The position numbers and the translations under genes are program-made. Shown one piece after another: positions 1-64,000 of a DNA stretch of 64,000 nucleotides (positions are counted from its first letter, which is position 1; each line of letters starts with the position of its first letter). Source of the stretch: Candidatus Latescibacterota bacterium (GTDB taxonomy: Bacteria; Latescibacterota; UBA2968; UBA8231). Location of the stretch: positions 3,008,001 through 3,072,000 of the forward strand of contig OZ242005.1 of NCBI GenBank assembly GCA_965204725.1, written 5' to 3'. Below the pieces are notes generated by a model that worked only from the letters and a program-made list of their open reading frames with translations, was not told the origin of the DNA and searched no databases.

Positions 1-247
1 GACCAAACAGTTCTCGGTGGATTTCAGCGCGTGTACGTCCAAGATATTCGGCAACATCGGATATAATCGCGCTCAAGGTGCCGACATGTACGTTTCGATG
101 ACGCGGGATCGTCACCCTATGTTCGGTGCCTTGATCGGCAGTAGTCAGCATCATGTGACTGCCTTTCTGTCGGATGAGCCGGTAGCCGTAGTGACGGCGT
201 AGTAACTTCGCCAAGTCATCGCCGGATAAATCGCGGGGCAATTTCAC
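1..247 (-). CDS. hicA: HicA-family mRNA interferase toxin (3' end runs off the window)
   Basis: Not in the ORF track. Manual translation from GTG at 247 gives MKLPRDLSGDDLAKLLRRHYGYRLIRQKGSHMMLTT...VTIPRH...VGTLSAII. It has the HicA GSH motif, and its GTG overlaps the TGA of the upstream gene (GTGA). Confidence 0.85.
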   Translation of the reverse strand, partial: MKLPRDLSGDDLAKLLRRHYGYRLIRQKGSHMMLTTADQGTEHRVTIPRHRNVHVGTLSAIISDVAEYLGRTRAEIHRELFG

Positions 248-456
248 AGGACCACAGCTTCTTCCTTGACGAGATGCAGCCGGATGACTTGGGGCGCACA
301 GCCCTCGTCGAAATGGCAGAGTACGGCGTCTTTCGCCATGGCCTTCAGATCGGCCCAATCCTGTCCTTGCGTAAAGATGCTATGGCCCAACGCCTTGGCG
401 TCATAGCCGCCTTCGGTCGCCTCGGTCACTTCAAAAATAATTTCGCTTGGTCTCAT
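244..456 (-). CDS. hicB: HicB-like antitoxin (short form)
   Basis: EIIFEVTEATEGGYDAKALGHSIFTQG...AKDAVLCHF matches the HicB N-terminal pattern; translationally coupled to hicA. Confidence 0.75.
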   Translation of the reverse strand: MRPSEIIFEVTEATEGGYDAKALGHSIFTQGQDWADLKAMAKDAVLCHFDEGCAPQVIRLHLVKEEAVVL

Positions 457-551
457 TATGGGACCTCCAGTTAGTGAGCCTAGATCAAGCCTGAACTCGA
501 TTTAGGGTTTAGCACGGGCGTTGTGACGCTCGGCGTAGTCGTCAAACTTGA

Positions 552-1916
552 TCACTTTGCCAAAAGCTCCCCTGCATCGCCGTCGTCGGGCAGGCGGGCC
601 GCCTCGCGCACATCCACTTGGCCGGTGACTACATCGGCGATCAGGCGTGTGCGGTATTCGCTCAACAATTCGATTTCCCGCCGGGCGCGGGCCGTAGCGG
701 CGTCGATGGCGGCGGTCTGTTTGTCCAAATACGCGGCGATGGCGGCTTGCTCGGCGAGAGGTGGGATGGGCAAAAGTGCGGATTTGATGGCATGATGAGA
801 CAAGCCATAGCGAGTTACCCCGTTGGCCGCTAGGTGAAACTGAGAAGCAATCGCCGAACTCTGTAAAGAATGAAAAAGATACGCACCGTTGAGCACTGCT
901 TTCAAAGGACGAAGCAAGGCTAAATGGTATCCGCAAACCAAATCTTTGGCCGAATACTCAACAAACGCTGGCACCCCAATGTCGTTCCATACTTCCGAAT
1001 CTTTGGTAATCAGAACATCGCCTAGTTCTAACCGAAAGCGATCCATTTCGTCCGCCTTAGCCGTGGCTCGCATAAACGGCACACTCTCGGTAATGCGGTC
1101 GTTTTTGTACACGTCAACATAATTGCAAAGTCGGACGGGAAGTTCATCGTCTTTGCTATGTTTATCAACGTTACTCACTCGCATATTGACCGTGTGTCGC
1201 AGCCGCCGGACTTCCCAATGCGCCGGCACCTCGCCAAGCCACTCCACGCCAGAGGGCTTGAGGGGCACATCCGGGTCAAGTCCGCGTGTGACCGCCTCGT
1301 GGACGACAGCCTGCCGATACTCCTTGAGCAACTCGATGAGCCGTTCCCTGCTGCGGAGGTAGCGGGCGATGCGCCCGTCGGTGTGGTCGAGGTAGCGGAC
1401 GATGGCGGCTTGTTCGGCGAGGGGTGGGAGAGGGACTAATTGAGAACCAAATTCTGCATACCTAAAATCTGATGACCGTTCTCGGATGCCCTTTGCAAGT
1501 GCTTGTATCCATTGATTTCGTGCCATTTCTCTCAAGGTGTAAGCATAATAGTAAGCGTTAGCTCTCGGATTAGCTCGGCAGACGGAATAAACAGGCGTCC
1601 CCTTACCATCAGAGTCAGCAACCCCAATTGCCCCGGCAAAAGCATCCATAGCGTGGATTACCAAGTCTCCCCGGCGAATGCCTTGATAGCCAATCTCCTT
1701 TATGGATTCCGTAAATCCTAGCTCACGCCGATTCTTCCTAAGCGTTACGGTGCCATCGCGAAAGCATGTAACGGTTTCATCACCCTCTCGAACGGACCTC
1801 CCCATTTTCTGAAATAACCATTTTGCACGCTCAACATGCCAATGCGCCGGCACATCGCCGAGCCACTCGACGCCGGAGGGCTTGTAGGAGGGATAGGGTT
1901 TCAGGTCGGCGGTCAT
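552..1916 (-). CDS. hsdS: Type I RM specificity subunit, copy 1
   Basis: Repeated conserved blocks (PSGVEWLG.VPAHW twice, PPLAEQAAI twice, LIADVVTGQ) flank two TRDs. Confidence 0.95.
   Translation of the reverse strand: MTADLKPYPSYKPSGVEWLGDVPAHWHVERAKWLFQKMGRSVREGDETVTCFRDGTVTLRKNRRELGFTESIKEIGYQGIRRGDLVIHAMDAFAGAIGVADSDGKGTPVYSVCRANPRANAYYYAYTLREMARNQWIQALAKGIRERSSDFRYAEFGSQLVPLPPLAEQAAIVRYLDHTDGRIARYLRSRERLIELLKEYRQAVVHEAVTRGLDPDVPLKPSGVEWLGEVPAHWEVRRLRHTVNMRVSNVDKHSKDDELPVRLCNYVDVYKNDRITESVPFMRATAKADEMDRFRLELGDVLITKDSEVWNDIGVPAFVEYSAKDLVCGYHLALLRPLKAVLNGAYLFHSLQSSAIASQFHLAANGVTRYGLSHHAIKSALLPIPPLAEQAAIAAYLDKQTAAIDAATARARREIELLSEYRTRLIADVVTGQVDVREAARLPDDGDAGELLAK
598..1435. repeat. ~840-bp direct repeat of 16133-16970 (hsdS central region, TRD2 and C-terminus)
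   Basis: Near-identical sequence at a constant offset of 15,535 bp (601 with 16136, 1411 with 16946). Confidence 0.95.
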
Positions 1917-1971
1917 TCCACTATCCCAACGTCACAACGAATGATTTATTGCCCAACGCCCACACGCCGAT

Positions 1972-3378
1972 CTAGTCCACCCAGCCCGCCGAACAATCGC
2001 CACTCCTGTTTCTTCCAAACTGATCTCGACTGTTGTCGGGTGACGTTCCATCTCTTCTTTGGAATGCCTTGTGAATCCACCGGCGAATTTGCTCCGTCGC
2101 CTGCTGGCCGGGCCAATTGTAAATGCAGGCGTAGGGATCATCGTCTCCGCAGTTATCCGCCAGCCTCGGCGGTATCAGGTGAGGATGGTACTTTCCCGTC
2201 CCAAAATCCGGGTGATTGGGCAACAGAATCCCCAACAGACCACAGCGGGGGTTCTTATCCGTTTTCCTCAAGCTGGAACCGATCTCCCAATCCACATGCT
2301 TCCGTTGCCAAGTGCAAGGGCCGATCAAAACGATAGTAACGGTTGCGTCGGCAATGAAGTCGTCGCGGATTTTCTGGCGAATCGTTTCCGTTTTGATATT
2401 GAGGTCGTCAATGTCGCCATCCTCGACTGATTTATCTACCATATCCTCGCCCATCATGCGGACGAACAGGTCCTTGTAGTCTTGATCATCGTGATGGAAA
2501 CTGACGAATACTTTGTGCCTATTTGTTTGGCTCATATCTTTCTCCTTTTGGAGTCCAAGGCGGTGTAGCCCCCGCATGACCAGTATGGTTGCTTGATCTA
2601 TGTGCGGTGTGCGGGCGAGGGTGGCGTTTTCATCCTCCGAAAGCCCATTGCTCAAGTATGTGCTGGCATCCCTCAAGCCAGTATCGGACGAGAACGCCGC
2701 GAATTTCTGGCGGCCCGGCCAATCCGGGCGGGAGCCTGCCCAAGGCTCAACCAGCCCGAGGGTCTCGGCAACGTCCCGGGTACAGCCGCCGAAGCCGCCC
2801 AACAAAAATAGCGGTTGACGTTTCTGGAGCGACAGCAGGGCTTCCTCCGCGATGCCGGGCATAATGCCTTTGTAACCGGCGACTTTCCCACCTAATACGA
2901 CTCTCGCTTGGGTCGCCTCGCGCATGACGCGCCGCATAGCGGTCAATCCAGTGGCCCATTCCTCGTCGCTTGGCTGATGCAACGCACGTTTGTGCCATGT
3001 CGTCGGTTCCAAACGGCGACCTTTCTGCGTTAGGCAGACCAAATCGCCGGTGCCAATAAGGCTGTCGGAGATCGCCTTGAGTTCGTCTGTGGCCATACTT
3101 ATGTGGACCGGCCATGCGAGGTAATTGGTCACGCCAATCTGGGTTTCACTCGTCTCGCGCCGATAGCGACTCACCAGTTCAAACAACCATTCCGTAAACC
3201 CGTCCTTCCGCAGATCGCCACCGTATGCGAGGCGAGCACCGGACGAAAGTAGATGTAGTGGGAGTCTATCCATGGCGTCGCGCAGATGCACATCGCTTAG
3301 CCCAAATACCGACAGGTCTGGGCTTTCCGATATCGAGATTGCCACCGTATTGCCAGCAATCGTTGGCATATAGGCCAT
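1972..3378 (-). CDS. SLOG (cluster-2 type) domain fused to a ThsB-like TIR (MTH538/DUF1863) domain
   Basis: The N-part ISISESPD...GARLAYGGDLR...LGG...G.MPGIAEEA...LLGGFGG is SLOG-like. The C-part HKVFVSFHH...VTIVLIGPCT...VDWEI is a ThsB-type TIR with catalytic Glu. GGAGG precedes ATG 3378, and an internal AAGGAG-N6-ATG lies at 2535. Confidence 0.8.
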   Translation of the reverse strand: MAYMPTIAGNTVAISISESPDLSVFGLSDVHLRDAMDRLPLHLLSSGARLAYGGDLRKDGFTEWLFELVSRYRRETSETQIGVTNYLAWPVHISMATDELKAISDSLIGTGDLVCLTQKGRRLEPTTWHKRALHQPSDEEWATGLTAMRRVMREATQARVVLGGKVAGYKGIMPGIAEEALLSLQKRQPLFLLGGFGGCTRDVAETLGLVEPWAGSRPDWPGRQKFAAFSSDTGLRDASTYLSNGLSEDENATLARTPHIDQATILVMRGLHRLGLQKEKDMSQTNRHKVFVSFHHDDQDYKDLFVRMMGEDMVDKSVEDGDIDDLNIKTETIRQKIRDDFIADATVTIVLIGPCTWQRKHVDWEIGSSLRKTDKNPRCGLLGILLPNHPDFGTGKYHPHLIPPRLADNCGDDDPYACIYNWPGQQATEQIRRWIHKAFQRRDGTSPDNSRDQFGRNRSGDCSAGWVD

Positions 3379-3380
3379 CG

Positions 3381-4073
3381 CTACACCTCCGTGAGCCACT
3401 GGCTCAAGTTTAGCAACCGAACATGCGGCGCGATTTTCTCAAACAACTGTTCCTCCTCAGCCCCCAATGGCGGGTCGGGATATACAATCGTGGGATCCGC
3501 TACATCCGTGTCAGTCGGCAGGGCCGGAGCAGAAATCAACTCTGGGTTCGCAAAAGAGGTGAACGCCGGATTCGCAAGAGAGATTAACTCTGGAGGTCTT
3601 GGCATGAACAAGGCCCCCGAGTTGGATCGCCCTGCGAGCTCGACGCAGCATTGCCAGAGAAAGTCTTTGAACACTTCGTCGAGCAAACGACCAATGACCA
3701 CCTCGATGCGACCTGTCTTATCCGGGTCCATCCGCACGATGGGCACATTGCCCATGTATGGAAAGCCGCGCTCGTCAATATCTGTCATACAATTGATCAC
3801 AATCATCGGAACATTCTGGATTTTCGCTTCGATGATCTCGCGCCGACACCATTCGCGTGACGAGTAGGAATCAGTATGTACAGCCACGACCACGCTTCTC
3901 TTAACTTGGTGGTAAAGGACATCCTGAAAGCGTACACCCGCGGGAATATCTATCATGTCGAAAAAACTCGACAGCCCGCTGTTCTGGTGCAACCAATCTC
4001 GAATACTCTTGGCGATGAGTTCTCCATCGCTGTCGTGTTTTGAATGACTGAGAAAAATCTGCACTTTCTCCAT
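3381..4073 (-). CDS. TIR domain protein (TIR_2-like)
   Basis: IFLSHSKHD...FFD..DIPAG...YSSREWCRREI (TIR boxes, catalytic Glu) and a C-terminal YPDPPLG.EE; GAGGTG RBS. Confidence 0.85.
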   Translation of the reverse strand: MEKVQIFLSHSKHDSDGELIAKSIRDWLHQNSGLSSFFDMIDIPAGVRFQDVLYHQVKRSVVVAVHTDSYSSREWCRREIIEAKIQNVPMIVINCMTDIDERGFPYMGNVPIVRMDPDKTGRIEVVIGRLLDEVFKDFLWQCCVELAGRSNSGALFMPRPPELISLANPAFTSFANPELISAPALPTDTDVADPTIVYPDPPLGAEEEQLFEKIAPHVRLLNLSQWLTEV

Positions 4074-4127
4074 TCAGTTCACCTCGGTTCCTCCGCTGGG
4101 CATCCACCCGTCCGCCCGTGCCCTTCC

Positions 4128-5699
4128 TTACATGCCCCAGATGTCGATCTCCGTCCCACGGTCCGATACGCGGCGATCCCGAAACACCTTGTCGTCCCAA
4201 CGCCGACCTGCGCGCCGGTCGAAAACCACCAAATGACCCGCCTCTGCATCGCAACGATCCATATACTCGGCGGTCTGCTCCAACCCCTCGGCGATAGTTT
4301 GCTCCAAGCTCTTGTGGAGCACTTTGCACTCGATCACGAACTGGCGCGTGCGCTCGCCCTGCGGCCAGACGATGAGCAGATCGGTGCGTTTCCGACCCAA
4401 GCCATACTCGCGCTCAATCCGCCCGCCGCTGTTGACGAGCCGTTGCAAAAACGCCTGCAACAGCAACTGCGGACCGGCCTCTTGATACTGGAATCGCTTG
4501 ACCCAATGCTCGGAGTGTTCGCGGAAGAACGTCTGGAACGCGGTCAGCAACTTGACCACATCCAAGTTGCCGTCGGCATGGATGTACCAAGCCGTGTCCT
4601 GATCAAATTCCCCTTGAATGACCCATGTCAGTTCGCGGGGGATGACCTCGGCATAAATCGAATTGGCAATGCGATACGGCAGGTCCTGCGCCACGAGGCC
4701 GAGATCGCGCACGTATTCCAAATCGCGATCGGTGAAGTGGCGTTCCTCGGCCCCGCTCAACAGCGGCTCCACGATGCGCCGCACGCGCTCCTCTTGGAGC
4801 TTATCCGCCAATTGGTCGAGGTGCGTTTCGCGGCGGAGGATGAGCCGCTCTTTCGCCTCGACGATGGCCGCCGCCGTGATTGGATCGCGCCGGTCTGCGG
4901 CCCCATCGCGGAAGCAGGTTTGATCTGCCAAGGCGTTGACCAGCCACGGCTGCCCTTGGGTCTGCGTCCAGATCGTCGCCAGTGCGTCTGGCGTGAACAC
5001 CTGACCCGTTTCATCGGTGTGTTGTGCGAGCAGGGCCTGCACCTCGTCTTGCGAGAAGTCGCCCAAGCGCAACGATTGTGTCTTGATGTTGAACGCGCTC
5101 CCCCCGGCGATAGTCGCGTTGGCCGCAGTGGAATGGATACGGTAATCGCGCACATCGCGCACACCGCACAGCACCACGCTTTGCGGAAACCCCTCTGGGC
5201 GCAGATCGTAGCCCGCTCGTAACTGCCGCAACACGGACAGGAGTGCGTCGCCGATCAGCGCGTCGATCTCGTCGATGAGCAGCACCAGCGGTTTCGGGGA
5301 CGCCGCGGCCCAACGGGTCAACGCCTCGCGCAAAGCAACGTGCGGACCGTACTTGGTCAAGATGTCGAGCCAAATCTCGTCTAGAAATTCGTCGCCTATT
5401 AAACGCGCCCGAGATGCCAACTCGCCCAGAATGGTGCGCGTCACTTGTTCCACATCTTCGCGTGCGGCTTGCCCACCCTCGACATTGACGTACACGCAAC
5501 GATAGACGCCCTCGGCGTTGAGCAGGTCGCGCAGAGCCAGCAAGGCCGAAGTCTTGCCCGTCTGCCGAGGTGCGTGTAGGACGAAATACTTCTCGTCCCG
5601 AATGAGGGCGAGTACATCGTCGAGGTCTAAGCGTTCCAGCGGCGGGATGCAATAGTGCCTTGCCGGCTTGATGGGGCCGGCGGTGGTGAAAAAGCGCAT
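4128..5699 (-). CDS. AAA/STAND-like P-loop ATPase with C-terminal PD-(D/E)xK nuclease, copy 2
   Basis: Walker A APRQTGKT, Walker B LLIDEID, C-terminal REY..GR.RTDLLI...VIECK. Confidence 0.85.
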   Translation of the reverse strand: MRFFTTAGPIKPARHYCIPPLERLDLDDVLALIRDEKYFVLHAPRQTGKTSALLALRDLLNAEGVYRCVYVNVEGGQAAREDVEQVTRTILGELASRARLIGDEFLDEIWLDILTKYGPHVALREALTRWAAASPKPLVLLIDEIDALIGDALLSVLRQLRAGYDLRPEGFPQSVVLCGVRDVRDYRIHSTAANATIAGGSAFNIKTQSLRLGDFSQDEVQALLAQHTDETGQVFTPDALATIWTQTQGQPWLVNALADQTCFRDGAADRRDPITAAAIVEAKERLILRRETHLDQLADKLQEERVRRIVEPLLSGAEERHFTDRDLEYVRDLGLVAQDLPYRIANSIYAEVIPRELTWVIQGEFDQDTAWYIHADGNLDVVKLLTAFQTFFREHSEHWVKRFQYQEAGPQLLLQAFLQRLVNSGGRIEREYGLGRKRTDLLIVWPQGERTRQFVIECKVLHKSLEQTIAEGLEQTAEYMDRCDAEAGHLVVFDRRAGRRWDDKVFRDRRVSDRGTEIDIWGM

Positions 5700-5772
5700 G
5701 GTTTAAGTCTCCCGTTCAATGGTCTGTTCCGATCAGCCGCCCGTCTGCCCATACCCCCGTGCGTACCCTTCT

Positions 5773-7347
5773 TCACATCCCCCAGATGTCGATCTCTGTC
5801 CCACGGTCCGACACGCGGCGATCCCGAAACACCTTGTCGTCCCAACGCCGGCCTGCGCGCCGGTCGAAAATCACCAGATGACCCGCCTCTGCATCGCAAC
5901 GATCCATATACTCGGCGGTCTGTGCCAACCCCTCGGCGATGGTCTGCTCCAAGCTCTTGTGGAGCACTTTGCACTCGATCACGAACTGGCGCGTGCGCTC
6001 GCCCTGCGGCCAGACGATGAGCAGATCAGTTCGCATGCGACCCAAGCCATACTCGCGCTCAATCCGCCCGCCGCTGTTGACGATCCGTTGTAAAAACGCC
6101 TGCAATAGCAACTGCGGACCGGCCTCTTGATACTGGAATCGCTTGACCCAATGCTCGGAGTGTTCGCGGAAAAAGGTCTGGAACGCGGTCAGCAATTTGA
6201 CCACATCCAAGTTGCCGTCGGTATGGATGTACCAAGCCGTGTCCTGATCAAATTCCCCTTGAATGACCCATGTCAGTTCGCGGGGGATGACCTCGGCATA
6301 AATCGAATTGGCAATGCGATACGGCAGGTCCTGCGCCACGAGGCCGAGATCGCGCACGTATTCCAAATCGCGATCGGTGAAGTGGCGTTCCTCGGCCCCG
6401 CTCAACAGCGGTTCGACGATGCGCCGTACGCGCTCCTCTTGGAGCTTGTCCGCCAACTGGTCGAGGTGCGTTTCGCGGCGGAGGATGAGCTGCTCTTTCG
6501 CCTCGACGATGGCCGCCGCCGTGATTGGATCGCGCCGGTCTGCGGCCCCATCGCGGAAGCAGGTTTGGTCTGCCAAGGCATTGACCAGCCACGGCTGCCC
6601 TTGAGTCTGCGTCCAGATCGTCGCCAGTGCGTCTGGCGTGAACACCTGACCCGTTTCATCGGTGTGTTGGCCGAGCAGGGCCTGCACCTCGTCTTGCGAG
6701 AAGTCGCCCAAGCGCAACGACTGTGCCTTGATGTTGAACGCGCTCCCTCCGGCGATAGTCGCGTTGGCCGCAGTGGAATGGATGCGGTAATCGCGCACAT
6801 CGCGCACACCGCACAGCACCACGCTTTGCGGAAACCCCTCTGGGCGCAGATCGTAGCCCGCCCGCAACTGCCGCAACACGGACAGAAGCGAGTCGCCGAT
6901 CAGGGCATCGATCTCGTCGATGAGTAGCACCAGCGGTTTCGGGGACGCCGCGGCCCAGCGCGTCAATGCCGTATGCAGAGCAGCCCCAGGTCCGACCTCG
7001 GCGAGAACACCGGACCAGATCTGGTTCAAAAATTCGTCGTCCAGTGTCAAACTCGCTCGGAGTGCCAATGTCGCCAGAATAGTACGCATGACTTGCTCTA
7101 CATCTTCGCGCATAGCTTGCCCACCCTCGACATTGACGTACACGCAACGATAGACGCCCTCGGCGTTGAGCAAATCGCGCAAGGCCAGCAAGGCCGAAGT
7201 CTTGCCCGTCTGCCGGGGCGCGTGCAGGACGAAATACTTCTCGTCCCGAATGAGGGCGAGTACATCGTCGAGGTCTAAGCGTTCCAGCGGCGGGATGCAA
7301 TAGTGCCTTGCCGGCTTGATGGGGCCGGCGGTAGTGAAAAAGCGCAT
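5773..7347 (-). CDS. AAA/STAND-like P-loop ATPase with C-terminal PD-(D/E)xK nuclease, copy 1
   Basis: Same motifs as 4128-5699; near-identical except residues ~92-126. Confidence 0.85.
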   Translation of the reverse strand: MRFFTTAGPIKPARHYCIPPLERLDLDDVLALIRDEKYFVLHAPRQTGKTSALLALRDLLNAEGVYRCVYVNVEGGQAMREDVEQVMRTILATLALRASLTLDDEFLNQIWSGVLAEVGPGAALHTALTRWAAASPKPLVLLIDEIDALIGDSLLSVLRQLRAGYDLRPEGFPQSVVLCGVRDVRDYRIHSTAANATIAGGSAFNIKAQSLRLGDFSQDEVQALLGQHTDETGQVFTPDALATIWTQTQGQPWLVNALADQTCFRDGAADRRDPITAAAIVEAKEQLILRRETHLDQLADKLQEERVRRIVEPLLSGAEERHFTDRDLEYVRDLGLVAQDLPYRIANSIYAEVIPRELTWVIQGEFDQDTAWYIHTDGNLDVVKLLTAFQTFFREHSEHWVKRFQYQEAGPQLLLQAFLQRIVNSGGRIEREYGLGRMRTDLLIVWPQGERTRQFVIECKVLHKSLEQTIAEGLAQTAEYMDRCDAEAGHLVIFDRRAGRRWDDKVFRDRRVSDRGTEIDIWGM

Positions 7348-7350
7348 GGT

Positions 7351-9483
7351 TTAAGTCTCCCGCTCAATGTTGACGATACTTCTGCCATCGGCCCCAATGA
7401 TCGCCGCGAGCACCGCTTCATTCTCGCGCTCCAACGTTAGGATGTCGGCGCGAATTTCGCTGCGGGAGCGCAGCGGTTGCGGCTTGTAAAAATGCCGGGT
7501 GAAGCTGATCTCGTAGCCGATCTTGACGCTCGCTGGGTCGTACCAAGCGTCCGGCGCGTAGGGCAGCACCTCGCGGCGCAAGAAGCCCTCAACGCCGCCC
7601 TCGGCGAGCAACGGCACCTGTTCGGCATCGCGTAACTCGCTGTCCGGCTCGTATTCGACTACACACGGCCGATCGTTCACCGTCGTTTCGACCAAGCCGC
7701 GAAGTGGAACCGGCTTGCCCGGCCGGTGCGTCTTTTTGACGACCGGCTCGGCAGCCTCGTCGCGGAACGCCAGCACCGTTTGCAGCAGTTTCTTGCGCTT
7801 GGCCGTCAGGTTGACGCCGCGTCTGACCGCATCCACAAACAGGTTGAAATCGCGGTGCGGCCCGTCGCCGAGGGTGGTCGCTATTCGCTCAACGGCCTCA
7901 GCGAGCGATTCTTCGCCCACTTCCTCGCAGGCAGCGCGAAAGCGCGCGAGATGCTCCGACGACAACTCGACGGCAAGCCGCAAAGGTCGCTCAACCGTTA
8001 CGCGCCAGTAGCCAAAGGCCCGGTTGGGAAAAATTTTCGAGTGCTCGCTTTCTTCAAAGGCGAGAAACGCATCGCAGACGCGGCCGATGTCGTCCTCGGA
8101 CAACGCGCAATTCTTATTGCCGAGATTCTTACGCAACGGACTAAACCACTCGGTGGCGTCGATGAGCTGCACCTTGCCCTGCCGATGCGCCGGCTTGCGG
8201 TTGGTCAGCACCCAGATATAGGTGGCGATGCCGGTGTTGTAGAACATGTTGAGCGGCAGGGCGACAATGGCCTCCAGATAGTCGTTTTCGATGATCCAGC
8301 GGCGGATGTTGCTCTCGCCCTGCCCGGCGTCGCCGGTGAACAGGGAACTGCCGTTGTGGACCTCGGCAATGCGGCTGCCGAGCGCGGTGTCGCGCTTCAT
8401 CTTGCTCAGCATGTTGGCGAGGAACAGCATCTGGCCGTCGCTGGAGCGGGTGAGCAGGGAATAGTTCGGATCGCCGGCGTGCTGGATGATGAAGCGCGGG
8501 TCCGCCACACCGCGCTTGCCGCCCAAGCGGTCGAGGTCTTGCTTCCAACTCTTGCCGTAGGGCGGATTGCTGAGCATAAAATCGAACTGGTGGGATGGGA
8601 AAGCGTCGTTGGCGAGGGTCGAGTGTTCCGGGCCGCCGACGATGTTGTCCGCCGCGCTGCCCTCGCCCTTGAGTAACAAATCGGCCTTGCAAATCGCGTA
8701 GGTCTCGGCGTTGATCTCTTGGCCGTAGAGATGCGTGGATACGTTCTTGCCGCGTGCTCGGGCGAGTTCCTGCAGGGTTTCCTCGGCCACGGTCAGCATG
8801 CCGCCGGTGCCGAGCGCACCGTCGTAGAGCAGATACGTGCTCGACTCAATGGCGTCGGCGACCGGCAGGAAGATGAGATTGGCCATCAGCTTGACCGCGT
8901 CGCGCGGGGTCCAGTGTTCGCCGGCCTCCTCGTTGTTCTCCTCGTTGAACCGCCGCACCAACTCCTCGAAAATCGTGCCCATGGCGTGGTTGTCGAGGCC
9001 GGGATGCCTCTCGACCGGATAGGGGCTGAGGTTGATCTCCGGCGACAAAAATTTCTCGATGAGCGCGCCGAGCACGTCCGCGTCGGACAAGCGCGGAATC
9101 TGGTTGCGAAACTCGAAGTTCTTCAAGATGTCCTGCACATTGGACGAAAACCCGTCCAAGTAGATCTCAAAGTCGGCGCGGAGTTGCTGCCGAGTCGCCC
9201 GGGCGCGGAGGTCGCGCAACGTGAATTGGGACGCATTGTAAAAGGCATGTCCCGCGGCCTGCTTGAGGGCCGCTTCCTGTTCGACAATGCCTTGGTCGTT
9301 GAGCCGGGCCTGCATGGCGAGCACGGCTTGCTTGGTCGGTTCGAGCACCGCGTCCAGCCGCCGAATCACCGTCATGGGCAAAATGATGTCGCGGTACTTG
9401 CCGCGCACATAGAGGTCGCGCAGCACATCGTCGGCAATGCCCCAAATAAAGTTGGGAATGCGATTGAGTTGGCTGTTTTGCAT
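7351..9483 (-). CDS. hsdM: Type I RM N6-adenine methyltransferase subunit
   Basis: NFIWGIADDVLRD N-terminus, GEHWTPRD, YDGALGTGGML (SAM binding), NPPY catalytic motif. Confidence 0.97.
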   Translation of the reverse strand: MQNSQLNRIPNFIWGIADDVLRDLYVRGKYRDIILPMTVIRRLDAVLEPTKQAVLAMQARLNDQGIVEQEAALKQAAGHAFYNASQFTLRDLRARATRQQLRADFEIYLDGFSSNVQDILKNFEFRNQIPRLSDADVLGALIEKFLSPEINLSPYPVERHPGLDNHAMGTIFEELVRRFNEENNEEAGEHWTPRDAVKLMANLIFLPVADAIESSTYLLYDGALGTGGMLTVAEETLQELARARGKNVSTHLYGQEINAETYAICKADLLLKGEGSAADNIVGGPEHSTLANDAFPSHQFDFMLSNPPYGKSWKQDLDRLGGKRGVADPRFIIQHAGDPNYSLLTRSSDGQMLFLANMLSKMKRDTALGSRIAEVHNGSSLFTGDAGQGESNIRRWIIENDYLEAIVALPLNMFYNTGIATYIWVLTNRKPAHRQGKVQLIDATEWFSPLRKNLGNKNCALSEDDIGRVCDAFLAFEESEHSKIFPNRAFGYWRVTVERPLRLAVELSSEHLARFRAACEEVGEESLAEAVERIATTLGDGPHRDFNLFVDAVRRGVNLTAKRKKLLQTVLAFRDEAAEPVVKKTHRPGKPVPLRGLVETTVNDRPCVVEYEPDSELRDAEQVPLLAEGGVEGFLRREVLPYAPDAWYDPASVKIGYEISFTRHFYKPQPLRSRSEIRADILTLERENEAVLAAIIGADGRSIVNIERET

Positions 9484-9503
9484 GGGTCGTCCTTGGGTGG
9501 ATG

Positions 9504-12485
9504 CTATCGGTAGGTCAGTTCAAACACGCTAGCGGCCAGCCAGCGTTTGAACGCTGCGTTGTCCGAGTATTGCTTGTAGAGTTCGGTGTCGTCGGCAAGC
9601 AGGTCGGTGATTGCTTTCTCCAAGGCCCGGTCGTGCTCGATGCGGGTGTTCTGTGCGTCTGCGTGTTGTCGGGCGTTGCGATAGGCAGGGTCCGCCTCGA
9701 CCCGTTGCGGTACGTCCTCGGTGATCATCCGGCGGATGCGGTCGGCATCGGTCCACGGAATGTCGCCGAACAGGTCGTTAAATTCCCGCAGAATGTTGGA
9801 GAGCCGGTCCATCTCAGGCTCAGGTTGGAACCCGCCGCCGCTGGCCGGCACCGGCTCGATTTCGGCGTCCTCGTCGGGCAGCAGGATGTGCATAGTTGCC
9901 TGCTTCTCGGCGCGATAGCTATCCATGTCGATAGCATTCTCAATGCCCAGCGATAGGTCCTCGGCCGCGGGCGTCGGCAGCTTGGGAATGAGCAAGGTCA
10001 GAAAAATGGACAGCTTCTCCCAATCGGCATTTGCGTAGGGCAGCACCTGCGACAGGAAGTTGTATGCGCGGGTGAAGGCTTTGGCTTGGCCCTTGAAATC
10101 GACCTGCCCGTCTTCGTCGAGGTCGCGGCGATAGGTATGCACGCACTCATCCAAGATGGGGTCGAGGGCGGCGCGGTCGTCGCCGTTCAAATAGGCCGCG
10201 ACCAGCGCATCGACTTGCTCGGCGGAATAGACCTGTTGGTCGTCGAGCGTGGACTTGAGATCGTGCAGTTTGTCCGGGTCGGTTTCGTCCGCCAAGATGG
10301 TGGTGCGGTAATACGCGGCAAAGGCGTCTTTGATGGCATCGGCGTCGTTGTGGAAATCGAGCACAAACGTATCGCGCTTGGCGGGATGGGCGCGGTTGAG
10401 GCGCGACAGGGTCTGCACCGCCCGGATGCCGGACAAGACCTTATCGACATACATGGTATGCAGCAGCGGCTCGTCGTAGCCAGTCTGGAACTTGTCCGCA
10501 CAGACGAGAAACCGATAGGGGTCTTGCTGAATTTTGCGGGCGATCTGCGACGACGGAAATCCGTTCAACCGCGCTTCGCTCACCTGCTCGCCGCCGAGTT
10601 CGACCTCGCCGGAAAAGGCCACGATGGCCTTGTGTGGACTGTTGCGCTCGGCGAGATAGTCGCAGATGGCGCGATAGTACGCTATCGCCACCTCAATGCC
10701 GCCGGTGACGACCATGGCCCGCGCCTGTCCGTCGATTTTGCGTGGGGCCAGTACCTGCTCGTGGAAGTGATCGACGATGATCTCGGCTTTGAGGCGGATG
10801 GCCCGGCTGTGGGTCTCCACATAGCGGATGAGCTTTTTGTGCGCCTTGTTGGCGTCGAACTCCGGGTCGTCGACTGTGGTCTTGGCGAGGCGGTAGTAGC
10901 TCGTTACCGGCGTGTAATGCCCGAGCACGTCCAAGATGAACCCCTCTTGGATGGCCTGCTTCATCGCATAGCTGTGGAAGGGCCGATGCCGGACCGCGCC
11001 ATCGGGCTGCGGCGCGGGTGTGCCGAACAACTCCAGCGTCTTGTTCTTGGGCGTGGCGGTGAAGGCGAAGTAGCTGGCGTTGGCGAGCAGACGCCGCTGT
11101 TCGATAATGCGATTGATTTGGTCCTCAAATGTATCGTCCGCGTCCGCGTCATGCTCCCCCAAAACCCGCGCCATGGCCGAGGCCGTGCGCCCGCCTTGGC
11201 TGGAGTGGGCTTCGTCAATGACGATGGCAAAGCGACGGCCTTGATGGTCTTTGTCGATTTCGTCCAAGATGAACGGGAACTTTTGCACGGTAGAGATGAT
11301 GACTTTCTTGCCCTCGCCGATAAAGCGGCGCAAATCGCCGGCATTTTCCGCATGGCCCACGGTTGCCCCCACTTGCGCGAACTGCCGGATGGTGTCGTTG
11401 ATCTGCCGGTCCAAGATAATGCGGTCGGTTACGACGATGATGGAGTCAAAGACCGGCCGGCCGCCCTTTTCCAAGCCGATGAGCCGGTGCGCCAACCACG
11501 CGATGGAGTTGGACTTGCCGCTGCCGGCCGAGTGCTGGATGAGATAGCGTTGCCCAACGCCGTGCTCGGCGACCGAGTCCAACAGTTTCCGCACCACGTC
11601 CAATTGGTGATAGCGCGGCCAGATTTGCGTCTTGGTCTTGCGCCCGGTCTCAGGGGCGGTGGACTCTATCAGCAGGGCGTAGTTTTCCACAATGTCGGTC
11701 AGGCTTCGCCGGGTCAGCACGTCGCGCCACAAATAATCGGTCTTGATGCCGTTGGGGTTGGGCGGGTTACCGGTGCCGTCGTTCCAGCCCTTGTTGAACG
11801 GCAGGAACCACGACGCCTTGCCGTTGAGGTGCGTACAGAACAGCACTTCGAGGTCATCCACGGCGAAGTGGACCATGCAGCGACCGAGGCGGAAGAGCTC
11901 CTCTTTGGGGTCGCGGTCGCGTTTGTATTGTTCGACCGCATCGGCGGCGGTCTGTTTGGTGAGGCTGTTTTTCAACTCAAAGGTCGCCACCGGCAGGCCG
12001 TTGATGAACAGCGCGAGATCGAGGGTCAGCCGCTTGTTGGCGTTGCTGTACGACAATTGGCGCGTGACCGAAAAGCGGTTTTGCTCGTATAGGGCTGCCG
12101 CCTGTGGGTTGCCCGGTGAGGGGGTGCCATACAAGAGCGCGATGGCGTGCGGCCCGTGTTTGACGCCGTTGCGGAGGACTTCGACGATGCCGCGCTTGCC
12201 GACTTCGTTTTTCAGGCGGGCGAGGAACTTGCGGCGCGTCGGGCTGTCCGCGTCCAAAGCCAGCGCGGCGGCCAAGCGCGGCTGTGTGGTCTTGAGGAAG
12301 GCGGTCAACTGGGCTAAGTCTATGCAGTGCTCGCGGTCGTAGTCGGCGGAGTGGCCGTTGAGCCAACCGGCTTCATAGGTGGCCGGGCGTTCCCGTACAT
12401 CAGCGGCATCCGGCGCGTCGGCCCGGTGGGTCAGCAGCGCGCAGATGCGCTGTTCTAGGCCGCGTTCGGTGGTGTCGGTGGTCAT
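9504..12485 (-). CDS. hsdR: Type I RM restriction/motor subunit
   Basis: DLALFINGLPVATFELKN nuclease motif, HSAGSGKS Walker A, DEAH box, FTATP, QTLSRLNR; GGAG RBS 6 nt before ATG 12485. Confidence 0.97.
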   Translation of the reverse strand: MTTDTTERGLEQRICALLTHRADAPDAADVRERPATYEAGWLNGHSADYDREHCIDLAQLTAFLKTTQPRLAAALALDADSPTRRKFLARLKNEVGKRGIVEVLRNGVKHGPHAIALLYGTPSPGNPQAAALYEQNRFSVTRQLSYSNANKRLTLDLALFINGLPVATFELKNSLTKQTAADAVEQYKRDRDPKEELFRLGRCMVHFAVDDLEVLFCTHLNGKASWFLPFNKGWNDGTGNPPNPNGIKTDYLWRDVLTRRSLTDIVENYALLIESTAPETGRKTKTQIWPRYHQLDVVRKLLDSVAEHGVGQRYLIQHSAGSGKSNSIAWLAHRLIGLEKGGRPVFDSIIVVTDRIILDRQINDTIRQFAQVGATVGHAENAGDLRRFIGEGKKVIISTVQKFPFILDEIDKDHQGRRFAIVIDEAHSSQGGRTASAMARVLGEHDADADDTFEDQINRIIEQRRLLANASYFAFTATPKNKTLELFGTPAPQPDGAVRHRPFHSYAMKQAIQEGFILDVLGHYTPVTSYYRLAKTTVDDPEFDANKAHKKLIRYVETHSRAIRLKAEIIVDHFHEQVLAPRKIDGQARAMVVTGGIEVAIAYYRAICDYLAERNSPHKAIVAFSGEVELGGEQVSEARLNGFPSSQIARKIQQDPYRFLVCADKFQTGYDEPLLHTMYVDKVLSGIRAVQTLSRLNRAHPAKRDTFVLDFHNDADAIKDAFAAYYRTTILADETDPDKLHDLKSTLDDQQVYSAEQVDALVAAYLNGDDRAALDPILDECVHTYRRDLDEDGQVDFKGQAKAFTRAYNFLSQVLPYANADWEKLSIFLTLLIPKLPTPAAEDLSLGIENAIDMDSYRAEKQATMHILLPDEDAEIEPVPASGGGFQPEPEMDRLSNILREFNDLFGDIPWTDADRIRRMITEDVPQRVEADPAYRNARQHADAQNTRIEHDRALEKAITDLLADDTELYKQYSDNAAFKRWLAASVFELTYR

Positions 12486-12496
12486 GGACAACTCCA

Positions 12497-12573
12497 GTCA
12501 AGTACCCGTCAAGTAATATAATTGATGCAGATTGGTGAATCCTTTAATAGATCCTTTACTAAATCCTTTAATA
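12497..12573. repeat. Short direct repeats upstream of hsdR (2x GTCAAGTA; 3x 12-bp (A/G)ATCCTTTA(A/C)TA)
   Basis: gtcaagta at 12497 and 12508; aatcctttaata / gatcctttacta / aatcctttaata at 12538-12573, in an AT-rich intergenic region. Confidence 0.8.
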
Positions 12574-12684
12574 GACTCTCCGAAATGTCTAAAACTTATT
12601 AAAGAGTAAAAGTGTTGTAAAAACAGAGACTTGCGGAGATTTGGCAGACGCGAGTCAGTGTTTGCTGTCCCCTTTCCTTTAATT

Positions 12685-14403
12685 TTATTCATCAAATATC
12701 TCTTCCGGTTGCGCTTTCGCGGGTATCCATGCAGGTTGGGTACGCGTACCTCGATTGACGATCTGACCGGAGCGACGCAATGCCTGCATTAAATTCTGAA
12801 CCTGCCACCGCTTCTGCACATCCGTCAGTCGGTCGGGCAACTTGGGTATCAGGGCCTGATCGATCTCTTTGCGGCTGACCGGCCCGTGCTCGCGCACCAA
12901 AGCTACGATCAGATCTAAGTAGTACTGCTTGTCGAACCCGCGTTCTCGGATGTGGCGACCGGCCTCGCCCGTCGCCTTGGCGACCAATCCGGCGACCATC
13001 AGGTTGGGATAACGGCCCTCGACAAGGCCGTCGGCCTTCAGATGACGATGCTCTTCCCGGCTGATGGACAGGCCCTTTTGCACCCGGTCGAGGAGCATGG
13101 CTCGGTCGAGGTCCAAATCGGTCCGTTCCATCAAGAGGTGGGTGTAACGCTCGTCGAGGATGCGGCCGTGGAGGCTCACGGCTACGCGGCTCGTCTCCGT
13201 CTCGGTCAAATCGTAGTCCGGCAGTGGGAAGGAACGCTTCCTCTGCGTGTCAAACATGCGCTTGATACCACCGCCCTGCGTGTCAATCAGGTTCAGTTCG
13301 ACCATCGCACGCGCCAAGAACGGGTTGCGGTAGATCGCTTGGGGAGCGTCCTGCCGGATGACCGTTGCGACATCGCCGGGCAGGAAATCACCGACGTTGG
13401 TCATCAGGATGCGGTCGGGGAACTCAACGACGACGATCCGGCCTCGGAGGCGATAGTCTTGGTGCGCGATGCTGTTGTGCAGGGCCTCGCGGATCACCCA
13501 CGGGTCGTACTGGGTGAACTCCTGTGGGAACAGGGTTCCGTTGGGCAGGGCGCGCACGGTGAGGTTGCGAATGCGTTGCAGCAGGCGATCGCCAGCGAGC
13601 AAGAACGGCGGCTCAATATGCTCGTAATCCAATTCGCGGTTGTGGGCATCTTTGAGCACCCAAGAGATTCGGGCCACTGCCGGCACCAGCAGGGCCGACG
13701 ATTCGGGCTGTCCCAGCAACAGCAGCGCGGCGTTTGTCAGTGCCCCCTGCCATAGCACCCGCGCCTTGTTGAGAAACGTCGTGTCGTCCCACCCCTCAAT
13801 TTCGGCCGCCTGCGACGGATGTCTGACGATGAACTGCTCGCGTGCTTTGGCTATGGCTTCGGGGTCGAGGTCGTCGAGACCCGCTTGTTCGCACACTTCC
13901 GCAGACCAGTCGCTCCCGTGCGTCCAAATCGCCCGCGCTTTCTCGGGATGATTGCTGAGTTTGGTTTTGCTGGTGCCGACCCGAATGTACGCCGTTCCGT
14001 AAAAATTGACCGGCTGATCCCGCGCCGGACCGACCTCAAAGACGACGACCCGTCCGGCTGGGTAATCGACGATACGTAGCTCGAATCCCGTATTGGGATG
14101 CAGGCCGGCCGCAAGCCACAGCAGCAGGTCTTGGTTGCCCTTCGCCTTGGTGTTGCGGGGATCAAAATCTGTGCCGACGACTTCGTGTGTCTCGTCGTCA
14201 ATTCCGAAGATCAGATAGCCCGCCGGTTGATCGGCGAGGCAGGCCGAGTTCGCAAGCGCGGACAGATATTCTCCGAGTTGCTCGGGTTCGTAGCGATTGC
14301 GCTTGAACTCCAACCATTCCGTCTCCGTCGGCTGACCGCGCAACTGGTCGATACGTACGGCGTTCATGTCGCGGCTACCTTTGAAAGCTATTGCGGCGGT
14401 CAT
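12685..14403 (-). CDS. AlbA_2 (Schlafen-like) domain plus HATPase_c_4/RecG-C-like domain plus C-terminal HTH
   Basis: ETEWLEFK...SALAN...GYLIFGIDD (AlbA_2) and REALHNSIAHQDY...YRNPFLA...IDTQGGG; ATG 14403 overlaps the darG stop (ATGA). An alternative start lies at 14367. Confidence 0.8.
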   Translation of the reverse strand: MTAAIAFKGSRDMNAVRIDQLRGQPTETEWLEFKRNRYEPEQLGEYLSALANSACLADQPAGYLIFGIDDETHEVVGTDFDPRNTKAKGNQDLLLWLAAGLHPNTGFELRIVDYPAGRVVVFEVGPARDQPVNFYGTAYIRVGTSKTKLSNHPEKARAIWTHGSDWSAEVCEQAGLDDLDPEAIAKAREQFIVRHPSQAAEIEGWDDTTFLNKARVLWQGALTNAALLLLGQPESSALLVPAVARISWVLKDAHNRELDYEHIEPPFLLAGDRLLQRIRNLTVRALPNGTLFPQEFTQYDPWVIREALHNSIAHQDYRLRGRIVVVEFPDRILMTNVGDFLPGDVATVIRQDAPQAIYRNPFLARAMVELNLIDTQGGGIKRMFDTQRKRSFPLPDYDLTETETSRVAVSLHGRILDERYTHLLMERTDLDLDRAMLLDRVQKGLSISREEHRHLKADGLVEGRYPNLMVAGLVAKATGEAGRHIRERGFDKQYYLDLIVALVREHGPVSRKEIDQALIPKLPDRLTDVQKRWQVQNLMQALRRSGQIVNRGTRTQPAWIPAKAQPEEIFDE

Positions 14404-15458
14404 GGGGTATGGGGTGAGCGGAGGTCCTCTATCCAGTTCTTCTCGGCGAGCACATTGAGGGCAATGTCGAGTTGTCGGGGAGTGAACTGTCTCTTTCGCT
14501 CGTTCCACATATATGTTCGCTCGGCGACCTCGGCAAGGGTCGATGCCTGCTCTTCGCGGACGACCCAATGGACGGTGGCCAGCAATTCCAAGCCAAAGGA
14601 CGACTCGAATCCCTCGACGAGGGCGGCCACCCTTTCAAAGCGGGCGGGCGTTTGGGGCGCGTCCGCGAGAAAGGTGTGTGCATCCTCAAGCGCACCCGGT
14701 ACGAGTTCCAATTCTTTGTGGGGTGCATCGCCTCCGTCTGCGTAACCGGACACAAAGTGCCCTTCAATGGCATGCAAGACGTGCCGGAGGTTTTCGGCGT
14801 AAGGTCCGTAAGGACCTTTGGCGAATCGCAGTCTCAACGGCTCGCCAGCAGTCTGCATGAAGTACATGAGCTTGTGTACTTCCAGCAGGGTAATGAATGG
14901 ATCCAGCAGACCGCGTAGGTAGCGGTCCATTAGCCCGATAAGCGCGGCCCGTCCTGCTGTCATTTCCGGGACCTCGCGCGAACGATTGGCCCTTTGATCT
15001 ACTGGGCCGCTAGGCTCAAATACGACGACCTTCACATCGTCAAATTTCTCCAAAGCCGCCTGCACACGCCTGCGTACTTCCGGCCACTCCAAGCCGCCTA
15101 GTCCGCTGCCAAGCGGGGGGATGGCAATGGAGCGGATGCCCCGCGTTCGTATTTCCGTTGCGAGCGATACCAAGCCGGCTTCGATGTCCTCCATGCGGCT
15201 TTTGCCCCGCCAGTGCCGTTTGGTGGGAAAGTTGATGATGTAATGGGGATTGGTAAGTTGCCCGGTCTCAAAGACGAACACCTGTCCCGGCCGCATTTCG
15301 TCGCGCTTACACCGGGTGGCATAGGCTTTGAAATTTTCGGGAAAGGCTCGCTTGAACTGTAGCGCGATGCCGCGCCCCATGACCCCGACGCAGTTGACGG
15401 TGTTGACCAGAGCTTCGGCATCTTCCGCGAGGATGTCGCCGGTCTTGTATTTGATCAT
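14400..15458 (-). CDS. darG: DarG macrodomain antitoxin (DNA ADP-ribosyl glycohydrolase)
   Basis: GDIL...ALVNTVNCVGVMGRGIALQFK, INFPTKRHW, PPLGSGLGGL; C-terminal KLMYFMQ...GPY...LELLATVHW; AGGAG RBS. Confidence 0.93.
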   Translation of the reverse strand: MIKYKTGDILAEDAEALVNTVNCVGVMGRGIALQFKRAFPENFKAYATRCKRDEMRPGQVFVFETGQLTNPHYIINFPTKRHWRGKSRMEDIEAGLVSLATEIRTRGIRSIAIPPLGSGLGGLEWPEVRRRVQAALEKFDDVKVVVFEPSGPVDQRANRSREVPEMTAGRAALIGLMDRYLRGLLDPFITLLEVHKLMYFMQTAGEPLRLRFAKGPYGPYAENLRHVLHAIEGHFVSGYADGGDAPHKELELVPGALEDAHTFLADAPQTPARFERVAALVEGFESSFGLELLATVHWVVREEQASTLAEVAERTYMWNERKRQFTPRQLDIALNVLAEKNWIEDLRSPHTP

Positions 15459-15477
15459 GGTTGTTCTCCTTTTGCGG

Positions 15478-16122
15478 TCAATAATACCAATCGGGCTTGA
15501 TTTCGACGAGTGGTTTATGGGCGGCGGTCCCAAGACCCGCCATGACCTGTTGATAAACCCGTTGCGACAGGACGCCGATGCGCGAGATCAGTGCCCAAGG
15601 AAATAGTTGCTCAATTAAAAATTCTGCCTGTTTGCCTTCCTTACACTGCCGCCAGTCGGTGGCTTGCACTGCATTCCAGTTGATTTCGTCCAACTGCTTC
15701 AAGTCGCACAGGTCCTCAAAGTAAGAGGTGCCAGCATTCGAAAGCGTAAATGCCCAACGCTTACCATGTTTCTTTGCCCAAGCAACGGTTTGATACAAGT
15801 CTGCCTCCAGATGGACGATAGGGCCTTGCCCGCCGCAATAGGTCAATTCTGGGTGGTTCCTTTGGGAAATCACGTAGAGCATAATAGAGCGCGGACAGAA
15901 GTAGAATGGCACACAGTCGCCTACGCACAGGTCTGGATGACTGCTCAAAGGATTCGTGAGGCGGCGTTGCTTGATGTTGTACATGCCAATCGTGGTGCCG
16001 GGAGGTTGGCGTCTGAGTATCTCCGCGTCGCACCAGATATAGTTGTCTGCAATAATGGATTTGAGCCGGTCCACATGAACAATATGGTATATCTTTGGCT
16101 GACGGGGCACCTGCATCGTCAA
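15478..16122 (-). CDS. darT: DarT ssDNA ADP-ribosyltransferase toxin (DUF4433)
   Basis: IYHIVH, IKQRR, VPFYFCPRSIMLY and KQAEFL (catalytic Glu); directly upstream of darG. Confidence 0.93.
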   Translation of the reverse strand: MTMQVPRQPKIYHIVHVDRLKSIIADNYIWCDAEILRRQPPGTTIGMYNIKQRRLTNPLSSHPDLCVGDCVPFYFCPRSIMLYVISQRNHPELTYCGGQGPIVHLEADLYQTVAWAKKHGKRWAFTLSNAGTSYFEDLCDLKQLDEINWNAVQATDWRQCKEGKQAEFLIEQLFPWALISRIGVLSQRVYQQVMAGLGTAAHKPLVEIKPDWYY

Positions 16123-16125
16123 ATC

Positions 16126-17481
16126 TCAGTCAGCCGCCTCGCGCACATCCACTTGGCCGGTGACTACATCGGCGATCAGGCGCGTGCGGTATTCGCTCAA
16201 CAATTCGATCTCCCGCCGGGCGCGGGCCATGGCGGCGTCGATGGCGGCGGTCTGTTTGTCCAAATACGCGGCGATGGCGGCTTGCTCGGCGAGGGGTGGA
16301 ATGGGCAAAAGTGCGGATTTGATGGCATGATGAGACAAGCCATAGCGAGTTACCCCGTTGGCCGCTAGGTGAAACTGAGAAGCAATCGCCGAACTCTGTA
16401 AAGAATGAAAAAGATACGCACCGTTGAGCACAGCCCTCAAAGGACGAAGCAAGGCCAAATGGTAGCCGCAAACCAAGTCTTTAGCCGAATACTCAACGAA
16501 GGCAGGCACCCCAATGTCGTTCCATACTTCCGAATCTTTGGTAATCAGAACGTCGCCGAGTTCTAACCGAAAGCGAGCCATTTCGTCCGCCTTAGCCGTG
16601 GCTCGCATAAACGGCACACTCTCGGTAATGCGGTCGTTTTTGTACACGTCAACATAATTGCAAAGTCGGACGGGAAGTTCGTCGTCTTTGCTATGTTTAT
16701 CAACGTTACTCACTCGCATATTGACCGCGTGTCGCAGCCGCCGCACTTCCCAATGTGCGGGCACATCGCCTAGCCACTCGACGCCAGAGGGCTTGAGGGG
16801 CACATCCGGGTCAAGTCCGCGTGTGACCGCCTCGTGGATAACGGCCTGCCGATACTCTTTGAGCAACTCGATGAGCCGTTCCCTGCTGCGGAGGTAGCGG
16901 CGGATGCGTCCGTCGGTGTGGTCGAGGTAGCGGACGATGGCGGCTTGTTCGGCGAGAGGTGGGACAGGGAGTGGGTAGTTGGCCACGAATGCCTGCGGTA
17001 CGCGTTGTTGACCGGCTGCACCCGTCATCGCCTCAGCACCGGAATGTCGAAATGGTGCAAGAGTGGTCAGGCGGTACAGAAACTGTGAGGAGATAGACGA
17101 TCCCGCTCGTAAGACGTGAAATTCCGTTGAACCGAAACCGATTTCCGTAGATAAGGCGCGAAGACACGCGCCCTTGCCATTCTCAAAGCACGGGGTGATT
17201 TTGGCAACAAGAACATCGTCTCGGCGGAAATAAGTAAAGCCGTTCCAAACGTCAGAAGCAGAGACCATTTTCTCATCTATTTCCCCATCGGTCCCTACTC
17301 GCTCCATGGGAAGAAACGTCACCGGCGTATCTGCTGTAAGGAATGTACGCGCTTCGGTCCTGCTCGGGTTCAATGAGGCGACCCACTTCAACCGCCGCAC
17401 CTCCCAATGCGCCGGCACTTCGCCAAGCCACTTGACGCCGGAGGGCTTGTAGGATGGGTAGGGTTTCAGGTTCGTAGTCAC
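16126..17481 (-). CDS. hsdS: Type I RM specificity subunit, copy 2 (different TRD1, same TRD2 as copy 1)
   Basis: Same conserved blocks as copy 1; TRD1 contains AKITPCFENGK...GSTEFHVLR; C-terminal half near-identical to copy 1. Confidence 0.95.
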   Translation of the reverse strand: MTTNLKPYPSYKPSGVKWLGEVPAHWEVRRLKWVASLNPSRTEARTFLTADTPVTFLPMERVGTDGEIDEKMVSASDVWNGFTYFRRDDVLVAKITPCFENGKGACLRALSTEIGFGSTEFHVLRAGSSISSQFLYRLTTLAPFRHSGAEAMTGAAGQQRVPQAFVANYPLPVPPLAEQAAIVRYLDHTDGRIRRYLRSRERLIELLKEYRQAVIHEAVTRGLDPDVPLKPSGVEWLGDVPAHWEVRRLRHAVNMRVSNVDKHSKDDELPVRLCNYVDVYKNDRITESVPFMRATAKADEMARFRLELGDVLITKDSEVWNDIGVPAFVEYSAKDLVCGYHLALLRPLRAVLNGAYLFHSLQSSAIASQFHLAANGVTRYGLSHHAIKSALLPIPPLAEQAAIAAYLDKQTAAIDAAMARARREIELLSEYRTRLIADVVTGQVDVREAAD

Positions 17482-17696
17482 TTTACTATCCTAAGTCACA
17501 GCAATTTTCAAGGCAGGTCATACAATTTGCGTATTTATGCCAGAAAATACTGAGTTCACGACGATGAGCGGTCAATCAAGGGTATTCGACGAGGGTGATT
17601 ATAGATGCTTGTGAAGATGTACTCTCCGGGTTACAGATACTCATAATGCTTAGGCTCACAGTGATCGATTGTGACGTTCATCTGCTTCGATGCCTG

Positions 17697-18617
17697 TCAG
17701 TCAAAGGATAAATCGTCAGCTATATCTTCAACTGTCTTTCGGTGCGCTTCTGATTGCTGGAGGCGCCTTTCGCTTTCCCTACGCTTGTGTTCGAGGCTGT
17801 TGGCCTCCTCCACGTTCGCTCTATCAACACATAGCATCAGTGTCTTGCGATGATACTTCTTAACTTCTTCGATTGTAGTCCCATCTAGTACGATCTTCGC
17901 GCCGGAAACTCTGGCAATGCCTGGACGATGCATAGAGGTGAAACTTGGGGGGGAATTCCAAGTTTGCACAAAGATACCAGACCATAGGGATGAAGGTTCC
18001 CGATTAAGTCTGAAAGGTACGGTGTAAAGAGCGGAGCCCGGTGTACCATCCAGTGTCGGTTCTGTAACTTCATCAACGATGACATCAACAATTTTAATCG
18101 GTTCGTCCGACGGTGATTCCTCCATAGGCTCCGAGTAGGCGGGCCGAGACGAGGTTTGAAGTGGCGGAGCGACAGGTCTTTCCCCTAGTAGCGTAACTAT
18201 AAGATCAGGATAGTTTTTCTTGTATTGTTCCGGCGTACTCAAATCAATATAGCATTTCCCTTTCAGCCATGATGGGGCTGAATCTTTCCACTTATCACGG
18301 GCAAGAATTGGGATGAACTTACGGTGATTGCTTTGATTAAGCACTTCACTAGTCATGATATCTCCCTCATATCCAACACCACCCCGTCTTTCGTCTGACT
18401 TTATCCGATAGTTGGGCGTACAGATGATCAAAACATAATCATTTTCTCGTATCTCTTTTTCCATGAAGGCTGGGAATTGATCGCCAGGAGCAGTATGCCA
18501 CTGATCTAGAATCGTCTCGACTCCATCGGCGCGAAGTTTGGTCGCCAAGTCTGCAACCCACTTCTTGTGAGAATCACCATCCCATGAATAAGATATGAAG
18601 GCTTTTGGAGCACCCAT
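17697..18617 (-). CDS. SEFIR/TIR domain protein with an unassigned C-terminal domain
   Basis: KAFISYSWD...WVADLATKLRADGV...LDQW...VLIICTPNY...GGVGYEG...KFIPIL; visibly lower GC than the core genes. Confidence 0.85.
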   Translation of the reverse strand: MGAPKAFISYSWDGDSHKKWVADLATKLRADGVETILDQWHTAPGDQFPAFMEKEIRENDYVLIICTPNYRIKSDERRGGVGYEGDIMTSEVLNQSNHRKFIPILARDKWKDSAPSWLKGKCYIDLSTPEQYKKNYPDLIVTLLGERPVAPPLQTSSRPAYSEPMEESPSDEPIKIVDVIVDEVTEPTLDGTPGSALYTVPFRLNREPSSLWSGIFVQTWNSPPSFTSMHRPGIARVSGAKIVLDGTTIEEVKKYHRKTLMLCVDRANVEEANSLEHKRRESERRLQQSEAHRKTVEDIADDLSFD

Positions 18618-18691
18618 GAGTTGTTATTCCTTCTCTCAATGCTAATTTCAAATGAATTACTTAAATAAAAAAAGATTGCATAGCCTAAGAA

Positions 18692-20164
18692 TCAAGACCT
18701 CCGAAATATCCTATCGAAAAGCTTGACGACATAACGCCAAATCCCACGCCATATAGATTGCGGCGGCTCCGTGTATTTTTCCTCTACCAAATAGGGTGGG
18801 TTTTCCTCATCCCCCTGTGCGCGACGCTGACGGAAAGAGCAATAGGGATGGCATTCGTCATTGATAATCCGCGTCTCGGCGGTCACAAATTGGTAGTCCT
18901 GTTGCCGCACTAACGGCCACCACTCCTCGGCGAGCAGGTAGCGAAGCATCAAATTCACCTCCATCCCGGCAACGCCCACGCTGAAAGGAAATACATTTTG
19001 ATTGCCGACCCGCTCTTCAGGCGGCAAGTTGTTGACGTAAGACGGATCATCGAGTGACCCGTCCAATTCCACAACCACCATACTCGAATTGTATTGTTTG
19101 CTGCAACGCAGACACTGATGATAGGGCGTAACGAGGTGTGTGCGCCAATGCGCTGAAAACAGACTGTCTTTGCGGCGGTCTGTTTCCACTGCGATCCCGC
19201 CATCAATAACCGGAATCAAATGCGCTTGTGCGAGATAGTTTAAGACATCGCGGGCAACTGGCCGGTCAACACAACTAAAAAGAAGATCGCAATCCAACGC
19301 GGCCTTGTAAGCCTCGCTGTTGTGAACCGAAACCGGCAAAGCCGTTATTTGGATGCTTTCAGCCGTCGCATTGCGCCGCATCGCTCGGGCTGCCAAATCG
19401 ACTTTTAATTCACCGATGTCGTGTACTGTTCCGTAGAGCAAGCGGTCGAGATTGTGCTCCTCAACTTTATCGGGGTCGATCAGAGTAACTTGTGCGATTC
19501 CAATTCGAGCCATGGCCTCGGCGACGATGCACCCGACGCTGCCAAGTCCGACAATGCCGATCTTCAAACGTGAGATCGTATTCTGCGATTCGCGCCCCCA
19601 CGTATCAAAAGTGCGCCTGAGTATATCCCTCCGTAGTGGGGGCGGCGCAATGTCGTCGTTAAAATAAATTTTGTAGGACTGCGGCCCGACAACGCGGACC
19701 TTCTCGCACCAATGGCGACGCATCTCCCCGCCATCTCTCTCCCAAAAACGCGCACTCCAGCAACCGTCGGTCCCGATTGTCAGCCCTACCAACGGCAAGC
19801 CGGTCGCTCCCGCCGGATACGCTAGAACATCTCGCTCTGCTTCGACATCGGCAGCACTCATTCCCTGCCATCCATCGCTTGGATGGCTGTGCATAAACGC
19901 CAACCCCGCCCTTTTTTTCAGGGCTATTTTCATCGCCCGTGCGAGGTACGCAGGCTCGAAACTAACGTTGCCGTGCAGCAGTCGCTCGCCTTCTTGGGGT
20001 AGGATGATTTCGTCTATCAGCGCGGTGCGGCGCAGCTTGCCTGTAGAGGGGTGCCACAGAGCAAAGCACAGATCTTCTTGGGGCGTGTCGCGCTTGTAGT
20101 GTTGTAGTAAGTGATCGTTGGAAGTTGAATCCGCCTCTGCGGTGAGAACGGCCTCGACCCTCAT
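18692..20164 (-). CDS. JAB/JAMM peptidase fused to ThiF/E1-like adenylyltransferase (BubCD-like)
   Basis: N-part QED...FMHSHP...MSAAD (E...HxH-x7-S-x2-D). C-part GIVGLGSVG, DPDKVEEHNLDR, CVD, CLRC and C..YC. ATG overlaps the upstream TGA. Confidence 0.88.
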   Translation of the reverse strand: MRVEAVLTAEADSTSNDHLLQHYKRDTPQEDLCFALWHPSTGKLRRTALIDEIILPQEGERLLHGNVSFEPAYLARAMKIALKKRAGLAFMHSHPSDGWQGMSAADVEAERDVLAYPAGATGLPLVGLTIGTDGCWSARFWERDGGEMRRHWCEKVRVVGPQSYKIYFNDDIAPPPLRRDILRRTFDTWGRESQNTISRLKIGIVGLGSVGCIVAEAMARIGIAQVTLIDPDKVEEHNLDRLLYGTVHDIGELKVDLAARAMRRNATAESIQITALPVSVHNSEAYKAALDCDLLFSCVDRPVARDVLNYLAQAHLIPVIDGGIAVETDRRKDSLFSAHWRTHLVTPYHQCLRCSKQYNSSMVVVELDGSLDDPSYVNNLPPEERVGNQNVFPFSVGVAGMEVNLMLRYLLAEEWWPLVRQQDYQFVTAETRIINDECHPYCSFRQRRAQGDEENPPYLVEEKYTEPPQSIWRGIWRYVVKLFDRIFRRS

Positions 20165-20532
20165 ACGTCCTTCCAAATTCGCCGCAAGTGTTCGTTTATG
20201 TAGGCATACATGTGATTTGTCGGTAACTGATCCCATATATCCCCCGGGGGTCTGCTCATTGCGAGCCATTCGCGCCCATTGGCGTTGTATCTTTCAACCA
20301 CGCCGCCTCTCCCGTCGTCAATTGGCGGGGTTATATGGATCCAGTGGGGAGGGTAGTCAGGATACCCAGTCTCTTGAAAGCTGACGCCTACCGCGACTTG
20401 CTCGCCTTTGTGAGAGCCGGTTTCAATCGTGTAGTCAAACGAAACTACTTTTCCGCGTGGGCTATCAGACCACGATGTTTCATACCCCAAGGCTTCCAAC
20501 TCAGCCTTTATCCGATTGATGTCGTCGGACAT
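20161..20532 (-). CDS. Prokaryotic E2/UBC-like protein (E2 family E, BubB-like), no cysteine
   Basis: GYPDYPPHWIH and W.AMSR..W motifs; lies between Ubl and JAB-E1; no Cys in 123 aa. Confidence 0.75.
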   Translation of the reverse strand: MSDDINRIKAELEALGYETSWSDSPRGKVVSFDYTIETGSHKGEQVAVGVSFQETGYPDYPPHWIHITPPIDDGRGGVVERYNANGREWLAMSRPPGDIWDQLPTNHMYAYINEHLRRIWKDV

Positions 20533-20542
20533 TCTTCTTTGC

Positions 20543-20779
20543 CTATGCTACTGGCGTGGGCTTATTGGGAATCGTAATGAATAGGTTATCCTCCTCCAGA
20601 TCGACCCAGTCACCCCAGCCATACTGCCCTTTGGCACCCTGCAGAAGGTAATCCTTCAGCCTACCGGGGATGGCTCCATTCTTTTCAGCGAGCTCCAGAA
20701 TATCGTGGGCGACGACTCCTATATACGACGTGGTCATTTCAATGCCGTTTACTTTGAGCGTGAATTCTTTTTCAGCCAT
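20543..20779 (-). CDS. Ubiquitin-like beta-grasp protein (multiubiquitin/BubA-like, single domain)
   Basis: 78 aa FTLKVNG...AHDILELA...DYLL...DWVDL...FITIP plus tail NKPTPVA; AGGAGG RBS; first gene of the E2/E1 operon. Confidence 0.72.
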   Translation of the reverse strand: MAEKEFTLKVNGIEMTTSYIGVVAHDILELAEKNGAIPGRLKDYLLQGAKGQYGWGDWVDLEEDNLFITIPNKPTPVA

Positions 20780-20828
20780 TTTGGGCCTCCTGACGTTAGT
20801 TATCTCAGACAGTAACACTCAGTACTGT

Positions 20829-20858
20829 ACTGTAACAGATACTATACTAGAGTGTCAA
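20829..20858 (-). promoter_or_regulatory. Putative sigma70 promoter for the Ubl-E2-JAB/E1 operon
   Basis: Minus strand TTGACA (20858-20853), 18-nt spacer ending TGT, then TACAGT (20834-20829). Confidence 0.55.
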
Positions 20859-20867
20859 GCTCGCCGA

Positions 20868-21112
20868 TCATTCGCCATCGGCCCCGATGATCTCCGCGAG
20901 CACCGCTTCATTTTCGCGCTCCAACATTAGGGTGTCGGCGCGGATTCCGCTTCGGGAGCGCAGCGGTTGCGGCTTGTAAAAATGCCGGGATGTCTCTCGA
21001 CCGGGTAGGGGCTGAGGTTGATCTCTGGCGACAGGAATTTCTCAATGAGCGCGCCGAGCACATCGGCGTCGGACAAGCGCGGAATCTAGTTGCGAAACTC
21101 GAAGTTCTTCAA
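20868..21112 (-). pseudogene. hsdM: Internally deleted hsdM relic
   Basis: 20874-20989 matches hsdM 7384-7499 and 20984-21112 matches hsdM 8998-9126, joined at a shared GCCGGG; CAG to TAG stop at 21086-21088. Confidence 0.92.
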
Positions 21113-21206
21113 TTGGTTAAATCCTTTACTAACTTCTGTTATAGAGCAGGCGCGATTGGCAAAGAATAGTCTCCAAAACGGCTTGCTGTTCGGCGTTGGG
21201 TTTCTG

Positions 21207-21344
21207 ATGGACTGGCAAACGCCCGTGGCCGTCGCCATTGCCGCGCTCGCCGCAGTGTATGTGTTGTGGCGTTTAGCGCGGCCTTTTTTCCGCAACCAAT
21301 CCCACCGCGACGAACCGCTGCAAATAGACGACTCAGACGACTAG
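21207..21344 (+). CDS. Small single-TM membrane protein
   Basis: MDWQTPVAVAIAALAAVYVLWRLARPFFR...: hydrophobic helix followed by basic residues; convergent with dprA. Confidence 0.5.
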   Translation: MDWQTPVAVAIAALAAVYVLWRLARPFFRNQSHRDEPLQIDDSDD

Positions 21345-22429
21345 CTGCGGGGTGACTCCGCTCGCCGCAAAAACCGCTTGCCCGCAAGCTGCTCTACTAG
21401 GCCGTCGAGTTCCAACCGCAGCAGCACGTCGAGCAGGGTCGCGGGCGGCAGGGTGCTGTTTTGGGCGAGCTCGTCGATGTGCTGGGGTTGGCGCGAGAGC
21501 AGGGCATAGACGCTGTCTTCTTCTGGGGGAAGAACGGGCGCGGGCGTGGGCGCATTTTGCGGGGCCGTCCAGATAGCCAATTCCTCTAGCACATCCTCCA
21601 CATCCTCGACCAGTTTCGCCCCGTCTTTGATGAGCCGGTGACAACCCGCGTTGCGGCCCGAACGCACATCCCCGGGCACGGCGAAAACCTCGCGGTTTTG
21701 ATCGAGTGCGTGTTGGGCCGTAATCAGCGCGCCGCTCTTTTGCGGGGCCGCGACGATGAGTACCCCCAAGCTCAGCCCGCTGATGATGCGGTTGCGGCGC
21801 GGGAAGGCCCCGCGCTCGGGCGGCGCCCCCCAAGCAAACTCGGAAACAATGGCCCCGCGCTCGCGGATTTGGCGATAGAGCGAGGCATGGGCACTCGGAT
21901 AGGCCACATCGGCCCCACAGCCCAACACCGCGATGGTGCGGCCGCCGGCCGCGAGCGCGGCCGCGTGAGCCGCGGCGTCAATGCCGAAAGCCAAGCCGCT
22001 GACGATGCAGACGCCGCGCCCCACTAGCTCGCGGGCCAGCTCGGCCGCGAGCTGCTTGCTGTCGCTCGATGCCCGGCGCGAGCCGACGATAGCCACCGTA
22101 GGAGGGGCCAAGTCGTCTGGACCCAGCGCGAACAGCACGGGGGGCGGCGCGGCGATTTGGCCGAGGAGTTGGGGATAGTTCGCGTCCTGCGGGGATAGAC
22201 AGCGCCCGCCGCTGGCGCAGAGCCGTTGCCATTGCTCGGCCGCCCAAGCGAAATCGTCCTGCGTCGGCCGCTGTTCGAGGGCGTTGGCTCCCACGGCCGC
22301 AGTCCAATCGGCCGCGTCGAGGGCCGCTTGGGCCGAGCCAAAGTGGTCGAGCAAACGCCGCACGCGCCCGAGCCGCTCGGCTTGGCTCAGCGCGAGTAGG
22401 GCCTGCACTTCGCGTTGGGACTCAGGCAT
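21341..22429 (-). CDS. dprA: DNA-processing protein DprA
   Basis: VAIVGSR, IVSGLAFGIDAAAH, FPRRNRIISGLS, SGALITA, REVFAVPG; C-terminal winged helix. Confidence 0.96.
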   Translation of the reverse strand: MPESQREVQALLALSQAERLGRVRRLLDHFGSAQAALDAADWTAAVGANALEQRPTQDDFAWAAEQWQRLCASGGRCLSPQDANYPQLLGQIAAPPPVLFALGPDDLAPPTVAIVGSRRASSDSKQLAAELARELVGRGVCIVSGLAFGIDAAAHAAALAAGGRTIAVLGCGADVAYPSAHASLYRQIRERGAIVSEFAWGAPPERGAFPRRNRIISGLSLGVLIVAAPQKSGALITAQHALDQNREVFAVPGDVRSGRNAGCHRLIKDGAKLVEDVEDVLEELAIWTAPQNAPTPAPVLPPEEDSVYALLSRQPQHIDELAQNSTLPPATLLDVLLRLELDGLVEQLAGKRFLRRAESPRS

Positions 22430-22916
22430 TTTGGAATTTCTCCCGCAGGCGTTGCTCGATACAAGGGGGCACGAACTGGTTCAACTGCCCGCCCATTTGC
22501 GCCACTTGGCGCACGACCGACGAACTGAGATACATGTACTCGGCCTTGGTCATTAGAAAGACCGTGTCGAACTCTGGCCACAGCGAGCGATTGGTCAAGG
22601 CCATGGCGAACTCGTGCTCAAAGTCGGTGACCGCCCGCAGGCCCCGCACGGCCGTGCGTATGTTGTGCTGCCGCGCATAGTCAACGGTTAAGCCGTCGTG
22701 AAAATCGACGTTGGCTTGCGGCCAGTGGCTAATGGCCTCGGAGATCATCGCCCGGCTCTCCGCCAGCGAAAAGAGCGGCTTTTTGTTGGGATTGATCGCC
22801 ACCAGCAGGGTGACTTGGGAGAAGATGCCCAAGGCCCGTTCTAGAATGTTTAGGTGGCCCAAGGTGATGGGGTCGAAACTGCCGGGATAGATGGCTGCGT
22901 CTGCAAAGCGGTTCAT
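22422..22916 (-). CDS. coaD: Phosphopantetheine adenylyltransferase
   Basis: AIYPGSFDPITLGH, RGLRAVTDFEHE, LSSSVVR. Confidence 0.97.
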   Translation of the reverse strand: MNRFADAAIYPGSFDPITLGHLNILERALGIFSQVTLLVAINPNKKPLFSLAESRAMISEAISHWPQANVDFHDGLTVDYARQHNIRTAVRGLRAVTDFEHEFAMALTNRSLWPEFDTVFLMTKAEYMYLSSSVVRQVAQMGGQLNQFVPPCIEQRLREKFQNA

Positions 22917-24085
22917 CAGGGCGCGTCCACAACAATGTCCACAGCCGCGTAGAGCCGCGCCTTGACCCAGCCGTGCTCGTCGCTCTCGACGGGCATGAGC
23001 AAGACCTCTCCGAGGGTCGCGACCTCCTCGGCCTGTTGAAACTGCTGTAAGAAGGCGTCAATCTGCTGAGGGGCCCCAATGCCCCGCAATTTTTGCCGCT
23101 GTTGGATGCGCGCCGGCGACGAGCGCTTGAGGAGAGGCTCGTGAATCGACAGGCTGTCTAAGCCACTCGCGTCGGCCCAGCCGGCCACCTTGCCTAAGAA
23201 TTGCTCGGCTTGGCCAGAGGAGAGGGCGGCCAGTGGAGGGGGGGCCTGCTCAACAAAGCGGCCTTGAAATGAGAAGCGCAACGCACGTTCCTCCCACCAA
23301 GTCGAAAACGAAACCCGCGATGGAAATGCTTGCAAGCCAAGCCTGAACTCGCGCAGCACGGTGTGCGAGGGGGTGGTCCCCTCCAGCCAGTACTCCCCGG
23401 CCGAGTTACAGTTCAGCGAAGCCACGCGAATCCCGGCGGGAACCTGTTGGGCGATCTGCATGGCTTGGTGGCAGGCCGTGCTGCGTTGGAGCGCGGGGGC
23501 GGGGCGGGACGGGGCTTTGCTGGGGGCGATTTCTCGTGGACTCGGAGTGGTATCTCGTTGCGCTATGGGACTGGGGCTGGACTCTTGTATGGGGCTGGAC
23601 GTGGTGTCTTGTTCTATTCCGGGACTGGGGACGGCCTCTTGCTGGACCACCGGCTCGGCGGTTTTCTCTTGCTGGGCTACGGGACTGGGGGCGGTCTCTT
23701 GCGCTGCCGCAGGGCTGGATTCGATTTCTTGTTGCACTACGGCAGGGCTGGGGTTGGCCTCTTGCTGGGCTACAGAACTGGAGTCGGTCTCTTGCGCTGT
23801 CGCGATCTCTGGGGTGGTTTCTTGCTGGGCTAAGGGGCTTGGGGCGGGTTCTTGCTGGACTATCGGGCTTGGGGTGGTTTCTTGCTGAGTTACCGGACTA
23901 GGGGCGGTTTCTTGCTCGACTACCGGGCTAGGAGGAGCGACCTCTTGCTGAGTTACCGGGCTTGGAGCGGAACCCGAGTAGTGAAAATGGTAGAGCCAGT
24001 ATAGGCCCCCACAGACGATCAAGGCCGAAAGCAAGGCTTTGGGCCAAGGCGACCGCCGCCGACCGACCAGTTCGACGCGGATCAT
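22916..24085 (-). CDS. Membrane-anchored protein with a Pro/Gln-rich repeat linker (PilN/PilO-like position)
   Basis: N-terminal MIRVELV plus a TM helix, ~14 repeats of about 10 aa, then a C-terminal globular region; ATG overlaps the pilM-like stop. Confidence 0.6.
   Translation of the reverse strand: MIRVELVGRRRSPWPKALLSALIVCGGLYWLYHFHYSGSAPSPVTQQEVAPPSPVVEQETAPSPVTQQETTPSPIVQQEPAPSPLAQQETTPEIATAQETDSSSVAQQEANPSPAVVQQEIESSPAAAQETAPSPVAQQEKTAEPVVQQEAVPSPGIEQDTTSSPIQESSPSPIAQRDTTPSPREIAPSKAPSRPAPALQRSTACHQAMQIAQQVPAGIRVASLNCNSAGEYWLEGTTPSHTVLREFRLGLQAFPSRVSFSTWWEERALRFSFQGRFVEQAPPPLAALSSGQAEQFLGKVAGWADASGLDSLSIHEPLLKRSSPARIQQRQKLRGIGAPQQIDAFLQQFQQAEEVATLGEVLLMPVESDEHGWVKARLYAAVDIVVDAP
23536..23965 (-). 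repeat. Intragenic ~30-bp tandem repeats encoding PSP(V/I)xQQE(T)x
   Basis: cttgctg recurs with 30-bp periodicity (e.g. 23821, 23851, 23881). Confidence 0.85.
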
Positions 24086-24975
24086 CGCGTCAACCCCCGT
24101 TGAGCTAGCCCGACGGCAATGGCATACACGGACCGTTGCGCGGACGTGGCACTGCCGAGCAGTTTGGGATTGACCGCGGCGAGCGGATCGAGGGTTGAAT
24201 GCGGCACCCGCAAATGATCGGCCAAGCCATTGGTCCAGAACACGACGCCGGCCCCCCACAGGCGCTGGAGACTATTGCCCCTATCGCTGAGTAACTCGTC
24301 CGCCGCACCTTTTAAGGCGTTGACCGCGGCGGCGTTGCCCTCCCAAGTGCAACTGGTCATTGCAAACAGTTCGCCTTTCTCGGTCAGCAGGAGCCAAGCC
24401 TCGCCCATATCGGCATAAACCAAGAGCGAAAACTTGTCTTTGGCGAGCAGGTTGGCGCATTCGCTGGCGTTGTACAGCGAAAAGGGTGCCAAATCCACGT
24501 CGAACCGATTGACCCCCGCCGCCCGGCTTAGGGCGCGGTAGCAGTCGAGGGCGCGGTGGCGAGCCGCGACCACAAACCCCCACTGCGAGGCCAGCGCGCA
24601 ATCGCAGCTAAACGCCTTCGCTTCTCCGGCCAAAAGCTGCTCGGACTCCCAGAAGAGTTGCTCGCGGTTTTCTCGCCCAGACCCCGCCACGAGGGGCCGA
24701 CGCTGAACGAAACCCACGCGCCGGTCCAGCGCAAAACAGGCGTTGTTGTAGCCAAAATCGTAATCCTTCGCCAGCGCGGCTAGCTTGACGGCTAGCGCTT
24801 GTCGCTGGCGCTCGTCGGTCAGAGCTACCGGGTCAAAGGGCTGCTCCAGCTCGTCGGTCGCCAAGACCAAGGGCCGGACGCCAGTGCGTCCAGCGTCTAA
24901 AGCGGCGACGCGCACGGTTTGACCGCTGATGTGGATCCCGGTCGCCTTTGTTCTGCCAAACCCAAACAATCCCAA
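24082..24975 (-). CDS. PilM-like type IV pilus assembly protein (degenerate actin-like ATPase)
   Basis: N-terminal GIHIS..VRV and C-terminal LDPL...YAIAVGLAQR, typical of PilM ends. Confidence 0.65.
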   Translation of the reverse strand: MGLFGFGRTKATGIHISGQTVRVAALDAGRTGVRPLVLATDELEQPFDPVALTDERQRQALAVKLAALAKDYDFGYNNACFALDRRVGFVQRRPLVAGSGRENREQLFWESEQLLAGEAKAFSCDCALASQWGFVVAARHRALDCYRALSRAAGVNRFDVDLAPFSLYNASECANLLAKDKFSLLVYADMGEAWLLLTEKGELFAMTSCTWEGNAAAVNALKGAADELLSDRGNSLQRLWGAGVVFWTNGLADHLRVPHSTLDPLAAVNPKLLGSATSAQRSVYAIAVGLAQRGLTR

Positions 24976-24997
24976 CCTCTTCCTGCGAAGTACTCCC

Positions 24998-25363
24998 CTA
25001 CTCCACGATGAGCAAAGGACGAAGCTTTTCTAGTGTTTTGGTCCCGATGCCATGGACTTCGGTCAGTTGCTCCAGCCGCTTGAACGGACCGTGCGTGCGG
25101 CGAAAGGCGACGATCCGCTCGGCGATCTTGGGGCCGATTGCTGGCAGCGCGACGAGCTCGGCGACCGTAGCCGAATTGAGCGAGAGCGGCCCCTGCTCGG
25201 CGGCTACCACGGCCAGCGGTGGCGGCGGCGCGACCGCACGCGGCACGACGCTAAATTCCTCTGAATGCGAAGGAGCATACCAGTCGCTGACGGCGACGAG
25301 CATCCCTACCAGCAGGGCCGCCGTCAGGCCGATGAGTGCGCGTTGCTCGCGTTGATTAAACAA
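24998..25363 (-). CDS. comEA: ComEA-family helix-hairpin-helix DNA-binding protein
   Basis: LNSATVAELVALPAIGPKIAERIVAFRRTHGPFK...VHGIGTKTLEKL; N-terminal TM; GGAG before TTG 25363. Confidence 0.9.
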   Translation of the reverse strand: MFNQREQRALIGLTAALLVGMLVAVSDWYAPSHSEEFSVVPRAVAPPPPLAVVAAEQGPLSLNSATVAELVALPAIGPKIAERIVAFRRTHGPFKRLEQLTEVHGIGTKTLEKLRPLLIVE

Positions 25364-25397
25364 AACATATCTCCCGCAGTCGCGCCGAGCAATACGC

Positions 25398-28300
25398 TCA
25401 GCGAAGGAAGAACGTGCCCGAAAGCCGCACCTCGCGGATCTTCCGCGTCTTGTCTCGGATGTGGTCTTTGTCGTTTTCAATGCGAACCCGCCCCTCGCCG
25501 CGAAAGTTTGAACTGAAGTTGTAGGTCATGGTTAGCTGCGTGCGCCAGATGTTGTTTTTGGCGTTGGGGACGCGCTCTTCGTCGCCCGTGGCGATGGAGC
25601 GCACCTCTTCTTCAAACTTCTGTTCCAAGTTGAGCGTGACATCGCTTTTGAGGCGGCCGAGCAAGGGCAGCCGCCGCGGCTTGAGAGTATGCGTGATCTT
25701 GAAGGTGGTGGTCGTGCGCTCGCGGTCGCGGGTGCCGCGCAGGGACTGGGTGCCGTCGCCCTCTGCGGTGGGTTCGTCAAAATCTCGGCTCTCCGAGATG
25801 GAGATCACGCGCTCGATGGTCGTCGTCGGCCCCCAGCGCCAACGACCGTTCCACGACGCCCGGAACTCGGTCTTGGTCTCCTCGGAGAGCAGGTGCCCGG
25901 GCGCGAGGCTGCCCTCGCCCTCGCTGGCCTCCAAGGTCTCGAAACTCGCGTTTACCTGCGCGCTGTTGATCACGCGCTTTATCAAGGGAATTCGGTCGGC
26001 TCGCCCCCAGCTAAGGTTTATGCGCGGGTAGGTCCGCTCGTTGCGCAGCCGCCGGCGCTGCTGCGAGGCACCGCTGCGCTTGGTGGTCTGATCTTTAGAG
26101 TTGACCTTGACGCTAATGCCAAAGGGCAACCGCATCCCCGAGCCGGCCTCAAACGCGTCCGTGTGCAGCCAGTTGTCTTGGTGGGTCAGCCCTTGGGTCA
26201 CTTGCCGCACCCGCAGCGTGTCCTCAAGGCCGAGTTGATAGGCCAGCGAGGGGCGGTGCAGCAAGTTGAAGTGGCGCGAGTTGATGTTGCGCCGCCAACT
26301 GGCATTGACCGGCTCGACGATGCGGCCAGTCCACCCGGCGAGGCGGCGGAACATATTGGGACGTTGCGGCTTGGCTTGGCTTTTCTTCTCCTCGGCTTGG
26401 TCTTCCTTTGGGTTTGCCTCGCCGGCGTTTCGGCCCCGATCATCGCGGCGCGGTGCTTTGCGGCCTTGCCCCGGGGCCTTGCCCAAGGTTTTGAGCAGGG
26501 TCGGGATTTTGAGATTGAGGCGGACGGACAGGTCGTTCTGGCTGCGGATTTCGCGGGTCTCAAACGGCAGGCCGCGGATCGAATCGATTGGGGCTACCCC
26601 GCGCCGCTGCGCCGGGTCGTTCTGCTCCTCGTAATTGGCCTTGAAGGTGTAGTTTTGGTCCAGCCACGAGATCAGGCGCAGCGATAAGCCGAGATCGGCC
26701 GTTTGTCTGCGCCCGACCTCGCGCCCAAAGCTCCGCTTGTCGAGGGCGAATTTTTTTCGCAAGTCGCGGTCGATTTTGAGGTTGTAGTTGGCCGATAGAC
26801 CGGAGAGCGGATTGAGCTTGGAGGCGTAGGTTTCGACGAGCGTAAAGTCCTCTTGCTCGGTCGGCTCGTCGTCGCCGCGGCGCAGCAACCGCGAGATGTT
26901 CCGGCGGCCGTTGAGCGAGTAGGTCAGGCTCGACGGCAGCGGGCGGAACTCCAGCCGCGTCCAGCTCTTGGGCATGAACGTCGGCAGCCAGCCCATGATC
27001 CGCAGCCCCGGTTTGGGCAGCGGCATGCTGTAGTTGAAGCTCATCGTCTGGGCCTCGCGCTCGTTGATCGGGCGCACCGGGTCCGAGCTGTGTTCACGCG
27101 AATGAGACAGCCTCAGGTTCATCTGGTCAAGGGTCCAGCGCAAGAGGAGGTTTTTGCCCTGCCGCCGGCTGATGGATACGTCGTAGAGTTCCTTGGAGCG
27201 CACGGCCTGTTGCGCCAGCTTCTCTTCGGGCGTCAGCTCCACGTCCGAGCCGGGGCCGAAGCGCGGCAAGCTGGTCGTGCGGCTGAGATTTACCTTGAGC
27301 GGGATCAAAAACCCCCAGCTACTCGGCAGGAGCTTTTGCGCGTTGGTGGAGACCGCGAGCGCGGCTTCGCGGTCTGTGCTGTTGCCCCCTTGGCCGGTAA
27401 AGCTGCGGAAGTTCTCCTGCCGCCAGAGCACGTTGCCGCCGAGGTTGGCAAAGTCGGCCAGCTTGGTGTTGAGATGGGCGTATGCGGCCAGCCCGGGGTC
27501 GTTGCGCGCCCCGTCGAGGCGGAGCTCGTCGAGCAAGACCCGGCCGCTGTACGCGCGGTTTTCAGCGCGGTTGCGCAGGCCAATACTCAGTTGTTTGATC
27601 GACTGCATCGACGGGTTGCCGCGCACCCGGTAAATGGCTTCCTCGCCGCTGCGCCGGCCCGGCCGCGCAAAGACTTGGTCGAGGGAAAAGTGCTCGACTT
27701 CGGGGTCGTAACCGGCCGCGTGCAGCGCTTCCAACTCGCGTTGGGCGATCAAGGAATGGCCGTCTAGGGGTGCCCCGTGCGGATCGATCACCCGGTAGGT
27801 GTAGTAGAACTCGCCCGTAGTGGTATCGGCCTGCCCGGATTGCAGCAGGGCCTTGAGCTGGGAGATGACCGGCAGGTCCACATCGACTTGATTGCCCTTC
27901 CAGCCCTTGCGCCCTCCTTCCCACCCCGGGAAGATGGGGCTGATGGTCTCGTAGTAGTTGGTCGAATCCACGCCAAAGCGCACGAAGAGCACCAAGTCGC
28001 TCGAATCGCCGCGGGCGTATTCAATGGTCTCGCTCGAATCGCCATAGACGTACATGCGCAGCCGCTCGTAGTTGGTGTAATTGGCCGGTCGGGTCAAAAT
28101 TCGAGTGGCCGACATCTGGTGGCCAGGCTCTAGGTTTTCGTAGGCCAGCACGAGGGACTGCTCGCGCTCGCGGGTGCGCGACTGCACGTTGCGGCGGATC
28201 TTCACGCCGGGGGGTGGCCGGTAACTCTGGCTCTTGTCGGTGCCAAGGACCGTGACGTCGAGCGCCTCGCGGTCGCCCACCGGGAAGCGCTCGTCGAGCC

Positions 28301-31300
28301 GCACTACGTCGTCCTCCTGCCACTTGTTGCCCACGATCTCCACGAGCGCGATATCGGCCCGCACAGGCTCTTCGGCCCCCGGCTGCGGTGCGCTCGAAAG
28401 CATCAGGCGCACGTATTCGATGCGGGTGGAGTCGGGCAAGCCCACGCGCTCGACGTGGGGGCCGAACAGAGGCACTCGGAACTGACGCCAGCCCTTGTTT
28501 TGGGTGCCGGCGACCTCATAGTGGCTCGAGGCCAGATCGATCTCGTAGTGATAGTAACTGTTGCGCCGGTCTATCACGCCGTTGCCGTTGAGGTCTTCCG
28601 TGTCTGGGCGGTCGCCGCTTTCGAGGTCTTTTTTGTTGTTCTCGGTTCCGTTGATGCGGCTGTAATCGTTCTTGTTGCGCTCGGCGTCGTATTGCCAGTT
28701 GTCCCCTTCGGGGTCGTCGGGCGAGCGGTTGGGGCGCAGGGGATCGGCGTCTGGGTAGAGCGCGGCGAATGCCTGCTTCCGCTCGTCTAGGGAGCGGGTG
28801 GTGTCAAACGCGGCGTCTTGCAGCCGCAAGTAGAAGTTCAACTCGGCCTCGTCGTCGCGGCCATCAATGCCTACGTCCTCTTCCCGCGACACCAACCCAT
28901 CGCCGGCCGCTTGCCCGGGGAAAGGCTCGTCTTCGGTGTCGAGGCGACCGTTGGCGATGTAATCCTCGCTGATTTGGTCGCCCAAGTTCACGTGCAAAGT
29001 GCCCTCCCGGCCCCGTGCCCATACCTCTAGGAACTTGGACTCGGAGAAGTCGTTGACGGCCGAGAAGGCGAAGGAGATGCCCCCCCAAGACTCAGGGGCT
29101 TCGAGGAGCGGCGTCAGCGCCAGCGACAGGATGTCGGTGCGGCGGTTTTGGGCTTCGATTTGCTCTTCTTGGTTGGGCCAAATGTCGGTGCGCAACGCCC
29201 CGTCGTAGGGATTGTACCAGATGAAGGGAGCGCGATTTTCCGCGCCTAAACGCCCGCCTACTGGTGCGCTGGCCGGTGCCCAGCGCGTGCGGTTGACCAC
29301 CAAGGCGGTGGGCTGCTCGCTATCCTCAAAGTCGTCTATGTAGCCGCGCCCCTTGGTGTTGAGATTGGGGCGGCTCTGCGCGATTTCGGCGTCTAAGGTC
29401 ACTTCGGAGGGAACCGCCGTCTTGACCAGCGGCAGCATATCGACGACGCGGGTGAGGACTGGCATCTCGCGCCGGGCGCGCAAGTCGAAGTTCCATATTA
29501 CCGTGCGCTTAGGCTCGTTGCCCACCCGCACCCGCCGATCGCTCGACCGCTCGTTGTTGTAAATCATGGTGCTGCCCACTCGCCCGTCGCCCCCCCAGAA
29601 CTCGTACTCGGTGCGCAAGCCCAACAGCGTTTTTTGCTGACTGCCGATATTGAAGAGGTCCTCGGACTCAAAGGAGATTTCCAAGTCGGCACCGGGGTCG
29701 GCCACTTCCTGAGCAATCGAGCCGACAAACGTCACGCTGCCCGTGAAATCGACTCGGTAGTCGGTGTCGCGCGCCAAGGGGCGGCCATTTAGCTGGACTT
29801 CTACGGTCTCGGGGCGGACGCTGCCGAAGAGCCCGCCCAGCCGAATGCGCTGCTCTGAGGAGGCGGCGCGGACGAGGATTTTGTAGCGGCTGGCCTCAAT
29901 TTGGGCGCGCTGCTGCTGCTCGTCGTAGATGGCGGCGACGGGTTCGTCGAGCTGGCCTTGGTAGGTGCTGGAGCGCGGATCAAAGGGCCGCTGGTCGGGA
30001 AAAATCAAGTGCCCGCGGATGTCGTCCAGCCCGATGTAATCGGAGTCGATGACGCGGTCGGGGGCGCTGCCGGGGTCTTTGCCGCGCTCGTCCAAGCCCA
30101 AAACCTGCAAATAAGAGCGGCCCTTTTGCGAAAGTTGGTCCTCTTGGCCGGGCACTTCCTTGGCAATATCGACCTGCAAAGTCTTGGGGTCGAAGCGGCG
30201 GCCGGTGGAGAAACCAGAGGCAATGCGATACACGTTTTTCCACTCTAGGTTCCAAGTGGGAAAACCCGGGCGGGCGTTGCGGGCCTTGATCAGCTTTAGG
30301 TGCAAGGAGTCGGATTCGGCGCTGGTTTTGAGCCGAGCCGTCTCGTGTTGGAGGGCGTCGTCGAAGTCCGGTGCCCGGGTTTTGAAATACACGGCCATGG
30401 CATGGGAGTTGGATACGGGTCTGTTGAGGATGATGTAACCCGCCTCCGCCACGATTGCATAGTCGTCGTCCGGGTCGAGCCGGTGCCAAGTCCCCTCCTC
30501 AAAGCAGCCGCTGTTGCGCAAGCGCTGGCCCGCTGCGTCAAAGCACTCAACGGTCGAGAGGGAATCGGACGGATCGACCCAAGCCGTGCCGGGCTTGGCG
30601 AACAGCTCGGCGTCATTCTGGGTATTGAAGTCGTTGATATAGACTTCGAGGCGGCTAATATCGACGAAGTTTTCCGCACCAAACTGCGCTCCGTCCAACA
30701 GCCGGCGGAAGTCGAGGAGGTGAGCGCGGTAGAACTCGTGCAAGAAGAAGTACGTGTTGCGGATGTATTGGTAGTCTTTGAGCTGGAGGGTGTCGATGGC
30801 CGCTCCGCCCTTGAAGGTCTGGCGATTGGACTTGCTCTTTTCGTGGCTGGCCACGGTCGTAAAGGCCAGCGGCCCGATGTGCCCCTTAGCGCGGATGCCG
30901 AAGAGGCCCTTATTCCTCTGCCGGAAGCCGACGAAGCGCGTGTTGGGCAGCTCTAAGGTGGTGTTGCCGGCCTGCACCTCTTGGAATATGGAGTCTTCCT
31001 CGCCGTCGTAGTCGAGCTTGATCTGATTGGACAGCTGATCTCCCAAACCGGAGCCAATCGCTGAGCCGAAGTTTTGGGTGTCTTGGTCAATGCGTATGTT
31101 GATCAGTTCGCCGACTTTGCCTTCGACCGTAAAATCGGATTCCTGTTCGATGCCCAGCGAGGGGAACTTCGAGCTGCGCCCAAACGAGGTCTGGACCTCG
31201 CCGTCGGTCCACTCGCTCTTGCCAGAGATGATGATGGTGCGCGAGCCATTGAGCGCCAGACTGGGGCCTCCGTCGCCGATAAAGCGCCGTAGGGGCTTGG

Positions 31301-31886
31301 GCGCGGAAAAGGGCACGGTCCACTCAAAGCGGCGGCCCTTGCGCCGGCGCTGCTCGGAGGCGGTGGTGCGAAAGGCGCGGCGGATTTGTTGGTGCCAAAG
31401 CTGCCGGTACTTGGCTTGGTATTCCATGCGGAGATAGTCGTTTAGAGCGACGGCGACGGTGGGGCCCTCGGCGAACCCGCTGACGCGGCGGCCATAGTGG
31501 GCTAGGCCCACGGAGTCCACTGCGGCTCGGTACGAAATTGGCGTGCGGCTGGAGGCCGACAAGAGCGGTTGTCCAGCCCTAAAGGCGGCTTCTTGGCGAG
31601 GGACTGCGCGCTGGGAAAGCGGGCCGTACAGCGGCTCAAAGTGCAGACCCGGCTCGGCGCGTACCACCGCCGCGAGCGCGAAAACACACAGCCATGAGGA
31701 AAACGCTTGGACGGAAAAGCGGAGAAACACCTCTAATGCACACCTATCGACGTTTATTGGAAGCGACTCAGAAGCCTTCACTTGTGATTCGGCGGCATCA
31801 ATGCGCCGAGCGGCTTCTGCATTAACTAAACGCGATAGGCTGTCTCCAAACCCAACAGGGGGATGCTGCCCAGACGGAACGGGCAA
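25398..31886 (-). CDS. sprA: SprA-like very large outer-membrane protein (start uncertain)
   Basis: ~2,100 aa with GKVGE.I.I..D, IKLDYDGEEDSI.QEVQAGN..L.LP, GLFGI, YIDDFED and DTEDLNGNG motifs; beta-strand-rich C-terminus ending in F. Confidence 0.8.
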   Translation of the reverse strand: MPVPSGQHPPVGFGDSLSRLVNAEAARRIDAAESQVKASESLPINVDRCALEVFLRFSVQAFSSWLCVFALAAVVRAEPGLHFEPLYGPLSQRAVPRQEAAFRAGQPLLSASSRTPISYRAAVDSVGLAHYGRRVSGFAEGPTVAVALNDYLRMEYQAKYRQLWHQQIRRAFRTTASEQRRRKGRRFEWTVPFSAPKPLRRFIGDGGPSLALNGSRTIIISGKSEWTDGEVQTSFGRSSKFPSLGIEQESDFTVEGKVGELINIRIDQDTQNFGSAIGSGLGDQLSNQIKLDYDGEEDSIFQEVQAGNTTLELPNTRFVGFRQRNKGLFGIRAKGHIGPLAFTTVASHEKSKSNRQTFKGGAAIDTLQLKDYQYIRNTYFFLHEFYRAHLLDFRRLLDGAQFGAENFVDISRLEVYINDFNTQNDAELFAKPGTAWVDPSDSLSTVECFDAAGQRLRNSGCFEEGTWHRLDPDDDYAIVAEAGYIILNRPVSNSHAMAVYFKTRAPDFDDALQHETARLKTSAESDSLHLKLIKARNARPGFPTWNLEWKNVYRIASGFSTGRRFDPKTLQVDIAKEVPGQEDQLSQKGRSYLQVLGLDERGKDPGSAPDRVIDSDYIGLDDIRGHLIFPDQRPFDPRSSTYQGQLDEPVAAIYDEQQQRAQIEASRYKILVRAASSEQRIRLGGLFGSVRPETVEVQLNGRPLARDTDYRVDFTGSVTFVGSIAQEVADPGADLEISFESEDLFNIGSQQKTLLGLRTEYEFWGGDGRVGSTMIYNNERSSDRRVRVGNEPKRTVIWNFDLRARREMPVLTRVVDMLPLVKTAVPSEVTLDAEIAQSRPNLNTKGRGYIDDFEDSEQPTALVVNRTRWAPASAPVGGRLGAENRAPFIWYNPYDGALRTDIWPNQEEQIEAQNRRTDILSLALTPLLEAPESWGGISFAFSAVNDFSESKFLEVWARGREGTLHVNLGDQISEDYIANGRLDTEDEPFPGQAAGDGLVSREEDVGIDGRDDEAELNFYLRLQDAAFDTTRSLDERKQAFAALYPDADPLRPNRSPDDPEGDNWQYDAERNKNDYSRINGTENNKKDLESGDRPDTEDLNGNGVIDRRNSYYHYEIDLASSHYEVAGTQNKGWRQFRVPLFGPHVERVGLPDSTRIEYVRLMLSSAPQPGAEEPVRADIALVEIVGNKWQEDDVVRLDERFPVGDREALDVTVLGTDKSQSYRPPPGVKIRRNVQSRTREREQSLVLAYENLEPGHQMSATRILTRPANYTNYERLRMYVYGDSSETIEYARGDSSDLVLFVRFGVDSTNYYETISPIFPGWEGGRKGWKGNQVDVDLPVISQLKALLQSGQADTTTGEFYYTYRVIDPHGAPLDGHSLIAQRELEALHAAGYDPEVEHFSLDQVFARPGRRSGEEAIYRVRGNPSMQSIKQLSIGLRNRAENRAYSGRVLLDELRLDGARNDPGLAAYAHLNTKLADFANLGGNVLWRQENFRSFTGQGGNSTDREAALAVSTNAQKLLPSSWGFLIPLKVNLSRTTSLPRFGPGSDVELTPEEKLAQQAVRSKELYDVSISRRQGKNLLLRWTLDQMNLRLSHSREHSSDPVRPINEREAQTMSFNYSMPLPKPGLRIMGWLPTFMPKSWTRLEFRPLPSSLTYSLNGRRNISRLLRRGDDEPTEQEDFTLVETYASKLNPLSGLSANYNLKIDRDLRKKFALDKRSFGREVGRRQTADLGLSLRLISWLDQNYTFKANYEEQNDPAQRRGVAPIDSIRGLPFETREIRSQNDLSVRLNLKIPTLLKTLGKAPGQGRKAPRRDDRGRNAGEANPKEDQAEEKKSQAKPQRPNMFRRLAGWTGRIVEPVNASWRRNINSRHFNLLHRPSLAYQLGLEDTLRVRQVTQGLTHQDNWLHTDAFEAGSGMRLPFGISVKVNSKDQTTKRSGASQQRRRLRNERTYPRINLSWGRADRIPLIKRVINSAQVNASFETLEASEGEGSLAPGHLLSEETKTEFRASWNGRWRWGPTTTIERVISISESRDFDEPTAEGDGTQSLRGTRDRERTTTTFKITHTLKPRRLPLLGRLKSDVTLNLEQKFEEEVRSIATGDEERVPNAKNNIWRTQLTMTYNFSSNFRGEGRVRIENDKDHIRDKTRKIREVRLSGTFFLR

Positions 31887-32097
31887 CCACCTGAAAACAT
31901 AGCATAGGGCTGCGATTATTTCAAGGAAGCCCTTGCAAAAACCATTCCCGTTGCACGGCGCGGGGCGTACTTTTTGGCGCGGCGATCTAAGTCGTTATAT
32001 TTGAAGGCACTACGGCCCGTGCCCGGTGCGGGTGCTCGCCGCTTGCGACGAGCCCCCCTGAGTGCCGCACACCCCAGCCCTGTATCCCTTTCGACCC

Positions 32098-33396
32098 ATG
32101 ACGACCCTGTCCCGCTACGTGCTCAAAGAGCACGGCTGGCCCTTCGCGCTCGGCTTCGCGCTGATCCTCTTCATTCTGCTGGTCGACGTCGTATTGCAGA
32201 CGATGGACCAAGTGCTGAGCAAGGGATTGACGCTGCTGGCCGCCCTCCAGCTTTTGCTCTTCAACTTGGCCTGGATCGTGGCTTTGGCCGTGCCGATGGC
32301 CGTCCTCATCGCCGTGCTCATGGCCTTTGCCCGCCTCGCCGCCGACGGGGAAATCGTCGCGGCCAAAGCCTGTGGGGTGAGCTTTTGGCTGCTGCTGCGG
32401 CCCGTGCTGGGGGCCGCTTTTCTGCTCACGCTGCTGATGGTCTTTTTTAACGACCAGATCCTCCCAGACTGGAACCACCAAGCCCGCGTCCTGTCGTCGA
32501 GCTTGCAGCGAACCAAGGCGGCCTTAGTACTGCGGGAAAAGGAAGGGGTTTTCATCCCGAACTTGGGCGATTACCACCTGCTCATCCGCGAGATCGCCCC
32601 AGAGACCAACGAGTTGGCCGGCATTGCACTCTACGACGCTTCGCGCCCCGGGCCGCCGGTGATTTTACACGCTCCTAGGGGGCGCATCGCGCTGTTGGGC
32701 GATGGGGCGTACATCCGCTTAGAACTGGAGGAAGGCCATGTCCAGCGCGTCGAAGCCGGCCCAGAGGAACGCTTTTTCTACGGCACCTTTGCCCGCCAAG
32801 TGCTGCACATTAAGGACGAGCGCCGCCGGTATGAACACCGCCCTTCGTCCTACCGCAGCGATCGCGAGCTAAACATCGCCGCCATGCGTCGCTTGGTGGT
32901 AGAGCGTCGCCGCGAGCAGGAGCGCGCCTACGGCCGCGTCGATTCGATTGCCGCGCACTACCTCGCACTCCACCAAAGCCAATTCGCCGACTCGACAGCG
33001 GACGAGCTAGCGCGAGCAGGGCAACAGGCGACCGAGGCTCTGCGCCGCCAGTGGCAACACATAGACCGCCGCACGGGGCGGATCAACGAGTACTTGGTCG
33101 AAATTCACAAGAAGCTGTCCATCCCGGCCGCCTGCTTGGTCTTTGCGCTGGTCGGCGCCCCATTGGGCGCGCTCATTCGCCGGCGCGGCGCGGCCGTTTC
33201 CGTTGGGATCAGCCTGTTCTTCTTTTGGATCTATTGGATGTTCCTCATCGGCGGTGAGGAGCTCGCTGACCGCGGCTATATTGCGCCGCCTTTGGCGATG
33301 TGGGCGCCCAATTTGGTCTTTGCCCTCGCCGGATGGGGGCTGTTGCGGGTGGTCGCGTACGACCGCGCCGGCCGCCGACGGACGAAAAAGACCTGA
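32098..33396 (+). CDS. lptF: LptF/LptG-family LPS export permease
   Basis: LSRYVLKE, LAVPMAVL...RLAADGEIVA.KACG, EIHKKLSIP. Confidence 0.9.
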   Translation: MTTLSRYVLKEHGWPFALGFALILFILLVDVVLQTMDQVLSKGLTLLAALQLLLFNLAWIVALAVPMAVLIAVLMAFARLAADGEIVAAKACGVSFWLLLRPVLGAAFLLTLLMVFFNDQILPDWNHQARVLSSSLQRTKAALVLREKEGVFIPNLGDYHLLIREIAPETNELAGIALYDASRPGPPVILHAPRGRIALLGDGAYIRLELEEGHVQRVEAGPEERFFYGTFARQVLHIKDERRRYEHRPSSYRSDRELNIAAMRRLVVERRREQERAYGRVDSIAAHYLALHQSQFADSTADELARAGQQATEALRRQWQHIDRRTGRINEYLVEIHKKLSIPAACLVFALVGAPLGALIRRRGAAVSVGISLFFFWIYWMFLIGGEELADRGYIAPPLAMWAPNLVFALAGWGLLRVVAYDRAGRRRTKKT

Positions 33397-33397
33397 G

Positions 33398-34471
33398 ATG
33401 CGCACACTCGACCTCTATCTAACGCGCCGCTTTCTGGCGTGTCTGGGGATCGCCGTGGTCAGCCTGTTGCTCATTGCGGTGATCATCAACCTCACCGAAA
33501 ACATCGACACGTTTATCGACTTTAAGGCCCACCCCAAGCAGATTTTGCTCTACTACGTCTATCGGGTGCCGTACTGGCTCATCCTGACTCTGCCCATCGC
33601 CGCGCTGCTCGGCGCGCTCTTTGCCCTGACCAGCTTGGCGCGCCAAAACGAAATCATCGCCATGAAGGCCACCGGCATTAGCCTATATCGCCTGCTGGCC
33701 CCGGTCTTGGTATGCGCGCTCGCCGTTGCGGTCGCGGCCTTTTTCTTCACCGACTGGGTGGTCCCGTCCGCGACCTATCGGTACAATCAAATCAGCAACG
33801 AGATTAAGTCCTATCACCGCAGCGACGGCTCCCGCCGCCAAGTCCTGCTCCAAGACGCGGGCGACCAGTTCGTGTACGCCCGCAGCTACGATGCAGGGCG
33901 GCAACGCGCCGACGAAGTGTCTTGGGAGCGGCTGCGCGGCTACATTCCGCTGGAGCGTGCCGTGGCCGAGCGCATGGAGTGGCGGGAGGGCACTTGGGTG
34001 CTCCGCAAAGGCCGCCGCTTTCGCTTTGCTGCGGGCCAAGCCGTGGCGACTTCTTCCTTCGATACGCTGTCCCTGCCGAGCTTGTCGTTGCTCCCCAGCG
34101 ACTTTGCCCGCCAGCAGAAGGATCCCGAGGAAATGAATTACGCCGAGCTGGCCGACTACATCGCCCGCGCCACGCTCAACGGGGAGGACGCCACGCGCCA
34201 GCGAGTCGATTTGCACCTGAAAATATCCTTTCCCCTGACCAGCTTTATCATCATCGTCCTCGGCGCGACCCTCGGCGCCAACGCCCGCCGCACGGGCCTA
34301 GCCAATTGCTTCGGCTTGGGGTGCCTGTTCTGCTTTGCTTATTACGGTTGTGTCAAGGCCGGCCAAGCACTCGGTTGGAATCAATTGCTCGCGCCTTGGT
34401 TGGGCGCGTGGATAGCCAACTTGTTGTTTGCGGCCTTGGCCTTGGTCCTGCTGTGGCGCGCCCACAAATAA
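33398..34471 (+). CDS. lptG: LptF/LptG-family LPS export permease
   Basis: MRTLDLYL, LARQNEIIAMKATGISL, PEEMNY.EL, LKISFP. Confidence 0.9.
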   Translation: MRTLDLYLTRRFLACLGIAVVSLLLIAVIINLTENIDTFIDFKAHPKQILLYYVYRVPYWLILTLPIAALLGALFALTSLARQNEIIAMKATGISLYRLLAPVLVCALAVAVAAFFFTDWVVPSATYRYNQISNEIKSYHRSDGSRRQVLLQDAGDQFVYARSYDAGRQRADEVSWERLRGYIPLERAVAERMEWREGTWVLRKGRRFRFAAGQAVATSSFDTLSLPSLSLLPSDFARQQKDPEEMNYAELADYIARATLNGEDATRQRVDLHLKISFPLTSFIIIVLGATLGANARRTGLANCFGLGCLFCFAYYGCVKAGQALGWNQLLAPWLGAWIANLLFAALALVLLWRAHK

Positions 34472-34500
34472 AAAGGCCGTTCGCCCGTCGACGAACGGCC
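34470..34500 (-). terminator. Intrinsic terminator between convergent genes
   Basis: GGCCGTTCG-N8-CGAACGGCC stem preceded by an A run (U-tail on the minus strand). Confidence 0.7.
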
Positions 34501-34526
34501 CTTGGGGAGACTCGGATTGGAATTGC

Positions 34527-35522
34527 TCAGCTAATGCCTTGCTCTAAATGGTAGATTTTGAGCTTGAGTGAGGCCGAGCGAGATTTCCAATTTTCTAGCA
34601 GGGCGGCCGCTTGCTGCCCTGCTTGACCGTCGAGTCTCCCACTGAACCCAACTAATAGCGGCGCTAGACGGGCGACCTTGTCTTCAGACGCCCCGGAGGT
34701 GAGTCGCTCAAAGTGGCCGATTAGGTCGGCGTCCAACGGCGTGTCGGCTCGCTGGGCGATCCCGCGCAGGAAGCGGGCGTGGGTCCGGGCAAAGGCCGCG
34801 TCCTCGCCGCACTTGCTGAGCAGGTGGCGCAGCAGTTTGGCCGCTGGCGCCGCTTGGAGGACTTCAGTGGCTATCCGCGCCGCCTGTTGCCAGACGCTGG
34901 AGGTCGCAGCCATGGTTTGGGGTTGCCCCGCCTCCACGAAGAGGGAAAAGAGCGGGATCTGCGGCAAGTGCGCCAAGACCGCGCGCAAGAGGCTCTCGTT
35001 GGGGCCGCACTTGAGGAGGCAGTCGATTGTATAGGGTATCATAGAGGGATGGGTGCGGCGAATTTTGTCGAGGAGTACGGCCGCGACGTCGGCTGGGAGG
35101 CCCGCGGCCAGTGCTGCGGTGATCGGCGCGAGGGTTTGGCGGCTGATTGGCACGCCCTGCGCCGCCTCGCGGACGACCGCCCGCTCCTTGCTGGTTAGGA
35201 ATTGGGCCACTTCATCGCACTGACGCAACGCTTGCACCAAGGCCGCAGCGAGGCGAGGGTCGGGCTCTTGGTGCGCCAGTCGCACGATCCGGCGCAGCAT
35301 GCGGAGCGAAGCCAGCCAAGAGCGGTCATGGCTCAAGGCGTCGATGGCCGCCAGCCGTCGGCTGTCGCCCGAGTCCTCGGCGATGGTCAAGAGCTGGTCC
35401 AAATCGTCCGTGCTGAGCGCCAGCCGGTGCGGTTGAGCCGGTTCGCCTTGGAGCAATTGGTCCAGCGATGTTTCGGCGACCGGCGTCGCTTCTTCGCGCC
35501 AGTCGCGGATGTCCAAAACCAT
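34527..35522 (-). CDS. Hypothetical all-helical (HEAT-like) protein
   Basis: Long Leu/Ala-rich ORF filling the gap; no recognisable motif. Confidence 0.6.
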   Translation of the reverse strand: MVLDIRDWREEATPVAETSLDQLLQGEPAQPHRLALSTDDLDQLLTIAEDSGDSRRLAAIDALSHDRSWLASLRMLRRIVRLAHQEPDPRLAAALVQALRQCDEVAQFLTSKERAVVREAAQGVPISRQTLAPITAALAAGLPADVAAVLLDKIRRTHPSMIPYTIDCLLKCGPNESLLRAVLAHLPQIPLFSLFVEAGQPQTMAATSSVWQQAARIATEVLQAAPAAKLLRHLLSKCGEDAAFARTHARFLRGIAQRADTPLDADLIGHFERLTSGASEDKVARLAPLLVGFSGRLDGQAGQQAAALLENWKSRSASLKLKIYHLEQGIS

Positions 35523-35715
35523 GTTTTTGACCCCTTTGCTGTGCCAAAAATGCGCGGCTGGCACAGCTAGCCATTAGCAGAAACAGAAACTGCTCTGCTC
35601 TAATGCGAGAGACGAAAAAGTAAGGGGAAGGGGTTGAAAATTTACCGCGGGCTTCTCAAACGTATAACCCGCCCCGCGATAAAGCAAGCGAAAATATTGC
35701 CCGCTCTTTGCAGCA

Positions 35716-36165
35716 TTATGGGGACGCGCCGGTGATCGCTAGGCTGAAAGGATCGGATTCGTCCGCCAAGCGCACGTGTAAGACCCAATCGCCGTCAATC
35801 GCGACCTCGATTTCGCGCCGCACCCGAATTCCGTCTGTCGTGCGCGGCACGAGTACCAAGTCGAATTCCACTGCTAGACCGGCTGGCAGCACCCCGTCCG
35901 AAACCTCTGTGCGCTGGCCGGCCGGTACGCGGGTGCGCACGATCCGCGGCGCGTCCGCATCGGTCTCGTTGAGGTACGCTACTTCGAGATCGTAGGCTGT
36001 GTGGTTAGCGACCGAGACGGTCCCGTCCCGACCAGTGGGTTCGGGGGAGACCGGTGCCGGCGGGGCGGTAGGGCCTGTGCCGCCGCAGCCGCTGAGCAGC
36101 CAAGCGGCTAGCAAGAGCGCGGCTTTTACTGCGCCGCGACGCGGATCAATGCTTGGGCGATCCAT
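35716..36165 (-). CDS. Putative lipoprotein (start uncertain)
   Basis: LLLAAWLLSG-C lipobox followed by a beta-rich domain. Confidence 0.55.
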   Translation of the reverse strand: MDRPSIDPRRGAVKAALLLAAWLLSGCGGTGPTAPPAPVSPEPTGRDGTVSVANHTAYDLEVAYLNETDADAPRIVRTRVPAGQRTEVSDGVLPAGLAVEFDLVLVPRTTDGIRVRREIEVAIDGDWVLHVRLADESDPFSLAITGASP

Positions 36166-37508
36166 TCCACCTCGTCGTCCTGCACGGTGCGCATGTCGAG
36201 CAGGAGCTGGTCGCGGGCGATGCGACCAATTACCCCCTGCCGCCTGAGCTGCCGCCCTAGCCGCTCGACCCGGGCCGCGTCCGGCTGGAGGGCCACGGCC
36301 CGGCTGGGGATCTCGGCTAGGGGCAGCGAGCCGCTGCCGGCTTGGGCCAGCGATTCGACCACTTTGAGGCGGAGCGCATGGCAGGCCGCCTCGGGCAGGA
36401 GGGACCGGAGCTTCTGAGCACGCGCCTCCAAGGTCTCAACGGACGCCCGCAGCATCGCCAGCACGGGCAGGGCATGCGTTAGCTCGTCCGGCGGCCGGCG
36501 ATAAAGCGACAACACAGCTTCGAGCGCGGCGTAGATCAGCTTGTCGCAGCGCAGGGCGCGCATCAGCGGATTTTGGCGCACTTGCTCCAGATAGGGACGC
36601 TGGCCGGCGATGATACCTGCTTGCGGCCCGCCCAGCACCTTGTCGCCGCTAAAGCTGACTACGGCCGCCCCGGCCTCGAGACTCGCGGCGACTACCGGCT
36701 CGGGCGGTAGCCCCCACTGCTCCAGATCGACCACAGCACCGCTCCCTAAGTCGTGAACCAGCGGCACTCCCGCACACCGGCTCAGGGCGGCCAAGTCCTT
36801 TAGGCGTACTTCGGCCGTAAAGCCTTGGACCCTGTAGTTGCTCGGATGCACCACTAAAATGGCCCCGGTTTCTGAGCCGATGGCGCGCTCGTAGTCGCGC
36901 AAATGCGTACGATTCGTCGTGCCGACCTCGCGCAGTTTGGCGCCGCTGGCCGCGATGACGTCGGGCAGGCGGAACGAGCCGCCGATCTCGACCTGTTGCC
37001 CCCGCGAAACCACCACTTCCCGTCCCCGCGCCAAGGTGTCGAGCAGCAGGAGCACGGCGGCCGCGTTGTTGTTGACTACAGCGGCTGCTTCCGCGGCGGT
37101 CGCCGAGCATATAAGGGCCTCGACGTGCTGGCCGCGGTCGCCGCGTTGGCCCGCCTCCAACTCGAATTCGAGGTTGCAATAGCCAGTGGCTACTCGGGCG
37201 ATGGCCTCTTGGGCCGTTTGGGGCAGGGGCGCCCGGCCCAAGCCGGTGTGCAGCACCACGCCGGTGGCATTGACGACGCGATGCAGCCGGGGCGCGGCTT
37301 CCCGCTCAATGCAGCGGCGCACGGCCCGCTCAACCCGCAAGCCCAAGGCCGCCCGCTCCTCGGCCACAGTGCCTTCCCGCACTTGGCAACGCACATCCGC
37401 AATGCAGCGGCGCACCTGCTCGACGACATAGGTGCGGTCGTATTCTCGCAACAGGTCGGCGACCTGTTTGAGGATCTGATCTACCGAGGGCAGCCTAGCT
37501 TCATTCAT
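36126..37508 (-). CDS. selA: L-seryl-tRNA(Sec) selenium transferase
   Basis: VVNATGVVLHTGLGRA, VNNNAAAV, EIGGSFR, EVGTTNRTH, FSGDKVLGGPQAG. Confidence 0.96.
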   Translation of the reverse strand: MNEARLPSVDQILKQVADLLREYDRTYVVEQVRRCIADVRCQVREGTVAEERAALGLRVERAVRRCIEREAAPRLHRVVNATGVVLHTGLGRAPLPQTAQEAIARVATGYCNLEFELEAGQRGDRGQHVEALICSATAAEAAAVVNNNAAAVLLLLDTLARGREVVVSRGQQVEIGGSFRLPDVIAASGAKLREVGTTNRTHLRDYERAIGSETGAILVVHPSNYRVQGFTAEVRLKDLAALSRCAGVPLVHDLGSGAVVDLEQWGLPPEPVVAASLEAGAAVVSFSGDKVLGGPQAGIIAGQRPYLEQVRQNPLMRALRCDKLIYAALEAVLSLYRRPPDELTHALPVLAMLRASVETLEARAQKLRSLLPEAACHALRLKVVESLAQAGSGSLPLAEIPSRAVALQPDAARVERLGRQLRRQGVIGRIARDQLLLDMRTVQDDEVEWIAQALIRVAAQ

Positions 37509-37626
37509 GGGGGCGAAGTATAGGTTGCCCCTTTGTCGCCAGCAAGTAGCCTTTGCGCTATAACCTCAATAGCCTTATACTTGCAAAACCCCTCCCCCTG
37601 TTGTCCAATTCCGAATATCTACGTCT

Positions 37627-39633
37627 ATGTCGCGCCCGGTCTATATCCTGGTGGCGCTGCTTTTGTGTGCTTTTGCAATTGACGCCGCCGAGCGCAAGAG
37701 TCCCAGCGTCCATCTGGTCAAACGAGGGGATACGCTCTCTGAGATTGCCGCGCGCTACCGAGTCTCGCGGGAGCAAATCAAGCACTGGAACAAGCTCTCC
37801 AGCAGCAAGATATACGCTGGTCAGCGCCTCAAAGTTGGGCCGCCAGCGCGAAGCGGCGATTGGTATCGCGTTCGGCGCGGTGACACGCTCTTGAAAATCG
37901 CTCGACAGTTCGCCGTCCCGGTCCATGCGCTCAAGGCAATCAACCGCCTCGATGGGGACGTCATCCACGTGGGCCAAAAGCTCCGCTTGCAAGCGGCCGC
38001 CCCTGTTCGGAGTGCCCCGGCTGACGACCAAGACGAAGAGCCGCGCGAATACACGGTTCGCGCCGGCGACACGCTGTCGAAAATCGCCCTGCGATTTGAC
38101 GTCGGCTTGGGTTTTCTACGCCAGCTCAACCAACTCAAAAGCGACCTCATTCGGCCCGGGCAAAAGCTGCGCCTGCGCGCTTCGCGGTTAGAAGAGGCTG
38201 TCCACGTGGTGCAAGAGGGCGAAACCCTGACCGAGATCGCCCGACGCTACCGAGTTTCGGTTAGCCAGTTGCAGCACCTCAATGCCTTGGTCGGCGACCG
38301 GATTCTCATCGGGCAGAAGCTCCGCCTCAAAGACGCGGAGAGCACGGTACACATCGTGGAGCGGGGGGACGCGCTGTGGGAAATTGCCCGTGCGTACGGC
38401 GTCAGCGTCTATCGCCTCAAAATTCTCAACGGCCTTCGGTCAAACCGCATCTACCCAGGGCAAAAACTCAAGCTCTACCCAGACGGGAAGCTCGAGCCGA
38501 GTGCCGCGCCCACGAGCGGGCCGCGGCTGGCCACATACGTGGTTCAACGGGGCGATTACCTCGCGCAGATCGCCCGCCTGCACCAGATGAGCGTGGCTGA
38601 AATCACCCGCATCAACAAACTCAAGAGGAACGCCGTCATCCATCCGGGCGACCAGCTCAAGGTGCGCCCTATGCGCTGGGTGGAATTGTCTGAGATTGAT
38701 TGGGACGACCTGCAGATCCGCCGCGCAGACACGCCGAAAATCGCATCCGGCAACGGCCCGTACTACTTCTCCCGGCCCCGCAATACGCGCCAGCCGAGCA
38801 AGACCTATTACGAGGAGCATCCAAGCTCGCCGCGCCAGACCTATCGCCAAGCCATGCGCTTGTGGCGGGAATTTGAGCGCAAGGTCGGGCGCATGGGGCG
38901 CTTGAGCTCCCGGTTGGAAGGCTGGCACATCGTCCTCGACCCGGGGCACGGAGGGCTCGATCCGGGCGCGGTGGTTTCCACCCGCGACGGCAACGGCAAA
39001 AGGCTCTATGTAGTTGAGGACGAGTACGTCTTCGACATCGCGCTGCGGGTCTATGTCTTGGTGCGCTTGCATGGCGCCCACGCGACCATGACGCTACTCA
39101 GTCCCAACCACCTAATCCGCCAAAACGAGCCGCCGACCCAGACCTTTGTCAACGAAAAGAACGAAGTGTACAACTTGGCTGCTTATAACCAGACCAATAA
39201 GCTCAGTGCTTGGCCGCGCGGCAGCAATCTTTCGACTCGGGTGCGCATTGCCCGTCAGGCTTTTGCCAACGCGCCGCGGGGCCGGCGCATCTTTATCTCC
39301 TTCCACGCCGATGTCGAACCCAAGGCCCCCGAAGCACCGCTGGTTTTATACTACAAAAGCAGCAGAAGTGGAAGGGTAGATCGCGTCTCGCGCCAATTCG
39401 CCCGCTCCCTGCTCCCGGCCTTAGGGGCTGGCGCCCGCGTCCGCGGGCAGGGGCTAGGGGTCTTGCGCAACAACCCCGCGGACGTCAAGGTCCTCATCGA
39501 GCTGCGCAACATGGCGTACCGGGACCACGTCTGGGCCTTGCGCTTTGAGGATCTGCGCCACCGCGATGCCGAAAAAGTGGTACGCGGCCTCCTCGACCAC
39601 GCAGCACGTACCACGCTCCGCGCTGGCTACTAA
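37627..39633 (+). CDS. N-acetylmuramoyl-L-alanine amidase with six LysM domains
   Basis: Signal peptide, six V.xGD.L..IA LysM repeats, IVLDPGHGG, FISFHAD, VLIEL. Confidence 0.9.
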   Translation: MSRPVYILVALLLCAFAIDAAERKSPSVHLVKRGDTLSEIAARYRVSREQIKHWNKLSSSKIYAGQRLKVGPPARSGDWYRVRRGDTLLKIARQFAVPVHALKAINRLDGDVIHVGQKLRLQAAAPVRSAPADDQDEEPREYTVRAGDTLSKIALRFDVGLGFLRQLNQLKSDLIRPGQKLRLRASRLEEAVHVVQEGETLTEIARRYRVSVSQLQHLNALVGDRILIGQKLRLKDAESTVHIVERGDALWEIARAYGVSVYRLKILNGLRSNRIYPGQKLKLYPDGKLEPSAAPTSGPRLATYVVQRGDYLAQIARLHQMSVAEITRINKLKRNAVIHPGDQLKVRPMRWVELSEIDWDDLQIRRADTPKIASGNGPYYFSRPRNTRQPSKTYYEEHPSSPRQTYRQAMRLWREFERKVGRMGRLSSRLEGWHIVLDPGHGGLDPGAVVSTRDGNGKRLYVVEDEYVFDIALRVYVLVRLHGAHATMTLLSPNHLIRQNEPPTQTFVNEKNEVYNLAAYNQTNKLSAWPRGSNLSTRVRIARQAFANAPRGRRIFISFHADVEPKAPEAPLVLYYKSSRSGRVDRVSRQFARSLLPALGAGARVRGQGLGVLRNNPADVKVLIELRNMAYRDHVWALRFEDLRHRDAEKVVRGLLDHAARTTLRAGY

Positions 39634-39637
39634 ACAC

Positions 39638-39674
39638 AAAAAAGCTCCAGAAGTGTTCGTTCTGGAGCTTTTTT
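39638..39674. terminator. Bidirectional intrinsic terminator
   Basis: AAAAAAGCTCCAGAA-N7-TTCTGGAGCTTTTTT between convergent genes. Confidence 0.88.
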
Positions 39675-39695
39675 GTTGGTTTGTGCTGTGTAGTG

Positions 39696-39947
39696 CTAAA
39701 AAGGCCGTTCCTCAATCAGCCGTTTGGCGGCCTTGCGCACGACTTCGGGTTCGAGGCCAGCCAGCTCGCACCAAGGATCGATCCTAGAGCTTTCGACAAA
39801 GGCCATCTCCGGGGTGCCATCTGGGGTTTCCACGACCTCATCCATCTTGGATATTTCGCGTAAAGTACTGAGAATCATAGCATTAGCAAGGCGGCGATAA
39901 GCCATCGCAATGCGTTCCACTTGAGCACTATCCCGATCTGTTCTCAT
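39696..39947 (-). CDS. Small hypothetical protein (83 aa)
   Basis: GGAGG RBS before ATG 39947; ends just before the terminator. Confidence 0.65.
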   Translation of the reverse strand: MRTDRDSAQVERIAMAYRRLANAMILSTLREISKMDEVVETPDGTPEMAFVESSRIDPWCELAGLEPEVVRKAAKRLIEERPF

Positions 39948-40194
39948 AGCACCTCCTGCGGGGTTAAGGGTAGCTGAGATGCGGTAATAAGCAATGAGTT
40001 TAGGGCACTGCACTTCGTCTAAAGGCTTCCTTCCTTTCTAATGACAAAAAAGTAGTGTTTGCCGTCTGACTATCTATGACTATCTATATAGTAAGAAATT
40101 TTCGCGCAAAATTTTGAAAAAAAATAACCTGAGCGAAAAAAAAACCATCGCCCCTAGCGGCGCGGCGGCTATGCTATTCGTAACTCTTTTTTTT

Positions 40195-41220
40195 CTATAC
40201 GGTTAGCGGTTCTTCCCGCCGCACGGAGCGCCCCTCGGCAGCCGCCCGGTAGAGTCGGTAAATCCACTCTAGCGTCTCCAAAGCCTCCCGTCCGAGCGAA
40301 TGAGGAGTGCCAGCACTCGCTAGGCCACGCAAGAAATCGGCCCACTCCAGCTCCCACGAGCGATCCTCGTCCGGGTAGTCAAAGCACTCGCGGTCCGGTG
40401 CGCCGCCTCGAGGGTTGCGTCGCCCCACGATGGCGCGTTCCGGCCCGTAGGACCCCCCTAAACCCTCGGCACAGACATAGCCATCGCGCCCGAAAACCTC
40501 AAAGCTGAAGAGGTTTTTCCACTGGGTCCAACTCGCGTGTAGCGAGGCGATCTGTCCGGTGGCCGTGCGAAAGAGTCCGTAGGCGTTGTCCTCCACGGGC
40601 GAGTCCCAAAAATGGGTCTCGGCATAGCCTGTGACTTCGGCAAAGTCCCCCAAGAGCCACTTGGCCAAGTCGATTAGATGCGCCCCTTGGTCTAAAAGCT
40701 CGCCGCCGCCCGCCTTCTCGGGATGGGTCCGCCACTCGCGGTCGTAGCCGGGCCGCCCGCCGTGGCCATAGCGCGCCCGGATGCTCAGCAGCGGGCCGAT
40801 CTCGCCCGCAGTGCAAACTGTGTGCAGCTTTTGGATGGCCGGGTGATAGCGGTGGTTGTAGCCAACCTTGAGTACGCGCCCGCTCCGCTCGGCCGCTGCC
40901 ACGGCCGGCCGGGCTTCACGCGGGTTGCGCCCTAGCGGCTTTTCGCACAAGACGTGTTTGCCGGCCAAGAGGGCGGCGGTGCTGATGGGGGCCAATGCGT
41001 CGTGCGTCGTCGAAACCACCGCGACGTCAATATCGGCCGCGATGAGCTCTTCCCGCGAGGCGGCCACGGCCGCTCCACAGGCCGCGGCTAGTTCGGCCGC
41101 AGCGGCCGTGCGATCGTCGTAGATTAGGGCCACTGTGGACGCGGGATGAGCGTGGGCCGTGGCCGCCCGCCGCTGCCCCACGCGACCCGCACCGACGATC
41201 CCTACCTTGTACATACTCAT
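40195..41220 (-). CDS. Gfo/Idh/MocA oxidoreductase
   Basis: GIVGAGRVG, HVLCEKP, GGGELLDQGAH. Confidence 0.92.
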   Translation of the reverse strand: MSMYKVGIVGAGRVGQRRAATAHAHPASTVALIYDDRTAAAAELAAACGAAVAASREELIAADIDVAVVSTTHDALAPISTAALLAGKHVLCEKPLGRNPREARPAVAAAERSGRVLKVGYNHRYHPAIQKLHTVCTAGEIGPLLSIRARYGHGGRPGYDREWRTHPEKAGGGELLDQGAHLIDLAKWLLGDFAEVTGYAETHFWDSPVEDNAYGLFRTATGQIASLHASWTQWKNLFSFEVFGRDGYVCAEGLGGSYGPERAIVGRRNPRGGAPDRECFDYPDEDRSWELEWADFLRGLASAGTPHSLGREALETLEWIYRLYRAAAEGRSVRREEPLTV

Positions 41221-42051
41221 TCAGTCCTCCGGTCGTGATACGCGCCGCACCGCAAAGGTCTCCGTGCCCATGATCGCCTCGACATTGAGGGTTTCCCAAG
41301 GGTCCCAAACCGCCGACAGCAACCGCCCCGTCAGCCCGTCTGAGCGCGCCGAGGCCAGATAGACTGCCAGCGCGGCCGCTCGCTCGCCCGTAGCGTCGCC
41401 TTCGCGCAGCAGGTGCTGGTCCCGCTCCCGTTCCTCCGCGCTCACGGCCGCGCCGGCCGCTAGCCGTTGGTCGAGCATCCGCGTGTTGACCGCGCCGGGG
41501 GCCATGGCGTTGACGTCAATGCCGTATTCGGCCACTTCTCCAGCCAAGTTTTCGCTAAAGCGCACGACGCCGGCTTTGGCGGCACTATACGCGCTAAAGA
41601 AGGGCCGCGGCCCCACCGCACCGCCGCCCGAGAGGTTGATGATCTTGCCGTAGCGCTGGGCGATCATGGCTGGCAAGACCTTGCGGGTGCAATAGAAGCA
41701 GCCGCCGAGATTGACCTGCACCACTTGCATCCAAGCGTCTGGATCAACGTCTTCTACTCGTCCTATAGGCCCCTGAATTCCCGCATTGTTGACCAGCACA
41801 TCAACGCCGCCCCAAGCTGCGAGCACTTGCCCAATGGCCGCCTCTACTTCCGCCCGCCGCCCCACATCCGCTCGCAGTTTCAACGCCGGCCGGCCTTGGT
41901 CTGCCAACAGCGCGGCGGTCTCGTCCAGCTCTGCTCCGGTGCGGGCCAAAACCGCTACGTGCGCTCCCTCTCGGGCCAAGGCCAAGGCAATGGCTCGACC
42001 AATGCCGCGTCCCCCGCCAGTCACTAGGCAACGCCGGCCTATCAGTTCCAT
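41221..42051 (-). CDS. SDR-family oxidoreductase
   Basis: TGGGRGIG, LVNNAG, YSAAK. Confidence 0.92.
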   Translation of the reverse strand: MELIGRRCLVTGGGRGIGRAIALALAREGAHVAVLARTGAELDETAALLADQGRPALKLRADVGRRAEVEAAIGQVLAAWGGVDVLVNNAGIQGPIGRVEDVDPDAWMQVVQVNLGGCFYCTRKVLPAMIAQRYGKIINLSGGGAVGPRPFFSAYSAAKAGVVRFSENLAGEVAEYGIDVNAMAPGAVNTRMLDQRLAAGAAVSAEERERDQHLLREGDATGERAAALAVYLASARSDGLTGRLLSAVWDPWETLNVEAIMGTETFAVRRVSRPED

Positions 42052-42180
42052 ATCGCGCTCCTTCGTCGCCCGAGCAAATATGCGATGCGCGCTCGATCTT
42101 GCCAAAGGCCAACAGGCCCGTCGTTGACCTAGTATACCATTTATCCTAAATTGACTTGCATCCATTAGAGAGCCTATTCG

Positions 42181-43629
42181 ATGTCCCTGCCCAGCACTGC
42201 ATCCGACCTCAAAGCACTCTGCCTCCACATCAACGCCCATTGTCCCGCCGGTGGCCTTTTTGAAGGCGACCGCACTCATCTACACCCGGACAGCAATCTA
42301 CCTTGGCGCATTGCCCCAGAGCCTTTCTGGCTCTCGCCGGCGCAACACCGCTACCTAGACCAACTCGGCGGGGTCCTACATCAGTTTTACAGGGCCTGCA
42401 ACCAGCTCTACCACCAGAGCGTCAAGGGCGTTGAGCCGCCTTGGATTCACGAGTACTTAGACTTGGGCAAACCGAGTGCCGTACGCGAAATGGGCCGCTG
42501 GAATCGCATCAAGTCCCAGTTGCCCTTGGTCATCCGTCCAGACCTCCTACTCACCGAGGACGGCTTCAAACTGGTCGAGCTCGACGCCATCCCCGGCGGC
42601 ATGGGATTCACCGCCCAAATCTCGGAGGTCTATGATGACCTCGGCTACGACATTATCGGCGGTGCCCGCGGCCTGATCGACCCATTCTACGAAGCCATGG
42701 CCGCGGCCGCCAAGGTAGCCGAGCCGCATTTCGCCCTCTTCGTCTCGGACGAGTCCGCGGCCTATCGCCGAGAAATGGAATGGCTGGTTGAGTGCTTGCA
42801 GGCGGCCGGCAAACCGGCCCGCAGTGCCCACCCACGCGAGGCTCGCTTTGACGAAAACGGCCTCTTCCTCCAAGGTGCGGACGAGCCGGCCCCGTGGCGC
42901 ATTGACGCAGCCTATCGCTTTTTCGAGTTGTTCGACCTCAAAAATATCCCCAAGGCCGAGCTTTTTGCTTACTTCACCAAGAAAAACGCCCTGTGCTTGA
43001 CGCCGCCGCCAAAGGCATATCTCGAAGAAAAGCTCTGGCTGGCCCTCTACCACCATCCCGCGCTCAAATCCTATTGGCATCGCGCCTTGGGCAAGGAGCC
43101 TTTTGCCGCTTTGGGCAGCCTGATCCCGCGCTCTTGGATTGTAGATGCGCGGCCGCTGCCGCCCCACGCCATCATTCCCGGCCTCGACATTGGCGGCCAA
43201 CCCGTCAACGACTGGCAGCAGCTCAAGCAGCTAACCAAGAAGCAGCGCGAGCTCGTGCTCAAGCCCTCGGGTTTTTCCAACCTAGCCTATGAGAGCAAGG
43301 GCGTGTCCATCGGCCACGACCTATCCGAAGCCGAGTGGGCCGAGCGCGTACAAGAGGCCCTAGATCGCTTTGCCTATCAGCCCTATGTTTTGCAGGAATT
43401 CCACAAGGCCGCCCGCCGCAGGGTGCGCTACTACGACTTTGACCGCGACGAGGTCGTGCCCATGCGGGGCCGAGTGATGCTGCGTCCTTATTACTATGTC
43501 ATTGGCGACGCGCCGCGGCTGTGCGGCATCCAAGCCCTCGTATTCCCGGCCGACAAGAAGATCCTACACGGCATGGTTGACGCTGCGATTATGCCTTGTG
43601 CGGCGTCCGCGGAAAAATCCCCCTTCTAA
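42181..43629 (+). CDS. Circularly permuted ATP-grasp / glutathionylspermidine synthase-like ligase
   Basis: IRPDLLL...KLVELDAIPGGMG, YRFFELFD, LVLKPSG, YVLQEF. Confidence 0.6.
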   Translation: MSLPSTASDLKALCLHINAHCPAGGLFEGDRTHLHPDSNLPWRIAPEPFWLSPAQHRYLDQLGGVLHQFYRACNQLYHQSVKGVEPPWIHEYLDLGKPSAVREMGRWNRIKSQLPLVIRPDLLLTEDGFKLVELDAIPGGMGFTAQISEVYDDLGYDIIGGARGLIDPFYEAMAAAAKVAEPHFALFVSDESAAYRREMEWLVECLQAAGKPARSAHPREARFDENGLFLQGADEPAPWRIDAAYRFFELFDLKNIPKAELFAYFTKKNALCLTPPPKAYLEEKLWLALYHHPALKSYWHRALGKEPFAALGSLIPRSWIVDARPLPPHAIIPGLDIGGQPVNDWQQLKQLTKKQRELVLKPSGFSNLAYESKGVSIGHDLSEAEWAERVQEALDRFAYQPYVLQEFHKAARRRVRYYDFDRDEVVPMRGRVMLRPYYYVIGDAPRLCGIQALVFPADKKILHGMVDAAIMPCAASAEKSPF

Positions 43630-43634
43630 GCACC

Positions 43635-44684
43635 GTGCTTTCCCTAGACGAAAAACTAACCCACCTCGAAGAAATTCTGCGCCCCATGGGCCAAGTGCTG
43701 GTCGGTTATTCGGGCGGGGTCGATAGTGCCACGCTAGCGGTGGCGGCTCAGCGGGTCTTGGGCGAGGGGGCCATCTGCGTCACTGCAGACTCTGAAAGCT
43801 ATGCCACTGGCGAGTTGGAGAAGGCCGCCGAGATCACTCGCGAGTTCGGCATCCGCCACGAGGTGGTCAAGACCCGCGAGCTAGCCAACCCCGACTACGC
43901 AAAAAACGCGCCCAACCGCTGCTACTACTGCAAGCAAGAGCTCTTCACCCACATGGAGCAGCTCGCGCACACCCTCAATATCAACTACATCCTCTACGGC
44001 CAAAACGCCGACGACATCGGCGATTTCCGGCCCGGGGCCGCGGCAGCCCGCGAACGCGGCGTCCACGCGCCCCTAGCCGAAGCGGGCCTGACGAAGGACG
44101 ATGTGCGCACCCTAGCCAAGCGCTGGGGGTTGGCCGTGTGGGACCGCCCGGCCATGGCTTGCCTCTCGTCGCGCTTCCCCTACGGCACGCCGGTCACCGC
44201 CGAGGGCCTGCGCCAAATCGACTGCGCCGAGCGCTATCTGCGCACGGTCTGTGGCTTTGAGCAAGTCCGCGCCCGCCATCACGAGACGCTGTCGCGCATC
44301 GAGTTGCCCGCTGAGGACTTGACGCGCCTATTGAGCAACCCGGATGGGTGCCGGTCTTTGGTGGAACGCTTGCGGGAGATTGGCTACCTGCAAACCACGG
44401 CCGATCTGTGCGGCTTCCGCTCCGGCAGCATGAACGAGGCTCTGCTCACCATCGCTGACTCCGGTGCCGACGAGCCGCTCTTTGCGCGAGTCAATCCGCT
44501 GCTCGCAGCGCATTCGCTCCTGCCGGCCGCGTACGAGCAGCGCGACCTCATGCTCGTCCTGCGCTTGCCGGCAAAAGCCATCGCCCGCCTCGCCTCGCCC
44601 CCGCTGCGGTCGGCCCTAGTGGCTGCGCTCGCAGACTTGGGCTTCCGCTATATTGCCCTCGACTTAGACCCCTTGGACAGATGA
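43635..44684 (+). CDS. larE: LarE-family PP-loop sulfur transferase
   Basis: YSGGVDS PP-loop, RCYYCK, DFRPG, ACLSSRFPYG, GFRSGSMN. Confidence 0.88.
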   Translation: MLSLDEKLTHLEEILRPMGQVLVGYSGGVDSATLAVAAQRVLGEGAICVTADSESYATGELEKAAEITREFGIRHEVVKTRELANPDYAKNAPNRCYYCKQELFTHMEQLAHTLNINYILYGQNADDIGDFRPGAAAARERGVHAPLAEAGLTKDDVRTLAKRWGLAVWDRPAMACLSSRFPYGTPVTAEGLRQIDCAERYLRTVCGFEQVRARHHETLSRIELPAEDLTRLLSNPDGCRSLVERLREIGYLQTTADLCGFRSGSMNEALLTIADSGADEPLFARVNPLLAAHSLLPAAYEQRDLMLVLRLPAKAIARLASPPLRSALVAALADLGFRYIALDLDPLDR

Positions 44685-45220
44685 AACGCGAAATCGCGCT
44701 GTTCGGGTCGCAGTGCCTCCGCCAGACCTGTGCCGAGGTCTTAGGGGTGGATGACGCCATCCGCGCCCTCGTCGCCGACCTCTTCGACTCCATGTACGCC
44801 GCGGCCGGGGTCGGGCTGGCCGCCCCGCAGATTGGCGTCCTCAAGCGGGTCTGCGTGGTTGACGTAGCCATCCATCAGCCGAGCCGCCAACCCGTGGCCT
44901 TAATCAACCCCAAGATCACCAGCCGCGAGGGCGAGCAAATCGGCGAGGAGGGGTGTCTGAGCTTTCCCGATCTGTACGGCGACGTCAAGCGCTACGCTTG
45001 GGTCGAAGTCGAGGCCCTTGGTCTCGATGGCCAGCCCTTCAAAACCGCGGGCGACGGCTTTTACGCCCGCGCCCTCCAGCACGAAATTGACCACCTCGAC
45101 GGCAAGCTCTTCATCGATTACCTCAGCCCGCTCAAACGCCAACTCATGCGCGGCGCACTCAAGCGGTTAAAAAAAGAGAGTGCCGCGCAGGTCCAAGCCT
45201 CGGCCATTGACAGCATTTAG
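44681..45220 (+). CDS. def: Peptide deformylase
   Basis: GVGLAAPQIG, EGCLS, QHEIDH. Confidence 0.96.
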   Translation: MKREIALFGSQCLRQTCAEVLGVDDAIRALVADLFDSMYAAAGVGLAAPQIGVLKRVCVVDVAIHQPSRQPVALINPKITSREGEQIGEEGCLSFPDLYGDVKRYAWVEVEALGLDGQPFKTAGDGFYARALQHEIDHLDGKLFIDYLSPLKRQLMRGALKRLKKESAAQVQASAIDSI

Positions 45221-45257
45221 TCCGGCTCTTACCTTAGTTTTTAGTTGTCAAGTGAAT

Positions 45258-45334
45258 GGGGGCGTAGTTCAGTTGGTTAGAACGTCGGCCTGTCACGCCG
45301 AAGGTCGCGAGTTCGAGTCTCGTCGTCCCCGCCA
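45258..45334 (+). tRNA. tRNA-Asp(GTC)
   Basis: 77-nt cloverleaf: GGGGGCG/CGTCCCC acceptor stem, TCGGC-CTGTCAC-GCCGA anticodon arm, TTCGAGT T-loop, G-CCA end. Confidence 0.96.
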
Positions 45335-45342
45335 TTTTATCT

Positions 45343-45380
45343 AGCTCCTTTAGCGCGCTTTACGCGCTTGAGGAGCTTTT
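45343..45380 (+). terminator. Intrinsic terminator after the tRNA
   Basis: AGCTCCT..AGCGCG-loop-CGCGCT..AGGAGCT followed by a T run. Confidence 0.75.
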
Positions 45381-45405
45381 CTTTTGCTTACTAGAAAGGT
45401 ACAAA

Positions 45406-46320
45406 ATGCAAGAGCGCGTCCGCGAAATTCTAAGCTGGTATGGCAGCGACAACCCCGGCACCTTGACCAACTTGGCTCGCCTACTCAACCACGGTGCGCT
45501 CGGGGGCACGGGCAAGCTAGTCATCCTGCCCGTAGATCAGGGCGTCGAGCACGGACCCGGGCGCAGCTTTGCCCCCAATCCGCCCGCGTACGATCCGCGC
45601 TATCACTTTGAACTGGCCATTGCCGCTGGCCTCAGTGCATACGCCGCCCCGCTCGGGTTTCTCGAAGCCGGTGTGCGCGACTTTGCCGGCGATTTGCCGC
45701 TAATCCTCAAACTCAACAACCGCGAAAACCTGCACGCTGATGCAGACCCCACCCAGTCGCTTACTGGCTCCATTGACGCCGCCCTGCGCTTGGGTTGCGT
45801 TGGCATCGGCTACACGGTCTATCCGGGTTCGGCCCTGCGGCAAGAGATGTACGAAAAGCTGCAAGCCCTAGCAGAAGAGGCCAAGCGGTGCGGTTTGGTC
45901 GTGGTGGTCTGGTCCTATCCGCGCGGCACGGACTTGAGCAAGGACGGGGAGACCGGGCTCGACGTCACCGCGTACGCCGCCCAAATCGCCGCCCAGCTAG
46001 GGGCCCATATCATCAAGGTCAAACCGCCTACGGCCCACATTGAGCAGAGCGAAGCCCGGCCGGCCTATTCGGAGGTGCCGGCCAGCACCTTGGCCGAGCG
46101 CGTCCGCCACGTGGTGCAAGCGGCGTTCAATGGGCGGCGCGTGGTGATCTTTTCTGGAGGCCCGGCCAAGGGCGACGAGGAAATCATCGAGGAAATCACT
46201 GGCATCCGCGGCGGCGGCGGCTTTGGCTCCATTATCGGCCGCAACGCTTTCCAGCGAGAGCGCGGACCGGCTTTGGACCTGTTGCAGCGCATTGTGGCGA
46301 CCTACGCGGCTAAAGCCTGA
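45406..46320 (+). CDS. fbaB: Class I fructose-bisphosphate aldolase (DhnA/FbaB family)
   Basis: ILPVDQGVEHGP, WSYPRG, AHIIKVK (Schiff-base Lys), GSIIGRNAFQR. Confidence 0.92.
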   Translation: MQERVREILSWYGSDNPGTLTNLARLLNHGALGGTGKLVILPVDQGVEHGPGRSFAPNPPAYDPRYHFELAIAAGLSAYAAPLGFLEAGVRDFAGDLPLILKLNNRENLHADADPTQSLTGSIDAALRLGCVGIGYTVYPGSALRQEMYEKLQALAEEAKRCGLVVVVWSYPRGTDLSKDGETGLDVTAYAAQIAAQLGAHIIKVKPPTAHIEQSEARPAYSEVPASTLAERVRHVVQAAFNGRRVVIFSGGPAKGDEEIIEEITGIRGGGGFGSIIGRNAFQRERGPALDLLQRIVATYAAKA

Positions 46321-46323
46321 AAA

Positions 46324-47718
46324 TCACAGCGATTGCAAAAAGGCGATGAGCGCATCGCGGTCGGCCGCGTCGAGCTGACGCACGAATTCTCGCGCTTTCT
46401 CGGCCTCGCCGCCGTGAAACATAATGGCTTCCATCAGCGTCCTCGCTCGGCCATCGTGGAGGTACGCGGGAATACCATTGACTGTGGCCGTCAGCCCAAT
46501 CCCCCACAGCGGCGGGGTGCGCCACTCGCGGCCATCGGCGTCAAAGTCGGGCCGCTCATCGGCCAATTCCTCCCCCATGTCGTGTAGCAGCAAGTCTGTA
46601 TAGGGGTGGATGGTTTGGTTGGCCAAGGCCGCAATCTCGTGGCGGCCCGTCTGCAAGGTGGGAAGATGGCAGCCCGAGCACTGGGCTTCCACAAAAAGTG
46701 CTTCGCCGCGCAACACCTGCGGATCGTCGATATTGCGGCGCGCCGGCACCGCCAACGTCTGCACGTAAAAGGTGTTGATCTCCAGCGTTTCTCGGCTGAT
46801 TTCGGGGTCGTCCGCACGGCCATCCACCTGCGGCTGACCGGCGGTGGATTCCACGGGAAAATAGGGGCTGGTGATACCCATATCCTGCTGATAGGCCCGG
46901 GCGACTTGCTGCAATAGGTCGGGGTTGTTGGCCTTGTGGCCGAAGCGGCCTAATTCGGTCTGTTGGGTGCGAAAGTTATAGACCCAGTTGGGGCGGCCGG
47001 AGAGGCCATCCCCGTCGCGGTCGCCGGGATCGGCCCGCGCCACAATCGTCTCTTCGGCAATGGCGGCGAGCAAACCGCGCCCAAATACCGGCGGTGCCAT
47101 GCGCGGCGAGAAGAGCACACCGGCTGGCAAGGGCTGATAGGCATCGACTATTTCGTACTGGGGGAAGCGCAGCGAATAGGCTTGGCCATCGGCGAAATAG
47201 CGGGTTTCTTCAAAGTAGGTCAGGTCAATCCGCGCTTCAGGCTCCACCCCGAACACGGCGCGGTCGCCGATTTGCTCGCCAAACCCCGGCACGGGCTGAG
47301 GCCCACCGGGCACTTGGGGATTGAACCCCGGGAGGCTGACCCGCATGAGCATGGAGCCAATGAACGGGGCGTCGATGCCAAACCCATCGCGGCCGCGGCC
47401 ATCGCGGGCGTGGCAACCGACGCACGAGGTCTGATTGAACACCGGCCCCAGCCCATGCCCCACCTCGGCCGGTGCGGTGACAAAAACCTGTTCAAAGGCC
47501 GCATCGCCCGCCAAGAAGCGTTCCAACTCCAAGCCGTCCAGCGCCGGGATGGGGTTTTCAAACGCCGTGCTGCTGGCGTCGAACACCGTGGCCGCTCCAC
47601 CGGATAGCAGGCGGTCGTCCGGTGCGGGCGTCGGCCCTAGCCCAGCGCGGTCGTCGCCGCAGTGGGCTAGGGCACCGAGGAGAAGTGGATAGAGTGCGGA
47701 TGTACGGGTTCGGACCAT
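46324..47718 (-). CDS. Di-haem oxidoreductase (DHOR/DUF1111) lipoprotein
   Basis: GLGPVFN..SCVGCH and CSGCH haem motifs, YTDLLLHDMG, WRTPPLWG, LHDGRAR. Confidence 0.9.
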   Translation of the reverse strand: MVRTRTSALYPLLLGALAHCGDDRAGLGPTPAPDDRLLSGGAATVFDASSTAFENPIPALDGLELERFLAGDAAFEQVFVTAPAEVGHGLGPVFNQTSCVGCHARDGRGRDGFGIDAPFIGSMLMRVSLPGFNPQVPGGPQPVPGFGEQIGDRAVFGVEPEARIDLTYFEETRYFADGQAYSLRFPQYEIVDAYQPLPAGVLFSPRMAPPVFGRGLLAAIAEETIVARADPGDRDGDGLSGRPNWVYNFRTQQTELGRFGHKANNPDLLQQVARAYQQDMGITSPYFPVESTAGQPQVDGRADDPEISRETLEINTFYVQTLAVPARRNIDDPQVLRGEALFVEAQCSGCHLPTLQTGRHEIAALANQTIHPYTDLLLHDMGEELADERPDFDADGREWRTPPLWGIGLTATVNGIPAYLHDGRARTLMEAIMFHGGEAEKAREFVRQLDAADRDALIAFLQSL

Positions 47719-47749
47719 TTTCCTCTACTCTAGGCGAGGCCGGGCGGGT

Positions 47750-48832
47750 TTAACTCCCCAACACCAGCGGCAGGATATCCTCCTCTAAGGTCCGCTGAAT
47801 GCGGGCCACCGCCGCCTGCGCCGTTTCGATTTGGTCCCGATCGGAGGAAATGGCGTCGCGGAAGGGCTGCTCAATGCGGCCAATCTCGTCGATGGCGGCC
47901 TCGATTTCCCGTTTGAGCCGCTGATCTAGAGCGGCGTCGGTCTGGCTGATGAACTCGTCCAAGCCTCGGCCGGGGCCTGCGTAGTCGCCGGTATAGACGT
48001 TTTGGACGCTGCGGATGTTGTTTTGGAAATCGGCGATGGAATTGAAGCTGAACTGGGATTCGACCAAGCGGGGGTCTTCCTCGACGAAGGGGTCGGCGAT
48101 TTTGCCGTTGGCCACCTCGTCGCAGATGCCGATCATGCCGTTGACCATCTCTTGGACCGCCGACTGGGCAGACGGATAGACATCGCTGCCATTGCCGGCG
48201 TCGCGCACCTTCTGGCCGAAGTTGCCCCCAGCGGCAACCCAGCTCGTGTGTAGGGCACTCGCCGTGGCCTTGAGGTCTTGCGTGGTGGCAATCAGGTAAG
48301 CGAACTCGCGCTCGGTCAATTCGGCAGCGGTCTTACTGCGCCCTTCGCCAAAAAGCAGGTACTCAATGGTGTGGAAGCCCTTGAGCGTCCCGTCCAGCCC
48401 ACCCACGTACTCCGCGGTCAAGTCGTCGTTGCTGGCCAGAACCCCATCGAGGTCGCTGTGATTGACCGGCCAACTATCCAGCGACGGATCGTAGCCGTTG
48501 AAATCCACCGGCCCAAAGAGGAATCCCTCGCTGGCTTCCCAAGGGATGCGCGTGGCCACCCAAGCGTCTTGGGCGGCACTGAGGTTTGCATCCGTCGGAC
48601 CGGCGCGCAGGGCCTCGACCGCGGCCAAAAGCTCCCCGGCCCGCTCGTCGAGATCCGCGTAGGTGGCAATGATGACCTTGTCGGTGAAGTCATTCAGGAT
48701 CGGCGAAAAATCGAACGATTCGGACGGGCCGACCGCGGTCTCGTCGTCATCGCCACAGCCGGCGAACAGCAGTACGCTGCAAGTGGCTAGCCCAAGTCCT
48801 AACCGCAGATATGAAGAGAAGATGGTTCGCAT
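47750..48832 (-). CDS. Imelysin/IrpA-family iron-regulated lipoprotein
   Basis: Lipobox FAG-C, WEASEGFLFGP, LDSWP, GFHTIEYLLF. Confidence 0.88.
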   Translation of the reverse strand: MRTIFSSYLRLGLGLATCSVLLFAGCGDDDETAVGPSESFDFSPILNDFTDKVIIATYADLDERAGELLAAVEALRAGPTDANLSAAQDAWVATRIPWEASEGFLFGPVDFNGYDPSLDSWPVNHSDLDGVLASNDDLTAEYVGGLDGTLKGFHTIEYLLFGEGRSKTAAELTEREFAYLIATTQDLKATASALHTSWVAAGGNFGQKVRDAGNGSDVYPSAQSAVQEMVNGMIGICDEVANGKIADPFVEEDPRLVESQFSFNSIADFQNNIRSVQNVYTGDYAGPGRGLDEFISQTDAALDQRLKREIEAAIDEIGRIEQPFRDAISSDRDQIETAQAAVARIQRTLEEDILPLVLGS

Positions 48833-48886
48833 GATGAATAGCTCCTTTTGGCGGAATTGAAAGCACGGCCGCAAGCGGCCCAGCTT

Positions 48887-50173
48887 TCAGAATTGAAACC
48901 CCAGCCCAATAGTCAGGGTATTTTCGTCGTTAAAGTGATCGGCCCCTAGCCGCCGCATGGCGTAGTCGGCTTTGAGCACCACGGTCTCTTCCATGTTATA
49001 GTTCGCGCCCAAGGTATAGACCGTGCGCTCAAAGCGCGGGTTGTCAAAGGTCTGCGTCGGGACCGCAAAGCACGGGCTATCAAAGGTCTGCGCCGGGACC
49101 TTGGCCATGGTATCGTATTGGTCGAAGCGAAAAAACACGTCTAGCCGAGCGCGTGGTTGGGCCACCAGCGAGGGCAGCAGATCCCAGCCGACTTCGACAA
49201 ACGCCGCGTACGCCCCTTCGGCCACTGGCGAGCGCAATACGTCTAAATTGTTGGAGAGCGTACGGTTGCACGCACTGACAACGGCTGCATTTTGCAGGTG
49301 CCCACGCAGGTAGAGCCCGCGCGCACGCAGGCGGCCCCAATTCAGTGCTCCGTGCAGGTCGAAAATGGAGACGTGCGCGTCCGTCCCCTCCATGTCGGGC
49401 TTGGGCCGATTGTCGGCGCTATCGCCGCGGTAGCCAGAAACGCCCAGCACGAGCTGCGGCGCGACTTGGTAATCCAAGCGGGCGACGCCGGCCATGTTGG
49501 TCGCCTGAATGGTTTCAAAGCGCTTTTGTTGGCCGCCGACAATCCAGTGCTGGCTGCTAAATCCGGTGGCGTCCAACCCGTTGACTAGCTGTAGTTGGTA
49601 CGACCAGCCTCGGTAGTGCCCGGACAGCTCCACGCCGGTTTCGTGCCAGAGGCTGGGGATGACGGATGTTTCGGCTTCTGACCGCCGCGTGCCGAAGAAG
49701 TCGGTTGGCTGGAAGTAGTGGCTCAAATAGCCTACGGCTACGTAGAAATGCCCCAAGCGCACAGCAAGGGCGTCGCTGAATTTCTTGGCGACGGCCAACT
49801 CCTCGACGATGACTTCGCCCCCTTTTTCTATTTCCTGCTCAAATTCGCCAAACTCTTCAAATTCCAATTCCAGCGCGGCCCCGGCCCCGCCGTGTTCAAA
49901 CTCGACTTCGGCCTCCAGTTCGACGTCTTTGAGTAGCTCGACTTTTAGCTCCAGCGCGAGGCGGGTGACGTCGATGATGGCGCGGCTGTCCGGTGGGGAA
50001 CCATGGGGGCCGCTCTTTTGGTCTGGCCCATAATCGAAGTGGGAGTACATCAGCTCGCCGTAGCCCTCTATGTGGAGAGGCGTTTTTCGCGCTGTCTCAG
50101 AATTCGCTGTCGAGCAGGCGATTAGGAGCAGGACAGACGCGGCGATAAACGGCTGAGAAAGCATGGAGCGCAT
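48887..50173 (-). CDS. Outer-membrane beta-barrel/porin of an iron-uptake operon
   Basis: Signal peptide, GYGE, EVEFEHGG, IPSLWHETG, C-terminal GLGFQF; first gene of the imelysin operon. Confidence 0.75.
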   Translation of the reverse strand: MRSMLSQPFIAASVLLLIACSTANSETARKTPLHIEGYGELMYSHFDYGPDQKSGPHGSPPDSRAIIDVTRLALELKVELLKDVELEAEVEFEHGGAGAALELEFEEFGEFEQEIEKGGEVIVEELAVAKKFSDALAVRLGHFYVAVGYLSHYFQPTDFFGTRRSEAETSVIPSLWHETGVELSGHYRGWSYQLQLVNGLDATGFSSQHWIVGGQQKRFETIQATNMAGVARLDYQVAPQLVLGVSGYRGDSADNRPKPDMEGTDAHVSIFDLHGALNWGRLRARGLYLRGHLQNAAVVSACNRTLSNNLDVLRSPVAEGAYAAFVEVGWDLLPSLVAQPRARLDVFFRFDQYDTMAKVPAQTFDSPCFAVPTQTFDNPRFERTVYTLGANYNMEETVVLKADYAMRRLGADHFNDENTLTIGLGFQF

Positions 50174-50338
50174 CCGGTCTCGGTTGTTAGTTATACAGAC
50201 AACACAGATGATTACTGCATAAAAATAATGTTATCTAATATAATCATCTGTTTCATATATCAAACATTCGTATAGGATATGCTATTGCCGTTTGCTTGTC
50301 AATGGAAATTTTTGCGGGAGGAGTGGGACTTTGGCCCG

Positions 50339-51361
50339 CTAAGCTGGGTCAATTCCCTTTAGGTCGAGCTCGTGTTTGTGGTGGCAGGCGGCCCGATGCG
50401 ACTCGCCCTCCAGCGCGGGCCTCTGCTCGCTGCACACCTCGCTTTTGTAGCGGCAGCGCGGCGCGAACGCACACCCTCGGTCGCCAGCCGGCGTCGGTTC
50501 ACCCGCCTCGCTGACGTCTTCGTCGTCCTCCATCCACGAGGCGTGGGGGTCCGGCGCGGGCGCGGCTTCTAGCAATATGGCCGTATAGGGGTGTTGGGGT
50601 TGGGTAAAGAGGGTTTCGGTTGCGGCTTGTTCCACGATTCGGCCTTGGTACATGACGGCCACTTCGTCGCAGAGATAGCGCACCACGCTCAGGTCGTGGG
50701 CAATAAAGAGCAAGGTGAGGTTGAGGTCGGCCCGCAGTTGGCGGAGCAAGTTGAGAATCTGCGCTTGCACGCTGACGTCGAGCGCGGAGACGGGTTCGTC
50801 GGCCACGATGAGCGACGGGCTCAAGGCCAAGGCGCGGGCAATGCCGATGCGCTGCCGCTGGCCGCCCGAGAAGGCGTGTGGATAGCGGCGCGCATATCGG
50901 GGGTCTAGCCCCACCCGCTCCATCAGCTCACGCACGCGCTCGTGGCTGTCGTGCGCCGACCAGCCATAAGCCCGCAGCGGCTCGGCGATTAGGTCGCGCA
51001 CCGGCATCCGCGGATTTAGCGACGAGTACGGGTCTTGGAAAATCATCTGCATCTGCCGGCGGGCTTGAACGACTTGGCGGCGACCGAGCTGGGCCATATC
51101 TACGACCTGCGTACTCTGTTGCCGAAAGAGGATCTCCCCGGCGGTTGGGTCTAGGGCGCGGAGAATCATCCGCCCGGTGGTGGTCTTGCCGCAACCGCTC
51201 TCGCCAACCAGCCCCAAAATTTTGCCCTCAACGAGCGCGAAGCTCACGCCATCTACGGCCTTTACCCACCCCGTCTGCCGCTGTAAAAGCCCCCGGCGCA
51301 CGGGAAAGTACTTTTTTAACCCCCGCACTTGCAGGAGGACGTCCTCGGCCCCTTTAGGCAT
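50339..51361 (-). CDS. Oligopeptide/dipeptide ABC transporter ATP-binding protein (OppF-like)
   Basis: [29 protein letters not shown]-terminal Cys motif. Confidence 0.93.
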
Positions 51362-52370
51362 TGGGCGAGTCTCCTTCTTGGGTGTACATAAAACAACGGG
51401 CGCGATGGTGCGGCCCCATCTCTGCGGCCGCGGGCATGTGCTGCTCGCAGATGGGCCCGACCTTTTTCGCGCAGCGGGTGTGGAAAGGACACCCTTCGGG
51501 CAGGGCGTATGCGCTAGGAACGCTGCCCTCAATCGGCTCGACGCGCCGGCGTGTGCCCGTCAGGCTGGGGATGGATTGCAACAGGGCCGCCGTATAAGGG
51601 TGCGCCGGGCGGTCGAAAATTGCGGCTACCGGCCCCTCTTCGACGATCCGCCCCATGTACATCACATAGACGTATTCGACCGTGTGCGCGATCACGCCCA
51701 GATCGTGGGTAATCAGCATGAGTGCCAGCCCCAACTCGCGCTGGAGCCGCTGGATCAGCTTGAGCACCCGCGCCTGCACGGTCACGTCGAGGGCCGTAGT
51801 CGGCTCGTCGGCGATCAACAGCCGCGGATTGCTCGCCAGCGCCATGGCGATCATCGCCCGCTGGCGCATCCCGCCCGAAAGCTGGAAGGGATAGTCGGCG
51901 GCGCGGTCCTGCGGATCGGGGATGCCGACCAAGTGCAACAGCTCCACGACCCGCTGCTGCGTTGCTTCTGGGGATAGCTCGTCGTGGAGTTGGATCATCT
52001 CGGCGATTTGGTTGCCAATCGTGTGAACCGGCGAGAACGCAGTCATAGGCTCTTGGAAGATCATGGAAATGTCGCCGCCGCGGATCTGATGCATTTCGTC
52101 GCTGTGCGCGGCGAGCGCGGCGAGGTCCAGCTCGCGCTCGTCCAGCTTGCGGCGGTAGCGGATATGGCCGCTGGTAATCTCGGCTGCGGGCGGCAAAATC
52201 CGCAGCAGGGCGTTGGACGTCATGGTCTTACCGCACCCGCTTTCGCCGACGATGCCCACGGCTTGGCCGGTGTTGATGCGGAAGCTAACGCCGTTGAGCG
52301 GCCGCACCACGCCCTCGTCGCGGGTGATGCGGACGCTTAGGTCGTGGACGTCGAGGAGGGGAGGGGTCAT
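51354..52370 (-). CDS. Oligopeptide/dipeptide ABC transporter ATP-binding protein (OppD-like)
   Basis: [28 protein letters not shown]. Confidence 0.93.
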   Translation of the reverse strand: MTPPLLDVHDLSVRITRDEGVVRPLNGVSFRINTGQAVGIVGESGCGKTMTSNALLRILPPAAEITSGHIRYRRKLDERELDLAALAAHSDEMHQIRGGDISMIFQEPMTAFSPVHTIGNQIAEMIQLHDELSPEATQQRVVELLHLVGIPDPQDRAADYPFQLSGGMRQRAMIAMALASNPRLLIADEPTTALDVTVQARVLKLIQRLQRELGLALMLITHDLGVIAHTVEYVYVMYMGRIVEEGPVAAIFDRPAHPYTAALLQSIPSLTGTRRRVEPIEGSVPSAYALPEGCPFHTRCAKKVGPICEQHMPAAAEMGPHHRARCFMYTQEGDSPNA

Positions 52371-52465
52371 AAGCAGCTAAGCGGTTTCAAATGTATCGCA
52401 TCTGCAACAAATTAACCATGAATAGCGTATTTGACAAAATTCCCTAAAAATGTGAATTTGTGTAG

Positions 52466-53296
52466 ATGGAATATACTTCTTCCTCGGAGCAGCCCATCGG
52501 CCGACGAAGGCTCGCAGCCGTAATACGGGCCGCCAACGATATTATCAAAATTGACGATGTCGCGGCCACGCTTGCCATCGGCCGGCTCGCAGCCGCCAAG
52601 CTCCTCTCCCGATGGGCAGGCCAAGGCTGGTTGCGCCGCGTCGGTCGAGGCTCCTATATCCCCGTGCCTATGGACTCACTCGACAGCCAACATGTACTCG
52701 AAGATCCTTGGGTGCTTGTTCCCGCCCTTTTCACTCCGGCCTATATCGGGGGCTGGACAGCCGCTGAGCACTGGGACCTTACCGAGCAGTTGTTCCGCGA
52801 CATCATCATCCTGACGGCGCAGACCGTACGCGAAAAGCGTCAGGTCCGCCACGGAGCGCACTTTGCGCTGTACCACGTTCAAGAACGCAAAATTTTCGGC
52901 ACGAAGCCCGTTTGGCGCGGCCGTTCCAAAGTGCTGCTGTCGGATGTTCACCGGACCGTGATCGACATGCTGGACAATCCCTCCTTGGGAGGCGGAATTC
53001 AACACGTGTCCGATTGCTTGGATGCGTACCTGAAACGCCCCGATCGCAGCGATGATACGCTCACGGCCTACGCCGAGAGGCTTGGCAACGGAGCCGTATT
53101 CAAGCGCCTCGGCTTTTTGGCCGACCAACATTCCGACGCTGCCCATATCGCCGATGTCTGCCGAGCGCGTCTGACAGCAGGTAACGCTAAGCTCGATACC
53201 ACCCTCAGATGCTCCCGTCTGATTTCCAAATGGTGCCTCTGGGTCCCGTCAATTCCTGCAAAAGAACGTCACCCCTTGCCCCGACACGGGGCGTGA
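52466..53296 (+). CDS. AbiEi-family (type IV TA) antitoxin/transcriptional regulator, orphan
   Basis: N-terminal wHTH (LSRW..QGWLRRVGRG.Y), YIGGWTAAEHWDLTEQ, SD..RTVIDML.NP..GGG, KRLGFL. Confidence 0.82.
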   Translation: MEYTSSSEQPIGRRRLAAVIRAANDIIKIDDVAATLAIGRLAAAKLLSRWAGQGWLRRVGRGSYIPVPMDSLDSQHVLEDPWVLVPALFTPAYIGGWTAAEHWDLTEQLFRDIIILTAQTVREKRQVRHGAHFALYHVQERKIFGTKPVWRGRSKVLLSDVHRTVIDMLDNPSLGGGIQHVSDCLDAYLKRPDRSDDTLTAYAERLGNGAVFKRLGFLADQHSDAAHIADVCRARLTAGNAKLDTTLRCSRLISKWCLWVPSIPAKERHPLPRHGA

Positions 53297-53310
53297 ATCG
53301 CACTGCGACT

Positions 53311-54270
53311 ATGGAACGCCTACGCAGGATCATGCGGCATAACGACGCTGGGATCGCCTTGTCGGCGGGGTTGCTGTTTGTGGGATGTGCGCTCAGTTCG
53401 GAGAGCTTTTTGTCCGCGTACAACCTCTTCAATATCTCGCGGATCGTCGCGTTCTCCGTGTTGGTGGCGCTGGCTCAGGCCGTGGTGCTGGTCGCCGGGG
53501 GGATGAACCTATCCGTCGGGGCCATCGGCGGCTTGGCGACCATTGCCACCGGGTACTGCATTCAGGTGTTGGGGCTGCCGGGGTGGTTGGCGGCGTTGGT
53601 GGCATTGGGCATCGGAGGCGCGGCCGGGTGGGTCAATGGGGTCATCATCACGCGGCTGCAGATCAATTCCTTTATCGCCACGCTGGCGACGCTTTTTGTC
53701 TTTACGGGCCTAGTGCATGGGTTTTCCGAAGGCTACGCCTATACGGACATACCGCGGGCGTTCACGTTTTTGGGACGGCAGAAGTTTTTGGGGCTGTCGA
53801 ATTTGTTCTGGACGATGGGGCTGGTGCTGCTGGCGACGCACTACGCATTCCGGCACACGGTGTTTGGGCGGCGGCTGTTGGCGACCGGGGGGAACCAAGA
53901 AGCGGCTAGGCTGGCCGGGATCCATACCGAGCGGATGATCCTGCTGTCGCACGTGCTGTCGGGCGGAGTGGGTGCGCTGGCCGCGGTGTTGTGGGTGTCG
54001 CGGATGGGCTCGGCGCAACCGGCGACGGGCAAGGACTGGCTCATAACCAGCTTTGCGGTGGCCATTGTCGGGGGAACCGGGCTGTCGGGCGGGCGCATCT
54101 CAGCACTGGGCCTGCTGCTGGGAGCGGTCATCATCGTCCTCATCAAGAATGGCTTGGTGATGCTGGAGGCCAACGTCTATTACGAGCAGGCGTTTTTGGG
54201 GTCGATCATCTTGTTGGCCGTAGTAGTGAGCCGGGTGCGGGATTTGTATGGCGGGCGAGGCGGGGGGTAA
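53311..54270 (+). CDS. Monosaccharide ABC transporter permease (RbsC-like)
   Basis: GGMNLSVG, FIATL, FGRRLLATGGN.EAARLAGI, IVGGTGLSGG. Confidence 0.9.
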   Translation: MERLRRIMRHNDAGIALSAGLLFVGCALSSESFLSAYNLFNISRIVAFSVLVALAQAVVLVAGGMNLSVGAIGGLATIATGYCIQVLGLPGWLAALVALGIGGAAGWVNGVIITRLQINSFIATLATLFVFTGLVHGFSEGYAYTDIPRAFTFLGRQKFLGLSNLFWTMGLVLLATHYAFRHTVFGRRLLATGGNQEAARLAGIHTERMILLSHVLSGGVGALAAVLWVSRMGSAQPATGKDWLITSFAVAIVGGTGLSGGRISALGLLLGAVIIVLIKNGLVMLEANVYYEQAFLGSIILLAVVVSRVRDLYGGRGGG

Positions 54271-54514
54271 GGTCGGTAGTCTGGTGCAATCTCAGCGACG
54301 GCCGGCATTGACGCGGACCTTACTACACGACACCAGCGGCCAACCTGCCAAGGATCGAGGGCATCTTGCCCTCGTCAAGGGCGGGACGCCCTCGATCCCG
54401 GACACAGCGGCAACACCAAAAAAGGCGGACTCAAAGCAAATGTCGCGTACTTAAGGACGCGGACTCTCTTCGCAATCGGCGCGTGGAACACTTTGGAGAC
54501 ACAAGGAGGAAGCC

Positions 54515-55435
54515 GTGAAGGTTCTCGTTACTGGTGCCGCGGGTTTTATAGGGTATCACCTGTCGCGCCGCCTGCTGGAAACCGGCCATGACGTGGTTGC
54601 CATAGACAAGGTCCACTCGAACGAAAGGCTGGACATCTTGGTGCAGTACGAGAATTTCGAGTTTCGGCATGGCAGCATCGCCGACGTTTCCTTCTCTCAG
54701 GAGGTCGGAGAGGTTGATTACATCGTTCACCTAGCCGCTTTGGCAGATGTTCGGAAATCGATTGGGCGTCCATATATCCAAGTACAACAGGACGTCCTTG
54801 GACATATCAATCTGCTTGAATACGCAAAAACGTTGGCAGGGCTGAAGCGGATGGTCTTCACCAGTTCTAGTTTAGTGTACGGGGTCGGCGGCGGGTTTTC
54901 CGAGACATCCCCTACCATGCCGATTTCGCCTTATGGGGTGTCCAAACTAAACAACGAAAACATGAACACCTGTTACAGTCACCTATACGGCTTCCCGATC
55001 ACCAGCCTCCGGCTCTTCACGGTGTACGGCACATATAGCAGGGCTGATATGGCGACTTGGAGATTTACTGAGAACATCTCCTTGGGCAGGCCGATCACCC
55101 TATTTAATAACGGGTTGAACAAAATAGACTTCGTCTATGTCAGCGACGTCGTGGAGGCCATACTGCGGGCCATGTTCGACTCGAAATCGACCGGACACGA
55201 CGTTTACAATGTCGGCACGGGCACCAGCGTTTCGGTCTTAGAGGTAGTGCGTATTATTGAAGATATACTCGGCAAAACTGCAACGCTGGAGACTACACCA
55301 GCACAACCCGGGGATGTCGCGGTAACTTGTGCGGATATTACAAAGATCAAACGGGATTTGGGCTATGCCCCAAAGATCGATGTCACCAACGGCCTGCGGA
55401 TGTTTTCCGACTGGTTGATTGACAGGTTGAATTGA
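54515..55435 (+). CDS. NAD-dependent nucleotide-sugar epimerase (UDP-glucuronate 4-epimerase-like)
   Basis: TGAAGFIG, HLAA, YGVSK, LRLFTVYG, QPGDV; AAGGAGG RBS. Confidence 0.88.
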   Translation: MKVLVTGAAGFIGYHLSRRLLETGHDVVAIDKVHSNERLDILVQYENFEFRHGSIADVSFSQEVGEVDYIVHLAALADVRKSIGRPYIQVQQDVLGHINLLEYAKTLAGLKRMVFTSSSLVYGVGGGFSETSPTMPISPYGVSKLNNENMNTCYSHLYGFPITSLRLFTVYGTYSRADMATWRFTENISLGRPITLFNNGLNKIDFVYVSDVVEAILRAMFDSKSTGHDVYNVGTGTSVSVLEVVRIIEDILGKTATLETTPAQPGDVAVTCADITKIKRDLGYAPKIDVTNGLRMFSDWLIDRLN

Positions 55436-55486
55436 CGAAGGAGAGCTTGCTATCGTGCCCACGCGGTCCTGTATGCTGCACAGCCA

Positions 55487-58327
55487 CTACTCCTCGCCCA
55501 ATTCCCCCGCTTCCTCTGGATAAAGCACGACCCGCACGTAGCGGTCCATGTTGAAATAGTTCTGCGCAGCCTGCTGCACCGCCTCCGCCGTTAGTGAATC
55601 GACCAATGCTGGGTACTGAATCAGCCGCCGCGGATCGACCCCGTTGAAGTCGAGCGACGCCAGAGACCCGACCCAGAAGCTGTTTTCCTTGAGATCGATT
55701 TCGCGCTGACGCTGGCGCATTTCCTTGACCTTGTCGATGTAGAGATCGGTGGTGCCGACAGTTTTTAAGCTGTCGATCTGCTCAAAGATCACCTGCGTCA
55801 ACTCCTCGACGCGCTCGGGATCGCTGCCAAAGGTGATGGAGATGCGGTATTCCTCGTCCGGGTAGCGGGCGCTGCTGCTGCTGATCCATACCCCATAGGT
55901 GCCGCCCAAGTCCTCGCGCAATACCTCGCGCAGCTTGATTTGCAACACCGAGGTCATGGCCCTGAGTCCGAGGTTGTTTTTCCAGCCGTCGTATTCAAAG
56001 GGGCCGGTGAAAATCAGCCGCGATTGGCTCTTGGGTTCGATGCCGCGATAGACTGCTTTGTCGATCACGCCCGCCGGGGCCTCAATGCCGACATCGCGCC
56101 AAGCCTCCTCCCGCTCGGTGGCCGGCAGGCCGCCCAAGTAGGTACACACCAGCGGCTCCATGGCTTCAAGGGTGAAGTTGCCGACGAAGAAAAACGAGAA
56201 GTCGCCGGCGTCGGCAAAGCGGTCTTGGTACACGGCCATGGACGCGGCCAAGTCCATCTCGTCGAGCAACTCCAGCGACCAAGGGCGCGCCCGGTGGTGA
56301 TACTGCGCCATAGTGACCGCAATGGTATCGCTGAAGGCGGTCTCTGGGCGCGCACTGCGGTTTTGGATGGAGCCTTTCATGCGCGTCTGGTAGGCTTGGA
56401 AGGCCGTGCTGTCCGGCCGCGGCGCGGTGAAGAAGGCGTAGATCAGCTCGAACAGGGTTTGGACATCTTCGGGCGAGGCCGATCCTGAAAGGCCCTCCCG
56501 CAAGTTGCTGATCCACGGCGCGACCCGCACCACTTTGCCAGCCAGTTTCTTCTCTAGTTCGATCTTGTCAAACGGCCCCACGCCGCCTTCGCTCACCACC
56601 GAGGCCGCTGTCGAGGCCGCCACGTAGTCGGCGTCGGGTACCAGCGAGTGCCCGCCGGGGCTATAGGCCCTAAAGAGGATCTCGTCGTTTTTGAAGTCCG
56701 TTGGCTTCAGGCACACTCGGATGCCGTTGGCGAGGGTCCACCAAGTCACGCCGATCTCGGGGATTTGGTTGCGGGCGACGATTGCGGCTGGGGCCGGCAC
56801 CTGCGCCACGAGCGGCTCGTCGGACACCTCGTCCGCGTACGGCGCGATCTCTTGCTGAGCCACCGCCGCGAAGATCGCCCGCAGATCGCGCTCGTTGGGC
56901 ACGGCAATGCCCTCTTGCTCAGGGGCCTCCACGGCGATCACCCGGTTTTTTTCGCTCGTCCACTCGCTAGCCAGCGCGTTGACCTCGGCCAGCGCGATGC
57001 CGGGCAGCAGGTCTTGGTAGAGCTGGTACTCTTTGGCAATGCCGGGAATGGCCTCGTCGGTCAGCAGGTGGCGCACGTATTCGGCGGCAAAACGGCTCGA
57101 CTGCTGCTTGTCGCGCTCGCGGTAGGACTGCTCCATGCCGCGCAGCATTTCCTTTTTCTCGCGCTCCAGTTCAGAGGCGGTGAAGCCAAACTCCCGCACC
57201 CGCGCGGCTTCGAGCAGCAAGGCTTCAAGCCCAGCGTCGAAACCGTTGTTTTGCACACCCGCGCCGAGGATAAAAAACTCCTTGGAGCGCAACCAGCGCC
57301 CTTGCCCGGAATAGGCCCCCAAAAAGGGCGGCTCGGGTCGCTTGGTTAGCTCGTGCAGGCGCTGGTTGAACATCTGGTGATAGAGGGCCTCGATCAGCGA
57401 GCGGCGGTACGCGCTCACCGTCCCTTGGGGCCGCACATCCATCTTGTAGTAGATGCTGACGCTGTTGTACGTGGCCTCTGGGTCAGTGGCAATGGCGAAG
57501 AGCGTCTCCTCGTGGTCGGGCACGGGGAACACGGTGCGGTCGCGGGGGCTTGCGGCCGCGGGGATGCGCGCAAAATAGTCCTGCACTAGGGCCTCTAGGG
57601 CCGCCGGATCAAGGTCGCCGACGGCCACAAGACCCATCAGGTCGGGCCGGTACCAAGTGCGGTAAAAGCGGCGCAGGGCCTCGTGCTGAAAGGTGTCGAG
57701 CACGGCTTTCTGGCCGATGGGTAAGCGCGTGGCGTAGCGCGAGTCCTTTAGGAGGATGGGCAATTGCTCGTCGAACATGCGCCGCTGCGCGCCGCGCCCC
57801 AGCCGCCACTCTTCGACGACCACGCCGCGTTCTTTGTCGATCTCCTCGGGCTCAAAGCTGATCTGGTGCGCCCAGTCTTCCAAAATTTGGAAGGCCGTTT
57901 CCACCACTTCGGCACTGTCGGTGGGCACTGTCAGCATGTACACGGTTTCGTCGAAGCTGGTGTAAGCATTCAGGTCCGGCCCAAAGCGCATGCCGATTAG
58001 CTCTAGGTAGTCAACTAGCTCCTGCTTGGCAAAGTTTTTGGTCCCGTTGAAGGCCATGTGCTCGACAAAGTGCGCCAACCCCCGCTGGTCTTCGTCCTCT
58101 AGCACGGATCCGGCATTGACGACCAGCCGCAGCTCGACCCGGTTTTCGGGCTTTTGGTTTTTGCGGATGACGTAGCGCAGACCGTTGTCGAGCTGGCCGA
58201 CGGTCGCAAGTGAATCAATGGGTAGCTCCTCCTCGGTCGCGGCTCGTTGTGCCGGCGTTGGCGTCGTACTGACGCAGGCACCTAGCAGCACTGAAAACGC
58301 GAATAGCAACAGCACAAGTCGTCTCAT
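55487..58327 (-). CDS. M16 zinc metallopeptidase (PqqL-like) lipoprotein
   Basis: Lipobox LGA-C, HFVEH inverted zinc motif, NAYTSFDETVY, LREDLGGTY. Confidence 0.93.
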   Translation of the reverse strand: MRRLVLLLFAFSVLLGACVSTTPTPAQRAATEEELPIDSLATVGQLDNGLRYVIRKNQKPENRVELRLVVNAGSVLEDEDQRGLAHFVEHMAFNGTKNFAKQELVDYLELIGMRFGPDLNAYTSFDETVYMLTVPTDSAEVVETAFQILEDWAHQISFEPEEIDKERGVVVEEWRLGRGAQRRMFDEQLPILLKDSRYATRLPIGQKAVLDTFQHEALRRFYRTWYRPDLMGLVAVGDLDPAALEALVQDYFARIPAAASPRDRTVFPVPDHEETLFAIATDPEATYNSVSIYYKMDVRPQGTVSAYRRSLIEALYHQMFNQRLHELTKRPEPPFLGAYSGQGRWLRSKEFFILGAGVQNNGFDAGLEALLLEAARVREFGFTASELEREKKEMLRGMEQSYRERDKQQSSRFAAEYVRHLLTDEAIPGIAKEYQLYQDLLPGIALAEVNALASEWTSEKNRVIAVEAPEQEGIAVPNERDLRAIFAAVAQQEIAPYADEVSDEPLVAQVPAPAAIVARNQIPEIGVTWWTLANGIRVCLKPTDFKNDEILFRAYSPGGHSLVPDADYVAASTAASVVSEGGVGPFDKIELEKKLAGKVVRVAPWISNLREGLSGSASPEDVQTLFELIYAFFTAPRPDSTAFQAYQTRMKGSIQNRSARPETAFSDTIAVTMAQYHHRARPWSLELLDEMDLAASMAVYQDRFADAGDFSFFFVGNFTLEAMEPLVCTYLGGLPATEREEAWRDVGIEAPAGVIDKAVYRGIEPKSQSRLIFTGPFEYDGWKNNLGLRAMTSVLQIKLREVLREDLGGTYGVWISSSSARYPDEEYRISITFGSDPERVEELTQVIFEQIDSLKTVGTTDLYIDKVKEMRQRQREIDLKENSFWVGSLASLDFNGVDPRRLIQYPALVDSLTAEAVQQAAQNYFNMDRYVRVVLYPEEAGELGEE

Positions 58328-58360
58328 TGAGAACTCCTTAATGGGTCGATAGCCGATGTA

Positions 58361-59389
58361 TTAACTCAGGCGCGACCAGTCGAAGACCACGCCGAGGTAC
58401 TCCTCTTTGTTGGCGATAAGGCCATCGTACATTTGCTGGCAGTCGGCCGGGGAGGCTAGGTGGGTGAGCAGCGGCTCGACGACGAGCTGGCCGGCGGCGA
58501 TCCACGCTGCGATCTGGCGGTAATTGGCGTCGAGATCGCGGCTGCGCTCGGTGGCGTGCTGGGGCCAGCGCCATTCGAGGGCGCCGATCATGCGGATCGC
58601 CTCTAGGTGGATGCGCAGCAGCATGGGCGTCGCGTCGAAGTGGGCCGGGGCGCGCGGACTGCCGAGGAGGATGAGCTCGCCGTGGCGGGCCACGCACATC
58701 GCGGTTTGGGCGATGACTTCGCTGATACCAATGGCCTCGACGCCGATGCGAGCACCCGTGCCGCTGGTCCAGTCGCGCACCGCTTCTTCTAGATCGTCGC
58801 GGCTGGGGTTGACGGTGCGCTCAATGCCGCAGGCACGCGCTTGGCGCAGGCGCAGCTCGGACAGATCCGCGAGCATGACGTCGGCCCCGGCCAAGCCGAA
58901 GAGCTGGGCGGCGAAGTTGCCCACGAGGCCGCCGCCGACCACGAGCACGGTGTCGCCGGGCTGGGCGCTGGCCGAGCGCAAGGCCGAGATGCTGACGCCG
59001 GCCATGCGCGCAAACACGAGGTGCTGGCCGGGGGCTTCGCGTGAGACCGGCAGCACCATGCGCCGGGCATCGGCCTTGACGATGGAAGCGTGGCGGGCAA
59101 AGGACAACACGCGGTCGCCCGGTTGGACGCCGGAGACAGCGTCTCCGACCTGTAGCACTTGGCCGAGGTTGCCGTAGCCCGTGTGGCGGGGATACTGACC
59201 GGCGTCGCCGAAGGGCATCTGCTTGACGAGGCCGGTAAAGCCCGCGCCTTCGGTGCCGGCGCTGACGATGGAGTATTCGGTTGCTATGAGTACTTCGTGG
59301 GAGTGCAGGCAGTCGTCGAGGTCGGTTTCTGCAACCTCAATTCGCCCCGGCTCGACGACGGTGAGTTCGCGGGTTCGCACGGCGGTCAA
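58361..59389 (-). CDS. MDR-family (zinc-binding-type) alcohol dehydrogenase
   Basis: SIVSAGTE, GY.NLG.V..VG, VVGGGLVG. Confidence 0.85.
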   Translation of the reverse strand: MTAVRTRELTVVEPGRIEVAETDLDDCLHSHEVLIATEYSIVSAGTEGAGFTGLVKQMPFGDAGQYPRHTGYGNLGQVLQVGDAVSGVQPGDRVLSFARHASIVKADARRMVLPVSREAPGQHLVFARMAGVSISALRSASAQPGDTVLVVGGGLVGNFAAQLFGLAGADVMLADLSELRLRQARACGIERTVNPSRDDLEEAVRDWTSGTGARIGVEAIGISEVIAQTAMCVARHGELILLGSPRAPAHFDATPMLLRIHLEAIRMIGALEWRWPQHATERSRDLDANYRQIAAWIAAGQLVVEPLLTHLASPADCQQMYDGLIANKEEYLGVVFDWSRLS

Positions 59390-59529
59390 TCCTCCTTAGA
59401 GCAAGTGCGAGAATAAAGGGCCTTTGCGGAAGCAGCGTCAAGCCAGCTTGACGAATAACGCCGCCCTTCTCTATCATTCATTACGCCCCCAAAGGTCGTC
59501 GTCCCAATCCACCGCAAGTTTACCGCTAG

Positions 59530-61662
59530 ATGCCCAATGCACGAACACCCATGAGGCGCGGTGCGTTGTTCCGCACTCGCCTGCTGCTGTCCGCAGGGCT
59601 TGTTGCCTTGGCGGCCTTGGTGCCCTGCTGCCAACCGGCCGCCCCGCCCGCTTCACCGCCCCCCCAATACACCGGCGATCTGCCGGTATTGCAGAAGCAC
59701 GGCAAGTTGCGGGTCATCGTTCCCGCAGCGTCGATTGCCCACATTCCCAAGGCGGCCGAACCGGTGACCATCGACTACGACCTCGCCGAGGGCTTGGCCG
59801 AGGCACTCAAGCTAGATCTGGTCTTGGTAAAGGCCGAAAGTTATGCCGAGATGGTCGAGAAACTCCTCGGCGGCGAAGGCGACGTCGTCGCGGCGAGCCT
59901 GACGATTACGCCAGCGCGGCAGGAGCAAGCGGCGTTTTCCGTGCCGTATCTCTATGTAGATGAATATCTGATTACCGCGGCCGGCGACAGCCTACCAGCG
60001 GCGATTGAGGATTTGGCCGGAATGACAATCGGCGTCCGGCGCTCCAGCTCGCACTACCAGACCCTGTTGGCTATTCAGCGCCAAGTGCCATCGTTGCGCC
60101 TACATGACGCACCGGAAAAGCTCGGCCTCGAACCCCTCGTCGAAGGGATCGTCCGCGGCGAATACACCGCAACGGTCGCCGACGGGCATGTGTGGCGGGC
60201 GGTGGCATGCTACTACGATAGCATGGTCACGCCCTTGGTGCTGGCCGAAAATCGCCCGATTGCCCTGATGATGCGGCCCGACGACGTGCAGCTCAAAACC
60301 CAGGTCGATGAATACCTACTCGCCCGGCATTTTACGCACCAGCCCCAACATGCCTTTACCGACGATTTGCCCGGCTTAAAAGAGCGGCGGCGGCTGCGCA
60401 TGATCACGCGCAACAACGCGATGACCTATTTCATCCATCGCGGCCGGCAGGTGGGCTTTGAATACGAGTTGATCAAGGAATTTGCCAACCGGCACGACCT
60501 GCGGCTCGATATCGTCATCCCGGAAAGCCACGCCGATCTGCTGGCGTATTTGAACGAAGGCAAGGGCGACGTGGTGGCCGCGGCCATGACCATCACAGAG
60601 GAGCGACGGGCGCAGGCGGCGTTTACCCGGCCTTATAACGAGGTAGAAGAGCTGGTGGTAGTGCGCGCAGCGGAGGATTCCGTGGCCAGCCTTGCGGATT
60701 TGGCCGGGCGCACGGTCCACGTGCGGCCCAGTTCTTCTTTTTACACGACCCTGATGGCCCTCGCCGATTCCATAACGGGTTTGCAGATCGCGCCCTTGCC
60801 CGACTCCCTCGAAACCGAGGACATCCTAGCCGGCGTTGAGGAAGGGCGATACGACATTACCCTATGCGACTCCAATTTGCTCGACGTGGAGCTCGCCTAC
60901 GGCCGTCAGCTCAAGGCGGCCTTTAGCATCAAGCCGACCTCTTTGGGATGGGCGGTGCGCGCGGACAATCCGGCCTTGCTGGCGGCGCTCAACCAGTACG
61001 TCCAAGCGGAAAAAGGGGGCTTGTTTTTTAACGTGATGAAGAAGCGGTACTTCAAAAACAAGCGCACCATCGCCCAAGCGAAGGATTCGCTGCGGGTCGA
61101 TTTGAGCGGCCGCCTGTCGCCTTATGACGAGTTGGTCAAAAAATACGCTCGCCAGTACGGCCAAGATTGGCGCTTGATTACCGCGCAGATGTACCAAGAA
61201 TCCAAATTCAATCCACAGGCCACGAGCTGGGTCGGCGCGCGCGGGCTGATGCAGATCATGCCGGGCACCGGGCGCGAGTTGGGATTTACCGATCTACACG
61301 ATCCCGAAGAGAATATCCACGCCGGGGTAAAATATATGGCTTGGCTGGTCGACCGCTTTGATCCGAAAATCCCCATAGATGAGCGGATGCGCTTTGCGTT
61401 GGCCGCCTACAATGTCGGGTACGGGCACGTGCTCGACGCCCGCCGCTTGGCCCGCGAAAATGGGTGGAATCCCGACCAGTGGTTTGGCCACGTGGAACAG
61501 GCGATGAAGCTGCTTGCCAAGCCGGCGTACTACAAACGGGCGCGCTACGGTTTCTGTCGCGGCGGCCAACCCGTGCATTACGTGAGCAATGTTCAGAGCT
61601 TCTACGACGCCTACGTCGGGGTGCTGACTATGGTCAGGGTCCCGGGCCGAGCGAGCCTCTGA
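59530..61662 (+). CDS. MltF-like lytic transglycosylase with two solute-binding domains
   Basis: Two SBP_bac_3-like repeats followed by SLT motifs QMYQES, GLMQIMP, AAYNVG. Confidence 0.87.
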   Translation: MPNARTPMRRGALFRTRLLLSAGLVALAALVPCCQPAAPPASPPPQYTGDLPVLQKHGKLRVIVPAASIAHIPKAAEPVTIDYDLAEGLAEALKLDLVLVKAESYAEMVEKLLGGEGDVVAASLTITPARQEQAAFSVPYLYVDEYLITAAGDSLPAAIEDLAGMTIGVRRSSSHYQTLLAIQRQVPSLRLHDAPEKLGLEPLVEGIVRGEYTATVADGHVWRAVACYYDSMVTPLVLAENRPIALMMRPDDVQLKTQVDEYLLARHFTHQPQHAFTDDLPGLKERRRLRMITRNNAMTYFIHRGRQVGFEYELIKEFANRHDLRLDIVIPESHADLLAYLNEGKGDVVAAAMTITEERRAQAAFTRPYNEVEELVVVRAAEDSVASLADLAGRTVHVRPSSSFYTTLMALADSITGLQIAPLPDSLETEDILAGVEEGRYDITLCDSNLLDVELAYGRQLKAAFSIKPTSLGWAVRADNPALLAALNQYVQAEKGGLFFNVMKKRYFKNKRTIAQAKDSLRVDLSGRLSPYDELVKKYARQYGQDWRLITAQMYQESKFNPQATSWVGARGLMQIMPGTGRELGFTDLHDPEENIHAGVKYMAWLVDRFDPKIPIDERMRFALAAYNVGYGHVLDARRLARENGWNPDQWFGHVEQAMKLLAKPAYYKRARYGFCRGGQPVHYVSNVQSFYDAYVGVLTMVRVPGRASL

Positions 61663-61695
61663 GCGAGCACACAGCTGAGGAGCATAGAAGGCGGG

Positions 61696-63759
61696 ATGGC
61701 CGAGCCTAAGCTGCGATTCCCGGCGCGGAAGTTGGCGGTGCTCAGGCCGGGTTATTTGGCGTTGCTGTTTGTGGTGCTGGCCTTGGTGTTGGGGGCGTTC
61801 GCGCTCTACGGCCTGCGGCAGTCGCAGCAATCGACCTTAGCGGTGCTAGAGCGCGGGGCGCGGTCGCTGGCCGAAGCGGTTTCTCGCGCTGAGGAAAACG
61901 TCCTCCGCGCCGAAGGCGACATGGAAGAGTTGGTTGAGGAGCGGCTGCTGGACAACGCCCGGCTGTTGGCCGAGTTGGGACCGGCGCCGGCGTTTTCCGA
62001 CACCTTGTTGGAGCGGCTCGCGGCCGACAACGCCCTCGACCAAGTCGATGTGTTCGACGCGGCCGGCCGGTTGGTCGCGTCGAGTGGCGTCGTTGATGCG
62101 GCCGCGCTGGCGGAATGGCGGCGCGCGCTCGCGCCGCTGCTGGCCGGCGCGGACGAGGCCCTGCTATTTGAGCTAGACGACCAGCTTTTTGCCGTGGCCG
62201 TGGCCGTGCGGGGCGGGGGTGCGGTGATCGTGCGGGCGGCGGCCGAGCGGATTCGCTCGGGGGCTGGTCGGCTGATTCAAGAGATCGGCGCCAACCCAGA
62301 CATTGTGTACATGGCGTTGCAAGACCGGCTGGGCCTGTTGGCCGCCTCGCACGATTTGGTCTTGCTCGAAAGCATTACCGGCGACGCATTTCTCGAGACC
62401 GCTCTAACGCGCAATGCGGTCGCCTCGCGCCTCGTCGAGTTTGAGGGCGAGGAGATCTTTGAGGTCGTCATTCCCTTCGCGCCCCAAGGGACGACGCTGG
62501 GGCTTTTGCGGATTGGCCTCTCGCTCGACGAGCTGCGGGCCCAGAAGCAGCGCGGTCGGCTGCAAGTGGCGTTGCTGGTGCTCCTGCTCCTGATATTGGG
62601 GGCCGTGGGCACCGGGGCGGTAATCGTGCGGCAAAACTTGGCCCTGCTCAGCGATGCGTACGCGAATATACAGACTTATAGCAGCCGCATCTTGGCGCAG
62701 ATGACGGACGCGGTGGTCGCCACAGATCCGGCTGGGGCCATTGAGGTCTTTAACCAAGCGGCCGAGGCCCTGTTCGGGGTTGAGGGCGCGCAGGTGCGGG
62801 GGCAGAACCTGCGAGAGGTATGGCCGCACGAGGCCGTGGACCGGGCCTTGGCCGGCGAAGAACTGGTGGGCTTGGCCTGTCGCTCGGCCGATGCTCGGGG
62901 CCGCGAGCGGGCCTTGTCGCTGTCGAGCGCACAGGTGTACAAGGCCAGCGGCGAGGTGGAGACCATCGTCTTGGTGATTCAAGATCTAAGCGAGAAGGTG
63001 GCCATGGAGGCCGATCTGCAGCGGCGCGACCGCTTGGCCTCTATGGGGGCACTGGCCTCGGGCGTGGCCCACGAAGTACGCAACCCCCTCAACGCCATCA
63101 GCGTAATCGTGCAGCGGCTGCGGCGCGAGTTCACGCCGCGCACCGACGAGGGCGAATACCGCCAGCTAACCCAAGTCGTCGCTGGCGAGGTCGAGCGGGT
63201 CAATCGCATCATCGAGCAGTTCCTAGCACTGACGCGCCCGCCCGCGCTTGCAAAGACGCGCGTCGATCTAGCGTCAATTTTGGCGCGAGCGGCCGAGACG
63301 GTTGAGCCGCAAATCCTCGCGGCCGGGCTGCGGCTGGAGCGGGATTTTGCCGGCGTGGGCGCGATCCAAGCCGATGCGGATCAGTTGCACCAAGCGTTGC
63401 TCAACTTGCTGGTCAACGCGCTGGAGGCCACGGACGAGGGGCACATCCGGCTAGCGGCTCAGTCGCGGCCGGCCGACTGGGTAGAGATCGAGGTGGCCGA
63501 TACCGGCTCGGGCATCCCGGCCGCCGATGCCGAGCGAATTTTCGACCTATATTTTACGACAAAGGCCGCCGGCACCGGGCTGGGTTTGAGCTTGGTTCAC
63601 CGCATCGTCTCAGAGCACGGGGGGCGCGTTGAAGTACAAAGCACCCCCGGCGCGGGGACGCGATTTGTCGTTCTATTGCCGAGGGGATTGGCCGAGGCTG
63701 GCGCGGCGGTTGAGGCCGGGCGAATGGCGGGTATATTACGGGGCGAACAAAATCAATAG
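61696..63759 (+). CDS. PAS-domain sensor histidine kinase
   Basis: Two TM helices, PAS domain, H-box VAHEVRNPL, N-box NLLVNA, DTGSGI, GTGLGL. Confidence 0.93.
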   Translation: MAEPKLRFPARKLAVLRPGYLALLFVVLALVLGAFALYGLRQSQQSTLAVLERGARSLAEAVSRAEENVLRAEGDMEELVEERLLDNARLLAELGPAPAFSDTLLERLAADNALDQVDVFDAAGRLVASSGVVDAAALAEWRRALAPLLAGADEALLFELDDQLFAVAVAVRGGGAVIVRAAAERIRSGAGRLIQEIGANPDIVYMALQDRLGLLAASHDLVLLESITGDAFLETALTRNAVASRLVEFEGEEIFEVVIPFAPQGTTLGLLRIGLSLDELRAQKQRGRLQVALLVLLLLILGAVGTGAVIVRQNLALLSDAYANIQTYSSRILAQMTDAVVATDPAGAIEVFNQAAEALFGVEGAQVRGQNLREVWPHEAVDRALAGEELVGLACRSADARGRERALSLSSAQVYKASGEVETIVLVIQDLSEKVAMEADLQRRDRLASMGALASGVAHEVRNPLNAISVIVQRLRREFTPRTDEGEYRQLTQVVAGEVERVNRIIEQFLALTRPPALAKTRVDLASILARAAETVEPQILAAGLRLERDFAGVGAIQADADQLHQALLNLLVNALEATDEGHIRLAAQSRPADWVEIEVADTGSGIPAADAERIFDLYFTTKAAGTGLGLSLVHRIVSEHGGRVEVQSTPGAGTRFVVLLPRGLAEAGAAVEAGRMAGILRGEQNQ

Positions 63760-63776
63760 GCGATGGCAAGGGCTGC

Positions 63777-64000
63777 ATGATCCGGCGCGTTACTATTAGG
63801 AAATTCAAGCGTTTTCGCGCACAGACGTGCGAGTTGGCCGAGTCCGTGGTGCTCGCCGGTCCCAACAATGCCGGAAAATCTACGCTGCTACAGGCGATTG
63901 CGACGTGGAAGCTCGGGCTCGACCGCTGGTTAGTTCAGCGCGAAGGAGGCCGAGCGGTCCGGCGGTCCGGCGTGGCGATAACCCGCGCCGATTTTACAGC
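63777..64000 (+). CDS. ABC/SMC-type (AAA_15/AAA_21-like) ATPase, 5' fragment
   Basis: Not in the ORF track. Manual translation MIRRVTIRKFKRF...VVLAGPNNAGKSTLLQAI shows a Walker A motif; runs off the window. Confidence 0.8.
   Translation, partial: MIRRVTIRKFKRFRAQTCELAESVVLAGPNNAGKSTLLQAIATWKLGLDRWLVQREGGRAVRRSGVAITRADFT

Follow-up and report, generated by a model that had tools for sequence, protein, structure and literature searches.

A composite type I restriction–modification island with probable bays for defence cargo at its hsd junctions

The first 21 kb of the window, a 64,000-nucleotide stretch of Candidatus Latescibacterota contig OZ242005.1, hold a type I restriction–modification (R-M) island whose genes all lie on the minus strand. 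An intact hsdR–hsdM–hsdS1 system spans 12491–552 and, in minus-strand reading, is preceded by the stump of a related unit, made up of a 248-bp hsdM pseudogene (21112–20865) and an intact hsdS2 (17481–16126). This arrangement is probably a composite defence island in which the hsd junctions act as cargo bays whose contents are exchanged via the hsd flanks. Defence genes nested inside type I R-M loci have already been published, and the region is a well-resolved new example rather than a new kind. The initial annotation described two type I units in tandem with a common layout; the layout is confirmed, whereas the second unit is a stump and not a complete locus. The region encodes a single complete enzyme (hsdR, hsdM, hsdS1), alongside the remains of the second unit. 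The features are as follows, in window coordinates.

2–247, open at the window edge, minus: hicA (PF07927 HicA_toxin, 1.2e-10), its GTG start overlapping the hicB-like stop
244–456, minus: hicB-like gene, 70 aa, putative antitoxin; 74% identity to L028:12020-12262, upstream of a HicA homologue there
552–1916, minus: hsdS1, specificity subunit of the intact system (PADLOC Specificity_I 6.9e-109; Pfam Methylase_S)
1937–7373, minus: cargo B, M-S slot; homology to unit A ends at both edges
1972–3399, minus: SLOG (LD_cluster2, 3.8e-74) fused to ThsB_TIR (Pfam, PADLOC)
3381–4073, minus: TIR_2 protein (Pfam, PADLOC)
4128–5699, minus: first of two AAA_22/AAA_35 proteins (Pfam, PADLOC)
5773–7347, minus: second AAA_22/AAA_35 protein (Pfam, PADLOC)
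7351–9483, minus: hsdM, intact, 710 aa (PADLOC MTase_I PDLC03029 3.4e-246; HsdM_N, N6_Mtase)
9504–12491, minus: hsdR (HSDR_N, SWI2_SNF2, ResIII)
12492–12684, minus: hsdR upstream spacer, with three 12-nt repeats and a TACTTGAC direct repeat
12685–16122, minus: post-hsdS2 (S-R) slot cargo (DarT, DarG, AlbA_2/HATPase_c_4)
about 12685–14367, minus: AlbA_2/HATPase_c_4 protein (SLFN_AlbA_2, HATPase_c_4)
14400–15533, minus: DarG (PADLOC 1e-136)
15478–16122, minus: DarT (1.7e-62)
16126–17481, minus: hsdS2, intact alternative specificity gene (PADLOC; protein comparison with hsdS1)
17501–20864, minus: cargo A, M-S slot (Ubl, E2-like, JAB-E1, bSEFIR)
17697–18617, minus: bSEFIR (PADLOC 2.7e-69)
18692–20269, minus: JAB-E1 (PDB BubCD match 6.3e-22, HSHP motif included)
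20161–20532, minus: E2-like, Cys-less (weak fold match; relatives)
20543–20779, minus: Ubl (fold; relatives)
20865–21112, minus: hsdM pseudogene, residues 120–163 joined to 662–700, with an in-frame stop
21113–21146, minus: remnant resembling the hsdR upstream spacer (23/28 nt match to 12548–12575; shared 12-mer)

The usual gene order of the family is M-S-R, found at 61 of 80 loci surveyed around relatives of HsdM (one genome per species, 65–84% HsdM identity; the nearest relatives, P0001–P0004, reach 90–99%, and the context counts come from the 65–84% set). At none of the 80 does hsdR lie directly upstream of hsdM on the same strand. Since M-S-R is usual and the AlbA–spacer–hsdR block is conserved in relative L008, the R-M-S unit as initially drawn represents one of two equivalent cuts of a tandem array. 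The reading of the M-S junction as a variable defence slot is borne out. The M-S gap is occupied at 53 of 72 measurable loci and empty at 19, two of the latter (L011, L014) having hsdM frames that run on for 1.8 and 0.8 kb to hsdS and may be occupied; the S-R gap is occupied at 50 of 61. Because the M-S gap is so often filled and its contents vary, the tabulation of relatives proposed at the outset finds neither constant adjacency of hsdM and hsdS nor invariant cargo. Most of what fills both gaps consists of known defence genes or candidates for such a role. Contents of the M-S gap include GmrSD, DUF1016, SIR2-HerA, TIR, hicBA, Fic, Kiwa, and others; PADLOC at 1e-10 matches 47 of 105 M-S gap ORFs, two of them hsd fragments, and 32 of the 53 occupied loci carry at least one non-hsd match. 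On the labelled HsdM tree (64 leaves), M-S cargo class, which was assigned by the analyst and includes a heterogeneous "other" class, changes at least 32 times, against a minimum possible of 7 and a shuffled mean of 39.3. A number this low was reached in 0 of 200 shuffles, so cargo is partly inherited with hsdM and not fully scrambled. Well-supported sister pairs with unlike cargo also occur (L025/L033, L044/L059).

The S-R gap of relatives holds DarTG in at least six cases and AlbA_2/HATPase_c_4 in at least five, and hicBA, AlbA_2, RhuM, and ImmA are modules found in either slot. A toxin–antitoxin pair had been said to follow each hsdS, and the genes are indeed there; but because both junctions vary in relatives, DarTG, AlbA, and hicBA are second-slot cargo rather than unit ends. 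The hsd junctions may be pictured as bays, of which the M-S and post-hsdS ones in this HsdM family usually hold extra genes, co-oriented, tightly packed, and largely anti-phage in kind.

Within the window, the putative modules are of five sorts: two ATPase-nucleases together with a TIR/SLOG set that resembles Thoeris; a SEFIR NADase-type protein together with a ubiquitin-type conjugation set that resembles Bub; DarTG; a protein of AlbA/Schlafen-like type; and hicBA. Family matches uphold the M-S contents listed initially, except that the Ubl and E2-like proteins have no Pfam match and the PD-(D/E)XK nuclease match of the cargo B ATPases is sub-threshold (PDDEXK_9, E 0.005–0.01). The cassettes of the two units are unrelated: cargo B consists of two AAA/nuclease genes, whose ATPases are 94% identical, a TIR, and a SLOG-TIR. 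Cargo A has a GC content of 47–55% versus 62–64% in the flank. The hicB-like ORF has no Pfam match at E ≤ 5, and its likely identity is suggested by the conserved gene pair. Cargo of both the window and its relatives also matches PDC-M50, PDC-S02, and further candidate families that come from the embedding study of Payne et al. (see below). Thoeris pairs a ThsA SLOG sensor-effector with a ThsB TIR. Adjacent window genes similarly encode a ThsB-type TIR and a SLOG domain, but this SLOG is of the cluster 2 type and fused to a TIR, not to SIR2 or Macro; the NCBIfam Thoeris type III ThcB4 model scores 46 bits against the window, far under its 220-bit cut-off.

The identities of the Ubl and E2-like proteins rest on fold and relatives; Multi_ubiq is matched by 15 of 35 Ubl homologues, and the fold match of the E2-like protein is weak. 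In likeness to the Bub Type I operons described in a recent preprint (bioRxiv 10.1101/2024.11.21.623953), the JAB-E1 fusion is related to Citrobacter BubCD (6.3e-22), the beta-grasp Ubl is closest to BubA and multi-ubiquitin proteins, and the E2-like protein has no cysteine and an invariant serine. Unlike the operons described there, the window encodes Ubl and E2 as separate genes rather than a BubAB fusion and has no DUF6527 (BubE) gene; the Ubl family ends in Ala, and a bSEFIR gene comes next.

The two specificity subunits have unrelated TRD1 regions and share about 98% protein identity in the remainder. Their common part (278 codons) shows 26 synonymous versus 8 nonsynonymous codon differences, so both copies stayed under selection. 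The hsdM relic retains HsdM residues 120–163 and 662–700 and nothing else, and was made by an internal 1.5-kb deletion that joins two CCCGGC copies; in all, two short-homology deletions probably destroyed the hsdM of the stump, whose hsdS2 is intact. An HsdR fragment search found no second hsdR fragment elsewhere in the window. Since hsdS2 shares every HsdM-contacting region with hsdS1, HsdS2 most likely uses the intact HsdM and HsdR, which would give the cell a second recognition sequence. Two hsdS genes with a 96% identical half could also signify a phase-variable system that switches specificity by hsdS–hsdS recombination. This is very improbable: the copies are direct rather than inverted repeats, no recombinase gene is present, and because 15.5 kb that include hsdR and hsdM separate the two, their recombination would delete the enzyme.

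A blastn self-comparison of the window delineates what the units share.

598–1435 versus 16133–16970: 95.7% over 838 nt, hsdS 3′ part
1839–1936 versus 17404–17500: 86%, hsdS 5′ end
7374–7499 versus 20865–20989: 91%, hsdM and relic
8998–9126 versus 20984–21112: 93%, hsdM and relic
4117–5721 versus 5762–7369: 93%, tandem ATPase genes

Between the units, similarity stops sharply at the hsdM end and restarts about 20 nt before hsdS. The initial annotation had correctly placed this break at IIGADG and the restart in the hsdS leader, but IIGADG is the natural end of the gene, relatives' HsdM ending in EIIG plus 0–6 variable residues. Divergence is mosaic, at 4.3% in the 838 nt of hsdS 3′ sequence versus 14% in the 98 nt of hsdS 5′ sequence (Fisher p = 3e-4), and 8% between relic and hsdM. 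Upstream of hsdR, the spacer carries its three 12-nt repeats at 12538–12575 and the TACTTGAC direct repeat at 12497–12515. The 12-mer initially noted in both units (12551 and 21121) has exactly two copies in the 64 kb, against 0.05 expected, and two were reached in 1 of 100 shuffles. A promoter and terminator scan of the region found sites no more numerous than in shuffles.

For the origin of the tandem, integration of a related unit from another lineage, circular or linear, by one Campbell-type crossover within hsdS or by one-end homology, is a serious possibility, if somewhat short of an even chance. The 838-nt hsdS direct repeats would then flank DarTG–AlbA–hsdR–hsdM–cargo B, the redundant hsdM having decayed afterwards. 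Exactly one complete R, M, and cargo set lies between these repeats; the units differ by 4–14% and in both slots, for which two lineages are easier than one duplication; the hsdR–hsdM junction, with its 20-nt spacer, is absent from all 80 relatives yet expected from a circularized M-S-R unit; and the S–DarTG–AlbA–spacer–R arrangement is canonical. The remnant beside the relic fits less well, as its resemblance to the hsdR upstream spacer points to an earlier hsdR upstream of the unit A hsdM. That would suit tandem duplication, in situ, of an R-M-S unit as initially drawn, a more tentative proposal. Both units start with the common 12-mer and a 28-nt similarity, this repeat type otherwise occurs only upstream of hsdR (in L008 and L012), and the homology breakpoints are identical in both units. 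Yet duplication would have to be followed by three or more replacements (slot 1, slot 2, and TRD1) and by two deletions that took hsdR and most of hsdM from one copy. It must also accommodate units that diverged unevenly by 4–14% and end differently, in AlbA versus hicBA.

That the contig instead joins two strains with one unit each is quite unlikely, even though the window looks like metagenome-type sequence and the 838-nt repeat, at 95.7%, contains exact runs of up to 131 nt. The path relic–cargo A–hsdS2–DarTG–AlbA–spacer–hsdR–hsdM crosses no internal repeat, so the co-residence of the stump with intact hsdR–hsdM is independent of the repeat join, and only what follows hsdM could stem from another strain. 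Moreover, an intact hsdS2 under purifying selection despite its own dead hsdM is sensible only if the cell also contains an hsdM, and L061 has a comparable relic-plus-intact arrangement.

Placement of cargo by mobile-element machinery, whether insertion sequences or site-specific recombinases that target a conserved site, also appears unlikely as the main route. In or close to their gaps, some relatives carry transposase genes or fragments (L001 Y1, L033 DDE, L041 Mutator, L061 ISL3/Mutator), so insertion sequences contribute in places, and in the window, as in 8 of 62 relatives, the S-R slot has a conserved direct-repeat element at its hsdR edge. However, neither the 12-mer nor the TACTTGAC element brackets cargo on both sides, and in relatives a 4-nt overlap with the hsdM stop or the hsdS start is common among cargo genes, unlike element insertion. 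No integrase, as initially noted, and no transposase occurs among the 16 ORFs of 1–21 kb. The neighbouring "competence operon" of the initial annotation dissolves into DprA and a ComEA-like HHH_3 protein, split by coaD and two family-less ORFs.

Exchange through the hsd flanks is the reading we prefer. Five relatives carry stray hsd fragments: three extra hsdM 3′ fragments inside the M-S gap (L055), an hsdM relic 8.5 kb upstream of the intact hsdM (L061), an hsdS 5′ fragment in the gap (L039), several hsdS pieces (L003), and an hsdS 3′ fragment after hsdR (L057). These scars and the patchy divergence fit exchange by recombination and lend indirect support to the homologous swapping initially proposed, which is plausible as a mechanism that we infer. 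Among relatives at 65–84% HsdM identity, one genome per species, no recombination event came to light, nor any donor–recipient pair in which the flanks are identical but the cargo differs.

Published systems provide close precedents. "Guilt by embedding" locates defence genes inside type I R-M, BREX, DISARM, and Hma systems (Payne et al., bioRxiv 10.1101/2024.01.29.577857), likewise as same-strand extra genes between system genes, with many known defences including GmrSD-like ones. As set out there, up to three embedded genes are allowed per gap, whereas each M-S gap in the window has four; in the window, two slots are occupied and the genome also carries a paralogous stump unit. The word "recombination" does not occur in the preprint's main text. 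In the EPEC RptR-RMS-DarTG2 island (NAR 2025, PMC12255303), an M-S-R system carries DarTG between its hsdS and hsdR, promoter direct repeats act as operator, and the S-R site is described as a potential recombination hotspot for defence systems. The window shares DarTG in the S-R gap and the presence of direct repeats, but no RptR gene was identified in it, its repeats are unlike the TAGCTA site, and it is further set apart by its AlbA_2 gene, its occupied M-S slot, and its second unit. PrrC in the EcoprrI type IC locus (PMC12707154) and TgvAB in the Vibrio cholerae VPI-2 type I operon (PMC11411939) are accounts of accessory genes forming a second layer; the window cargo is unrelated to either and shows no sign of guarding the R-M enzyme as PrrC does.

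Most likely, incoming related DNA would recombine through conserved hsd segments flanking a bay, the candidates being the hsdM 3′ end, the hsdS 5′, central, and 3′ regions, and the hsdR 5′ region, and incomplete events may leave tandem units and hsd fragments behind. Cargo so acquired would probably ride on hsd promoters, adding abortive-infection layers behind restriction.

All genes of the first 21.3 kb lie on the minus strand, and they form two type I restriction-modification (R-M) units in tandem: unit A, a stump that retains just hsdS2 and an hsdM pseudogene, followed by unit B, which is intact. This tandem arrangement had been read from repeats in the initial annotation, and the observation is real, with a blastn self-comparison recovering every repeat described. 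The features of the island, with gene families assigned by Pfam and PADLOC, are as follows, in reading direction from the dprA side.

21146-21113, minus strand: 34-nt remnant resembling the hsdR upstream spacer, on the dprA side, first in reading direction
21112-20865, minus strand: hsdM pseudogene
20779-17697, minus strand: Ubl, E2-like, JAB-E1 and bSEFIR genes (cargo A)
17481-16126, minus strand: hsdS2
16122-12685, minus strand: darT, darG and AlbA_2/HATPase_c_4 gene
Between the AlbA_2/HATPase_c_4 gene and hsdR, minus strand: 193-nt spacer, which includes 12-nt repeats (12538-12575) and the direct repeat TACTTGAC (12497-12515)
12491-9504, minus strand: hsdR, followed after 20 nt by hsdM
9483-7351, minus strand: hsdM
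7347-1972, minus strand: two AAA/nuclease-like genes, TIR gene and SLOG-TIR gene (cargo B)
1916-552, minus strand: hsdS1
456-244, minus strand: hicB-like ORF
247 to window edge, minus strand: hicA

HsdR, HsdM and HsdS are all matched by both Pfam and PADLOC, which completes the gene set in unit B; judged by its genes, a type I R-M system is present. Just one hsdR was found when a second was sought in the window. Each unit has four extra genes on the same strand in its hsdM-hsdS gap, and three more separate hsdS2 from hsdR; their tight spacing and common orientation suggest that they may be co-expressed with the hsd genes. A scan of 1-20 kb for sigma-70 promoters and terminators was uninformative, returning 7 and 22 sites, respectively, against 8.0 and 20.7 in shuffled sequence. 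Pfam identified no integrase or transposase in the island, and none of the ten island proteins compared with NCBIfam reached a cut-off. Beyond the island, 30-nt periodic repeats (families D5 and D6) in an ORF at 22916-24259 encode a Ser/Pro/Gln-rich segment without Pfam match, and a 2162-aa ORF at 25398-31886 adjoins a ComEA-like gene.

The resemblance between the units is patchy. The relic in unit A consists of two hsdM pieces, 91% and 93% identical to the intact gene and corresponding to HsdM residues 120-163 and 662-700, joined at a 6-bp microhomology, CCCGGC; it carries an in-frame stop. The hsdS copies match each other over 838 nt at 95.7% identity and over another 98 nt spanning the start at 86%; their longest exact run is 131 nt. 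Divergence between the units is accordingly uneven, at 4.3%, 8% or 14% depending on the segment (Fisher p = 3e-4 for the extremes). As first described, inter-unit homology stops at ...IIGADG of HsdM and restarts ~20 nt ahead of each hsdS start; the former boundary is simply the natural end of hsdM, which in relatives reads ...EIIG plus 0-6 variable residues. The leader ahead of hsdS ends, in an overlapping frame, with ...VGIVE-stop and resembles the ...GAVE-stop of one relative, L029, but at 20 nt it is too short to be claimed as a leftover of an ancestral hsdM 3′ end.

TRD1 has been replaced between HsdS1 and HsdS2, while the remainder of the proteins is ~98% identical. Across the 278 codons of the shared part, 26 differences are synonymous and 8 non-synonymous, and hsdS2 has therefore been kept under selection despite its own dead hsdM. 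The pairing of HsdS with HsdM is a textbook case. In all likelihood HsdS2 acts together with the complete HsdM and HsdR of unit B and would thereby provide a second specificity with one half-site in common. A phase-variable system of the hsdS inverton or shufflon type is rejected, since the hsdS repeats are direct, not inverted, and no island protein has a family match to a recombinase.

Could the tandem be an artefact of assembly, with two strains misjoined? No internal repeat is crossed on the way from the relic, by cargo A, hsdS2, darTG, the AlbA_2/HATPase_c_4 gene and the spacer, to hsdR and hsdM, and the presence of a stump beside an intact enzyme is therefore independent of any repeat-mediated misjoin. 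Only the sequence downstream of hsdM might derive from a second strain.

To place this arrangement in its family, relatives were collected with an HsdM search at one genome per species, yielding 80 loci of 65-84% identity (L001, L002 and so on) from many bacterial phyla and from archaea; four nearer HsdM relatives, one at 99% and three at 90% identity, are not among these loci. By tblastn, hsdS and hsdR sit downstream of hsdM in most of them: hsdR follows hsdM on the same strand in 61/80, and directly precedes it on that strand in 0/80. In a tandem array, the order R-M-S is M-S-R cut elsewhere, and both descriptions fit. The stretch hsdS2-darT-darG-AlbA-spacer-hsdR is the normal S-cargo-R arrangement of this HsdM family. 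The tandem itself could have arisen either from duplication in situ or from integration of a second unit.

The hsdM-hsdS (M-S) junction had been proposed as a variable defence slot, and tabulation of the gaps in relatives upholds the proposal. Among 72 measurable loci, the M-S distance is at least 184 bp in 53, with differing contents, and at most 38 bp, mostly a 4-nt overlap, in 19; it exceeds 1 kb in 36 and reaches 5.4 kb. The 19 close loci include L011 and L014, whose hsdM frames run on by 1.8 and 0.8 kb and whose gaps may really be occupied. These frames (L011:239-4021 and L014:10001-12948) extend past the homologous part up to hsdS, and the extensions may be cargo domains fused to HsdM. 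The slot idea has to be extended, for the hsdS-hsdR (S-R) junction is a second slot: its distance is ≥192 bp in 50 of 61 measurable loci and ≤104 bp in 11, with a maximum of 6.7 kb.

Under a simple greedy rule for ORFs of at least 80 aa, the M-S gaps hold 105 ORFs and the S-R gaps 98. Pfam matches in M-S gaps comprise GmrSD (12 loci), DUF1016/YhcG (4), SIR2 with HerA (3), ThsB/TIR (4), HicA (3, with 4 more via tblastn) and Fic (2), and the closest relative, L001, has three ThsB genes there. Single cases include RhuM, KAP NTPase, ApeA, Kiwa, ImmA with DUF4411, AlbA_2/HATPase_c_4 and a type II R-M pair, and some transposases are also present. At 1e-10, PADLOC matches 47 of the 105 ORFs, 2 of them hsd fragments, and 32 of the 53 occupied M-S loci have at least one non-hsd match. 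The S-R gaps contain AlbA_2/HATPase_c_4 in L004, L008, L012, L013 and L020; DarT and/or DarG in L038, L045, L047 and L064, to which tblastn adds L049 and L061; ImmA-like peptidases in 4 loci; and AAA_21 with DUF4276, PIN, DUF433, RhuM, HEPN, BrnT, HigB, methyltransferases and one transposase. Either slot can hold several of the same modules. The toxin-antitoxin pairs, originally taken as the ends of the units, do not have that role: they and the AlbA gene are second-slot cargo. The cargo, in sum, is embedded on the same strand and varies among related type I R-M hosts.

Cargo turnover was gauged with a rapidly built maximum-likelihood tree of 70 HsdM rows (69 loci and the window), the other 11 loci being left out for an hsdM frame that is truncated, interrupted or of unusual length. 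Over the 64 labelled rows, eight cargo classes of our own making require at least 32 changes, a lower bound because the class "other" is heterogeneous; no fewer than 7 changes would be needed in any case, and shuffled labels averaged 39.3. As few changes occurred in 0/200 shuffles, and with 32 changes against 39.3 the cargo is therefore tied weakly to HsdM lineage. Cargo differs within two well-supported sister pairs, L025/L033 and L044/L059. The window groups with L001 at a support of 100; ThsB-type TIR genes are common to both, and their sets otherwise differ.

The spacer ahead of hsdR has its own conserved parts. The direct-repeat element TACTTGAYGGGTACTTGAY (window 12497-12515, minus strand) has a TGA in frame and stops 5 nt short of the hsdR start. 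Allowing ≤4 mismatches, it recurs just upstream of hsdR in 8/62 relatives from several phyla (L004, L005, L008, L013, L019, L020, L037 and L050) and in 0/78 control regions taken from in front of hsdM. An operator or a 5′ leader are possible roles for it. TAGYAAAGGA-type repeats precede hsdR at window 12538-12575, L008:16318-16345 and L012:15743-15765, solely in these three loci with an AlbA_2/HATPase_c_4 gene as the upstream neighbor of hsdR, which hints that this protein, or a partner, may bind them. In L008, the AlbA homologue is 73% identical and is followed by the tandem repeats and then TACTTGAYGGGTACTTGAY before hsdR, as in the window. A 12-mer shared by the spacer and the remnant ahead of the hsdM relic has exactly 2 copies in the window (expectation 0.05) and lies inside a 28-nt stretch with 23 matches. 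The repeat type carried by this remnant is otherwise found upstream of hsdR only (window, L008 and L012), a hint that an hsdR may once have preceded unit A. The 12-mer itself is not a family-wide marker, because its pattern ATCCTTTAMTAR is absent from all 80 relative loci.

Cargo A is Bub-like, on account of its BubCD match and of family and fold evidence for its two small proteins. The 525-aa protein matches the JAB-E1 fusion BubCD of Citrobacter (PDB 9ea4; residues 86-364) at 6.3e-22, in an alignment that takes in the HSHP metalloprotease motif. The Ubl and E2-like proteins are separate ORFs (20779-20543 and 20532-20161). The 78-aa Ubl (20543-20779) has 68 relatives among cluster representatives, and its alignment shows an invariant ...PTPVA end, with Ala last, in 26/35 homologues; 15 of the 35 match Multi_ubiq in Pfam. 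A few family members have short extensions or two tandem domains. Its model (pLDDT 88) is nearest to BubA and bacterial multi-ubiquitin proteins, then ubiquitin, at probability ~1.0 and TM 0.55-0.68, none as good as E 1e-3. The 123-aa E2-like protein belongs to a conserved family with 238 matches; across 27 aligned sequences no Cys is conserved, and S93, within A(M/L)SRPPG, is invariant. Matches to its model (pLDDT 81) are weak, BubB being top by probability (0.90, TM 0.45, E 0.047), followed by E2 and UEV domains. The E2-like, Ubl and hicB-like ORFs had no Pfam match at E≤5, and a PDB sequence search gave no match for the E2-like protein and a best E of 0.54 for Ubl. A protein atlas, used for leads only, returned Prok-E2_E (0.93) and Multi_ubiq (0.85).

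A BubCD-type JAB-E1 and a Cys-less, invariant-Ser E2-like protein are shared with the Type I Bub operon, but the BubAB fusion and the DUF6527 gene are missing. None of the four cargo A ORFs matched the serine protease BubE (DUF6527) in Pfam, and the gaps between them are <220 nt. All Bub operons are stated in one preprint to possess the DUF6527 gene, and by its account phage defence has yet to be demonstrated for any of them (bioRxiv 10.1101/2024.11.21.623953). The fourth gene, bSEFIR, is a strong PADLOC match; a literature search under that name retrieved no paper. The G+C content of 17000-21000, covering cargo A, is 47-55%, against 60-62% for hsdR/hsdM and 62-64% in the chromosomal sequence past 21 kb, which suggests that cargo A is a later arrival from a lower-GC donor.

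Cargo B resembles Thoeris in combining TIR and SLOG, but its SLOG is fused to TIR. Thoeris requires a ThsB TIR with ThsA (SLOG-SIR2, or Macro/TM), and Pfam and PADLOC detected no SIR2 or Macro effector in cargo B, which is accordingly not assigned to that system. No PADLOC or NCBIfam model fits the two ATPases, whose PDDEXK_9 match is sub-threshold (E 0.005-0.01). They are tandem paralogues (4128-5699 and 5773-7347), 94% identical, with differences mostly in residues 79-125, possibly a diversifying recognition segment.

Among the toxin-antitoxin genes, DarT (PF14487, 1.7e-62; PADLOC, 7.9e-68) is a predicted ADP-ribosyltransferase beside the macrodomain protein DarG (PADLOC, 1e-136), the composition of a DarTG pair. 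HicA is matched by Pfam, and the adjoining upstream 70-aa ORF (244-456), which overlaps the hicA start, has no family match; it is 74% identical to the ORF ahead of HicA in the M-S gap of L028, and the module therefore occupies a different slot there. PADLOC matches among the window cargo are ThsB, PDC-M50B, bSEFIR, DarT and DarG, their defence role being assigned by family match.

By what route might cargo be exchanged? Recombination through the hsd flanks is plausible. Identity to L001 is 93% in the short hsdS 5′ segment but only 78% in hsdM, and stray hsd fragments occur in 5/80 relatives, as incomplete flank-mediated exchange would leave. Together with the uneven divergence, the TRD1 replacement and an island free of integrase and transposase, these lend indirect support to exchange through flanks. 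Most striking among the stray fragments are those of L055, whose M-S gap contains a stack of three additional hsdM 3′ ends (L055:12591-14486), and of L061, where an internally deleted hsdM relic (L061:702-1428) precedes the intact gene by 8.5 kb, the two being separated by PIN genes and transposases. A few relatives do carry transposases within the gaps or close to them. A far bolder reading, which we regard as improbable, is that type I R-M loci of this HsdM family serve as a platform for cassettes that works without an integrase. Recombination would then use universal handles, namely the conserved hsdM 3′ end, the short, highly conserved hsdS 5′ segment and the element next to hsdR; whole units would loop out via direct hsdS repeats and re-enter other genomes by single crossover, building tandem arrays and spreading defence cassettes across phyla and into archaea, and the window would be a caught intermediate of this cycle.

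The concept of embedding is already in print. Defence genes embedded in type I R-M, BREX, DISARM and Hma systems are described by Payne et al., the main text of which does not use the word "recombination" (bioRxiv 10.1101/2024.01.29.577857). A report on EPEC RptR places DarTG2 between hsdS and hsdR and calls the site a potential recombination hotspot (PMC12255303), and further embedded cases include TgvAB of Vibrio cholerae (PMC11411939) and, in a review, PrrC (PMC12707154). In a limited literature search, no account turned up of an intact unit in tandem with a relic one, the two carrying different cargo. Such a pair allows a clean comparison in nature: one genome carries both related units, whose junctions are identical and whose cargo is unrelated. 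It indicates testable handles for cargo exchange and draws attention to a Bub-like conjugation set that is accompanied by a SEFIR protein. The family-wide count identifies both hsd junctions as cargo bays with high turnover, and, many gap ORFs being without family match, the hsd junctions of this family may be used for finding new defence genes.
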